The notes beneath the pieces were generated by a model. It was not told the origin of the DNA. It ran no database searches and was given only the letters and a program-made list of their open reading frames with translations. Source: Phyllosticta citribraziliensis (taxonomy: Eukaryota). Taken from it: a DNA stretch of 64,000 nt. Made by a program: the position numbers and the translations under genes. Shown here piece after piece: positions 1 through 64,000 of the stretch (position 1 is the first letter of the stretch; every line of letters starts with the position of its first letter). Location of the stretch: positions 2,418,001 through 2,482,000 of the forward strand of contig NW_027117341.1 in assembly GCF_038025025.1 (NCBI RefSeq), given 5' to 3'.

Positions 1-1395
1 CTTGTCAACCTTAAAGCCCTTGGGCGCGTCATCCAGTGGTGTTTTCTACGTCCATAACTAACTGGCGAAAGGAAGCCAGAGGGAGTGAGCGGCAATTTGC
101 GCGAGTGGCGATGATTGGAGGCGATGCCAGTCTGGTGAGCGAGTAGGACGTGGCGGTACATACAGCGGCTGTAGATGGTGTCTGTGTTGTACCGGTAGCA
201 GCCTTGGTTTGGTCATTGGCCTTGCGCAAGAGCGCCTGCGCAACGTCGCTTTGGTCCTCGCAGGGTAGACCGGGCTTGGATTGTCGAGGTTGAATAGCTT
301 GAAGAGCTCTTTACAAGCTGTTTCTTTGGCTTTTTTTGCCCGTTGCGAAGCCGTTGGCGGCAATCCAGCGCTGGATCGCAGCCAAAACGTCTGGGTGTCC
401 CTGCTTTGGGAATGACTTCCCGTTCGTCTTGATATTGATGGGCGTACCGAGGAAGGACTGCGAAACGGGAAAATTGTCCGTGCTTGCTTCTGCTGCCGGT
501 GGTCAGTCTACTTGCCCGTGGCATACACTGTTTCCGTATCTCAGGCGCGGCAGATGCGTTGGCGAAAGGCGGCTCCATTCTGTCTGACAAAGGAAACAAG
601 AGAACTTTCATGAAGACAGTACTGTCTCAGACCTCAAAGCAAGCAAGCAAGCAAGACACCTGCAGTTCCTGCAAGACTGCAGTTGACGCGCGCAGGCGGC
701 CTTTGTCAATGATGGACGAATCCAGTGTGAAGAGGCTACAACAGGATGTCCAAGTAACAAAGGAAAGAAGAGAACCAGCGACACGACCATCTCTTGGACC
801 TACCTCGGAGCAACCGGAAATCAGCAACCAAGTAAGACATGACTGCGAGACTGCAGTCGAAGGTGTGCGTTGCGATGGACGAAGCGACTCGGCGGGTCCG
901 TCTTGCTGGCAGGTGTATTCTTTGCGGGCTCGACGCGGGCAGCGCGTTGCGGCGCAACAACAGCGTCAAGGTCGTGGGCGACACCAAGGACGAGAGGCGA
1001 GACGCGGCCGCGGTGGGTCAGCCCAGCCCAGCCGTGGTGGCATCGGCGCCGGTGCCGGCGGCGAGCTGCTGTGAGACTGTTGTGCTGGCGGCATCTGCAG
1101 TGACGATGACAAGACGGGCGACGGCGCGATGGCTTCGTTGGCCGACCAGTTGACAGAGCCGGGCGCGGGCTCCGACTTTGACCTGGAGTCGTCCTTGCCT
1201 ACCCCTGCACCTCATCCACTCAACTGTCCATAATGCAGGGGGTTGACTATGTTATGATCAGGTAGAGACAAGGGAAAGGGAGAAGAACAACAGGTTGGCA
1301 GTGGAAAAAAGACATACACGACCCTCTTTATCAAAACCCTGCGTGACTAAAAGGAAAGGAAATTGGCGAGATTCCAGTAACAAGAAAACTAGCCG

Positions 1396-2082
1396 CTACT
1401 TCTCCTCTCCCTGCTTGTTGTCGATGCGTCCCCTTTCTTCCACAGCTGTCGCCATCAAATCGGCATAAGTGAACACGGACTGCTCTAGGATCTGCCTCTG
1501 CGCGTCAAGGCAACACTCCGTAATCCACCTAGACTTGGCGGTGGTGGCGGTGTTAGAAGCAAGGGAGGCATCCCACATGTCCTCCAGCTGCTCAATGATG
1601 CGGCCCGATATCTTGACAATGCTCCAAGAAACCCAGTCCTTGTTGGACGTGGTTATGGGCGCGGCGGCGGTGGCGGCAGGGGGAACTCTACCGCTGCCGG
1701 CCATAGGCTTGGTTTTCCAGATGGGGAGAGGAGGAGGAAGTTCAGCACTAGGAGAGGAGTGCTGTTCGACTTGTTGCGCTTCTAATGCTCTTGCTCCTCC
1801 GTCTCCTCCTCCTCCTTATGGAGCCGTAGTGATGGGCTTAACGGGCGGGGCGCACTGTTACACTGCTCCAGCCTTGGGCTTTAGAGAGTTGTCCGTTGGT
1901 GCATACATCGGCGGCCTTTAGGGACACTATCATCTGGTGTTAATCAGGGACCACTAGTTGAGAAAGACCTGGCCTACCATGGATGGGTTAAGTTCGAGCC
2001 GGTGGTGTCAGCAATGACCGTCATAGATCCCGCTGTTCTTGTACGACGTGCCCGCGAGAGTGGTGCCTTGACACTGGGATAT
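1396..2082 (-). pseudogene. CCCH-type zinc finger + 'IIxQLExM' domain gene, copy 1 (RIP-type lesions)
   Basis: Exons 2082-1978, 1933-1907 and 1854-1396 join in frame across introns 1977-1934 (GTAGGC..CAG) and 1906-1855 (GTATGC..CAG). The product reads [I]SQCQGTTLAGTS[Y]KNSGIYDGHC[*]HH...SGRIIEQLEDMWDA...QRQILEQSVF. Both ends align with the intact gene at 14626-15397. Inferred lesions: ATG>ATA (2080-2082), TGC>TAC (2041-2043), CGA>TGA (2008-2010), CAA>TAA (1816-1818). Confidence 0.75.
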
Positions 2083-3236
2083 GATGGCGCCGGTCGTAAA
2101 TTTGATTGGGTTGCGTTGTGCTCTTCTAGTTGACCGACGTGGGAGGGGGAGGCTAGAGTACTCCAACCCGCCTACAAATATGGTGACTTCTTCTTGGTGC
2201 ATCAAAAGTGGACCGCGGGAATGGGAGGGCGGGAGCAAACGCGACGCGAAGCGACCGTAAAGCCCGCGGCGTTCTGAGTCCCGGACAAAGTTGGGAGGAC
2301 AACCTAAGACAACCGCGGGAAATCCAGGAAAGGAATCTCAATGACCACGCCCAAGCTCTTGTTGTTTCGTCCTCGTCCTCTTCCCCGTCCTCGTCCATGA
2401 CGGCCGGACAGGTATGCATGTCTGTCCGCTGTAGATTGCGATCCACGAAGGCCAGCAAGTCGTGCAACTCACTTGTCATTTCTCGGCTTTTGAAAGGCGA
2501 TGCGAAAGCCTCCTTGAAAACTCAAAGGATCCAGCTGCATCATTTGAAAGGAGGAGACGGCATCCTCCTTTGTTCTCTTCATCCGCCGCGCCGCAACACC
2601 GCCTGCTGATCCATCTTCATCCAAGACATGCAATTCGGCGACGGCGTATTGAGTGACGACATGGTGGCAGGAGAGCCTGCTGCCCCTTGATAATGATTGG
2701 TGGCGGTATGCGTTTATTGGGTTGAGCAGGGAGGAGGGTCGCTATACGGACATGGCCACGAGGTTGTGGGCTTTGGCGAGCAACTGCATTTGGTTCGGGT
2801 TGTGGAGACGGAGGCCTGTATGAAGTAAATGTGATGTTTAGCGTCTTTCGTGCGGACAGGCGGGTGGGCGGGGGCGATTGGTACCAGGGGTCGGAGCAAA
2901 GGAGAAGACATGGTTGGATGTCTTGACTGGCAGAGATGTGACTTTGGACTTGTGTGGCTGCGTGGTTGTGGTTGTGGTTGTGTTTCTTGTGTTCCTTGAC
3001 CTGACGTACGGGTTGGTCCAGAGTAAACCCGAGGTAGCGCCGTTCCTTGGCCGTCATGCCTGTCATGAGGTGTCATGTTGTGTTGTGTCGCGTCCCGGTC
3101 GCGCCGCGTCGCGTCGGCGAGTCATGCGGTGTCGCGGACACGACGCGGGCGCGCCAACAGAACCGTACCTTACCGTAGATCCACCAGACCTCATTAAATC
3201 CGCCCCCACCAACCAACCACATCATCCGATCTCAGA

Positions 3237-4230
3237 ATGCCCACGTCTCGTCCCCCCAGCCTATCGCCTCCGCAATCCAAGCGCAACGACCCCAACCCCG
3301 ACCCTGACCGCGAGTGGCCCGCCGTCCGCATCCTCGCCCAACAAGACGACCATTATCAGATTCAGTGGGAGGGCGACTGGCTGCCGACATGGGAGCCCAA
3401 GGTCAATGTCAGTGCCGCGCTGCTTCGAGGGTGGCGTCGTCTTCAAGTTTCTCAACTTCCTAGCCCTGGCAGCTTCTACGAGGCACGACGCATCATCGGC
3501 GAAAGATTGCGTCAGTATCTCATTGACTGGGAAGATGATGAGTTTACGGGCGAGAAATACAAACCGACTTGGGTCCACAAGGCAGACGTGACGCCATCAC
3601 TTGTTTCTGAATGGCAAACCAATCGGTAAGTCAGCAGCCCCTTGAAAGGAAGCCTGGCACAGTCTAACACGCCATGTTCGTTCGTCCTTCTCCAGGTCGA
3701 AGAAGAAGAAGCGCAGAGGGCGAAGCGTGTCCGAGAAGTCTGCCAGTCACCACCCCGACCGAAAGCCGAAAGACGCCACCAGCGCCCAGGACAACCGCGT
3801 GCGCACCGAGTCCCCAAGCGGCCCCGCCGATGGCACAACACAAGCCAATCCTCTCTCTCCCAGAGACGCCGATGGCACAACACAAGCCGATCCTCTCTCT
3901 CCCAGAAACGCCCAAAATTCTTCTGTCCCTCCAACAACTCAGGTCTCTGAGACTTCGCGTTCGGAAACACCCGATTCAGCATGGCAGAAACTCTTACGAC
4001 GTCGCCGCGCAGGGAGCGAGAGAGCAGCGTCACCCAGCCTGACACAGGCGGTGGATGCCACGCCCCACGACCAATTGCACGCTGCCATTGTGGACAGCGC
4101 GCCTGAACGCAATCCAAGGAAGAGGAAGTCAGAGCTGCGTGACGTCTGGGCGGACTTGGTGGATGACACACCGAACTCGACTATCATGGCGTCCAACAGC
4201 GTAAAGAAGGGGGTGTATGGCAAGAAATGA
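3237..4230 (+). CDS. Tandem chromodomain-like protein with disordered basic C-terminus (~307 aa), copy 1
   Basis: Exon 1 (3237-3625) has two chromo-like units: EWPAVRILAQQDDHYQIQWEGDWLPTWEPKVNV and YEARRIIGERLRQYLIDWEDDEFTGEKYKPTWVHKADV. Intron 3626-3695 (GTAAGT..CTAAC..CCAG) joins it in frame to ORF 3727-4230, creating an NLS-like RSKKKKRRGR. Exon 2 contains a 42-bp duplication at ~3826-3910. Confidence 0.85.
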
Positions 4231-5376
4231 GTTATGAATGGGAGGGAGATGTTGCGCTTCAAGACGTGGTGGATGCCAGGATCATGTCACGTCCTCTACT
4301 AGTGGAGTGGACAGCAATGATATCACTAACGCGGACACCCCCCTGTAATACCAACCAACCGGCGCGCGCGCGGACACGCTGACACCTGCCCCTACGTTCT
4401 CTGTATCAACATTCAGCACTAACAGCCCTCGCTCCTCTTGGGTTGTGGCTTTCTCCACTCGCCGCCGTTCTCTTCTCCCCTCCGCCCGCCCACCCGCCCG
4501 CACGCACGCACGCACGCACATGAAACCAAAAACTCCAAACGCCTTGCAAGCCCGACCGATTCGCTTTCCAGCAACTGTCTTTGGTGTCTGTCGCCCCCGA
4601 CATTCGACCCGCCAGTCTCGGTCGTGTCGTGCGATCAAGTCTCATCCTCGGCCCGTCCGATCACTCCAGCTGGTACATCGCGAGGACTTCCCGAAACGAC
4701 CCCCTGAGCCAGGACTGCTCGCATGCGCGCAAGGCCTACCCACCCAAGCTTGTAGATTGGCCACGGGCTTGGAAACGCATCTTCAGATGCATTGACGGCG
4801 GGCGGGCAAACTCAAACCACCCACACACACACACATGTCCTCCCGTTGTTCAACGATGCGGGTGGACATTTTGCAGATGCTGCCCAAGGAGCGGCAGGCG
4901 ACACCATCGGCGGCGTTGCGACCCCAAACGCCTCAAGAGGTGAGCTCTTGACGAGAGACTAAGAGTCGGACGAGGTATCACACAGGTCAGCGCTGCGCCA
5001 GAGAATTGACAAGATTTTGCATTGTCGCCCGTCATGACGTGCATGCCATTGCCCCAGTCCCATTGATGACGTACTCCTTTCGGCCAAGCCACTGTGGTCA
5101 ATTTGGTGCCGTTGCCGATGCCAGTGCCGGTGCTGGTGTTGTTAGGTATGCGCCTGGGGTATTAGGGATGGGTGCTGGCGGCAGAGAACTCTGTCGAGAT
5201 ACGTGGGGCAGGAGGCTGTTGGGGGTGGAACTGGGGTGGCTGCGGCTGGGGATACGGATAGGTATTGAGCGACCATGATGTACCATGTAGCAGCGCCATG
5301 CTGCGTCCACGGCAGCGTGCCCTGATCAACCCACCCACGGTGAGAAAGCCTTCGTTCTGGGCCATAGGAGCGTACG

Positions 5377-5378
<2 letters not shown>

Positions 5379-5422
<44 letters not shown>
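5379..5422. repeat. (GA)n microsatellite
   Basis: About 22 perfect GA units. Confidence 0.95.
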
Positions 5423-5425
<3 letters not shown>

Positions 5426-6199
5426 GGGCGTGGGATGCAGGTCACATCTTGTTACCGACAGTAGGACGACGCGTTGGCCTCTTTATATTCGGCACAAGAG
5501 AAAGAGCACACACACCAAGCCTTGCTGGTGCTGGAGAGAAAAGAAAGGGTTGAGGAATCGGCGCTACCGTAGAGTGAGTTGCTGTAGCTAGCATACTCAA
5601 CACCTCAACCACTAAACTCCCTTCACCGCCCGACTATGATCAGCAATTGCAACCCCCGCCGCCTAAATTCATGCTTCTTCTCTCCTCCCTACTGTATACC
5701 GCCACAAACATGCGCGTGCGCTCCACCTCCCAAAGTAAGGTCATGCCTCGCAAACTGCAAGCCGCAAGCCCACGCCCAAGGCGGCCAATGAGGCATGAGA
5801 GGCCCCCCCGGCGCGCTCGCCACTCCACTCCATTAAGAAAGACATGGCGGAGTGCAATCCTCTTTCAAATGTAGATAGCTCTGCTTGCTTGAGTCGGCAT
5901 GACAGCTGACCTTCTTTCTTCCCGTGGCTCCAACGATGCCGAGTCTTCGCGCAAGTAGGGAGAACATGCAGCGACACGCCGTCCAAGGTGCCTGGCTGAG
6001 AAAAAACGTCGTGATGCGGTGGCCATGTTGATATCGAGTTGGTGCCTCTTGGAGAAAAATGGCAAATGTGCGCCCGTAGTTCTATCCTCTGTAATGACGT
6101 GTGGTACCTTGGATCGATACCGTAGATGCGGCCGACCGACGACATGGCCAGCTTGACGTACGTAGCAGCAACGACGTCTCGTGCCACCACTTTGTTGAT

Positions 6200-8533
6200 T
6201 CAACCCGCGCTCGCCCGGCCAATTTGGTCCATGAGCAGGCCGACGGAACGAATCTTGCCGCGCAGCTCGGCACCCTTCATTCCCAGCCTCAATCGCATGT
6301 CCTGCACGGCCTGGCTGAGCCGTTCAATCCGACAGGCCTGTTTCGCGTGTTTGGCCCTCTCGTCTGTAATGTCCTTAAGCTTCTGCTTCCTCAGCGCAAT
6401 TGACTCGCTAAGCGCCTGCACGGCCCTGATGTCGTTGGCGTCATCTTGCTCGGGCGAAAGGTCGGCCAGCTGCTGTAGAAGATCCTCGCGCATGGCGATG
6501 CGCTCTTTCTCGAGCTTTCCAGCGTCGTCGTAGTCGTCGTCGGGTGACTCGGCGTGCTTTCTGGCCATGGTGTAAATTTGGCTGATAATGGCGCTTGCTT
6601 CAAATGCGGTATTCTCATGCTCTACCACTAACTGGAGGGCCTTTTTCGCCTTTTGATACCAGGAGATCAACTCGGTGGCTAGAATTGCGTCTGAGTCTTG
6701 AACCTGGGGCACCAGTGCGGCGATGTCGATTGATTCTTCTTCTGTCAAAGCAAATTGCAAGATCCGGCGCCAGACCTTTGCGTCAATCTCCTTGGGAAGT
6801 GTTCTCTGGGCCAGGAGGTAGAAGCACTCGGCCAAGATGAAAACACCGCAATCGGTAGAACCCTGTTGCTGGGGACAGTCGGAAGCGGCAAAAGTGTCCT
6901 GGCCACTACTTGTGCCACAAGCTCGAAGGATGGCACGACCAATGTGCGAGTAGGGTGTGTCCTTTGAACGCACAGAATCAAAAAAGTCGACCTGTCCCGT
7001 CTCGACATGTAGGCTAAAGAGAATCCAGTGATTGCGCCGGCAGAGAGGAGCCACAACCATACGGGCCTTCTTGTCGGAGCTAAAAGGTCTCGACTGCACA
7101 CTGCTCCACTTGTCCCAATCATCATCGTCGGGGGGCGATATGGCTAGAAATCTGCACCCCAGGCCTTTGAACATGCCCAAGACTTGCCAGACCTCATTGT
7201 CCGAAAGACGTTTGCCATCCTGGAAACGGGACGCGTCTGGCTGGTACATGGAGTTGGCATCTTTTTCTGGGTCCTTTTCTAGGTTGTGGCGCGAGGAAGA
7301 AGAAATCGGGGTAGACGGATGCGCACGCGTTTGAGACGGGCTGAGCTGAAACGTGGAGTTGATCCGTTCGGGGGGTTGAACGGGCGGACGAGAAGCAGAA
7401 AGCCGAGTGGCGCGGGATTCGAAAAATATGGACGACGTGGAGCGATGACGAGGCAGTCGAGATGGACTAAAGCCAGACTTGCCTTCGTGCGAGAGTGAAA
7501 AGGGAGCAAATGGCTGAGAGCTGTTCGGTCTTGTTGGTCCAGCGCCGAATAGAGTAATGGCAGGGGTCGGCATCTTGCTGGATTGCTTAACAGATTGAAG
7601 TTCCTCGTTGGCAAAGTCAAATTCGTCCTCTGAGATGATGGACTCGCTGTGCGGCTCATGACGGCCCACCTCTGTCGGCATGGCGGCAGTTCCGTCTTCC
7701 CCAAGCAGACCAGAGTTAAAGTCAAAGTCCTGGTCCATGGGGTGCGTCTCTCCTTCGACCGTCGCAGGTTGTACGCCCTGTTCCTTGTCATGTCCAGCCT
7801 GTTCGTCGCCTTCAGTGTGCAGTTTTACAGCGCTCGACTCGGGCTGGAAAGCTGCATCTTGGCTGCCATCTATGGGATTGATTGTTCTGGAAACGGTCGA
7901 CAGAGGCGCGCCCTCAGTCTTGGGGCGTTTGGCTGGCGATGGGGCGTGTGCCAGCGAATTGCTGTCGAGGGGCCTTCTCGCTCGTGGAGAGGGACTGGCC
8001 TGCTCACGCGTCTTCGGCGCCATCTTTCCGACTTTCAGAATGGTTCTCGCCTCTTGAATGTCGTATGGTGTTAGGGATGTGTCAAAGCACACTCCCTTCT
8101 TGGCCAGGGTTCCTGATTGACGTTTACCACGGGACTTGTTAATAGCATCCACCCAGGTTGCAAAAGGCAGAGGGTGGTGAGCAATAGCAGCAAGCTCAAT
8201 GACCGTGCGCCGTGAAAAGACAAACTCAAGACTCCACTCTTGGGCTAACTGCGAAAGTGAAACACCCCACGGTGACTTCTCAATGAGTGTAATCCGGGAT
8301 GCGTTCTCACCAAAGCAAGCCTCAGCAGTGGCAACCAGCTTGCGGTGGCCGTCACTAAGCTTGAGCCATAAGGTCTTCTTCATCAACCCATAACGCTGGC
8401 AGATGGCGGAAAATGCATGAAGAGTGTTGATCGATGGTACAGTGGTGGTTTGCTCGAACTCGCGAAGGTCTTGCTCAAGGCTGTTGGGAGCACTGGTGCT
8501 ATCGATTATAGCAAGTTGCTGCGTCTTGACCAT
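6200..8533 (-). CDS. Ulp1/peptidase C48-like cysteine protease with N-terminal unnamed domain and C-terminal coiled coil (~777 aa), copy 1
   Basis: Uninterrupted ORF; first ATG at 8533 (MVKTQQL). C48 motifs in order: RLSDNEVWQVL, VVAPLCRRNHWIL (His), VDFFDS (Asp), CPQQQGSTDCGVF (oxyanion Gln + Cys). An E/K/Q/R/A-rich heptad tail follows. Confidence 0.9.
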   Translation of the reverse strand: MVKTQQLAIIDSTSAPNSLEQDLREFEQTTTVPSINTLHAFSAICQRYGLMKKTLWLKLSDGHRKLVATAEACFGENASRITLIEKSPWGVSLSQLAQEWSLEFVFSRRTVIELAAIAHHPLPFATWVDAINKSRGKRQSGTLAKKGVCFDTSLTPYDIQEARTILKVGKMAPKTREQASPSPRARRPLDSNSLAHAPSPAKRPKTEGAPLSTVSRTINPIDGSQDAAFQPESSAVKLHTEGDEQAGHDKEQGVQPATVEGETHPMDQDFDFNSGLLGEDGTAAMPTEVGRHEPHSESIISEDEFDFANEELQSVKQSSKMPTPAITLFGAGPTRPNSSQPFAPFSLSHEGKSGFSPSRLPRHRSTSSIFFESRATRLSASRPPVQPPERINSTFQLSPSQTRAHPSTPISSSSRHNLEKDPEKDANSMYQPDASRFQDGKRLSDNEVWQVLGMFKGLGCRFLAISPPDDDDWDKWSSVQSRPFSSDKKARMVVAPLCRRNHWILFSLHVETGQVDFFDSVRSKDTPYSHIGRAILRACGTSSGQDTFAASDCPQQQGSTDCGVFILAECFYLLAQRTLPKEIDAKVWRRILQFALTEEESIDIAALVPQVQDSDAILATELISWYQKAKKALQLVVEHENTAFEASAIISQIYTMARKHAESPDDDYDDAGKLEKERIAMREDLLQQLADLSPEQDDANDIRAVQALSESIALRKQKLKDITDERAKHAKQACRIERLSQAVQDMRLRLGMKGAELRGKIRSVGLLMDQIGRASAG

Positions 8534-10485
8534 TGAATAGAGAGCAGACGCAGAGAGAAAACAAAACGGCGGGAGGCGAGTGGTGGTGTTTGTGACTGGT
8601 TGGTTGTCCGACAAGTGGCACGATTCAAAGCAAAGAGTGAGATGGATTATAGAAGTCGGCAGTGGCGGACTGGTAGTTGTGAGGGCGCGAAGCCGCTAAT
8701 CCTAGTTTGTGCACACAATTCTGACACAAGTTCCACGAACGGAACTTGTGTCGAGTCACGACACAAATACATCTACCTGCCTCCCCACAAGAACATTATG
8801 CACCACATCATGACATCCAAATTCTTTCCTACCAGTCGCAAAATCACTTGTGTCGTCCTTGGGTCGCCCGGCTACTACGCAGTCGTGTGGTTATTTGGCC
8901 TGGTTGCGCTGCCAGGTGCTTCTTCGGGCACGCAACGCGCGACCGTGAAACGCGCGACCGTAGGCTGCGCGATGCGACCGTGAAGCAGAACGACATCCCA
9001 AAGTACGCCCTCACAACCAACTCATCTTGGCAGCCTTTGCAGATGTTCCACTGCTCTCGCTCGCATTTCCACCCCATGCCACCAAATCCACCACCGCACC
9101 CAAGCCGGGACCAGCACGCCCGCCATCAATCCGTTGCGCCCCGGCCAACGCTCCTCACCCACGCTACCGCATCACGCTTCCAGTATACATACCACCATCA
9201 TGATTGACAAGGGACAAGGGAACAGATGGTGGGGTCCATCCACAGCTGCTCAGCGATCAAACTGCCAGGAAGCGTTAGTGTCTCGGAACGCGCCGATGGC
9301 TGGCAGAGGGCCTGGCCTAGCGCAATGACAATGACCTGGTGCCTGACCTGACGGCTGCTTGGCGGCACATCCGGAATATTCGGCGACACGCTTTCGAGGA
9401 AAGGAAACGAAGGGGCAGGGAATACACAAGGGTGAAAGATAGATGCTGCAGTATCCCGCGTTTTATTTCCTTCGCGCCAATGAGGGCAGGGCCACGGGAG
9501 GCGGGTATATTATCCTAGGTAGTCCACCAACCAGACCAGAGTGGAGCACCAGCGTCGTCGCCAAAGGCGCCGACACACCCAAAGTCCCCCTTGCACCCAT
9601 GTCCGTTGCAAACGTGCGGCGGGCGACCTGGTGCAGCTGTACGCGCGGCTCCACGGCGACGGCGAGCGGGCCGAAACGGCCGACCGTCGAGGTTGGTCGT
9701 GCTTCGGGAGAGGTGCGTTGAGCTGTGCGCCGCCAAGCTCGCTGCGTACCATCGGTTCCACCTGGCCAAGTTGGTTTGCATGGGATTGGTTGGTCTGAAG
9801 AGCACGTCGTGGGCGTGGTCCTCGCGGGGCTTGGAGGCGGGCGGGCGCTGTCTTCCATCACGGGCTTACGCTTCCGCCAGTAGCAGACCGCGGGCAGGCA
9901 AATGGCGAGCAAGTGGTTGTTGTCGAGGAAGAAGTCGAGGGAGTGGCCAGACATTTTGCCGCTGTTGACCGGGCCTTTTGTTCCCCCCGGCAAACTTTCC
10001 CTCATCAGGGAGGGTCGTACGGCATCGCATTCAGCACCCCTGCATGTTTTTCGCGACATTGACGAAGGGAGACAGAGCTAAGCCCCTTACACAGGCTCCC
10101 AGCTTCATACGTACATACATACATACATACCTCGGGCCGACAGCGCCATCGCGTCCCATGAAAGACGGCCAACAGCGACTCCTCAAAATCCGCGCCCCCT
10201 GCTGCACACCCTCTTCAAGTCAAAAGACTACATACGAGCGCGAGGAGGCAGCCCAAAAGACGCGCGTACCCAGGCATGGTCACCACAAACACAGAGAAGG
10301 AGTACAGCCAGCAACCTTGTGCCCTTTTTCTGTGTAGGTACCTAGGTATACATGGGCAGCCTGGTCCTGGTCCATGTCCAACACGACGGAACAAACGAAA
10401 GCCTTTCCTTTCCGTACACCCTGCAAGTCAACAATGTGTGTGTACCCAGCGCAAGCCGGCGAACTATGACTAGGAGTAGCGATAT

Positions 10486-11037
10486 TCATACCACAGGTCG
10501 CGGACCTCGCGGCGCTGCCGAAATCTGAAGGCGATGGAGCCCAAGACGAGGAGGGATGCCGATGATGACGACGCAACCGCAGCAGAGCAGGTCGGAGTCG
10601 TTGTTGTCGGCAACGGCACGGGTTCCCTCCGGCGTGTGGTTGTTGTTCTGTCGGTGTTGCTGCTGCAGGCGGCGCACGCTGCCCAGCTCGTCGGCGAGTT
10701 GCTGCAGCTGGCGCCGCGGCTGGGTGGCGCGGTGGGCAAAGGCGTAGAGATTGCGGCCCAAGGCGACGTCCCCGTTTCTGGTCGGCCGCTGGTCGGCCGC
10801 TGGTGGGCCCTGGACCCTCCAGCAGTGCCAGCAGGCTGGCGATGGCGCGCACCGACTCGTGGCTGCGACGCAGCGTCAGCGGCTTGTCCTGCCGCGAGTT
10901 GTAGAAGGCCACCATGTCGCAGGGTTCGGCCAGCAGACTGGCACGGAGGCCTTCTGGCGGACATGAGGTTAGCCTGAGGTGAGTGGAGCAGGAGAGTTGC
11001 AGTGGGTCATACCAGAGGTGGAAGACGGAGACGACAT
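10486..11037 (-). pseudogene. Frameshifted orphan gene
   Basis: An intron (GTATGA..GCTAAC..CCAG, ~11012-10954) joins MSSPSSTS to EGLRASLLAEPCDMVAFYNSRQ. An 11-bp duplication (accagcggccg) at ~10780-10805 breaks the frame before LGRNLYAFAHRATQPRRQLQQLADEL. Confidence 0.4.
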
Positions 11038-11408
11038 CCTTGGAGCGCCGGCGGTTTGCGGAGATGGGCGATGATGGACTGAAGATGGAGTAGGGGAGGG
11101 AGAAAGAGTTCTTCCTGCAAACAGCATGGACCGACTGCGACATCGACGGGCAGCTGCAAGGTAGGTATGCATCTCTCGTCTCAACTCCCACAAATCCCAG
11201 TAACTGGGTGGTAGCTGGTGCTCTTTCAAACCACGAGATGTCTCGTGACGCCTTTCGTCGTCGGCCCGCATAGTCTTGGACCAGACACGTCCTCTCATCC
11301 ACATCATGCACCATATCAGCATCATCATCATCATCCTTCCAGCACTAGCGAAGCGCGAAGCCGACGTGGTCCGCGGCCATGTAGCTCATCTTGTCGCATA
11401 GCCAGCCA

Positions 11409-11750
11409 TCAAGCCAGGCGCGGTATTTGGCCGTCCTCGTGGGGTTGGGGTTGAACAGCTCCAGCAGCAGATTCTAGTGCGCTTCGGGGTCCGCAGTCCG
11501 CAAAGAGGCGTGTAACTCCTTCAGCCTTCAGTTTCCGCAGTGTTGACAATAATGTGTTGTTGCTCGGGCTACATAGTGATGCATAGAGGCCTTTGCTTTG
11601 GCACCTCGCACACGGGTCTGGCCAATTGCCGTTGTTGATGCAGCCGTAATGCTGTAAGCTGTACTCGTCGCACTGCGCACACGGTGGGTCAGCGGTGCCT
11701 GCAGTACGGTCAAGCTTCCGTACATAAAGGCAACTGAAGGCGGCGCGCAA
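11409..11750 (-). CDS. Six-cysteine Zn(II)2Cys6-like protein with non-canonical spacing (5' end uncertain)
   Basis: CAQC-x9-C-x9-CARC-x9-C (PCAQCDEYSLQHYGCINNGNWPDPCARCQSKGLYASLC). The PCxRC second half is typical of fungal binuclear clusters. Confidence 0.5.
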   Translation of the reverse strand: MRAAFSCLYVRKLDRTAGTADPPCAQCDEYSLQHYGCINNGNWPDPCARCQSKGLYASLCSPSNNTLLSTLRKLKAEGVTRLFADCGPRSALESAAGAVQPQPHEDGQIPRLA

Positions 11751-14075
11751 GGTCTCGCAGGACGATGGGATGGTGCGCTGTTGGGGATCGAAACGTCGAC
11801 GGCCAAAGGCGTAACCGCACTACTGCAGCGATCCTCGCGCCACCAACACCACACCGGGCCACCCTCGTCGATTCTCCCGTCTCCCTTGCCATGACGGCTG
11901 CCGTCCTACAACACCGCAGCCGATGCCGAAGCTGAGGCCGCCATCCACGACCTGCGCCTCAGAGCCTACCAGTACCTGCAGCTGCACGCGCGTGCGCCGT
12001 TGCGCGAGTCGTACTTCCAGAGCAAACGCACGGGCAAAGACGCTGGGAGTGCCGGCTGTGGTACCGCCGCAGCGACTGCAATTCCTTGAGAGATACGGAG
12101 GAGCTTGAGTCGACGGTTGCGGACACGTCTGTGAGGGCCTCCAACCCAGGGCTGCTCGATGTCTGTACTAACGCTCTGCCGCAGGTGCCACATCGTTCTT
12201 GTTCATCCTCGTCATCCTCCTCCTCCTGGCTCCTCCTTCTCCTCCTCCTCTTCCGCGACGTCTCGCTCCCGCGCCGTTTTTCAAGTCCACACATGCCTAG
12301 GCCTAGGACCGTCGCACCCGTCCATCCCCTGGCCATCCGCGAAGCAGCTCGTCGCATCATTGGTCTCAAGCGCCAGTAAACGCGCATTAAGTTTTTGGCT
12401 ATTGCTCGATGCCCATGAATGGCGAATGCAGGCGGAGGAGATGATAGGAAAGGGACTGAGGGTTGAGGATGGACACGGTGGTGAGACAAAGACGTTCTGC
12501 TGTTGCGCCAGAAAGCTGAAACCATTCGTCCAGAAGCGCCACCTCGCCCGGCCACCACGCGGGGCGACAAGAATGCAACCAGGCTCTGAGTCTGCGCAGT
12601 CTAATTCTCCCGCTCGTCAACATGGAAGCAAATGTCGAGGGTGGCTGCTACACAGACGCGCCCAGCTCCCCATTCATTTCTCTCGTCGACCAGGAAAACG
12701 TACCGCCTGAGTCAAGGGAGACTTTTCCGGACACTTTGGTGGAAAAGGAGCCAACCCTCGACGTGCAGGCTGCGCAGGCCTCGTACACAGCTACCCTCCC
12801 GCGCCGTCAACCTATATACCCGACGAGGTTGGCGCCCCGAAACTGCTGCGCCAGAGCACGAGTCGAACTGCCACCCAGAGCAGGAAAAGAAAAACGAAAG
12901 AAACAAACGCCACGACACCCACCTCGCATCTCTCCAACGTCGACCCACGCCACTCGGTCGCGCTGCCCGCGCTCGCGCAACATTTCCAATACCGCACGTC
13001 GTGACGGACCGATGGAGTCTTTTCATTCATGATGGGTGCGCGCTGGGTGCCTGCTTGACACAGGGTCTTTGTTGGGGAGCGTTTTCGGCGGCAAGGAGAG
13101 AGGGTAGGTCGGTGGGCACTTGTTTCTCTAAATCAAGTCGCAGTGTACTCGTCTTCGTCATGTCTGTCCGATTGTGAAAAGGCCTCGTCGGGAGAGAAGT
13201 CAGATGCGGGTGGGAGCCTGTTCAGACACAACCTGAATAAGTCGCGCGGGACAGGCATCTCGACCTACAGCCTGTCACCTCCACCCTTCCTTTCCGATTC
13301 AACGTCAACAACAACATACTGCACTGCTGCCCGCTGGCGGCGCTGCGCAAGATGGCCGACGCCGTGCTGCTTGAGGAGGCGGAGAAGATGTGGTTAGCTT
13401 TTGACGGACGCGTCGGATGGAATTCGCCGCCCATATCAGAAGGTTTTGGTCCTTGAAAAGAAAACATTTTCCCTTTCCTTACTGATCGACATGCGCGCAG
13501 CTCGATGAATGGTGAAGCGCTTCACTCTGATTCCCGCCGGTCCCACCACCACCAATCAATCATGTACCGTCCATGCCGCCCCCTGCTTGCAGCATTTCGA
13601 AACAAACCGCCGCGGCGTATTGCCGCGCAAGCCATTCGCCGTATCACCAAACACGCCGATGGTTGGTACAACCCCCGACCGCCCCAATCCCTGCCGCATC
13701 TCAACACCTGTACTCGCCCGGCTACGCGCTCCACAGACCAACCATCCCCTATCTAATATCTCACCCAACGCTCTCCGTCTCTGTTGCTACCCGTCAATTG
13801 ATCTCCGGAATTTCCTCTCCCAGCCGTCATAATGTCCTTGGTCACTCCTTTCAGCTACACACCGGCGTGGCTCGCAATGCGGACACGACGCTCGGGTCGT
13901 GCCATTGGTCGTATAAAGGAATGATGGGTCGGTCATCTTCGCCCGCCCCAAAAAGCACATCTCACGTCTGCCACCTCCATCACGCAGGTACGGTACAACC
14001 AAGACGCTCTCGTCAATACCAACTGACCACCCGCTGTAGACATCCCCACCTGACGCGTCTCCAAACAAAGCAACC

Positions 14076-14498
14076 ATGCAGTCCTGCATCCACCAGCTCT
14101 ACGAGTGGGGGAGGATCCTCGCCATCAGAACGGACCCGAAGACGTATCACTCACCGTTTTGGCCATGGTTTCGAAGGGACCCAACTCCTGAAATCATGCG
14201 CCAAATCCTTGAGCAACAATCACCGACCAAGCATGAGGAGGATCAAGAACAAGTCCCCATGCTGCCTCCTCCTCCTTCGCTCGCTATTACGCGCCTGCCC
14301 ACGCCGGAACCGCCCCTGTTTCCTTCCGTGCTTTTCAATCAAATCGAGCATACCGCAAGCGGCCCTGACGCTGGGCGCGCCCCAGCTGTCGAGCACGACA
14401 ATATGACAGGAGCGGGGCGAAACAACAACGATAAAGACGTGGAGGAGGAGGAGGAGAAGGAGGAGGAGGAGAAGGAGGAGAAGGAGGAGGAGTTGTAA
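14076..14498 (+). CDS. Hypothetical protein, Trp/Pro-rich with acidic tail (possibly the last exon of a gene starting ~13562)
   Basis: 140-aa ATG ORF with GC-rich third positions, ending in E/K low complexity. No recognised domain. Confidence 0.4.
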   Translation: MQSCIHQLYEWGRILAIRTDPKTYHSPFWPWFRRDPTPEIMRQILEQQSPTKHEEDQEQVPMLPPPPSLAITRLPTPEPPLFPSVLFNQIEHTASGPDAGRAPAVEHDNMTGAGRNNNDKDVEEEEEKEEEEKEEKEEEL

Positions 14499-14500
14499 TA

Positions 14501-14573
14501 AACCGCGACTGGCCCGCCGTCCGCATCCTCCCTCGCCGAACACCAAGACAGCTACCAAATACAGTGGAAGCGG
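14501..14573 (+). pseudogene. Chromodomain gene fragment (copy 3)
   Basis: Reads NRDWPAVRIL-[4-bp duplication cctc]-AEHQDSYQIQWKR, closely matching DREWPAVRILAQQDDHYQIQWEG at 3306-3373 and REWPVVRILDEHDDEYLLQWEG at 22804-22869. It is truncated. Confidence 0.85.
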
Positions 14574-14625
14574 CATTTTCTCGCCATTCATTACAATCTG
14601 TATGCCCGTAGTATCCGTTGCATCT

Positions 14626-15397
14626 CTACAGTTCTTCTTCTTCCCCCTTGGACTCCACGTGTTCCATCAACATTGTCAACATCTCGCCAAACTCAAAGAC
14701 ATCCCGGATGACGGCACGCCTCTGGATGTTGATGACAGCATGAACGACATGGTCCTGGGTGTGACCTGGTGTTGGAATATTGCATGCAGCAGCACACATG
14801 GTTTCCAGCTGGTTGATGATGGCGGCCGACATGTCCCGCGGGTTCTGAAACGAACCCGGACCCCAGTCGAAACGAGGCAGCTGAGTGGTAATTTGAATTC
14901 CATCACCCTCTCTGCATCTTTTCATGTCGCTCTGAAGAGGCTCGGAAAGCTTGTGAGCTGGAGAGGTGCCGGAACAGGACGCCCGCGCGGCGTCGTCCTT
15001 CCCAGTGCTTTTGCTTTTCTTGCTCGTGGTCTCGCCCCGCGGCCGCAACGTCGACCAAGGACGCACGAAAAGCTCGTCCTGCTCAGATTCATTCCCGGAA
15101 AATGCATACATGTCGCCCTCTGACGCATGCACTTCCGCGTTGGTGTCCACAACGATGTTCGTCTCGCGCGCGTCCTGGTGTATTGCTCAAAAAGTCAGCG
15201 CCATTACAAAGACTTGAAGAACCAGGGAAGAAATGGGATCGATCAAGCTGACTTACAGCTGGCTTCAGCTTTGCCGCGCGCCTTACGGTCGGAACGATAG
15301 AGTCGGATCCCTGATAGTGGTAGCGGCATCGACCGGCAACTTTGGCCCGCTTCTTGCATTGTGCGCCTACTCGCGTCGTCCCCTCGCACTGAACCAT
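14626..15397 (-). CDS. CCCH-type zinc finger + 'IIxQLExM' domain protein (~229 aa), copy 2, intact
   Basis: Exon 1 (15397-15257) reads MVQCEGTTRVGAQCKKRAKVAGRCRYH (C-x9-C-x9-C-x2-H). Phase-0 intron 15256-15175 (GTAAGT..GCTGAC..CCAG). Exon 2 (15174-14626) ends SAAIINQLETMCAA...IQRRAVIRDVFEFGEML...EEEEL. Confidence 0.85.
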
Positions 15398-15441
15398 GGC
15401 GCCTGAAGCTGGTTTGCTGTGGGTTGAGGGAGGGAGGGAGG

Positions 15442-15447
<6 letters not shown>

Positions 15448-15476
<29 letters not shown>
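15448..15476. repeat. (GA)n microsatellite
   Basis: Perfect GA/AG run. Confidence 0.9.
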
Positions 15477-15479
<3 letters not shown>

Positions 15480-16154
15480 GGTGGATAGGGGAGTCTCTAT
15501 CCTCAGGGTGAGTATTTGGACACATGGAGGCGCCCGACGCTCATCATTACGCAATGATTCAGAAAGTCTTCCCTGGGACTGTAGGGGCCCTTCTTTTGGC
15601 GCATTGCCAGACATCTTGACTGCGACAATTACTTCCCCACGGACCACCGCCACACACCGGCCACATTTCGCAGTAGGATGCAGGCCTACGAAGACGACCA
15701 AGCGCCCCACGCGAACCTCCCGGCGGCCGACGGGATCAGCCGGCTGATAATGACGATCCATAGACAGGAAGCGGTCAGGTTTTGCACGCTTAGTGGTGCC
15801 CAGAAGCAGTGGTGTCAGGTGAGTGCATCACAGACGGTCGGTCGCGAAAGGTCGAGAATCATCAAAAACAGTGAAAGTGATGCAGCGAGACGACGCCAGC
15901 GGCGAAGGGATACCTACGGCGAGCAGGAGCCGACTCAGAGACGTCGGTTTGCTCAAGAAGAGCGGAAAAAAAATCGCGGGAGAGCTCAGTTATTGTCTTG
16001 TCTAGCTGAGCGCGCGCGAAGACGCGCCTAACTACTGAACCACTGAACCACCCACTGAACCACGCCAATCACCACTGCGTCACCGCACAGGCCTCCCTAA
16101 CCTCCATCTCTCAACAAACTTGTTGGGCCGACAACAGCGAGCTGCTTGGTGTTG

Positions 16155-16736
16155 TTACACACGACACCGAACACAAGGACACCAACACGCGGCGCAGTAG
16201 ACGCTGGCGGCGGGCGGCGAGTCGGAGGTAGAGTTGGAGCTGGCCCACCACCACCACCACAGGGCAAACAGCACAGCGACTATGAGCGCTAGGCGCGGCT
16301 GCCGGCGGCACCGGCGTGTCGCTTCGACGGCGGCGACGCAGCACCACATGCCGGCTTGGTGCAGCCAGGCCGTGGCCGTGGCTGTGGCCGTGGCCGTGGC
16401 GCGAGCGAGCTCTGTGCCAATGCCCGGGTGCGGTTCTTGTTCCGGGGTCCGCTGTGGCCTCCGCTGTGGCTGTCGCGATTCCACCGGCGGCGGCGAGCAG
16501 TCGTGCTTGCGGCGGTAGTTTGCGACGGAAAACTGGCGGATGGCGGGCGTGACGGCGTTGGCGGAGACGCGGCGGGAGCGGCAGGGCGTGCCGTTGGCGT
16601 CGACGCCGGGCGTGTACCAGTAGATGCGATGGCGGTGGTCGTCTTTGGTGGTGCTGGCGGTGTCGTCGTCATGGGTCGTGTTGATGGGGCCGAGTGATGG
16701 CTGAGGTGATGGCGAAGGTGGAGATGAAGACGGCAT
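16155..16736 (-). CDS. Single-pass membrane orphan (~193 aa) with possible degenerate chromo-like segment
   Basis: Open frame from ATG 16736. Basic RRCRRQPR precedes the hydrophobic LALIVAVLFALWWWWWA, followed by a Cys-rich tail (CAACWCPCVRC). Confidence 0.5.
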   Translation of the reverse strand: MPSSSPPSPSPQPSLGPINTTHDDDTASTTKDDHRHRIYWYTPGVDANGTPCRSRRVSANAVTPAIRQFSVANYRRKHDCSPPPVESRQPQRRPQRTPEQEPHPGIGTELARATATATATATAWLHQAGMWCCVAAVEATRRCRRQPRLALIVAVLFALWWWWWASSNSTSDSPPAASVYCAACWCPCVRCRV

Positions 16737-17570
16737 CTTGGATTCGCCGTATCCGTTGCGTTGGTTGACTTGAAGAAGAAGGAGAAGAAGAAGAAGACGG
16801 ACGGGCATGGCTTCGAGTATTTGTACAAGACGTGCTGGACCTGAAGTGACTGGCTGGCTGACTGACTGGCTTCCATTCCGTTGTCGCAGCTGTCGGTCGG
16901 TCCACTTGATTCCATTGGAAGAAGCGAAGAGAAGAAGAATATCAAAGGGAAAAATAGAGTTTTACTTCTCCGTCGCAACTCTCTGTCCTTGTCCGAATAC
17001 CTAGAGGAGTAGATTGAGTAGCGGGTCAAGTAGACGTGTTTTCTGCTGGTATCTGCATCAGTGTTGGTCCACGGCCAGACTGTACGGTACTCATATCAAC
17101 AATCTTGACGTCATACCTGCCCGCTGGCCTCTTCATCCGCCATGGCCGTCAATCGAGCCACAGCAAACACCACAGCAGCGGCAGCGACGGCAGCGACGGC
17201 GAGGATGGGCCAGGATCTGATGTCTCGCCACCGTGGCCTGCGTGGTCCGAGTGGCCGTCAGCCAGAGGGTGCCGCCGCGGCTGCAACGGCCAGACGCCAT
17301 GTTCAGCGCGCCGCTGGCGACGGGCGAAGCGCGGGAGTTGTGGAGCACGCTGCAGGCATTCGACGACGTTGACGACGACGTCGAGGACCTGAGCCAGGCG
17401 TTGTTGGCAGCAGAAGAGCGAATGGAACTGCAAGGCAAACAAAGGAAGCAAGACTCAAAGACATCCATGATTGTATTCCTCGAAGCGCCTAGGTGGAGCT
17501 CGGTACATGCGTTTATCTAGGTAGTGGACTGAATGTTCTTTTTCTTTCTTGCAAACAAGTCGCCGTCTGC

Positions 17571-17957
17571 TCAAAAAAGACAAACGCGCAGTGGAAGAGT
17601 AGAGAAGAAGGAAAGCAACAATGCGAGAATGAGGACAACAAGGACGGCCAGGAGCAACGCGTGGACGCTCACTTTGACCTGCCTAGGCGAGCACTTGACG
17701 TCCTGGAGGTGGTTGAGGCCCGCGTCGGTGGTCCTTCTGGCCTTGGTGCGATGCGCAGAGGATGCCTTTTCGGCCCGGAGCGAAAGAGCGTCGTTGTTTG
17801 CACCCGGATGGTCGTAGCTTGCGACATTGGCGGCGGGAGAGATACGGAGCTGCGGCTCGTAGCTGGTCTGACTCTGCGCATCGCCCGTGTCTAGACTGGT
17901 AGTGCCGTCGGCGGCGCCTCGTTTGTCCGCATCGACGTGAAGCTCGGTCTTGGACAT
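17571..17957 (-). CDS. Putative tail-anchored membrane protein (128 aa)
   Basis: ATG ORF with a hydrophilic N-terminus and one C-terminal hydrophobic stretch, VSVHALLLAVLVVLILALLLSFF. Confidence 0.55.
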   Translation of the reverse strand: MSKTELHVDADKRGAADGTTSLDTGDAQSQTSYEPQLRISPAANVASYDHPGANNDALSLRAEKASSAHRTKARRTTDAGLNHLQDVKCSPRQVKVSVHALLLAVLVVLILALLLSFFSTLPLRVCLF

Positions 17958-18437
17958 GTTGGCGGATGTAGGGAGGAGGGAGGACTGACTGGCGGAACAC
18001 TTTTTGATTCCAAAGAACCAAGCATGGAATGGGGCAGCAGCATTTCAACACGCCAAAAAAAAAAAAAAAAAAAAAAGAATCTCTCTGTACTGGCTTCCAT
18101 TTCAATCTCCTTGGATTCTTGTGGTGGTGTTGGAATATTGGCCGATGGAGGTCCGCCGGCTGAGTCATCCATCCTCGCAATTCGCCGACCCGCCGGCCCG
18201 ACCCGCCCTCATCTCGTTTCTACCCGGGCACATCTTCCATCGCCATGCATCCATCGACTCCAGCGACTCCATCGTCTTTGTGCCGCCTCCATACTCGACC
18301 GACCGCGCAGACCCTAGCCGTCCACCCGCCATGCCATGCTGCACAGCACACCTCCTTGATTGACCATGGTCTCGCACCAACATCCAGACAACGTCCGCCG
18401 ATGTTATGCCTTCCGTCCTCCTCGCAACGACCGGCAC

Positions 18438-19064
18438 TCACTCCTTCACACGCATCAAGACACGGCGGCGATATCGGGACAGGCTCTGGCTCGGGCTGGG
18501 ACTAGGACTGGGTGCTCGGTAGACGTGCCTGCGTGCCGCCGTCGCTGTCACCAGCAGCCCTTCTTCCCAGGAGTGAGGCGGTTGCTCCGGGTCAGAGCCA
18601 GCAGTAAGGGCGGCAGCTCTAGAGAGTCGTCCGCGGCAGTCCCAAAGACGTCGTCGTACATTGCGGTTGGAGGGCTCATCCACATCCAGGTCAGATAGCG
18701 TCCGCTTGCGGCGCGGTTTCGGCGCCAAAGGAGGCAGAGGAGTCGTTGGATCTACTCGTGTTTGATTGATGGGTGTGGTGGGGGCGGCCGGGGCCGGTCG
18801 ACCGTGATGCTCTCCTCTTTTGCCGTCGACCCTGTCGGTTTGGAGCGCTTCTTTGCAGCGTTCTCGTGGTGATGTTGGCTGCCCGGTGGGATGCTCGTCC
18901 TCTCCAGCTTGGCGGATCGAGTCTTTGTTTTCATGGATTTGACGAGGAGAAGGAGGACCAGCTTCGAACGCATCCGATGCTTCTGGCGACAGTGGAGTAT
19001 TTTGACGAGAAGGACGGATTCCGAGCGCGCCCGCCGATACTTCTGGTGGCACTGGAGCGGCCAT
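18438..19064 (-). CDS. Disordered basic protein, 'RRKRTLSDLD' family, copy 1 (208 aa)
   Basis: LPPLAPKPRRKRTLSDLDVD..RNVRRRLW..TAGS..EEGLLVT..ARR..RA.S.SPSPS..RVKE is collinear with ORF 24305-24892. Confidence 0.75.
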   Translation of the reverse strand: MAAPVPPEVSAGALGIRPSRQNTPLSPEASDAFEAGPPSPRQIHENKDSIRQAGEDEHPTGQPTSPRERCKEALQTDRVDGKRGEHHGRPAPAAPTTPINQTRVDPTTPLPPLAPKPRRKRTLSDLDVDEPSNRNVRRRLWDCRGRLSRAAALTAGSDPEQPPHSWEEGLLVTATAARRHVYRAPSPSPSPSQSLSRYRRRVLMRVKE

Positions 19065-21317
19065 GACGAGGAACGACGAACGCGTAAAGACAGCCAGAGG
19101 AAGAGGGACGTCAGTTCGTCACTCTCTTCTACGCCGTCGGTCGGTGTAGGTCGTCGTCTCCCCCTGACGAACAATCAATCTCAGCTCCCGAAACCCAAGA
19201 CATGTTCCGCCGCTTTGCCGCTCCCAATGTCAACGCTAACGCCGACGACCTGGCCCGGACGAACAAACGACCGGAAGTGATGTAAAAAGTGGTCCGGACT
19301 GGATGCTGAAAGGGTGCGCCGCCTGGCCACGGCGGCCGCTCGTGCTAAGCCGTGGCTGGCGTCTGGTAAGGACTGGAGGCTGGCTGGCTGCAGGATGCCG
19401 TCCGCTTTGACCCAATGGATAACGGAAGCCAGAAATGACGGACGGGAGGCGGACGCGACGAGACGCGCCAGACGCGGAGGGACCTGACGCTTGGCCAGTC
19501 TTCTCGCCCAGTCTGCTTCTCGTTCATCTCCTTGTGACGCGGCGGGCGGGTATTGATCGACAGGACCGACGGTGGCATGGGTTTGCGGGCTGGGTTGCGA
19601 CTGAGAGCGGTGTGGTGAAAAGAGCGCCGGTCATGGTGTGGGTAGCGGGTGTCGTTCTGCATCGTATCTCCACGGACGTCTTCCGGCGCGAGCAAAGAAT
19701 GCATCATCAACCCTTGGCTTTCCTCTCCTTCTTCGTCTCCCACGTCTCCTTCTCTCGCTCCTCTCTTGCTGGACGGCGACGAGAACAAACAATCCTCCTC
19801 CTCTTCCTTCTCCCTCATCGTCATACCCTTCTCGTTGGCTACAGATGCGCACTCTCGCCATGTCATCCCGGAGCCTTACACCCACGGACAGACTCACTTT
19901 CATAGCTGTAGCAAACAAGTAAGACCCATTCCCACCCGTGCTGCTTCTTGCTAATGACATGGGCTACTTAGGACTTGTCCCGGTCCTATTAAACACTCTT
20001 CCTCTTCTTCTACGGCTCCTGTACAAATGCTCCTCATCCTGGCCCCACGTCCCCATTCTGTCCAGCATCACCTGACAGTCCGCTCTTCAACAATACCCCT
20101 CGCCCTCACCAGGCACCCCTATCCCGTTTACCAGCCACCCATCCAATCCATTTGCAAGCCTCTTCTTTCGACCCTTTGCCAATCGGTTGGCCACATAAAA
20201 TCCACGGATTCGCATTCGTATCCATGGGCTCTGTTTGGCGTGCCGCTCGGCTTGAACCATCCTGGTCGACTCCCGGCGCGCCTAATGAAACCGAGTACAA
20301 GCTTGTCTCCGGACGGTATAACGAAGCCACCATCGTCTCCAAGCATTGTGGCATGACGACTGAGCTGTAAACCAAGGCCGGGGAGAAGCTGGCAAGTGGC
20401 TATCAGTCCACAGGCTGGTTGCTTCTCCTTAGTTCTTGAACAAAAGGAAGAAGAGGCCGCACACCTACACCTGCACCATTCCTCTCGCCGCCCGTGTCAA
20501 CCCGATCCTCAGGCAATTCCAAATCCAGTGCGACGCTCTGCCAGATCCTCGTCATCCACCTTGCACCTAATTCAGTACCGTCTGACGTCTTTCGGAGGCC
20601 GCTCGCTGCCGCTGCCGCTGCCGCTGCCGGCTGGCCTTTGCGACGCAGATGCACCCTCGCTCGCTTGTCTGCCTTGTTGTCTCTGCCACTGCCTTCCTTG
20701 TCTTTCACCCATCACGTCCGCGGCTTGTACCCCGTATCTATCACAGGCTCCAGCCCCGTCCTCAGTGCAGCGTCGTGGGACGGCGTGGGTGAGCAGCCAC
20801 GGACGAGAGAAGCACGTGCCGGGATGTCTGCTTGAGCTCTGCTTCTAGGTAGTTGTATGAAGGTGCGCCTGCTGTTGGCTGTGAGATGCGTCGGAGAAAC
20901 AGCGAGGCTTGTGTTGTTCTACTTGAGGTGAACTCAAACACGGTATCCGAGGCGTAGTCGACTCGTTAAGGTCAGACATGGCGAGAGGGCGAGTTTTGTT
21001 ATCGTAGGCCTCGAAATTCAAAGCGAGAAGTGCAACGGGGACTTGTGACCATTGCAATGACACAGCCGCCGGAGTAATACACCGGCTCTACAATTTCATC
21101 TTCAAACGGCCCAGAGAATCATGGTAGTAGCACAGCAACTGGCTGTCAGCGCAGTCACGGCTTCAGTTGGACGCACGGCGCTTGGAGCAGTCAAGGGGCA
21201 CTGATAGCGCGGCGTCTGCATGCTGCCGTCTAAAATGTCAATGCAAAAGATTTCCCTGTAATAACCTAACAGAAATTGTCGTCAATGTGCCATGACGGAC
21301 ATGAGAGTGGTGAGTAT

Positions 21318-21590
21318 ATAGGCCCCTAGCAGCGAGCACATAGGTAGGCCCCGGCGGCGAGCATACATGGCCCCGGCGGCAAGCATGGAGGCCGCCGGCG
21401 GCGAGTAAACAGGCCGCCGGCGGCAAGCATGTAGGCCACCGGCGGCGAGCACACAGGCCGCCGGCGCGTGGGCCCCCGGCGGCAAGCATACAGGCCCCTA
21501 GCAAACGCGCCCCTAGTGAGCGCGTAGGCCGTCTGTGAGCACATAGGCCCCCAGCAGGTGAGCAAGCACGTAGGGCCCTAGCGGGCGCTC
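21318..21590. repeat. GC-rich minisatellite, ~21-23 bp unit (consensus ~taggccgccggcggcgagcaca), ~11 degenerate copies
   Basis: Repeated ggcc(g/c)ccggcggc(g/a)agca motifs. Outer copies show cc-tag variants. Confidence 0.85.
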
Positions 21591-21780
21591 TATAAACTTT
21601 ATTAACATCTTCATCCTTAGCCGGCTACTTGTTTGAGGCATCATCCTTAGAAAGTGGCGACGACATTCAAGCCCCCATGTCCTGTCCTCAAACTTGGGAA
21701 AACCCGCCTTCATGATCTCGTATTTTATGTTGCCATCTTAAGTGGTTGAGGACCTGCTCTACAGCGACCTTCATCAACGT

Positions 21781-22401
21781 CTTCATCGTCCTTGGCCGGC
21801 TGCTTTTCGAGGCCTCGTCCTCGGTAAGTGCGGGCGGCATGTTGTGTGCGACTGCGGCGTCTTCATCGTCTCGTCTTCATCCTTGGCCGGCTGCTTTTTT
21901 GAGGCCCCGTCCTCGGAAAGTGCGGGCGGCATGTTGTGCGCGACTGCGGCGGAGATCTTCATCGTCGTCGTCTTCGTCCTTGGCCGGCTGCTTTTCGAGG
22001 CCTCGTCCTCGGTAAGTGCGGGCGGCATGTTGTGTGCGACTGCGGCGTCTTCATCGTCTCGTCTTCATCCTTGGCCGGCTGCTTTTTTGAGGCCCCGTCC
22101 TCGGAAAGTGCGGGCGGCATGTTGTGCGCGACTGCGGCGGAGATCTTCATCGTCGTCGTCTTCGTTCTTGGCCGGCTGCTTTTTTGAGGCCTTGTCCTTG
22201 GAAAGTGCGGGCAGCATGTTGTGCGCGACTGCAGAGGATGATGAATGCTGAGGATGAAGATGGCGAGGTGCCCGTCTTCGTCCTTGGCCGGCTGATTTTT
22301 CAAGGGCTCGTCCTGGAAGTGCGGGCGGCATGTTGTGCGCGACTGCGGCGGAGGATCTTCATTGTTGTCGTCTTCGTCCTTGGCCAGCTGCTTTTTTGAG
22401 G
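21781..22401. repeat. Tandem array of ~91-116 bp units with a 188-bp higher-order duplication
   Basis: Anchor cttggcc(g/a)gctg at ~21790, 21881, 21978, 22069, 22166, 22282 and 22378 (spacings 91, 97, 91, 97, 116, 96). Confidence 0.95.
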
Positions 22402-22719
22402 CGCAAAATGGATTGGCGGGTTGCGAAAACGAGGGATTGCGGCGACATGACTGCAGAGCGGCTGGTAGAGGCGCAAAGAAGCGGGCGAGGGAAGACGAAT
22501 GAATGAATGAAGTCAAGATGGAGGTTGGATGGTGAGGACAGGAGGAGACGGGAGACGGGAGGCGGAGGCGGAGACGGAGGCGGAATGGAGCGGCCCGGGG
22601 GTGTCGCGTCATCACGTGACTGCGCGCGTCTTTCGGGCACCCAGACGACTGGACCTGCGGGAACAAACAACACCCAAACCAACACCCACCCGGACCCATT
22701 GACGACCACCGCTGAGATC

Positions 22720-23766
22720 ATGGCTCGCCTCAACACTACTCCGTCCGCCAAACGCAAACCCAAACGCAAACGCGAGACCTCTCACGAGCTGTCTGACACC
22801 AGCCGCGAATGGCCCGTCGTGCGCATCCTCGACGAACATGATGATGAGTACCTACTACAATGGGAGGGCGACTGGCTCCCGTCGTGGGAGCCAATGGACT
22901 CAGTCACCAGCGACAAATTGGTCAGCGACTGGCGTCGGCACAAGGCAGGCAGCGAGCGGGTCTACCACCATGTTCCTTACTACTGGCCCGCAAATCGCAT
23001 CATCCGCGAAACAGCACACCACTTCCTCGTAGAATGGTCTTCGGAACAAGCGACGGGTGCGACATACGAGCCGTCGTGGGTCCCCAAAAAGGACGCAACC
23101 GCTTCTCTCCTTGATGAGTGGAGGAGCACGACAAGGTTCGTCGGTCCTGCACGTGCCATCTAAAAGCAAACGGCCGAACATGCATGCTGACGTCATTTTG
23201 CCCACAGGCCCCAGGAAAAGCGCAGTCGTGTGCAAAGGCGAGCCGTTCGATTTCCCGTTTGCGACGCGGACGACAAAAGCTCAAGAGTTAAGGAGGGTGT
23301 GGAGGAACATGGCCACGACAGATCTCCCAGCAGCTCAAACTCGGACCAAGAGACTGCGGAGGAAGAAGGCGGGGACGGGGAAAATACAGCTGGCCAGGGC
23401 ACATCACCCAGCTCAAGCATGGACCAAGGGACTGTGGAGGAACGGGACAACACGGACCAAGAGAATGTGGAGGATCCCAAGGGTACAAACGCCCTTGTCA
23501 ACAGTGGTCGAGCCCGTGACGCCGACCAACAGTATGGTTCAGACATGACCACTGTTCACCCTGTGCCTGCCACATCGTTTCAACCCAATTCCCCCCTATT
23601 CCAGGCGGGCTCGGAGGCCGGCGCACTCAAGAAGCTACGTCGCATGCGCCAAAACAAGGCTCAGTCAGTCGCAGCAGCCGACGTCGTCACCGACAGACAC
23701 CACAGGAGGGTCACTCCCGGGTCACCGATACAGTGGCGGCTGGGACGACTTCCTAGAGCCGAATGA
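22720..23766 (+). CDS. Tandem chromodomain-like protein (~324 aa), copy 2
   Basis: ATG 22720, NLS-like KRKPKRKR, then EWPVVRILDEHDDEYLLQWEGDWLPSWEP and YWPANRIIRETAHHFLVEWSSEQATGATYEPSWVPKKDA. Intron 23136-23207 (GTTCGT..GCTGAC..ACAG) has essentially the same position and phase as in copy 1 and joins in frame to ORF 23230-23766. Confidence 0.85.
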
Positions 23767-24304
23767 GAATACCGGCTTGCCAACGGGTTCAACTCCATCT
23801 ACGGCTCGAGACACAACAGGGCTTTAGACAGGGCCAGGCATGGAGGAACAGTCCAAAAGTGGCGAGCGTGAGCCGCGGGAGCTGCGAAATGACACGGGCG
23901 GGTGTGGTTGATGCACGCAGTCAAATGGCTAGAATAAATCAAACCTTTCGCTGTCGCGCCCGACCCAGAACCCGAGCCCGCGGGCAGGTAGTTACATGCT
24001 GAATTCACTGACACCTAGGTCCTCGGAAGTTCTGCGCAAAATGCCGCTGCGCCGGCCGAAGCGATCAAGGCACATACCAGCCCCCAGACAAACGAGAGCG
24101 AGTATTCAGACGGTCAAGAAGTTCTCGGCCCAAGGCACTACAGCTGCCGCATTGGAACATGGTCGATGGAAAACGAACGCAAGATACAAGTCTTGGACAT
24201 CCACATTCGGCAATCATCCGCCGATATGACCTATCCTCTGTGCCAGCCATGTGTCTTTTGCCTTCCTCTCTCCCTCCCTCTGCCGTCATCATCACAGCGA
24301 CTAC

Positions 24305-24892
24305 TCACTCCTCCGACAACTCCTTCACACGCGCCGAGCTGGGACTGGGACTGAGACTGAGGGCCCGGGACATGATGCGCTTGCGTGCCGTGGTCAGCGT
24401 CACCAACAGCGGTTCTTCCCCGGGGGAAGTCGATTTCGCCTCCAGACCAGAGCCAGCGGTGTAGGCGCTAGTGCTTGAGTGTCCCCTGCTGGTACCCCAA
24501 AGGCGTCGATGCACGTTGCGGCTTGGGTTCTCGCCCGAGGGCAAGTGATCCGCATCTAGGTCGGATAGTGTCCGCTTGCGGCGCGGTCTTGGGGCCAAAG
24601 GGGGGAGTCGTTGAAGGAGCAATGAGATGTTCGTCTTTGCTTGATAGGTGTGGTGGGAGGAGCAGCGAGACGGATAGTCAGTTGATGGAGATGCTCTCCT
24701 TCTCCTCTGTCGTCGGGCCCGTTGCGGGTTTTGGACGATTCTCCGCGTCCTTCTCGCACTGATTCTGGCTGCTCGGTGGAATGATGCTAAGCCGCGTCGG
24801 TCTGGCGGGTCAGGCCTTTTGTTTCCATGATTTTGACGACGAGGGAAAGGAGCGTCTGCTGATGGTTTTGCCGGCGACAGAGCAGCGGCCAT
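24305..24892 (-). CDS. Disordered basic protein, 'RRKRTLSDLD' family, copy 2 (195 aa)
   Basis: LPPLAPRPRRKRTLSDLDAD..RNVHRRLW..TAGS..EEPLLVT..RVKE. The central part matches copy 1 in another frame (AAPPTTPIKQ in ORF 24556-24759), suggesting compensating frameshifts. Confidence 0.7.
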   Translation of the reverse strand: MAAALSPAKPSADAPFPRRQNHGNKRPDPPDRRGLASFHRAARISARRTRRIVQNPQRARRQRRRRASPSTDYPSRCSSHHTYQAKTNISLLLQRLPPLAPRPRRKRTLSDLDADHLPSGENPSRNVHRRLWGTSRGHSSTSAYTAGSGLEAKSTSPGEEPLLVTLTTARKRIMSRALSLSPSPSSARVKELSEE

Positions 24893-27387
24893 TATGATGA
24901 TGAACGACGAAAGAGTGGAACGGTCAGACGAAGGGAGAATCGTAACAGTCCTCCTGGTTTGTTGCTCGGGGGCTTCGTCAATCTTTTAAGCCGTCATCGA
25001 TTCTCCCCTGACGAGGAACAATCTCATAATTCCCGAGACATGATTTGCCGCTTCGCCGGCCCTGAACACCAACGACCTTGACGATCAAACGACATGATGT
25101 AAAGTTGAACGCTGGAAGATGCGCTGTTTGGTCATGGCCAAGCGTGCTGAGCTGTGGCTGACATCTGTTGAAGGCCGGTGTTAAGGGCTGGCTGCAGTGA
25201 TCCTTTCCCCGCGGCCCCTGTATGACTGATATCTTCTAATTCTTGTCCGTGTCCCTGTCCTAGACGCGATGCAGTTTGATCCGTCCTGTCCTCCGGTGGC
25301 TTTTGAGTGCTGGCTCTGGCTGCTGCAGATGCATTGATCATGGATGCCGGCGGCTCTTCAGTCATTGACTGCGTTCATCGTCGCTGGGCTGATTCTGTCG
25401 TTGTGAGATTTCCTTTCTCTATGACGCCTGTACATGTTCACTTACCTCCTGCTCTTCGCTCTCGGTGTTGCTCTGATCCTCATCGCACTGTGCATCCTGC
25501 ACAATGTTCTTTGCTAGGCTTCCACCGGGCGCGACTCTGTTTAGTTGGCCCGGAAAAGCGCTTCTTCTACTTGTCCTGGAGCCTTGGCTACAACTCGGGA
25601 AAGGTTGCTCACATGGATTTTGGTATTCTCGTGGCGTAGCTCGCGCGTCAGTTCTCCGTCGGCGTCGGAGCTTGGGGTGGAGCCACCGAGTGAGTTTTGG
25701 AGATGCGTCATGGGGAGGAGCAAAGGGGGATGAGGCGATAGAATCAGCATGGCATCGAGTGGAGGCAGATGGGTGCAGAAAGGAACTTGCCCTGCTGCTG
25801 GTGAAAGCTGTGGGTTCAGCCGTCCTCTGCGCTGCATCGGTGCCGGCGTCTCTTGAACGACGACGGGAGAAGCAGCGAGTAAGCTGGCTGTAGAGACCAC
25901 GCAGGATGAGCCCTTTGCGCCAACTGCTGACACTGAGCGCTGCTCTCTCGTCGCACCTTTTGCACCTCACGTTCATCTTGCCCTTTGATTCCCTCGACAC
26001 AATCCTTGCACCCACCGCAGCCTTGTTCAAGGCGTCGTCGACATTTGTACAACAAAGACCCGCCACCGTCTCCGACTGAATTAACAGCGACGAGCCAGCA
26101 CCATGTTCGAAGTCCCTGGTCCTTCTCCACACGTTTCGCGGCACCATGGTCGACTACAACCACACGAGTTGCAGGCAACGCATGCGCTCGGCGCCGCAGG
26201 CTGACCACGCCATCCTCGGGCTTGCTGCTGGCTGTTATAGGCTGATGAGATTCAGCAGGTTTGCGTCATGGCCTCGTGATGGCGTGGGGACTGAGGTGGG
26301 AGCGAATCCGAAGAGTGGGGAGGACTAGGCGATTCGGGTGGGGCCGGGCATGTATCGCGGTTGCAATGTCGGCGGGTATGAGTGTGGAGAATCAAGGACA
26401 GGTGGGAGGCAGAGGGCGAACCGCTGGATGCCCGATTCGCCCACCAAGCGGCCTGCTAGTTTGCGAAATATCAGTTCTAACAGCCAACTGATAGCATCCC
26501 GTCTACATCCATATCAATGCTTCCGACTGGAACGATGATCCCAGTCTCCGCGTCCTGCTCACCCTTGTTACCCTCGCTTCCTCCAATTGCCTTATCTGGT
26601 TGGCTGGTGGCATGATGCCCTTCTCTCGGCTTCCCGTGCTCGCCTCTTCGCTCATGTCTCTCGGCTTCCCATGGTCGTGTCTCTTGGCTTCCCTCCCGTT
26701 CTCACCTCCACTTCCTCCTTGTCTCTTGATGTGGAATCGAGGCAGTATCGACATGGGCATGCTTGAGCTGAGGGCATTCCGAGACACGGTCATGTAAGCG
26801 ACCGCAGGCTGGTGGAGGCGTGGTTTCAATGGTGAAGAGAGAGCAAGAAGGTAGCGAACGCGCTCGACGCGTTGGCTTGGAGGCTTTTGGAGAGGGAGAC
26901 GTAGACGTCGGCGTCGCGCGAAGCTGAAAGCCAATGGCGAGCAGATAGAATGGAAAACGACGAGGGCAGATAGATTGCGGTGGAGAGGGCTGGCGGCTGA
27001 CCAGGGCTTGCTTCGGGGGCGACCGACCTAGGTTTGTGGGTACGACGGCGTGTAAATGGTTACTGCGGTTGAGGAAGACGTGACGCTTTGGCTTGCAGGC
27101 CGTAGAAAAGTAGAGAGCGATGCGTGCAGTGCATTGTTCGATGAACTCATCAAGCATTGCAAGAACCATGATGCAACCAGAGGCGGGCAGGGACTCAGGT
27201 CGGTCGCTTACGGCACGGTAGTCCGGACTTCTGGTGATGACTAAGGGCCGCAAGGGAGTACCTGCCCGCCGCCCTGCGTCCTCACCATAACACCACACCC
27301 ACCCCCCGCTGTCGTTCTCACCTCAACACCACATATTCTCCTCTCCTCGACGCGCAATGCCTGCTCTCTGCGGACAAATCCTTCTCC

Positions 27388-29683
27388 ATGGCGCCTCTGC
27401 CCGCAGACCTCGGCGCTAAGTTGCAGCAACTGTGAGACGCGTGCCCATAAGCAGCAGCATACAAGTCGACCTCTGAGGTTCTGAGGGACTTCCTCACTCT
27501 GTTCGATGACACGCGCGCAGATTTCAAGCGCAACAACCTGAGAATCGACAACTACCTTGACAGCGACTCGTACAATGTCGTATGCATCGCCGAAGCAACA
27601 TTTGGGCGCACCAAGCGGCTGGTGCGGCACCTCACCGATGGCCCTTGGCAACTGACGCTGGACGAGCTTCAAGACATCTTTTCCGCCACGGTCCTTCGCT
27701 CCCACGACTTTCTCGAAGCGCTAAACAAATTTGCCGCTTCAAAAGGCTCACGCGTCGGCCGCGATACGGCTATATCAGCTATCAAAAGGGCTCGAGACAC
27801 GAGAAGAAACAAGACAGGCAGGTCGGGAGTTTCTACAACGCGCGACTGGGCGCCGCAGGACATAAAGGATGCATTGTTGGCTTTCCAGTCAAACGTATCG
27901 ACAGAGCCTCGCAGTAGAAGGAGGCAGACATAAGGTACCTACATCTCTTTTCCTCATCCATGTTTCAAAACCGTTCTCACATACCAAGCAGCATCCTCAC
28001 ATGTCAGCTTCTCCATCAAGGTCGCCGTCTTCTAGTCCGAATCATGACTCGCCGAAGCGTCGAAAACTGTCAATCACTGAGGAATCTCCCCTGGGCTTTA
28101 ACGGCTCGCCTTCTTTTCGTAACCGCCCTTCGCATCCCAACACGCCCCCCCGTCTTACCATCTCCGAAAAACTCTCCGGATCCCCTGCCGTCGTTGAGAA
28201 TACCGCTTTGAGTAATCGGTCTGCCAAGCTTAAACCTTGTTCAAGCAAACATGGCCATCCGTCTACACTGTCCACCGCCAGCGATGGCTCGCCTTCGAAA
28301 CATGGCGGGCTTCGAGAAGAATCTCCTGAAGATGTCGAACATGGCCGAAACACCATCGGCTTACCTCTGAATGATGACGCCGTTTCTGACGCTAGCGACA
28401 TTGACTCCGCGGACGCATCAACCTTCCCTATAACAGAGGACGAAACCTTCAACTTTGACATGGGCGAGTTCCTAACCCCCCTAAGCCGGAACACAGTCGA
28501 GGACAAGGAGCAAGATGAAACCCAGCGGCCTTTGGAGCAAGATGAAACCCAGCGAGCTTTGGAGCAAGATGAAAACCACCAGGCTTTTGGGCGAGGTGAA
28601 ACACAGCGGGCTCTGGAACAACTCAGCGGGTCGAATTGGCTTGGACACACTGCAATCTGGATGATTCTCTCGTGCGTCAACGCCGGCAACAGAGCACGCG
28701 TCGTTGAACCTGTCTCGCCGCCCAGGACGGCTGAAGGCTGGCGTGATTGGGGTCAGACCAACTCATTCACCGTGCCAAAAATGTGCGAGGTCGTTCTCAT
28801 TCCGCTCCATGTGGCACCCCGCCAGCACTGGGTCCTGGTAATAATGGACATGTTGCGGCGACAAGCGACACTGGTTGATTCAACGAGGGATGACGAAGAG
28901 GACGCAAACGTCTTCGAGGCTTGCGGTCAAGCATTGCTCGCATCGATTGGCATCAAAGATGGAGACTCATGGCAGCTGCGCAAGTGTCAGGATGCGCCCC
29001 AGCAGAAGGGGCCAGATGATTGCGGCATCTACATGCTTGTCAACTGCCTTCGAGCCATGCAATTCAGCAACCTCAACTGCCAAGACGTCGATGCTGGCCT
29101 ATGGCGCTTCCTATTCAAGAGCGCTCTTGATGCGGGCGTTTCCAAAGAAAGGACAGACGTCATCATTCCGCGCGCGCCGTCGTCGGCGGACTTGGGCAAC
29201 GAAGTGGAGCAGTATGAGGCATCGGGGAGGCACCTGAAGAAAATTCGCTCGTTTGAACGCGCAGCGGAAGAGACGACAAGGACTTTGGCTTTGGCCTGCC
29301 AGCGCGCCATGGCCATACCCACCCTCGCTCAACTGAAAGAGGATGCAAAGTGGAGAAAGTGTGCTCTCTCCCAGCTCGGCTCCGGCATTGCGCACAGCGA
29401 AGACGACACGCTTCGTAACAGCCTGGAAAAAGCAATTCGAGACCGAGAAGAGGAGATTGCAGAAATGTCAAAGGCCATCATCACTCTTGAGCAGCAAAAA
29501 TCAATCCTTCAACGCGTTTTCGGTTTGGCCAGCAAAGTCCACCAAGACGCCCGGCGCTCACTTGGGGAAGCGGAGTCTGCTCAGCACAAGAGACGGACAG
29601 AGCTACAGCGTATGCGGGACGAGGCGCGTGCGGTAGCTCAAAGGATAGAGAAGGCGTTTGAAACTAAGAGTCAAACTGACTAG
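27388..29683 (+). pseudogene. Ulp1/peptidase C48-like protease, copy 2; exon 1 has three premature stops, protease exon intact
   Basis: Exon 1 (27388-27934) is homologous to the N-terminus of copy 1, with stops at 27433 (TGA), 27448 (TAA) and 27931 (TAA). Intron 27935-28007 (GTACCT..CTCAC..TCAG). Exon 2 has NWLGHTAI, VLIPLHVAPRQHWVL, TLVDS and PQQKGPDDCGIY, then a coiled coil to 29683. Confidence 0.85.
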
Positions 29684-31256
29684 CTGCCTGGCTGCTTCGC
29701 GCTAAGGGGAGAAACTTGGTTGCTTGCTTGCTCATGGAAAAGGAAAGGAATGAAACGTCTTGCAGTGCGTGCTCGTCAGCTGTGCGCGTGCCTTGAGTGG
29801 TCAGTTGCAGTTGAGGACGTCCCGTGGCGTTGTGAAATCCTCATGGGCCCGGAAACTGCTGCATCGCAGGGGGGGCTCGCTGCAGCAGCACAGCACAGCC
29901 GTACATATTGAAGAAGAAGAAGAAGTCTCTGACGAGCTTGAGCGCACCCGCAAACCTCTCTCTCCCGTGTAAGTAAGCAGCCTTTGTTACTACTGTACTC
30001 AGCTCGTCCGCGACTCGCAAAGACTGGGTGGGTGGCGGCTCCGAGGCCCTTTTGCTCTCGCTTGTTGGGCAACGAACGGGAAAAATGTGTCTGTCGGACG
30101 AGGGAGGGCTTCATCGGGCGAAGATGAGATGAGAGGAGGAGGAGACTGGGCCCCCGTCCGGACTTCTCTGCAGCGTGTTGCTCTCAGCGGCGCGTCCAAG
30201 TAGCAGCTCCCTCTCCATCCACGACACGTCCACTCCTCTGCCTCCCGTCGTTCAAGCATGCCGCAGCCACCGTCGCGCAACTCGGACCACGATATGGGAT
30301 TGAAGCCCACCAGCTGCTCATCTCAAGGTCGATGACGTCCACACGCCCACACAGGCACCCGATCCACCGACCACGAGCCCCCGCGAACCTCCATCTACCA
30401 CCGCCGCAGCCCTCACCCGTCGGCCTGCCGCGTGCAGCCGACAGTCACCTCCCTACACCATGTCGCCGCCTGCACTTCACCAGACGCCCTGAAGCCGGGG
30501 CCAGAGAGGAGCCTGTCACCGCCGCCGCCGCCGCCGCCTTCCCTCCTCCTTGTTGTCTCGTTCGTTGCCATGCGTCGGCGTCGCGCGTCGCCACGGACGA
30601 CATCGACAAAGATATGATGGGGCCTGCTTGGTGTGGTGCATGTTTTGGGTCTGTCGAGCTTTGCACGGCGGCTGCCAGCGTGGCGCCCCGCTCGGCTGCA
30701 CAGTCAAGGCGCCTTTGCACCTGCTGCTGCTCCTGCTCCTCGCCCTGCTGCGCGCTGCTGTTGGGCGACTGCTCGCCGAAGAAGAGACGGCGGCGTACAC
30801 GGCGAATGGCTTTTTTTTTTCTTTTTTTTTTGGCGGGATAGCGGCTCCTCGTCTGCGTTGATGAGGCGTCGCTTGCGTGACGGACGCGGCGGCGGCGGCG
30901 TTGTTGGCGTCGCGTGTCTTGTTCGTCGTGTTGGCGTCTTGGGCGCTGCTGCAGCAGCAGAGAGGGCGGAGAGGGCAGCGGCCTGCAGCTCTTGGGCGGG
31001 ACGTGCGAGTTGAGAGATGTCTGGGGTGTAGCGGACTCAGGTCTTCGGGTCATGACGTCATGTTCCGAAACATCGGATCTGCCCGCCGGCGGGGAGAGGG
31101 GCCCTCATGGGTCGCCGCCAGCATCAAAGCTCGAAACGCGTCTCACCACCGTCATTTCTTCCTCCCTCCTGCCTCGCCCTGCCTTCTTCAATTTTCACTC
31201 CACGAGTCTGCCTCTCCTAGGGCCGCGCGCGCTTACAGCTGCGACGGCCACTTGTC

Positions 31257-31522
31257 CCAATTTATCAACCCCTTTACTCTTCTGTCACCTTCTGTCACCA
31301 TGTCATCCTCAAACAAGTCTCCCAATTTATCAACCCCTTTATCAACCTTGTGTCACCTTCTATTACTATGTCGTCCTTAAACAAGTCTCCTAATTTATCA
31401 ACCCCGTTATCAACCTTCTGTCACCTTCTGTCACTATATCATCCTTAAACAAGTCTCTCAATTTATCAACCCCTTTACCAACCTTCTGTCACCTTCTGTC
31501 ACTATGTTGTCCTCGAACAGGC
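31257..31522. repeat. ~68-bp pyrimidine-rich tandem repeat, 4 copies
   Basis: Anchor aatttatcaacccc at 31259, 31324, 31392 and 31460. Each unit contains (cttctgtcac)2-like and aaacaagtctc motifs. Confidence 0.95.
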
Positions 31523-32199
31523 CCCTTCATGTCATGGCTGGAGACTACTGGCGCGACAACAAGCAAGATGCGAGAAATGCTAACTGGACGAAGATCGAGT
31601 CTCCTTCCGGCATCCCTAACCGTCCCGCCAAGCTCAACGGCCTGGGCACCCACAAGAGGAATTTTCTCCTCTGGGGCGAGCCTTGTAGTGGGGGAGGAGA
31701 GGGCCGGCGCAAGCGCGATGGCGACGCTTGACAATTAGGGGTTTTAGTTTGTTTTGTTTTGTTTTGTTTTCCTTTTCTTTGTTTTCATCCCGAAAATGAC
31801 AGGAGTCTGACGAGCCAAAGCCGGGGACTGTTGCTTTCTAAGGGGAAACCCCAGAGCGGGAGCACAAGTACGCAAGCGAGCGAACCATGATGTCTTAGTC
31901 TATTAGAGTAGTGTCGCTTTCGACCTTCCCCCAGTCGGTTTCCAGTACCGGCCTGAGGATCTAGAGGAAGACAGGGATGCTGTAATACTATAATGCGCTA
32001 TTGTTGCTTACCTGTCGTCACCATCCTCTTTACCGATTGCGAATTCTCGCAGCCTGCATTCACTCTTACGCTGCATAAGGACGCTCCCTCTACCTCGACA
32101 CACGATTTGCCATTCTTCTTCTAACAACACATGATGCTTCTCTACCGACTCTCAACCTAAACCCCAGTCGTGTTCATCCCTTTGACTGTCCAAGGGGTC

Positions 32200-33910
32200 C
32201 ACGCATGTCGTTGATGCGCTAGGACAGATTGTACGCCCCGGAGCTGCCGGCTCGCGGCAAGGGGCTGCACATTGGGAAGAATTTTCATGTCGTTCTCGCC
32301 ATCAGATGCCGTCGGGCAGGACATAGGGAGTGTCTATAGATGTATAAATAATGTCGTCAGTAAGCGTCAGGAGGTACAGGGCACAGCAAGCAGGCTTCTT
32401 CTACTTACCCCTATCTAGATGGCCCAGTGAAATGTCCTAACTGTCCTAGTCATTAAGCGCCTAGACTAGACCGCTGCTCTGCCATCCTACCTGTCATGTT
32501 TGCTGCTGACTATGCCACTCTTTCGCATTTCATTTCATCCATGTACTTGGTCAGGCTACCCTGCAGCTTTTAAGTAGCCTTCTACGGGTATCTTGAGTTG
32601 GCGCTGCCAATGTTGAACTTTATAAAGAGTGACTCAACGTCACTATTTGGCATTTTCTGCGTGTACGAGTGATGCGCCATCTAGAGACAGATTGTGGTGA
32701 TGGAGTAGTTGCGCGAGCCCCACTAAATGTGTTGAACGGGGCCATCATCATTGATGATAACGCCAAAAAACGTCTTGGTCTCTTGTTAGCACGCCTCTTA
32801 ACATGCTGATATCGGGGTATGAAGGAGAGACCTACCGGCTGTCCTTTGCAGTCTTCCTCCCTTGGCCTTACGGCGTTTGACAGGTTCAGCGTCATTGCCA
32901 GCACTCGTGCTTGTGGGAAACATGGTCGTGGGTTGTGAAGAGATGGGAAGTCTAAGTTGGAGTGAGAGAATGGCGACAACGTGCGGAGCGAAATTTGACG
33001 GTAGGCTTTAGATGATGGCGAGCTGCAACCCTTCCTGTGTCGTTTGATGATGCCTCAGTCTCAATTAACTCATGCATGTGGTGGACTGGCGGCGCGGCAG
33101 GTTGCACCAAAGCCCTAGCCGCTCTGTTGCGGAAGACCGACTGTGGTCAGAACCACCAGGACGAGAGACTTAGACCGGCCAACGGCATAAAAGCAGCTCG
33201 AAACATTTTACTCCGACTTGTAGCGGCCGTGGCCCATGTCCCTTTTTGGAACCTTGGGGACGATCAGGGGTCCTTTTGCTCACAGCCGCAGCAGCATTCA
33301 ACAATGATCCAGCTGGAAGGATTTCACCCATGTTGTGGCGCAATGTGTCGTTCTCTTGCCGTCAAATAAGTCATGCTCCTAAACTTGTGGTCTCGGCGGG
33401 TGCTTGCATTTGTTGCCTTTCACTCGTTGCATTGGTAGCACCCGTAGGTCAACCAAACCTGCAACCTGGCGGCGGCCATGGGCGGCGGGATGGCGTGATG
33501 ATGCCACCGATGGAGCAAAGCGAGACTTGCATTTTGGAGCTTTTCCTGCCTTTTGCCGCGGCCGCTTTGGTTTTTGGAGCGCATCATGATTGCAGATGAA
33601 TTGCAGACGACAAAGATTGAGGATTGGAATTGAAGTGTGGGTCGAAGTGTTGGGGAGGGCAAGGTACCATGAACCCATTCGAAGCCCGAGTTGCCTTCGA
33701 TGTTGATTCCGCTGACGCGAGAAGGGAAGACACGAGAAGAGAGTCTGACTGAGACAATAGAAACAGGGCATTGACCTACCTCTCGATTCCATCCATGCGA
33801 TAGACAGGATGCAGGGATGCGCAAACAGTCGTTGAATCTGGTCCGCCGCTGTTTGTATCCTTGTCGACGGGAGAGAGCTGCAGTCTTGAGACACGCAATA
33901 ATGCAGAACC
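32200..33910 (-). pseudogene. Multi-exon orphan pseudogene with TAG/TAA stops
   Basis: Minus-strand introns at ~32836-32777 (GTAGGT..GCTAAC..AAG), ~32408-32336 (GTAAGT..CTGAC..TAG) and ~33779-33712. The spliced frame reads ..EEDCKGQP|TFFGVIINDDGPVQHI*WGSRNYSITTICL*MAHH. Boundaries are approximate. Confidence 0.45.
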
Positions 33911-34076
33911 ATTTAGAAAGTCGATTGCTCCCTCTTCTCTTTCTTTCTCTTTCCAAAACTCTCTTCTTCGGCCATCTCTGCACCTCGTCCTCCACCGCCG
34001 CGACCCATCCTGACACCGCGGCCGTCGTGCCCGTCGTCACTCTCGGCCGTCGTCCACCTCCAGCAGCGTCCCAGCG

Positions 34077-35064
34077 ATGGGATCAGGGAGCGACGCGTCC
34101 ATGGACCAACGCCACAACGACATGATGGACGCCCAGCGCGAGCGCGCTGTTCGTACCGAGCACGAGCGCACCCGCACCCGCACCTGGCAGTGTACTTTGT
34201 GGGTCTGGCTGATTTCCTTTGTCGTGTGCGTCATCGCCATCGTCTGGGTGCGACAGAGCAGCGTCTTCCTCTCCTTCCACTCCTCCTCGACCGCACACAA
34301 GGAAGGCGACCAGCACGCCATGCCAATCAACACGATCGTCGACACGATGAAGCAGTTCGCCGCCCTCCAAGACCTGGAACAGCAGCTGGCCGATTCCGTC
34401 ACGCTAGGAATCTACGCCAGCAGCGAGCTCCAAAGCATCATCTCCTCACTGGAGATAGAGTCGATGCGGACGTTTCAGAACACAGGCCAAGACATCAGTC
34501 AGCTGGGGAAGATGTTAGAAATGGCGCAGGATAGGATGCAGGCCATGTCAAGGACGTTGGAAGAGCTCCGCGTACGTACCGACCGTTCCCACTCAAAACG
34601 AGACCCAAGAGCTGACTTTGCAACAGACCACTGAACCAGCCCTCAGAGATTGCATACAAGCCCTCGAGAGCCTGCATACCGGCAAACCTGAAGGCCTCTT
34701 GGGGCCACGGAGTGGCGTGGCTCACGGGCAAACTCAAGAAGGAGCTGTCGGGGTCCAAGCAGCTCAATGAGCACATTGGCAGCTTCAAAGGCGAGGTCGA
34801 GGCCGTCGTTTCTTGGACATGTACGGCAGGGTTTTTCGCGACGAGTCTGAAGTCCGAGGCTTTGTTCAGGGCCGAGGATGTCGAGGTCGAGGCGTTGTGG
34901 TGGTGGTGATGGTGGTGTTCTGGCGTTGGCGATGGCGACACGGAGCAGAGGAGGAGCTGAAAATTGCCGAGCGCTTCTTGCAACGGGTCGGCCGGATGGA
35001 CGGTGGTCTGCACGGCTGGTTCGAGTCAGCAGTCGGCGGCATGATGAAGTGGTCGAGCAAGTGA
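34077..35064 (+). CDS. Single-pass membrane protein with long coiled coil; 3' part frameshifted
   Basis: Hydrophobic TLWVWLISFVVCVIAIVWV is followed by heptads (MKQFAALQDLEQQLADSV...LGKMLEMAQDRMQAMSRTLEELR). Helical-looking sequence continues in shifted frames 34712-34909 and 34920-35064. Confidence 0.55.
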
Positions 35065-35160
35065 GGGCGTGGAGAATCGTCATCATCGCTGCCGACCACA
35101 TGAGCAGTGGCGGAATGAGGCGGGGCTGAAGCAAAGGCTGCCTTGTCCAACTGTCACTAG

Positions 35161-36215
35161 TCATGAATCAAGGGAACACTGGGCGTGCTTAAGAAAGATG
35201 CGCGCCTCCGGGCTGGCCGCGTCGACCCCCTCATCACTGCGGTACGTGTTTCCCGGATTCAGCAGCGCCAGGAAGCCGATGATTTGCACAACATGGCCGC
35301 TGAGGTCGAGCATACTGAAGCGCCCCCCGTGGTGGTTGTGGCGGCGCGCCTTGGCCACGGCAACGAGGTCGGGGGCTCGTTTCGAGGCGTCGTGGGCGCG
35401 CGGATCCATGCTCCGAACAGTTTCCGCAAGAGATGGTGACGATGATGAAGCGGGATATCTGGCCGAGACTGTGTTTACCATCATGCTCCCGAGTGTGTTG
35501 GTGGCGGTGGAGGAGAACGAGTAAGGATGGGACATGCAATCGGGAGAGACGGCTTCAGCTTGGTGGACAAAAGGCGATACATAGAGACGGGTGAAGAGGT
35601 AGAGCGTGGAATGATGGAAACCGAAGAAGCACTGGAGGTGAGCCAGACCAAAAGGGAGACGGAGCGGAGAAGGGTGAGGGATTGCTCGCGGCGTGAATGC
35701 AACAAGACCTGATTCCTTTGGCTTGTACCTTAGGCCAGACACATGGCCATCGCCCTCTCCCTTTCCTGCTCGGCCATCTTGCGCATCGCGTCGCACTGCC
35801 ACGGATCCATGAAGGCCCTGGATTTGCACATGGCCGGATGCCACGTCTGATTCATCATGCGGAATTCCTCGCGGACCTGCCCTTGGCACGCTTTGGCTTC
35901 GTCGCTCATGCCCGGCACGACGAGTGCCCGCATCTGTCCAGCACATAAAAGTCGGCAGGCTTGTATTTGGACAACGTCAACTTGATCGTGTCGGGCGACG
36001 GTGGAGGGACCGTGAGAAACCAGCTAATGACGAGGCCAATGAGGCAGTATAGGAAGGGCGCGTGTGCGCGGGCTTGTTGTCTTGGACGACGACTTGGAGG
36101 AATTGTACTCGGAGGAGGATAGTCGCGGACGGGGATTCAGCTGTGCAGAAAAGTCAGTCGGTGGTTGTTTGGACGGATGGCGGACGTGCGGCAAGTTTTC
36201 CAGCTGGGCTGCCAT
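35161..36215 (-). pseudogene. Orphan pseudogene
   Basis: ORFs 36024-36215 and 35730-35933 are in the same frame, separated by one TAG (36024-36026) and ending at a TAA (35730-35732) next to a GTAC donor-like site. Coding-like sequence continues to 35161. Confidence 0.45.
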
Positions 36216-36929
36216 GTTCCTTCGCTCAGGTCATTCAGTCCGTAACGGACCCGACGCAACTGAAGACTGCCGTGGCGTCAGGTCGACTTTCGGGCGCTGC
36301 AACCCGCGGGACGGTACAGGTATTGGTTGTAGCAACAGCAACTGAAGGTTACAGTCTGGCCGGCCGTGGCTGAGACTGTCCCGTCGCTAGTCTGCACCGC
36401 CCCGCGACAGTCTTGACTAAGCGAGGTGGCTTGTGGCTGGCTGGACCCCACCTCACCTCCCAGCACCTCAGGCGGCACTCCGCTCCGCTCCGCTCCGCTC
36501 TTTCTTTATCCGATTGAGCCCGGTCGGGTTCCAGCGTTTACCCCAAGGAACGTCCCGTCTCCCCATCTGTCGCAGGGAGATGCCATCGCCGGCGGCGAGT
36601 CCGCAGAGCTCCTACGTCTAACGGGATACACCAGCAACCCACAAGCTCCAGTCAATTGAGCCAGTCCGGGCACTCGAAAGAGACGAAAACCCCAACATCA
36701 TCGGCCATTTCTGTTGAGCCATGCCATGCCATGCCATGCCAGCACTTCTGCCAGCGTCTGGCCCGCACTGGCTGTTGAAGCCGAGCCAGATCTACCGGTA
36801 CATAGGTACCTTGCCCATTGGACTCCATTTCCACTTGCTCTTCTCTGACCTGTTGCAGACGCTCCGGCAAGCCCCTCTCTATATCCTATCTCTCGACCTC
36901 TACGCCAGCGCCAACTACCACCCTCCGCC

Positions 36930-37445
36930 TTACCCGCACACGCCCATGGGCGACACCCACCTCATTGTGGCCGCAGACCTTTTGCCGGCGAAAGGATAAC
37001 CCTGTCTACCGTCGTCATTGAGGAAGGGCTGCCCATATGGAGGGAGCTGCATACTTAAGGACGTGGCCATGGATGGTCTGGGAAACATACTTCTGACTAA
37101 GCGAGCAAGAAAGCTCCCCTGCCCTGAGACCGATTGAACTAACTCTTCGAGGCAGTTTGATCGCCACCTGAACTTTAACAACACTCGGCGGCATGAGCCA
37201 CAGACGTGTGGGACAGGACAGGTCTCGTTCTTAGTACCAACGCCCGAGCAAATCGTCGCAAACATACCATCCTCTTTTCCTATCAAAATGCCATCCATCG
37301 CCTTTTTTGCGACGGCCTCGGTCTTCTCGGCTGCTTTGCGGTCCAGGCCGTCCAAGACGCGGAGCTTCTCGACCAACAGTCCGGCTTCTGACACCTTGGT
37401 TTCCACAAGGCGTGGACCGAGTGCCCGCGCTTCGGGTCTGTACAT
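36930..37445 (-). CDS. Hypothetical protein fragment (likely 3' exons of a decayed gene)
   Basis: Helical segment ETKVSEAGLLVEKLRVLDGLDRKAAEKTEAVAKKAMDG is followed by a GTATGT donor. The upstream frame contains TAG stops. Confidence 0.35.
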   Translation of the reverse strand: MYRPEARALGPRLVETKVSEAGLLVEKLRVLDGLDRKAAEKTEAVAKKAMDGILIGKEDGMFATICSGVGTKNETCPVPHVCGSCRRVLLKFRWRSNCLEELVQSVSGQGSFLARLVRSMFPRPSMATSLSMQLPPYGQPFLNDDGRQGYPFAGKRSAATMRWVSPMGVCG

Positions 37446-40400
37446 TGGCGGACGAAAGGCGCTGTTGCCGCCTCTTGATACCTACCTACCGAGTGCGCTG
37501 CCAGCAAAAAGTTCGTTAGCGTCGGATACCTGGCAAGGACGCCGGACGGCTGGATGCTCCGCCGTCGACTGCCATGGGTTCGCTCTCGGACTCGAACTCG
37601 TACTCGAACCTCGAGTCACGCTTCGAAACCAGTGGGGTTCCTGGCTGCGCTCAGGCGCTTCTTACACTTGCGGTTGGACGGGACGGGCAGTGGCTGGCGC
37701 AGGCCTCATCCTGCTGCTGCATCTGCCGCCCGGCGTCAAGCTACTCGCACGGGCTGTGCTTCTCCAGGCATGCCCCTAAGGATTTAAGACGCGCAAGCTG
37801 TTGTGCACGACGCTTCCATTTCTACGAAACCGAGTTCATGAGTTGCTTTCTCTCGGCGATTAGCCGCGAAACTTGGAAGAGAAGCAAGCGCACTTGGATT
37901 GTGGACAAGATGACGGCCTTGTGATGACTGGAGATTTTGTTGACTTCGCTAGTCAACCGACTGACCAACCGACTACATCTACCGTGACCGAGTCGCACCA
38001 AAACCATGTACGCAAAGGATCCAGCCAAAGCTACATAGATGGGCAGGGGTAAGCGACGGCGTCGACGTGAAATTGAAGGGGTCCAAGAATGGAGACTGCA
38101 ATCAATTGGTCAAGGCCTCCTTACATTCATTCTTCCCCCTTGCCTGCGGTCGCGCGTCTCTTCAGCGCCCTACTGGCTTGCCATGCCCTCGCCCCTTACA
38201 TGCAGAAATTTCTGCTCAAGAAATGCATGCATAGAGCCACGCTTCCGGGACCACGTGCAGATGACTTCCTTTTGGCAGCAGCATAGATACGTGAGAGAGA
38301 ATCCACATTGTCCCTCCCCCTGATCATTTCTTCTCCCTGCTGATGTACAAGCGCGCAATGATGGGAGCTCCGTCGCTGCCATCAAAATTGAACGACCAGC
38401 GTCAGATGCAGCATCCGCAGTCTCATCCTCATCCTCGGTATGCTCTCCTCCCACGGCCACCTGTCAACGCCGTGTTCGACTTCCAAATCAGCACGCTCAT
38501 CCGACTCGACAAGGACCCATGAAAACCAGACGAAGAATGAATCTTGGCGGCCACTTCCTTGGGCGACGACGGCGACGACGTCCAGCCACGGCCGCAGCCA
38601 AAAAAGCCAAGGATTCATCGACCTCTCTCACTGCGGCGCCACGGTGCGCTTGCACCGTGGCGCCGCAGCCGCCACTGCAGGCATGACGGAAACGACGAAT
38701 GACAAGGCGTCGACCGCCGCCGCTACACGAGGAGGAGCCAACGCGGATGATGCCGGCCAGCGTGTGGAAGAAGAAGAAGAAGTAGAAGAAGTGGTCCTGG
38801 CCGCCGAGCTGGTGGAGATGGAAATGCAAATGCACGGACACGACGTCTGTGCTGCTACAGCTGCAATTGCGCTGGGGAGGGAAAAGGGCGGGTATTTGGA
38901 TGTGTATGGTTGCTAGAAAGCGGGCGGGATTGCGGACTGGAGGAGAAAACACTTGGGGCGCGACCACAAAACCCTGATGCCTCCAAATCGTTGACGTCGG
39001 CGCTGGTGTTTGTAGAGCCTACACAAAACATCGTTTCCCGCCTGGCGGTCTGTCTCTCCTCTCGTCAAGCCAAAACCGCGCCCTGCTGCGTCTTACTGGC
39101 CTCGCGTCCTGCCTCGAACCCCGTCCACGCCTGCTCCGCCTGCTTAGCCTGGTTGTCCACACAAACCCAAACCAATACCGTGGCCATCTAGAACCGCGCC
39201 GACTTTCTATGGCCATGTTGGTCAACGAGGTCATGAACTCGACCAGCAAATTCACTCTCTTCTGTTCTTCGTTCGTTCTTCTGATGCGCACAGTGCCTGC
39301 GCTGCCGGTGCCAACTCCATGTCACTGTGGAGTGTCGTGATGCATGATGTCATGTGGGCCCGGCGGGCACCTCCGCCTGCGGTGCCCCCGCTGACACATA
39401 CTGGACAGTGTCTCATCGCCGGAGAACTTTCAGGCTTTTCCTCCCCATCGCACCCCAAGTGCTTTCCTACCAGTTTTCCGGGTCTCGAGACGTATCCCAA
39501 TCAGCGCGCGGCCACAAATACGATGCGCTGCGTAGGGGCATGGGCTGTTCGATAGCTTGGGCTTTGGGGCGGCGATGGCGAGGATGCGGGAGGGTTACGG
39601 GACGGCGTTGGTCAGAGCGAATGTCGTGAAGCCATTTGAGGCGTCGAGCAGCGGCGGTCGGGGGCGAGAGTGACTGGGAAGATGGTGAGTCGGCAGAGCC
39701 TTGAGGAAATCCAAGGCAGGCCTGTTTGGGAATCCGGGGAGAAAACAGTCCTCTCTCCACTGCCTCTGCCCTGTACGATGCTCCGCTTCTCTTCAGCGGC
39801 CCGCACACGGCCCGCTAATGCCGGTGACGAAACCGCAGACGCAGCGCAGCACAGCACGGCGCATCCAACAAGAGCTTCTGGAGCAACGCAACAGACGCGT
39901 CGTCAGACATGGCGAGCCCTGGCCCTGGCCTGCCTTCAAGGGAACCGCTGTTCCAACGGACGGCGGAAACACTTGGCAAGCACAGCTCAGCCGAGCAAGA
40001 GGGCGGCGATTTGAGGCAATACACACCCGCAGCCAACACAGCCATCCACGATAATCTCCAACAGTCTTGTGTTTGTTTCCCTCCATTTTCTGTGTTCGCA
40101 GCCAGGTGGACTGGACCCGAGCGCTGCGGCGCGGTTCGGGAGCGCGTCGCGAGAAGGCGGGCGAGGTTTCGCGAGACGGTGGCGCGGTCGCATGCGGCGG
40201 ACGTTGTGGTAGGTTGCTGCTCATCTTTCCATCTTTCGGGATCCTGCGGCAGGGACATGCATGGGCGATGGACACGGCGAGTGTTGAGACGCCAGAGAGG
40301 GCAATGCGGTCGCGCGAGGGATCGGGTCTTCGTTTGTCGCTCGGAAGAGGAGATGGTGCGTCGTGGTGGTGAGGAAGAGGACGGAAAGGGAGGAGATTTG

Positions 40401-40762
40401 GCGGCGCGTGTCGGCGAACTTTGCGCGTGCGAGCTTCGACGCAGCACTGGACAGCGCCAGGCCAAGGGCGAAGGCAAAGGCGAGGGTGAGGGCGAGGGCG
40501 AGGTCAGTAGGAGATGATGTGGTTGATGAGGATGAGGTCGGGTGGTGGTGGAGAGAGGGGGGGAGAGGGAGAGGTCGAGATGCAAAAATGGCAGGTGTGA
40601 TGGGTGGATGGATGAGTAACGCACCTGCCCACATCACACACACAAGAGAAATGTGAAATCCTCTCTTTCTAGAAAACCCTGGATTCTTCGTCTTCATCAT
40701 CATCTTCTCTCACCTTCGCCGTCATTCTCACAAGGCTGACAACCCTCCATCGACAAACCAGC

Positions 40763-41649
40763 ATGGGTGCGGATGCAGACGGGGACGGATGGGTGCTTGT
40801 CTCCGACGAGGAACGCCACGACATTGGACTCGAAGAGCACACAGACATCTTCTTCACCAAAGTCACCGACGACTCCCTTCAAGCTCTAGTCTCGGAGGCA
40901 GCGACCGCGTTGACCGACGCCATCAAGGCCGTCACATTGACCCTTGGCGGGTGGTTGTTCAAAACCAGCGGCCTGGAAAGCTGGACTCGCCATGTCCCCT
41001 CTCCGCAAGAAGCTCACTGCCCGTGTTAGTCTCATGGGCCAGATTATCATCACATCTGCCCTATACCCGAGCATCGGACCAAACCAGTACCAACCTAGGA
41101 CCATGGGTGGTATTCATGGCTGTTGAGGTACTTTCTCCCTCCACCCTGTCAGCACGGACTAACGCTCCAAAGCAGTCTACTTGCCAATCAATCCGACCGA
41201 GCCATCGCTGTGCTCCGCCTCTAAACATCCTTTCGTTTCTTGTTGCGCAGTCCATGAAGACATTTACAGCCTGTTTAATCTTCTGTTCGCAAACGTACAG
41301 AGGAGAGGAAAGGAGAATATGGCGCAATATGGCTTGAATTGCAGGTGGAGCAGTCCCATCCAGCGTGTGTCTCTGGCTACACATTCTCGAAATCACAAGA
41401 GTTCTTTCTGCGATCCATTTGCTCCATGTCTTGCTTGGGTGCCGTGGCCTTTGTTTTCCTTGTCGGACGGACGGACCCGTGTGTACCAAGAGACGCGGCC
41501 AAGTAGCGCGTCAAGGTCTCTGCGCAGAAACCGTAGAGTCGGCAGGAAAATACAAAGCGAAACATTCATACCCTGCGGACGAGGCACACAAGTTGGCACC
41601 CGTCGTGAGAGAAGGCGATATGGAGGAGGACGGCGACGAGGACGCTTGA
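40763..41649 (+). pseudogene. Orphan gene with stops/frameshifts and acidic WVLV motif
   Basis: ATG ORF MGADADGDGWVLVSDEE... stops at TAG 41027-41029. Intron GTACTT..ACTAAC..CAG at ~41128-41175. Coding-like continuation in shifted frames to 41649. Confidence 0.4.
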
Positions 41650-42479
41650 ACGACAAGGTTGATCGGCCCTGACTACGGACAAAAATTGTAGCAGTCGTGC
41701 AAATTGAGCAGCCAAGGGCCAAAAGCTGTCTTCGCGCGACCAGACGCTGACTCTAAGGACTAAGGGGTGTCCTGGGTGTTGGTAGACTTGGTCGGCACAA
41801 AGGATTTGGAACAGAGGCTCGAGTACGCCGGTCGATCAGCTCCAATCTCGAGATGATGGATGCAAACTGACCACGCATCCGCGGGTAGGTCTTCAAAAGG
41901 CAAAAGAGAAACGGCATCGTCAAGACCACCTCCTGTCGCCTGCAGCACCTCGACCGACCAACCGACCAACCGACCGGCGCTCCCGGTCACATAGCCACAA
42001 ACCGCTTTCCCGCGTGCAAACCAGAAACTCGTCGTCAAGGACCAAAGTACCAGGTCGGGCCTTTGACTTTCCAGGCAATTCGAGCAAGCGGCACAGGCTG
42101 GAACAACAATCCAAGATGGGCAGATACGAGGAGCCAATGGGTTGACATGCAGGGCAAGATGGACCATCTCCGCCGCCGGCGGCAAAATGTGAGCGAACGG
42201 AGCTGATGGATGAAGCCGGCGGACGAAGGTGGGAGGGTGTCGCAGAGAGATGCAGCGGAGAAGTAGAGAGGGTGAAGCTGGGGGATGAAGAGAGGACGGT
42301 GCAGCAGAGAGGATGAGAGTGGGAAACGAGAAGAGGCGCGTTGACGGGAGGGCGGGCGAAGAAGTGCGCCGGCGGCGGGATAACGCCGGCGGCGAGGCTA
42401 TAGCTCACCTAATAATGCTAAAACCTCAGCTAAGGATGCAATATCAGCGCGCTTAGACCCTATATAGACCCTATATAGA

Positions 42480-45400
42480 CTATATAAAGGACCTTTCCTT
42501 AGATAAGCTAATACCTCTCTTAGCTAAGCTCTTAGTTTAATTTAAATATAAAACTCCTACTACTTATTTCTTAAAAGATAATACTATACTCTTAGAAATA
42601 AGTAAGTTAAAATAATATAATATTAATATATTTTCTAATATTCTCTAGATAAAGGGGTAGGATTTTTAAAATATCCCTTTTAAGGACTATCTCTTCTAAT
42701 ATAAAATTATCTCTAGAATAAAAATATTATAGTTAATATTACTTAAGAGAATTAATAGTAGAGAATTAAAGATAAGCTATTATAGTAGGCTTATAAGGTA
42801 GAAGAGAATATAGCCTAACTAGAATTTATAAGTATTAAATAAAGATTCTTATAATATTATAATATTAATAGATTATTTCTTAAAGCCTAAAACTCTTACT
42901 ATTAGAGTACCTAGTACTTAGAATAGTCTATAAGCTTACTTTATAGAGTTTATAGATAAGGTTCCTTACTATTTTAAAATATATAAATTAGGATATATAT
43001 ATATTTTCCTATACTTTAAAGAGATATTATAAGCTATAAAGAAAATTATAACTAAAAATTAGGTAAGGAATATTATTATATTATAAATATAATATTAATA
43101 TTTAATAGATATAATATTCTTTTATCTAATAAGATAGCTAGGATAAAATAATTAGCCCCTTCCTTAAAAATACCTATAGCTTATAAATAATATTCTACTA
43201 TAATAAAGTAAAGTATTACTAGTATATTAATAAGAGAGTTCTTAACTTCTATTATTAATATATAGATTCTAATACTTTTAGAATCTTAAATAGTATCTAA
43301 GGACTAATTAACCTAGAAGAAATAAATAAAAATAAAAAGAAAATAAATTCTATTTTTATTAAAATAAAGAATTAATTCTAGAAGGGGCAAGCCTATACTA
43401 AATAAGTAGAAACTTATTTACTATAACTTTTATATTAGTAGAATCTAGTAAGGAAGACTTTTTTATATTAATATTATATTATTATTAGACTATTACTAAG
43501 TTATTATTCTTATAATAGGATACTAATAGGGTCTATTATATATTTACCTATTACTTAAATTTTTAAGCTAGAAGTCCTTACTTCTTTAAGTTATTCTAAC
43601 TAATTTAGGGATTTAATATTTAACTCCTAGAAGAACTTATAAAATAGGGCTATAAAGAACTATAGAAGAAATATAGTATAGTAGAATATATACTCTTATA
43701 AAGGGTAAATTATAGTAAGCTATAAATAATCTATTATTATTATAAAGTTAATATTTAAAAAGGGATTAATTATAAGTAAGGGCCTAGTAAGCTCTTTTAA
43801 TCTAAATACTAGGTCCTAAGAAGATATAGGTAAAATTAAGAGCTTTTATATAAGGTTAAAATAACTTTCTTTATCCTAGATAACTATATAGGCTTCCTAT
43901 AAGTATAGGTATATTTTAAAGGAGTTTATTAGTACCTACTACTACTACTAAGTAAAATACTACTAAAACTAATAAATAAAATTATTAGAATTCTTAGAAG
44001 AATTAAGGACCCTATAATTTTAGTAGAAAAGTTAATAAGAATATCTTTATATTAATTTTATAATTTTAAAGTACTAATATTAAGCTATAGGAAGAGTTAA
44101 AGATTATATCTACTAGTAGAAATTTCTTAATATATATAGTATAAAGTCTATTAAGGAGATCTATATTTACTTTATAAATATTAGCTATTTTTAAATAGTT
44201 ATAATATAGGATTAGCTTCTTTTAAATCCTTATAGATTAGATAAAAAAGCTATTTAGTATAAGTATAAAACTTAGTATTAGAATTAAGATTTAGTATAGA
44301 AAAAAGCTATATTAATATTCTAATACTAATCTATTTAAGGTATATATCTAAGCCGCCTATTTTAAACTATATAGATTTTAAGTTTTCTATTTCTTTAAAG
44401 AGTAAGCCTAAGTTCTTTAAAAACTAAAATACTTTAATATAGATCTCTTATTTAAACTTATTTAAATAAGTAAGTTAAATAAGATTATCTTTATAATAAT
44501 AGATTAGAAATATAGAAAAAGTATATTATTTAAAAAGCTAATAAGAATATTTTATTAATATAATATTTTAGTTTATATCCTTAGTAGGATCTTTATAAAA
44601 GAGGAGACTATATCTATCTATCTCCTAGTCTTTTAAAGGTTTTTTTAACTTATTAAAGAGCTAATAGGCTAGGAAAATTACTAGAAATATATTTATAGAA
44701 ATAGCTTTAGTACTATTTAGGTTAATATAGATTTAAAGTAATTTTTAAGTAAGAAGAATATAATCTTTTTATAAAAATACTAATTTATTTCTAGCTTTTA
44801 GCTAATATCTCTATCTAGTTAATAGTAGACCTAGAAGTCCTAATAACTATCTAGAGGAGGTCCTTATCTTTTATAATATTTATTTTAAATATAGTATTAA
44901 AGAAGCTATAAGGAAAAATATATTTAAACTCTATAATTAAATATAGTCTATCTAAATAGCTCCTAATATAGCCTTATATAAGTAGATACTTTAGGATCTA
45001 ATAGGTATATAAAAAGAAACCTAATATAATTATATTATACTAATAACTTAAAGCTTATAGATCTAGTAAGGTTAAAGCCTAGGTAAATTATAAATATAGA
45101 TAGGTATTTAAAGCTAGCCTAAATAAGATAGTATCTTAAGTTTAATATAATCTTTAGGATTAGATATAGAAGTATATAAATACTATTAAATAAGCTATAA
45201 ATAAGTCCTATAAATTTAGATAGAGGTAGATAATACTTACTATAATAAGAGAGTAAGTAAACTAATTATAATAGTTTTAGAATTTTAACTTATTCTTTTA
45301 GATATATAAAGATAGACTAAGAAGATATTAATTAATATCTTATAAGAAAGAGTATTAGAATATCTTATATTTAAAGAAATACCTCTTAAAGTACCTATTT

Positions 45401-45720
45401 TAAAAAAAGCCTAAGGAGAAATAGTAAGATAAAAACTTTATAATTTTATTATAGTATTAATATTATCTAGAGCGTTTTTAGGCTTAAAATTAAAATTAGG
45501 TAGAAGTACTAGCCTAAGACTAGAAGGGACTAGGCGGATTTTAATATACCTCTAATAAAGTACTAAGAACTCTAGGCTAGTTAAGAATAGATTCTATTTA
45601 GCTACTATCTATTCTATAAGTATAGAAACTAAGAGACTAATTATACTCTTTAAATAAAAGGCTAGAAATAGATAGGAGGGAGGATTAAGATAAGCTAATA
45701 AGAGATATATTAGTTTATAT
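42480..45720 (-). pseudogene. RIP-destroyed long ORF (~1000 codons) of unknown family
   Basis: The minus-strand frame from an ATA at ~45718 de-RIPs to a Q/P/S-rich N-terminus. After a GTAAGT donor at 45240, one frame continues towards ~42500 with only TAA/TAG stops. I recognise no transposase or RT motif. Confidence 0.45.
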
Positions 45721-45914
45721 TTAAAAAGGAGAAATAGATTAGGTAGCTATTACTTAAATACTAGAAGAGGAATAGAGTAAGGTAGAATAAATCTTAATTT
45801 TAAGATAAAAGTCTACTAGAAGAAACCTACTAAAAGATAAAGTAAAGATAAGATATTATTAGTATATTAATATTAAATTATAAAATTACTACCTAGATAA
45901 ATTTTTACTATATT

Positions 45915-48875
45915 TTAATAAGATATAATTATTTATTAAACCTTATTTTTTTCTACTACTATTTTACTTTCTCTAGTTTAAGTAAAATAAAGAAAGGTAC
46001 GTATATAAGTAGAATAGAGATATAATACTAATACTATAATAGTACTAGATTCTTATTAATAATTCTAGAAAGAATTTAACTATAGTAAAATAAGATATAA
46101 TTACTTTTCTACTACTATTTTACTTTTTCTAGTTAAAGTAAGATAAGGAAAGGTATATATACTAGTAAAATAGAGATATAGTAAAAATACTATAATAGTA
46201 CTAGATTTATATTAATAAGTCTAAGAAAGAATAAACTATTAAAAAATTAGATATAATTATTTCTCTACTACTATTTTTCTTTCTCTAGTTTAAGTAAGAA
46301 ACGCGTATAAGTAAAAAATAATATAATACTAATACTATAATACTACTATTATATTAATAGTATAATACTACTAGACTTTTATCTATAATTCTAAAAAGAA
46401 TTTAACTATAATAAGATAAGATATAATTACTTTTCTACTACTATCTTACTTTATATATTAAAAGTAAGATAAGGAAAGGCACGTATACTAGTAAAATAGA
46501 GATATATTATAAATACTCTAATAGTACTAGATTTATATCTATAATTCTAAATAAGAATAAACTAGAAGAGAATTAGTTATAACTATTTTTCTACTACTAT
46601 TTTACTTTCTCTAGTTTAAGTAAGATAAAGAACACGCATACTAGTAGAATTAAGATATAATATTAATACTATAATAATACTATATTTCTAATAATAATTC
46701 CTAGCCCTATTAAACTATAGGGGAATAAGATATAACTATTTATCTACTACTTATTTACTTTTTATAGTTTAAATAAGATAGAGAAGGGCGCGTATAGTAG
46801 TAAAATTAAGATATAATATTAATACTATAGTAATACTATATTCTTAATAATAATTACTAGGAATATTTAACTATAGTAGAATAAGATATAACTATTTATT
46901 TACTACTAATTTAATTTTTCTAGTATAGATAAGATAGAAAGAGGGCCTATATACTAGTAAAATTAAGATATAATATTAATATAATAATAATACTATATTC
47001 TTAATAATAATTCCTAGCTATATTAAACTATAAAGGAATAAGATATAATTATCCTTCTACTACTATTTTACTTTTTCTAGTTTAAGTAAGATAAAAAAAG
47101 GTATATATACTAGTAAAATAGAGATATAATATAAATACTATAATAGTACTAGATTTATATTAATAACTTAAAGGAAGAATAAACTATAAGGGAATAAGTT
47201 ATAATTATATTTCTACTATTATTTTATTTTTAAAGTTTTAGTAAGATAAAGAAGTACGCGCGCGCTAGTAAAATTCTAATATAATATAAATTATATAATA
47301 ATAGTATATTCTTAATAATAATTTCTAACTATATTTAACTATAGGGGAATATAATATAATTATTTAACTACTACTAATTAGATTTTCCTACCTTAGATAA
47401 GATAAAGAAGGGCCTATATACTAGTAAAATTAAGATATAATATTAGTACTATAATAATACTATATTCCTATTTATAATTTCTAGCTATATTTAACTATAA
47501 GGGAATAAGATATAACTATTTATCTACTACTTATTTACTTTTTCTAGTTTAGTTAAGATAGAGAAGGGCACGTATACTAGTAGAATAGAGAAATAATACT
47601 AATACTTTAATAATACTAGATTCTTTATAATAATTACTAGTAATATTTATCTATAGTTAAATAAGATATAATTATTTAACTACTCCTAATTAGATTTTCC
47701 TACCTTAAGTAAGATAAAGAAAGGCCTATATACTAGTAAAATTAAGATATAATATTAATACTATAATAATACTATATTCTTAATAATAATTCCTAGTAAT
47801 ATTTAACTATAGTAAAATAAGATATATCTAGTTTAGGTAAGATAAAGGGCCTATATACTAGAAAAATTAAAATATAATATTAATACTATAATAATACTAT
47901 ATTCTTAATATTAATTCCTAGCTATATTTTACTATAGGGGAATAAGATATAATTATTTAACTACTACTAATTAGATTTTTCTACTTTAAGTAAGATAAAG
48001 AAGGGCCTATATACTAGTAAAATTAAGATATAATAGTAATACTATAATAATACTATATTTCTATCTATAATTTCTAGCCCTATTAAACTATAAGGGAATA
48101 TAATATAACTATTTATTTACTACTAATTTACTATCTCTAGTTTAGATAAGATAGAGAAGGGCCTAAATACTAGTAAAATTAAGATATAATATTAATACTA
48201 TAATAATACTATATTCTTAATAGTAATTCCTAGCTATATTTAACTATAGGGGAATAGGATATAATTATTTAACTACTACTAATTTAATTTATCTAGTTTA
48301 GATAAGATAAAGAAGGGCCTATATAGTAGAGAAATTAAGATATAATATTAATACTATAATAATACTATATAAAATTTTACTAAAAGAGAATAAGATATAA
48401 TTATCTTTCTACTCCTATTTTTCTTTTTCTAGTTTAAGTAAGATAAAGAAAGGTACGTATACTAGTAAAATAGAGAAAATAATACTATTACTATAATAGT
48501 ACTAGATTTATATTACTAATTCTATATAAAATTTAACTATAGTAAAATAAGATATAATTATTTTTCTACTATTATTTTACTTTCCCTAGTTTAAGTAAAA
48601 TTAAGAAAGGTATATATATAAATAAAGTAGAGATATAATACTAATACTATAATAATACTAGATTCTTATTTAGGATCCCTAATAGAATTTAACTATTAAG
48701 AAATAAGATATAATTACTTTTCTACTACTATTCTAGTTTCTCTAGTAAAGTAAGTTAAAGAAAGAGATATAATTAAGTAAAGTAGAAATATAATATAAAT
48801 ACTATAATAGTACTAGATTTATTCTAATAATCCTAAATAAAACTAAACTATAGTAAAATAAGATATAATTATTCT
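45915..48875. repeat. ~156-bp tandem array, ~19 copies, RIP-mutated
   Basis: Anchor ataagatataa(t/c)t-like at 46725, 46881, 47038, 47194, 47349, 47505, 47661, 47817 and onwards (spacing 155-157). Confidence 0.95.
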
Positions 48876-49669
48876 AGTAATAGGATTATAATATTTATCT
48901 ATTTCTAATTTTTTATTATAATACTAATATTAAAAAGTAAAATTTAAGTTTTATAATTAAAAAATTTAGAGTTCTTAATATTTTAATTTTAAAAAGAATA
49001 TTATATTTATATATAGTAGGATTTAAACCTACTCCCTTTATAACTTAAAGAGTAGCTTTATAAGTTTAACTAGACTAAGGGACTAGTAATATTTAATTTT
49101 ATAATATTACTAAAATATATACTTAGAATATAGTAATTCTAGTAGTAGTATCTTCTTTTAAGCTCTTTTCTCTAAATAGGTTTATTATTTAATATTCTTT
49201 TACTTTATATATTAATATAGATATAGAACTATCTAATCTAATTAAAAAAAGGTTATAAAACTTATTTATCTATATTCTTATAATATTTATATAATTTTTT
49301 AATACTATTAATATTTAGAAAATATTTATAAGTTATTTAGATTATCCCTCTCTACTATCTTTTAAAATATAAATTCTTTTTATTTAAGAATAATATTTAT
49401 AATATCTTTATTCCTACTAACTTATATATTAATACTTAAGTTACTAGAATATAAAGGATTTTATTAGATTAAGATAATAAAAATAATATTTTCTTAATCT
49501 TATTATATCTATAATAATATTATACTTTAAATCCTATCTTAATATCCTTTCTCTTTTTAGTAATATTACTATTATTTTCTTATCTAACTTAATCTTTTAC
49601 TCCTCTTAACTTATATATTAATACTTAAGCTACTATAATATAAAGGACTTTATTAGATTAAAATAATAA

Positions 49670-49985
49670 GAATAATATTTTTTTTATCTTATTCTATTTA
49701 TAATAATATTATATTTAAAATCCTATCCTAAAATTCTTTTACTATTTTATAATATTTTTTTATCTTATTCTATTTATAATAATATTATATTTTTAATCCT
49801 ATCTTAAAATCCTTTTACTATCTAGTAATATTTTTTTATCTTATTCTATTTATAATAATATTATATTTTAAATTCTATCTTAAAATCCTTTTACTATCTA
49901 GTAATATTTTTTTATCTTATTTTATTTATAATAATATTATATTTTAAATTCTATCTTAAAATCCTTTTTATCTAGTAATATTACT
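49670..49985. repeat. 76-bp tandem repeat, 4 copies, nested in ~190-bp duplications (49420-49680)
   Basis: Anchor tatcttatt at 49685, 49761, 49837 and 49913. Confidence 0.9.
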
Positions 49986-50699
49986 ATTATTTTCTTATCT
50001 TACTTAATCTTTAATAATCCTTTAAGGCTTTATTATTAAATTAAACTAAAATATTAATAATATAGTTTAAAGATAATTCTCCTTTAAATAATACTCCTTT
50101 TTTAATATATTAAAAATATAATCTTTTTATTCTACTTTATTATTAAATATATTCTCTTAGGATTTATTTAAATTAAAAAAATATATTAATATATTTTAAA
50201 TAGATAATACTCCTATTTACCTTAATTATCTAGGAGACTAATAAAGTAAAAAATAATATAAAAGATAGCCTTTTTTAAGCTAAAGAATAAGTACTAATTA
50301 TATTTTTTATATAATTAGGATTATTAAACTCTTTAATAATTAGATATTCTAATCTAGTTAGATAACTATTAGTTTTATAGTAAGAATATTCTTAAGGTAC
50401 CCTAGGCTTAGCTATAGCCTAGATTTATCTAAAAGTTATCTATAATATATTAATATTAAGTTCTTTTTATAGTTTAATTAACTTACTTTTTCCCTTTCTT
50501 TTCTTATTTAAAGAAATAGTTTTCCCCTTAAAGTACTTATAATAATTAGTTTACTATATCTTTATAGTTAGTACTTTATTTATAGTTTATTTCTCTTCCT
50601 CTTCTTTCCCTAGCTTTAAAAAGAAGAAGTAAATATTTAATTTCTTTAATCTATTAGTAATATTCTAATACTATATTATTTTAACTTACTAATCTTCTT

Positions 50700-52450
50700 A
50701 ACTCTCTTAGATTTAAGATTATCTATAGGGAGTAGGTAAATTAATTACTTAAAAACTAAAATAAATTAATAGAAATAAATATATCTTATATTTTTATTCT
50801 TACCCTTATCTTTAGGAGGTAGTTTTAGTTCCTCTAAAAGATAAAGAGAAAAGGTTTAGTTAGCTAGAAAATTTAGCTATTATAATATTAATATAATAAT
50901 AATACTTACTTTTCTTATTAAGAAGTATAGCTTATCTATATCCTAAGAGGAGAAGAAAGAAATTTTATAACTTTATAATTATATTAAGAATATAATAATT
51001 ATATTTTAGCTTAGTATACTTACTTTTTCTTTAGCTCTTAAGAGCTAAGATTTAATTAAGATACTAGAATAGGGTTAAGCTTTTTTATTAGTCTAATATT
51101 ATTTTATTAGTATAGTAATATCTCTTTTCTTATTTTCTACTTACTTTTTTTTTTACCCTTTAGTTTATAAGGGTTTTAAAGCTCTACTCTTAAGAATAAG
51201 TTAAAAATATATTATATTTAAGTCTCTTTTTTATCTATTTCTATTTTTTTTCTTAAGTTCCTAAGCTTTTTTTAGCTTATAAACTAGAGAAGAGATATTT
51301 TTAAGTTTTAGAAATATATTAAAAGAATAGTTATAAATAAATATAATAATATTTAAATATTACTTATTTTTTCCTATCTCCTAGCCTTTTAAAATTTTAA
51401 GGAACTCTAAATCTACTAAGGGGATTTTAATTTCTAAAAATATATTAATATTATAATAATAATATAGTAATATCTTAATTACTTACTTTTACCCTTTTCC
51501 TTATATCTTATAGCCCTTTAAAATAGTAAGTTAAGTAGGGAGATTAATTTTTACTCTATAAAAATATATTAATATTATATTATAATAATAAAAATAATTA
51601 CTTACTTTTTCCCCTTCTCCTTATTCTTCCTATCCTAGAAATTATTAATAGCTATAGTAGAGGGCTAAAGAGAAGGGCTTATAAAGAAGAGTAAAGTTAT
51701 TACTTTAAAAGTTATTAGAAGTTATTATTATAATAGAATTTCTTTTATATCTCTATTTTCCTTTTCCTTTTTTCCTCTACTTAAAGGATTCTACCTTAAT
51801 ATTTCTAGAAAGTATTAGAATAATAATCTATTAAAGACTAAGTTTAAACTTATATTTTAAAATCTAGAACTTCTTTTTTAGTATTTTTAGCTTCTAAAGT
51901 CCTAGTATCTATTTAAAAAGGGTTACTAGTACTCCTCTTAATACTTAGCTTATTATATCTCTTAATAATATCTCCTATACTAACTATAATATAATATTAA
52001 TATAATAATATTTTAATTAGTTTTTTAAAACTTACTTCTTACCTCTCTAATTTCTTTATAGTTATACCTTCTAGTTTAAGCCTTTTTAATTATAATTTTT
52101 TTATATTTTCTCTTAATATAGGTAATAAGAGTTTCTTAACTTTTAAATCCTTTCTTTATAATATTAATAAGATAATAAAGAGTAAATAATATAAACTTAC
52201 TCTATAAGATATTTCTTTCTCTTTAAATCTTAAGGGATACTTATAAATAAGCTCCTATTTTTTAATTTTTACTATAAGAGTCTAGAAATATTATATTAAT
52301 AATATAATAATAATAACTTAAAATTAACTTACCTATTTTTCCTTTTCTCTTTTTATATTAATAAGAGGTTTTTCCTTAAACTCTTAGAGAACTAGCCCTA
52401 GAGCTAGTATTTCTTTTATAGAAATAGTAAGTTAGAAATATTCTTATCCC
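50700..52450 (-). pseudogene. RIP-destroyed micro-exon-rich gene
   Basis: At least 9 minus-strand GTAAG donors (cttac at ~50799, 50905, 51019, 51140, 51482, 51601, 52031, 52196, 52328). Many lie ~45-55 nt from a TAG-type acceptor and separate short purine-rich exons. Confidence 0.5.
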
Positions 52451-52689
52451 TCTAGAGTATTTTAATAGAAGCTAGTAATTTAATTAGCTATCTTTAAAAA
52501 AGGAAAAAGATTTAAATAATATTAAATTCTTATTACTTTTTAAAAGAGAAAACCTTTTTAAATAGTAATAGAAAGAATATTAAAGAGTAGTAAATAGTTC
52601 TTCTAGTAAATATAAAGAAATTATAAAAAAAAAATAGTAAGAAAGAAAGTTATCTATTTAGGTCTCTTTTTTTTAATATATAGTATAAA

Positions 52690-55600
52690 CTCTCTCTCTT
52701 TCTAACTAGAATCCCTCTATTAACTAGCTCTTATTCTACTTCTTAGCTATATTTAAACTAAGTTTTAGTTATATTTTAATAAGATTTAGCCCTAGCTTAA
52801 GATTTAAACTATATTTTTAATAGGTTTTACTAGAGTTTCTTTAGGCTTTTAGTCTATTTTAACTAACTTTATATACTAGCTAAGATTTAATTATATTCTT
52901 ACTCTAATTAAGTAAATCTAGCTATTCTAGTAGCTCTTAGCTATTCTAGCTACTTCTAGCTATTTTAGCTATTTTAGCTATTTTAGCTATCTTAGCCCTA
53001 TAATAGTAATATACTAGCCTTACTACTAATTAAGAATCTTTAGCTAAGCTATATAACCCTTTACTAAGCTCTTATATCCTTAGGTAAGGTTTTAGTATTA
53101 TTAGATAAGCTATATTTTATACTAGTAGTAGGGCCTCTACTCTACCTCTACTCTACTTTAGTCTTAGCTATTACTACTTTAGCTTTAGTACTAGCTATCT
53201 TAACTATACCTATAATAAGAGATTATAAAAAACAACTAGTATATATATATAACTACTTTAATAGTACCTAGAAGGACCTATTTTTAATTACTTTTAAGGA
53301 TAATCTACCCTTATATAAGATATAATATAATAAATCTATACCTTATAAGGACTTTATCCTATTTATAAAGCTACTTACTAGTAGTTTATATACTAGATAT
53401 AATAGTAGCTCCTTAGAGGAGTATATTAAGCTAGCTACTTAAAAAGAAATAGACTATATTAATAGAGCTAAAGTTCTATTCCTCCTACTCCTTAAGTAGC
53501 TAGATAACTACTTTAACTAGTAGTTTAACTAGACTAATAACTACTATAACCCTAATAAGCTTAAGGTACTAAACTATATATTTACTAAGTTTACTACTAT
53601 TATTTATAAGTACTATAACTACTTCTTTTACTAGAAGGACCTAGAGTATACTATCCCCTCTTTTAAAAGCTTCTAGTTTACTATTCTTATACCTTTTCCT
53701 TTTACTCTAACTATAAACTCTACTCTTAAAGTTAGAGGTAGCTCTTATATAGGGGCTACTAGAAAGGCTATCTACCTTACCCCCTAGCTATTTTAAATAA
53801 TAACTAAGATATAGCTACTAAAACTAGCTCTTTATTTAAAGCCTAATAACTATCTCTTTATTAGAATTCTCTTTAACTACCTATACTATAGCTTTACTTT
53901 ATATATAATTTAGTTATATCTTTAGACTATTCTAGGTATATATATTAACCTACTCTATAAAGTACTCTTTATTAAGAGTAGTTTTACTATCTCTTCTACT
54001 AGTTCTAGTAATACCTTATTTATAGCCCTTAAGACTAAATTTACTTATCTTAATAAGTTATTTAGTACTAATATTTATAATATTAAGAAGGCCTCTTTCT
54101 AGATCTTTTATTATCTCTACTATATCCCTAAGTCCTATATTAGCTAGGATAATAATCTTACTATATAGCTCTATAAAATAAGGGCTAATAATATTAAAGA
54201 TATAGTTAAATAGGCTATTAGCCTCTATCCTATTAATATAGCTATATCCCTTACTAGTAGGCTTAATAACTACTACTCTACTACTAACTAGTTTATTAAT
54301 TTCTCTATAAGAACTAACCCTAAGATACCTTACTCTATTACTATTATTAGAGCTAAGATTAATACCTAGTTCCTCTCTTTAAAGGTAGTTACTATTTAGT
54401 ACTCTAGGTACTAGTAGTAGTATAATATCTATACCTATACCTACCCTATAACTTACTATATATATAGCTCTAAGAACTATAGTAAGGCTAGCTATAAGAA
54501 CTCTTATAATATCTCTAATCTAAACTACTCCTATCTAGCCTAGTATATCTATTATAGGGCCCCTTATACTAATAATAACTCTAAATACTCTATATAGTCT
54601 AGGCCTTTCTAATCCTATTATAGTAAGATATAAATTACTAGCCTCTACTTAATTAAGGGTAAGAAGTACTAGAAGGCCTAGTAGGCTATTAGTTATAATA
54701 CTATTTAGTACTTTTTTACCTTTTTTACTTCTACTCTAATAGGAGCGCCCCTCTACCCCTTAGTAAATAGGTTTATAGTATTATAGAATAATAAGCCTAT
54801 TTCTACCCCTCTTATTTAAAAGTATACTATAGATACTTTTAAGGATCCCTATACTATCCCTCTCTTAAAGAGTAGTAGTAATACTACTAGCTTAAAAACT
54901 ATAAGCTCTAAGTCTACTCCTATTCTTAAAGCTACTTATAATATAACCTTAAGCTCTAATAACTTAACTAATACTAATATAGCTAATACTAAGCTATAAA
55001 AAGTATACTATATAAAGATATTACTATTCTTTTTCTAAATATTAGGAAAAGTAGACTAGCCTAAAAGGCTATACTTAAAGATATAGCTATAAGAGATATT
55101 AATATTCTACTTCTATAAGAGCCTTACCTCTATAAAGAATTAATAAGATAGATTATTTAAAGGTACTTTACTTTTAAGTACTTTACCCCTACTAATAACT
55201 AAATAGAGTAACCCTTATAGGTACTTTTCTTTATCTATAAAAATATAGGTATATAAGCTAAGTAGCTCTAGCTAGTTAGTAGAGTCTCTTAAAGAGACCT
55301 CCTTTTTCTTTTTTTTTAATTATAGACTAGACTACCCCTCTTAATAGTTAATATCTATAATACTCTAGTAAGTAGTAATAACTCTAATAAAGCTACTCTA
55401 GCTCTTTAGACTATTCTTTAATACTTATTTAATACTTCTACTCTAGTAGTAGATAATTTTAACTTTTACTACTACTACTAGTAGCCCTCTTTAAACTCTA
55501 TATCTATTAGGGCTAACTAGTTTATTAACTAGCTTAATACTACTAACCTTTCCCTCCTCTCTTTTATAGATAAGGCTATATATAATAGAGGTAATATTCT

Positions 55601-58600
55601 TAACCTTATTCTTAATAGTAGCTTATACTACTACTCTATTTATATTATACTTAATAAGTCTTTTAATATTCTTTTAAACTACCTCCCTCTTTAGGTTCTT
55701 ATACCCTAAAAAAGAAGGAAACTAGAGGCTATAATAAGACTCTATTTAAATACTATTAACTCTTAATTCTTCTAAAACCTCCTTTTTATTCTACTAGAAG
55801 ATATCCTATTAATCTTTTTTAAAGAGGCTAATAGCCTTAATACCTTTTCTATCTAGCTAGTCTTAATAGTAGCTAGGGCCTATAAAGCTTCTACTAAAAG
55901 GGCTTTAGGCTATAGATAGGGGTATCTCTAGTAGAACTAATACTATACTAATATAGTTAAGAATATACGCCTTATCTAGTATAGCTATAATATTAATATC
56001 TTTAAGGCTAAGAAGTATATATACTAGATACTTTATTCTACTAAGATAAAGTACTTTAAGTAGTAAGTTATTAAGATCTAGAAGCTAAAAGATATCTTCT
56101 CCTTTATTAAGTAGTATAAAATAGTAGGAGCCTTCTAGTCTACTCCTTTAAAGAACCCCTTATAGCCTAAATAACCCCTTATAGTTATCTTAGTAGATAA
56201 GTATTAGGTTCTTATAATAAACCTCTTTATTAACTAGATAGAAGCTAGAGATATCCCCTTTAATACTTTTTTAATTATTAGAACCTTTCTTATCCTTTTT
56301 AGACTAACTAATCTAGAAATTAATAACTATATTCTAAATATAAATAATACTACTTTAAGTATAAATAAGATCTCTACCTCTATTTTATACTATATATAGC
56401 TACTTATTACTACTTAGTACTACTAGCTCTTTTACTACTACTTTTTAGCTAGATACTATTTAGCCCCCTTTTAGAGTATAGTTCTAGCTATACTATAAAA
56501 ACTAAATAAACTAGATCTTAGCTCTTTTTATTTATACTAGCTAATTACTCTTCTTTTAGTTTTAGGAAAGGGCCTTAAGTAGCTTCTAGCTAAATAGATA
56601 TTATAGATTATAGTCTATATAGGTATCTTATATAAATAATAGTTTAGGGCCCTCTTTAAATAGTTTTTAAATAACCTTACTATTTATCTTATCTATAATA
56701 TAAAAGAAGCTAAATTTAGAGATAAAGTCTTTAGTCTCTTTATACTTAATATTAAAGGCGCCTTTAATATAGTCCTTTCTAGCTAGCTAGTCTACTATTT
56801 ATATAAGTAGGGCTAGTCTAATAACCTTATCTACTAGATTAGCTCCTTTACTACTAGTAGGTTAGTCTAGATATATCTAGATAGAGAGGTTAGCCTCTTT
56901 TAAGAGGTTTAATATAGCCTCTTTTAAGACTTATTAATTTCTCCTATTCTCTTTATACTTTATATTTCTCTACTTTTTTATATTATAGTATAAGTCTCCT
57001 CTTTTAGCTATACTAATAATATTACTCTACTTATCTTTTTAAACTTATTTAAAGAAAATACTACTAAGCTTTTTTATACTCTAGCTACTACTCTTTACTA
57101 GGGTACTAGAGAAGGTATTATATTTAATTATAATAAGTTAAAGCTTATCTACTTTACTATCTATAAGGCCTATAATAACTATAGCTTATTATTTATAGTT
57201 TTTTATAAAGACTACTCTATCCTCCTCCTCCTTAATAAGCTATACTTAAAATAGCTAGGTATCTACTTTAACTCTACTCTTACTTTTAAGTTTTATATAT
57301 AGATATAGGTTATAAAAGTAATAACTATAGTAAAAGCCTTATATAGCTTTAATAAGATAATTTATAGTACTCTTTCTATTTTTCTCTACTAGGTAGTTAT
57401 AGTCTATATCCTTTCTATTACCTATTATACTAGTAAGGTCTAGTAGCTAGGTACCTTTTAAATTAGATTCTATAGCTATATTATCTCTATAAGAGTCCTT
57501 AGGCTTATTAAGAAACTTTAAAGAGTAGTTTATAAAGCTACTTAAGCTATTCTTTTTATTTATAAGATAACTTCTAGCTCTATCTTAATATAAAAGACTA
57601 GCCTCTAATCTACTAATATAGAACTTAACTACTACTTCTAGTATTTTACTCTATATATATACTATCTTAACCCTAACTATCTACTTAGGGCCTACTATTA
57701 ATAGATAGTTATCTACTTTACTATTTTAGTTATATATCTAGAATACTATCTCTAGTTAGTTCTTATTATAAAGTAGCTAGACCTACTTATAATTTTTTTT
57801 TAAAAACTTTACTAGCTCTTTATTCTCTTTACCCCTAGTTCCTTCCCCTCTATAGACCTTATTATCTATACTAATAGCTTATATCTTATAGATAGCTACT
57901 TAGGTACTAGGGCTATATTCTACTATAGAGATACTAAATATTACTTTATATCTAAAACTATATCTCTATTAGGAGATACTTTTATAGCTAAAACTATAGC
58001 TATACTTAAAGTAGTATATACTACTATTAATATAATAGACTCTTTATATACCTAGGACCTCTAGATCCTTACTAACTATTAAAGAGTAGTTAATATATTT
58101 TATAACCTAAAAGATACTATAATAGTCTAGAAATACCTAAAGCTCTATAAGCTCTACTATTAGTAGATAGTTATTAGATACTCCTAGCCTTATAGTATAC
58201 TAAGCTAAGTTACCTAGGTAGCCTATATTTAAGGATACTCTAGTATTAAGGGAAATAAATAGGTATATATTCTAATAAGAGTAATAATAAGTAAGTCTTA
58301 TTACTTTTATCCTCCTCTTAGCTCTTATTCTTATTATCTAGTATAAAGCTACTACTATTAGCTCCTTAAGCTTATTTTTATCTCTTACTAGACTATTAAG
58401 ACCTTTTTTTTCTATTACTTTTAAAATCTTTTTATAAATAATAAGCCTCTTTTAAAGCTTAATCTACTCTAGTAGGTACTCTACTATTTATATACTATTT
58501 AATTAGGGTATAGTAACTTTACCTTATAATATAAGTACTACTACTATAATAATTTTAATATCTTTTATAAGTATAGTATAATAAAATCCCTATTATATTT

Positions 58601-59052
58601 CTATAGCTATATACTAGCTATAGCTCTAGAACCCTCTATATATAGAGATATATCTAATAATAAGGTACTAAAATACCTTCTAGGTTACCCTAAAGGGGTT
58701 AATATATTTATAGTATAGGCTAAATATACCTCTTTTTTCTAGTACCTATTAAAACTATAATACTAGTTCCTAAGGTGCTATTACTAGAGGCTTATAGTCT
58801 CTAGCCTTATATAGTCTCTTTTATTATTTTCTTTTATTTCTAGTATATAAAATACTCTATATATAGTAGCTAAGCTAATTAGTTAATTAGCTAACTAGCT
58901 ACTATAGTCTTAGTACTAGATAGATAGTATATAGTATATACTATAGATAACTAATATATAGTACCCTATATCCTAAAGCGGGATGGTGCGCCTTAAGCCT
59001 CAGCTAAGGTAAGCTACTAGGCGAAAAATAGATTCCTCCTCCTCCTCCTCCT
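52690..59052 (+). mobile_element. RIP-inactivated non-LTR retrotransposon (Tad1-clade LINE) with gag-like ORF1 and APE-RT-RNase H ORF2
   Basis: De-RIP-able motifs in order: zinc knuckle *YIYYRAPYT (=QCxHCxAPH) at 54541; APE start ..NIRKS (=NVGKS) at ~55035; RT ILNIKGAFNIV (=TLDVKGAFDxV) at 56742; SLF*DLLISPILFILYI (=GLPQGSPISPILFxLYI) at 56916; FSYTNNI (=FGYADDI) at 57003; RNase H IIYTNS (=IxYTDGS) at 57861; *GYSSIKGNK (=GHSGIEGNE) at ~58230. A 3' (TCC)n tail lies at 59033-59052. The 5' end is approximate. Confidence 0.92.
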
Positions 59053-60293
59053 TCAGTACCGGCCGCTCCACTCGCACCGTCCAATCCAACCATGCGCCAT
59101 TGTCCGCTTGACTCGCAACAAAGGCCTTGACAACCTCAACCTCTCGCAAACACCTCCTCTCGTCGCCCCCTCGCCTCGCCGAACAACTTGGACGTGTACT
59201 TGCGTTGTCGCCTTTTTCCTCCTACCTACCACATCAAAGCCTTGGGCTCAAACAGGCCTCCAAATCCTCGTCCCTTTCATTCCCGTCGTGTCGAAGCGGC
59301 CTCTGACAACTATACAGAACCCGACCGCCCCACTGACCGAACACCACAGCCACAGTGGACACTGTGGTCGCCCAACCAAGCTGCTCTACACACCAAAAGC
59401 CACCCGCGCATGACTCCCTGCCACCTCCCGCACTCGTCCAGCAACCCTCTCGAGTCCCTCTACCTCCGTCCCGCGCGGTCCTCGGTCGTCTGGCGACACA
59501 TCTCCGCCAACACTTGATCCGACCCACGAGAACACGCGACAGCAGAACCCGAGACGTGCATCGCGCTGGACCGGGAGAAGGGCGGCGTGTATGCAGTACC
59601 TGTCGCTTGGCTGGCTGGAGGGGGATCTGTCGGGTGCGAACAGACGTGGACCACATGACACGGCGCGACAGTGTCTCCTCCGCTCGGTGCCTCATGGACG
59701 TCGACAAACCAACAACCGAAACAATTGATGAAGGGGAGTGTGTAGAGGGCTGGTCTTGGAGATGCTATCGCGGAGCCGGCGTCCGTCAGCTTGTCATAGA
59801 GCTGTGCGAGAGTTGTTGCTGCGCTTGACGGGCGTGCTGGGCGCCCTTGGGCCGTCGTTGGTTTCGTCGAGGCATGCGTCGTTGTCCTCGTCCAGGCGTC
59901 GTCTCGAAAATCGATTGAGTGGCATCGCAAAAGCCACAGCGTCTAGCCGCTGATGCCGCCGCCGCCGCCGCCGCCGCCGCGCGACTCGAACGATTGATAC
60001 ACGGTGCGCTGGCACAGCAGACACGGGAACCACAAGACAAGGGAGAGGAGAAAGGACAAGATCTGTAAACCAGGGACGAAGGGAGGAGCCTGAGATGGGA
60101 TGCAGAAAGCGCGGCTGCGCCAACCTTCTTGTTTTTATAGTAGCTGTGCTGTCGGCTAGGCTTTTGGCCGGGAATTTCCGAGTCAGTCCGAACAAGCGGC
60201 TGGGTTTTGGTGGTCCTGGCGGCGCTTGTTGCTACGCTTGTGCTGGGCCTGTGATGGATGGCGACCTTGACCGGCCCTCCTCCTGGACTCGCA

Positions 60294-61825
60294 TCAATGT
60301 GACGGCCCTGCCGAGTCCCGTCCTGATCCCCCGACCCTCATAAAGACTGTTGGTTTCCCTATACCGTGAGCGTGAATTTGGCGCCAGTCGTCGACGCGGC
60401 CGTCAAACTCGTCTGCTGCTTCGATGACCTCTCGCTTCAGCCTTTCCACCACGGCAGCGTCGACCGCAGGAGTCTTGTCTTTCTTCATTGCCTCCGTGCC
60501 GTTGGCGGTGTCGCACGACATGCTCTGCAGGATGCTCGTCGCGAGACTGTCAATCTCTGCCTGCACGCCGTCCCACTCCTCCTCAAGTCACCAAGGCACT
60601 TCTTCCCGGGGGCGGGGCTGTGCTCTGGTTCAACTTTGTAGAATACTACTTCATTGGCAAGCGGGACTTTGAGATTGACGACTTTGAGGTTGTGAGTGTA
60701 GCAGAGCTCTGCGAGGGTGGGTATGTGGTCTTCTTTGTCGTTGCCATCATCAGCCTCGTCGGCCTCGTCGGCCTCGTCCTCGTCCTCGTCCTCGTGACTT
60801 TGAGATTGATGACTTTGAGGTTGTGAGTGTAGCAGAGCTCTGCAAGGGTGGGTACGTGGTCCCCTTGTCGTTGCCGTCGTCGGCCTCGTCGTCCTCGTCC
60901 TCGTTGGATGCAGGGCTTGCAGCGAGGAAGGGCCTTGGAGCTGTGTGAGGATTGTTACTGCGCTTGACGGGCGTGCTGGGCGCCCTTGGGCTGTTATTGG
61001 TTTCATTGAGGCGTGCGTCGTCGTCGTCGTCCTTATCCTCATTGGATGCAGGGCTTGCAGCGAGGAAGGGCCTTGGAGCTGTGTGAGGATTGTTGCTGCG
61101 CTTGACGGGCGTGCTGGGCGCCCTTGGGCCGTCGTTGGTTTCGTCGAGGCGTGCGTCGTCGTCGTCGTCCTCGTCCTCATTGGATGCAGGGCTTGCAGCG
61201 AGGAAGGGCCTTGGAGCTGTGCGAGGATTGTTGCTGCGCTTGACGGGCGTGCTGGGCGCCCTTGGGCCGTCATTGGTTTCGTCGAGGCGTGCGTCGTCAT
61301 CATAGTCATCCTCATCCTTGTTGGATGCAGGGCTTGCAGCAAAGAAGGGCCTTAGAGCTGTGCGAGGATTGTTGCTGCGCTTGACGGGCATGCTAGGCGC
61401 CCTTGGGCCGTCATTGGTTTCGTCGAGGCGTGCATCGTCGTCGTCCTCATTAGATGCAGGGCTCGCAGCGAGGAAGGGCCTTGGAGCTCTGTGTGAGGAT
61501 TGTTGCTGCACTTGACGGGCGTGCTGGGCGCCCTTGGGCCGTCGTTGATTTCGTCGAGGCGTGCGTCGTCCCTTGGAGCTGTGGGAAGATTATTACTGGG
61601 CTTGACGGGCGTGCTGGGCGCCCTTAGGCCGTCGTTGATTTCGTCGAGGCGCGCGTCATCCCTTGGAGCTGTGTGAAGATTGTTGCTGCGCTCGACGGGC
61701 GTGCTGGGCGCCCTTAGGCCGTCGTTGGTTTCGTCGAGGCGTGCGTCGTCGTCCTCGTTGGATGCAGGGCTTGCAGCGCTCCTGAGCCATCTCGCAGAAA
61801 GCCGGACGGGATCCGCCGCACCCAC
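60294..61825 (-). pseudogene. Frameshifted gene with 46-aa tandem repeats and unique helical C-terminus
   Basis: ORFs 61352-61825, 60750-61511, 60485-60800 and 60294-60566 link through small indels. The repeat region is followed by HIPTLAELCYTHNLKVVNLKV.. and QAEIDSLATSILQ..VERLKREVIEAADEFDGRVDDW. Confidence 0.55.
60890..61780. repeat. 138-bp coding minisatellite (7 copies; two shortened to 90 bp)
   Basis: Anchor ct(t/c)gacgggc at ~60963, 61101, 61239, 61380, 61511, 61601 and 61691. A solitary partial copy lies at ~59800-59893, and a separate 131-bp duplication at 60665/60796. Confidence 0.95.
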
Positions 61826-61944
61826 AGCTCGACCACCGCCTCAAAATTTCCACGCCTCTCCACGACGCCGCCCCCTGCCGCGCCTGCATCGGCAGCCCGT
61901 GTCCTGACCTCCTGACCGTCGGCGAGAAGTTGAACGGGAAGCCG

Positions 61945-61970
61945 AGAGACAAGGACAGAAGTGAAGAGGT

Positions 61971-62007
<37 letters not shown>

Positions 62008-62130
62008 TTCGCAGCTTGACGTACCTGACCTTCAACATAAAGTCAAGAGACAAGGACAGGAGTGAAGAGGCAAGTAGCAGTAGCAGCAGCAGCAGATTCG
62101 CAGCTTGACGTGTCCGACCTTCAACGTGTA
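61945..62130. repeat. ~100-bp direct duplication containing a (CAG)n microsatellite
   Basis: gagacaaggacag..gtgaagagg..(cag)n..attcgcagcttgacgt..gaccttcaac occurs twice, with (CAG)~11 at 61974-62006. Confidence 0.9.
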
Positions 62131-64000
62131 TGTGAGATGAAAGGTGCTGGCGAAATAGGCGCGAATGTAAGGGAACGGGGAAGCGGCTGCGGTGCGCGAC
62201 TCAACCCTAGATTCTCGAGGGGCAATGGGGGACGCCGGCACTCCACACTAGATGACTTGCCCCAAGCAGTAAAGTATTTGACAAAGTGGCAAGCAGAGTC
62301 GAAACACCTCACCAGAAGCCGTACTGCTCCAGCAGGCCCGCCCGCTGTCTGATAGCCAGACGCCTCGCTCTTTGTGTCGTCCATCTTGTCCGGCGCAGCG
62401 CGCCCGCGGCAATGGCGTGAGCAGGAACTCGAGTGCCGCACATGTAGCTGATAAGGAGCATGACGCAGAAGACTGGGTTGACTGTGTTGAGCGTTGGGAT
62501 GATGTCGCGCGACGACCGGTTGTCAGGCGAGATGGTCCGAGGTTGTGAGGACATCACACACAGCAGCCGTGTTGTGATCAACTCCGGCAGCGGTCTCATT
62601 TCCAAAATCCAGCCCCTCAGCACCACCGGCCTCGCCCCCCGTCCAGCCCGCCGACGTCCCTATCTACAGGCGCCCGGATGGCGCAGCGATGTGGAGTATG
62701 ACAGCGAAGATGAGGACAGACAGCCATGAGCAAGGGATTGAGGTAGACGGCGAGTTTGGATGGAAATAGCGGGCCAGCTGAGCTTGTCAATGGCGCGCCG
62801 TGTACCAAAGTCGGCGGCCTCGAGGGCGCAAAAGCGCAATTTGTTGGCACCGAGACGGCGGCTTCGAGGGCTCACATCTTTGCCGCACTGGCGGTTGCAA
62901 TGAGCAATGGCGCCGTTGTGAGACAACATGCTCCATGCTTGCCAGGTGTAAATTGTTCTGTTCTTGCGGGGTTGGCGTGACATCATAGCAAGGCTCTTGG
63001 GAGGACTGCGCGGTTGAAGACACTTTTCGACAGATGAAGGATTGAGATGAGCGAGGATGCATAGATGGAGAGAAGAAGATGGAAAAACTGTGACTGCATG
63101 GATGGCGTTGGCGATTATCCGAATTCCATGGCCATTACGATGTATCCGAGTAACTGAGACGAGGGATGAGAGGATACCTAGACGGGACGCAGCGAGGTGG
63201 AACAGGGACAGACTGCAGGCTGATTGTGAGCGGAGACGAGAGAAAACGTACATTGCAATTGGAGATGATGGATTGCGAGTGGACGTGGTTCAAGCCAAGC
63301 CAAGCCGCCCTTCCCTTCGCTCCAGCACTTGGCCGCGACTACAAACGGCGCCGCCGCCAGCCACCCTTTTCGACCTTGGGAACCAACTCTACGCACTTTG
63401 TCTCCCGCGTGTGATACAACGCGACTCTCGCCTCGCAGATTTTCCAAGGCAAAGGAGAAGAAGTCGATGAAGGCCTCGTACGCTTCCGCTGCAGAATACT
63501 CGGCCGCGATGGCTTGTGTCTGGTCGTTGATGCTGACAGAGGTTGTGGTGACGATGGTGGCTGCCAACCGGCGACGAAGGGTGTGGACCACAAGGCCGAG
63601 GTAGACAAGGAAGTGTATGCCATGGGAAAATCTTTTGCAGACGGAAGAGGCTTTTTGACTGGGGAGGTTGCGGACGCTGTCACGGCGAGGATGTAAGCGC
63701 CGCCGTGGTGCGAACAGATTGTAGCGTTGTCGAGGCGAAGATTGACATAGAATCTGTGACAGTGAGAGCGCATCTCAAGTCATGAACAAGCCAGCTAAAC
63801 AGCACTCACGAAGATGACGGTCCAAAAAGTCGTAAATCGTGTCATAATTCTTGAGCATTTCCTTTCCTAGAGTCGTAAGTCACGGCGCTGAGCCGCGACA
63901 CCACCATGAAGCGGCAAGCCACTCACATTATCCGAATAGATATGCCGCATCGGCTTGCGCTCTTGTTACGCTCTTTTCAATGCCAGCCGCCAGCCCCTGC

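Follow-up and report, generated by a model that had tools for sequence, protein, structure and literature searches.

Our analysis of a 64,000-nucleotide stretch of DNA (the window) from the citrus-endophyte fungus Phyllosticta citribraziliensis points to a gene cluster that is probably a vertically inherited, lineage-specific Phyllosticta birth-and-death cluster and not a mobile or selfish element. Positions 1.4-29.7 kb hold two two-chromodomain genes (chromo A and B) along with a frameshifted chromo fragment, two protease genes of the Ulp1/C48 type (Ulp1 A and B), two genes with an RRKRTLSDLD motif (RKRT A and B), and a small Cys/His-motif (finger) gene present as one intact copy, one clear decayed copy and one probable decayed copy. 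The initial annotation had reported that these four families recur in three loose groups. Pairwise protein and nucleotide comparisons, together with HMMs within the window, provided the evidence for paralogy and upheld that recurrence, with E = 2e-28 for the chromo pair, 2e-12 for the Ulp1 pair, 1e-6 for the RKRT pair and a pairwise E of 2e-4 for the finger family. Since gene order and orientation differ among the three groups, a simple block duplication does not account for them. No further paralog pairs were detected in 1-42.5 kb by sensitive BLASTP of all ORFs against each other. The annotation had also recognized no housekeeping gene here, a claim that stands in the form of a missing Pfam match: 89 translations, picked by eye from 140 ORFs of at least 125 aa (the remainder overlap scanned ORFs in other frames), contain no Pfam domain other than C48 window-wide. 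That these four families keep recurring could also be a product of selection for linkage, a point that counts against the birth-and-death reading.

Chromo A lies at 3237..4230(+), with exon 1 at 3237-3625 and exon 2 at 3696-4230, and chromo B at 22720..23766(+), with exons at 22720-23135 and 23208-23766. Their ORFs, 3198-3626(+) and 22507-23160(+), are 38% identical over 145 aa (E = 2e-28). In both genes, a phase-2 intron directly follows the second chromodomain, at 3626-3695 in chromo A (GTAAGT..CAG, read from the sequence) and at 23136-23207 in chromo B, where it is removed in one contig of run X1. This confirms the proposed conservation of intron position. Chromo B is 100% identical to the public protein P0001, named from P. 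citribraziliensis, while the public model of chromo A (P0011) has its N-terminus in the wrong frame. In the sequenced strain, chromo B has 4 extra bases near 23661 when compared to X3 and X5. The frameshifted fragment of chromodomain 1, at 14495..14582(+), was detected by tblastn (E = 0.007) and HMM (E = 0.0046); it is nearest to chromo A and P0007, sharing 28 of 29 nt with chromo A at 14502-14530. A 20-residue match resembling chromodomain 2 at 5854-5795(-) (E = 0.17) was dropped, as the HMM did not recover it.

PF00385 matches chromo B below the Pfam cut-off (E = 0.21) and does not match chromo A. The chromodomain identity holds on family members that pass Pfam, on a PDB profile match and on a confident two-domain model. 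The homologue P0002 passes PF00385 (26.3 versus 25.1 bits, two stretches), as do P0008, P0009 and P0010. The AlphaFold2 model computed from 35 sequences has a mean pLDDT of 81.9 and a pTM of 0.44; it displays two beta-beta-beta-alpha units, i.e., the three-stranded sheet and C-terminal helix of the chromodomain fold, and its good local Foldseek matches are chromodomains only. An earlier fold from 3 sequences (pLDDT 49) was set aside, and a PDB profile search with the deeper alignment A4, disordered tails included, returned 0 matches at E<=0.01. At the first and second aromatic cage positions known from HP1, Trp is invariant in 9 family members. Because the loop after the conserved Gly in domain 1 is two residues shorter, the third cage aromatic does not align and W52 is a guess, so that the claim of retained cage aromatics stood for two positions and is presumptive for the third. 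Domain 2 carries a CPDExTGE-type insert, and the family has C-terminal motifs of its own, A-x-x-K-L-R-x-L-R and KSVYG-x-(K/R)3-LF. These findings show that one family consists of stand-alone two-chromodomain proteins with conserved C-terminal motifs, which would be expected to dock on methyl-lysine marks of chromatin.

The second family comprises Ulp1 A, a single 777-codon ORF at 6200..8533(-), and Ulp1 B at 27388..29683(+). Both match PF02902 (E = 9e-9 and 1e-10) with 35.9 and 42.1 bits versus a cut-off of 20.7. The ORFs 27866-29680(+) and 6203-8695(-) are 27% identical over 169 aa (E = 2e-12), and the N-terminal domains match too (25% over 131 aa, E = 3e-4). In Ulp1 A, the N-terminal domain shared with Ulp1 B is followed by a disordered linker, the C48 domain and a coiled-coil-like C-terminal tail. 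In both copies, the catalytic residues H, D, Q and C line up with those of yeast Ulp1 (HW, (V/F)DS, PQQ, and DCG), in agreement with the initial annotation, which had noted that the paralogs keep catalytic residues. Judged from these alignments, the family represents catalytically complete Ulp1/C48 cysteine proteases with their own N-terminal domain, which may act in the nucleus by cleaving off SUMO or a tag related to it. A fold lead for the N-domain of Ulp1 A was sought in the ESM Atlas, where none was usable, all structure matches having a TM-score <0.35; the public model P0003 puts an intron inside this conserved domain. In Ulp1 B, the N-domain ORF (27451-27933) contains no Met, and an ATG that lies in frame at 27388 is cut off from it by stops at 27433 and 27448. 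The intron at 27935-27991 is spliced, and the C48 ORF (27866-29683) is one frame off the N-domain ORF. Since X3 and X5 have 2 more bases after 27925, the earlier pseudogene label is right for the sequenced strain, in which the gene is disrupted, while X3 and X5 are free of the frameshift.

RKRT A (18438..19064(-), 207 residues) is a small basic protein, PPLAPKPRRKRTLSDLD...RNVRRRLW, whose exact ORF is annotated in NCBI and is covered by X1 and X2 contigs. RKRT B (24305..24892(-), 194 residues) is a single-exon gene within an unspliced X2 contig spanning 24250-25123. The two are 47% identical over 64 aa (E = 1e-6) and 67% identical over 518 nt, with N-terminal halves that match in different frames only. 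A GTGAGT at both stop codons was considered as a splice site and rejected, since the X2 contig continues to 24250. Within the window, the RRKRTLSDLD motif is confined to these two ORFs; its composition (RRKR, then S-D-L-D) suggests a nuclear localisation signal flanked by acidic, phosphorylatable residues. The RRKRT core is loosely like histone H3 ARKST around K9. A complex prediction with the chromo B domains and the conserved half of RKRT B, run without controls, gave a score of 0.00, which counts neither for nor against binding.

The intact finger gene (14626..15397(-)) has a two-exon model read from the sequence, with exon 1 at 15397-15257, an intron at 15256-15175, and exon 2 at 15174-14629 followed by the stop codon. 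Exon 1 displays the pattern C-x9-C-x9-C-x2-H, which supports the motif part of the initial CCCH finger assignment but not a family: DUF5763 matches below its gathering score (E = 0.0044, 16.9 bits versus a cut-off of 26.3). No PDB relative of the protein was found. As anticipated, a decayed copy is present at 1399..2103(-), composed of a C-terminal part (1611-1399(-), pairwise E = 2e-4) and an N-terminal relic (2103-2002(-)) in which the second Cys is replaced by Tyr and an in-frame stop follows the third Cys. Positions 4786..5450(-) probably harbor a third, heavily decayed copy, judging from an HMM match (E = 0.0042), a 50-nt block at 4832-4881 that shares 76% identity with the first decayed copy, a (CT)n tract at 5359-5449 like the one upstream in that copy, and an ATG-proximal look-alike; by BLASTP, its N-terminus is not significant (E = 78).

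The genes are real and transcribed. X1 gives depth in all 30 bins and X2 in 29 of them, and contigs from these splicing-showing runs cover all the genes in 10-30 kb. GT..AG joints were seen at 23135/23208 (X1), at 27934/27992 (X1 and X2) and for six other introns; no run is on record as RNA, and we treated X1 and X2 as such since GT..AG introns are missing from their contigs. The duplicates are not all of one age. Synonymous sites are saturated in the chromo pair (pS 0.66, dN/dS about 0.24) and in the Ulp1 pair (pS 0.76), while the RKRT pair is younger (dS about 0.6, i.e., 0.62, with dN/dS also about 0.6). Several copies are decaying, and the frameshifts of chromo B and Ulp1 B in the sequenced strain, which X3 and X5 lack, are fresh. 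The idea of an old co-retention of the four families therefore holds for the age of the chromo and Ulp1 pairs, but not for the RKRT pair with its lower dS and frame-shifted N-terminal halves, and it fits badly with the fresh frameshifts.

Both public assemblies of P. citribraziliensis contain the locus, which sits on a 2.5-Mb contig. The related organism X5 has look-alike pieces, 85-95% identical, at 10.5-11.2, 15.9-16.7, 17.2-17.6, 18.3-19.9, 22.6-23.2, 25.5-26.2 and 27.9-29.8 kb. The GC-rich part of the window (~42 kb) adjoins a 17-kb AT-rich block with a signature of repeat-induced point mutation (RIP), which is likely heterochromatin. In this block, a Pfam scan of 37 of the 46 stop-free stretches of at least 40 aa gave sub-threshold traces only, among them a weak DDE_1 match (E = 0.048). 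RIP, which clearly acts next door, should punish young duplicates, and we note that the escape of the window's copies counts against a birth-and-death reading.

The chromodomain family numbers 561 proteins at a threshold of E<=1e-3, and 7 of them also reach E<=1e-30. The nearest relatives come from four Phyllosticta species, then from Diplodia and Botryosphaeria, and the tree contains one Phyllosticta clade (100/100) in which long branches are unresolved. By these sequence comparisons, the family is Botryosphaeriales-specific and expanded in Phyllosticta. We used accession order as gene order, an assumption checked solely against the window, where 10 numbers span 19.5 kb. On this basis, two further pairs of chromo paralogs are close, with 7 numbers between them in a P. 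citricarpa series and 16 at another P. citribraziliensis locus, which favors the birth-and-death reading. The other comparable series are 33, 237 and 3738 apart, and the P. citriasiana copies are on different contigs; linkage elsewhere is thus mixed, which was counted against that reading. In metagenomes, the chromo alignment picked up 3 loci (27% identity), whose flanks contain nothing that matches Ulp1, RKRT or finger. Among the matches listed, with 8000 word-filtered candidates scored per search, the relatives of Ulp1 A were itself and one Fusarium protein only, and the 90% clusters of the RKRT ORFs have no other members; candidate-limited searches and 90% clusters lend weak support to absence elsewhere. 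A literature search produced, among the papers listed, no published report of this cluster and no example from fungi in which Ulp1 is connected to chromodomain genes or Starships, and the five protein numbers looked for in the supplements of PMC9073689 are not there.

The cluster would have arisen through local duplication in several rounds, accompanied by rearrangement and decay, of four families that probably encode nuclear proteins. Their proximity would be due mainly to neighbouring genes being duplicated jointly and remaining linked. The families may also be partners in function. In its full form, such a partnership would be a chromatin/SUMO module, serving the host or itself, in which chromo proteins bring Ulp1 proteases to methylated chromatin, the RKRT and finger proteins act as adaptors or substrates, and linkage is selected. 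We regard this as unlikely. Although the four families come back three times within 28 kb, the chromodomains are under purifying selection, both proteases keep H/D/Q/C, contigs cover every gene in 10-30 kb, the RIP-signature block next to the cluster is likely heterochromatin, and the RRKRT core has its loose likeness to the H3 tail, descent by local duplication explains linkage equally well. Moreover, gene order and orientation are not conserved among the groups, duplicate ages are unequal, the sequenced strain tolerates the chromo B and Ulp1 B frameshifts, and the four-family co-location is seen at the window's locus only. A more specific version, to which we give little credence, is a private Phyllosticta reader-eraser system, with chromo proteins docking on methylated chromatin and recruiting Ulp1-type proteases, RKRT proteins being histone-tail-like adaptors, selection linking the genes beside heterochromatin, and copy turnover reflecting conflict, e.g., with transposons or between nuclei; the two-chromodomain proteins would then have arisen within Botryosphaeriales and be relatives of the HDA2-3 proteins' chromodomain.

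It appears very unlikely that the locus is carried by, or left over from, a large mobile or accessory element with Ulp1-like and chromodomain genes, be it Starship-like, KDZ, MULE/CACTA-like or an accessory region. The 42-kb GC-rich part, with no Pfam match besides C48 in the 89 ORFs, and the adjoining RIP-signature block with its sub-threshold DDE_1 trace would fit such an origin, as would the Ulp1-like genes that some plant transposons carry, for which our literature search gave no fungal precedent among the papers listed. However, Pfam detected no transposase, recombinase or captain domain in the 89 ORF translations of the window, consistent with the initial statement that no mobilising enzyme is visible in the GC-rich part. 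We found no long terminal direct or inverted repeat pairs in 1-42.5 kb, where only low-complexity arms were seen; the ends of an element may fall outside the window. The locus is carried by a 2.5-Mb contig and by both species assemblies, and the diverged pieces in X5 fit vertical descent. The selfish element originally proposed finds no support. Finally, it is hardly credible that the families are non-genes, i.e., compositional artefacts of GC-rich, low-complexity open frames. High GC does yield many long spurious frames (151 ORFs of at least 100 aa in 31 kb), and matches are weak for the finger and the fragment (E = 0.005-0.02), but the E values of the three main pairs, the spliced transcripts, the homologues in other species and the confident fold model speak against it, and chance resemblance is refuted for the chromo, Ulp1 and RKRT families.

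Should the families act jointly, a plant-associated fungus would have a lineage-specific connection from the reading of histone marks to the removal of SUMO, and a tractable one, since the genes are few in number, are expressed and have been broken naturally in some strains. Otherwise, the locus is still a clean example of an orphan-rich region beside RIP-hit DNA growing by local duplication and decay. In either case, two public gene models need correction, P0011 (chromo A) and P0003 (the Ulp1 A intron in the N-domain).

How do these proteins compare to known systems? The window's proteases resemble the Ulp1/SENP proteins (MEROPS C48), since the Ulp1 profile matches yeast Ulp1 (1euv, E = 1.7e-7) as well as SENP5 and SENP1, but they differ by a private N-terminal domain, a long disordered linker and a coiled-coil-like tail. 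Their outside relative, the only one among the matches listed, is an 800-residue Fusarium torreyae protein (E = 5e-7). Ulp1-like genes are also carried by plant MULE/CACTA transposons and by the KDZ class. Like these, the window's C48 genes are lineage-specific, occur in more than one copy and do not belong to the housekeeping Ulp1/Ulp2 set, but the transposase, terminal repeats and high copy number of such elements were not seen at the locus.

The chromo proteins are of the HP1/CBX/Chp1/Rhino type. A profile of three family members matches HP1-alpha (E = 3.5e-4) and Schizosaccharomyces pombe Chp1 (E = 7e-4), with its top 21 PDB matches all being chromodomain proteins, and single domains superpose on the Rhino, CBX7 and Oxpecker chromodomains at 1.4-2.1 Å over 52-60 residues; unlike the HP1 type, they have no chromoshadow domain. 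For the whole model, the best Foldseek match is the cpSRP43 (CD2-CD3) double chromodomain (5e4w_C, E = 3.2e-4), followed by CHD4, CHD5 and CHD1 (E = 0.014-0.16). TM-scores are low in these matches (0.23-0.29, rmsd 11-18 Å), so the domain-domain arrangement is either not shared or not predicted (pTM 0.44), and the ATPase or ankyrin part of these proteins is missing from the chromo family. Many long fungal proteins (1000-1700 residues) have an N-terminal chromodomain that matches domain 2 of the chromo family (E = 1e-10 to 1e-7). PF11496 HDA2-3 is present in 5 of 6 such proteins that were scanned, a combination found in Pezizomycotina and typified by Neurospora CDP-2, whereas the window's chromo proteins are small and no HDA2-3 was found in them. 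Neurospora CDP-2 and the HCHC deacetylase complex are covered in PMC10666030. The nearest relatives outside Phyllosticta are three-chromodomain "chromo domain-like proteins" of Diplodia and Botryosphaeria (E = 1e-35 to 1e-26), which form a separate clade (100/100). They differ by having three domains, 455-610 residues and no Phyllosticta C-terminal motif, but share with the chromo family a common type of domain 2 with the TGE insert.

The initial annotation had described four gene families recurring within 28 kb, encoding a two-chromodomain protein, an Ulp1-like C48 protease, a small basic protein with an RRKRTLSDLD motif (RKRT), and a small Cys/His-motif protein (the finger). This recurrence was confirmed. 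A six-frame self-comparison of the window gave three clear paralog pairs: chromo A (3237-4230, +) and chromo B (22720-23766, +), with an E-value of 2e-28 and 38% identity across 145 aa; Ulp1 A (6200-8533, -) and Ulp1 B (27388-29683, +), with an E-value of 2e-12 and 27% identity across 169 aa, which also have an N-terminal domain in common (E 3e-4); and RKRT A (18438-19064, -) and RKRT B (24305-24892, -), with an E-value of 1e-6 and 67% nucleotide identity across 518 nt. Weaker, colinear matches revealed a frameshifted chromo fragment (14495-14582), a dead copy (2103-1399) of the intact finger gene (14626-15397, -), which has lost one Cys and carries an in-frame stop, and a probable second dead finger copy (about 4786-5450), whose N-terminus is not significant. 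Correctly framed HMMs found no additional RKRT, Ulp1, or chromo copies over the window, and sensitive BLASTP found no additional paralog pair across 1-42.5 kb. The intron position said to be common to the chromo pair also held up: in both genes, a phase-2 intron lies directly behind the second domain. Since the genome is about 30 Mb (PMC9073689) and the families have a few members each, a second copy of all four within 28 kb is, by rough reckoning, far more than chance would give, and is just what local duplication predicts. Long (GA)n/(CT)n tracts at 5359-5449 and 15420-15496, directly upstream of the finger gene and its probable decayed copy, may be a promoter feature common to the finger copies.

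Chromo B is 100% identical to a named P. citribraziliensis protein on a 2.5-Mb contig, and the same locus is present on a 253-kb contig of a second assembly of this species. The GC content is 56-60% at 1-42 kb versus 16-29% at 42.5-59 kb. Judged against known index thresholds, the AT-rich block (42500-59000) bears a strong signature of repeat-induced point mutation, with TpA/ApT of 1.4-2.0 versus 0.5-0.7 in the GC-rich part and (CpA+TpG)/(ApC+GpT) of 0-0.34 versus 1.1-1.4. This 17-kb block may be pericentromeric or a dead transposon island; it contains a ~3-kb tandem array (45948-48873) whose period of about 156 was alternatively scored as 311 or 437. Other tandem repeats include a 68-bp unit in 3.8 copies at 31255-31507, where open frames overlap, and units of 131-138 bp and 90 bp at 60665-61750, within long minus-strand open frames that have no Pfam match and look like a repeat protein with many acidic residues. 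Pfam was scanned with 89 translations (16 + 73) from the 140 ORFs of at least 125 aa, the others having been left out by eye as overlapping frames, and no family except C48 scored above the cut-off. The GC-rich part (1-42000) is orphan-like, two C48 domains being the only Pfam passes among the ORFs scanned; spliced transcripts nonetheless cover at least 10-30 kb of it.

We concluded that two sequencing runs, X1 and X2, hold RNA because at eight places their contigs lack a stretch of 51-72 nt bordered by GT..AG or CT..AC, among them the intron of chromo B (X1 only) and one of 57 nt in Ulp1 B. These runs covered 30/30 (X1) and 29/30 (X2) of the bins at 10-30 kb, and RKRT B is spanned by an unspliced X2 contig. 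Ulp1 B is without a clean start codon, and in its spliced message the N-domain frame runs into a stop (TAA at 27931), with C48 lying one base out of frame. Both X3, a near-identical metagenome strain (depth about 3), and X5, a related organism (depth about 73), have two extra bases after 27925, which place the N-domain and C48 in a single frame. Since X3 and X5 carry this in-frame version, the lesion is a recent one, confined to the sequenced strain. Similarly, four bases near 23661 in chromo B are absent from X3 and X5, which means that its C-terminus as annotated is out of frame; beyond the stop there is a relic of the C-terminal motif typical of the family.

Both Ulp1 proteins pass PF02902 and, aligned to yeast Ulp1, retain H, D, Q, and C. 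No recognisable relative of their common N-domain was found, and among the matches listed for Ulp1 A, a Fusarium torreyae protein was the only one besides the gene itself. P0003, the Ulp1 A model of the second assembly (6203-8533), looks wrong: it removes as an intron 65 N-domain residues that belong to the region conserved in Ulp1 B. The small, basic RKRT proteins have the conserved part PPLAP-x-PRRKRTLSDLD...RNV-x-RRLW, while their N-terminal halves match solely in different frames. The finger pattern is C-x9-C-x9-C-x2-H, with a sub-threshold DUF5763 score and no relative found in PDB. Going by family knowledge, the chromo proteins might read methyl-lysine, the Ulp1 proteins might cleave SUMO, and the RKRT motif might have a role in nuclear import.

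The age of the duplicates was gauged by Nei-Gojobori estimates. The chromo domains show pS 0.66, dN 0.38, and dN/dS of about 0.24; the Ulp1 C48 domains show a saturated pS of 0.76 and dN 0.89, making dN/dS not computable; the conserved half of RKRT shows dS 0.62, dN 0.38, and dN/dS of about 0.6. The three pairs thus go back to more than one event, and constraint on RKRT is weak, a picture that gene conversion could blur. X5 has separate pieces 85-95% identical to most of 10-30 kb, which fit vertical descent of the locus. On the best reading, the locus is probably a birth-and-death cluster of genes for chromatin-type nuclear proteins that has been inherited vertically.

The annotation had instead proposed that the families form a co-evolving chromatin/SUMO cassette of a selfish element or accessory chromosome. 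That they are mobile-element cargo is unlikely: there is no transposase or recombinase domain among the 89 translations and no bounding repeat in 1-42.5 kb, the sole transposase-like trace being DDE_1 at 54820-54996 (+) in the AT-rich block, which is below the cut-off (E 0.048). A working chromatin/SUMO module has a somewhat better but still small chance. Linkage elsewhere was gauged by NCBI accession order, on the assumption that it follows gene order; in this window, 19.5 kb corresponds to 10 numbers. By this proxy, two chromo paralogs are 7 numbers apart in one P. citricarpa series, and 33, 237, and 3738 apart in three others. A second P. citribraziliensis chromo pair, P0007 and P0013, is 16 numbers apart on a different, 598,952-bp contig of the second assembly, and the P. 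citriasiana copies are on different contigs. The 14.5-kb chromo fragment resembles P0007 and chromo A.

Chromo A and chromo B score below the Pfam Chromo cut-off, but a 48%-identical homologue scores above it in two stretches. A three-sequence profile matched HP1-alpha (E 3.5e-4) and Chp1 (E 7e-4) in PDB, with chromodomain proteins throughout its best 21 rows; a profile with the disordered tails had no match. The public chromo A model, P0011 (3124-3626), looks wrong, starting in another frame and skipping the first chromodomain. Directly upstream of chromo B are 92/188-bp tandem repeats (5 or 2.5 copies, 21769-22239), beside a 44-bp repeat (21346-21466); in contigs of X1 and X2, 21790 is followed directly by 21963, showing that either the copy number or the form of the transcript is variable at this place.

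An exhaustive HMMER search returned 561 proteins at E<=1e-3 (7 at E<=1e-30). The closest were paralogs of P. citriasiana, P. citricarpa, P. paracitricarpa, and P. citribraziliensis, followed by three-domain proteins of Diplodia and Botryosphaeria. The Phyllosticta copies, which have C-terminal motifs in common, group in a single clade whose branches are long and unresolved. In many long matches, a chromodomain at the N-terminus is accompanied by an HDA2-3 domain (HDA2-3 in five of the six scanned), an architecture that Neurospora CDP-2 also has. AlphaFold2 with 35 sequences predicted two beta-beta-beta-alpha units (pLDDT 81.9). The first Foldseek match of this model was cpSRP43 CD2-CD3, followed by CHD double chromodomains and single HP1-type chromodomains, the latter superposing at 1.4-2.1 A.
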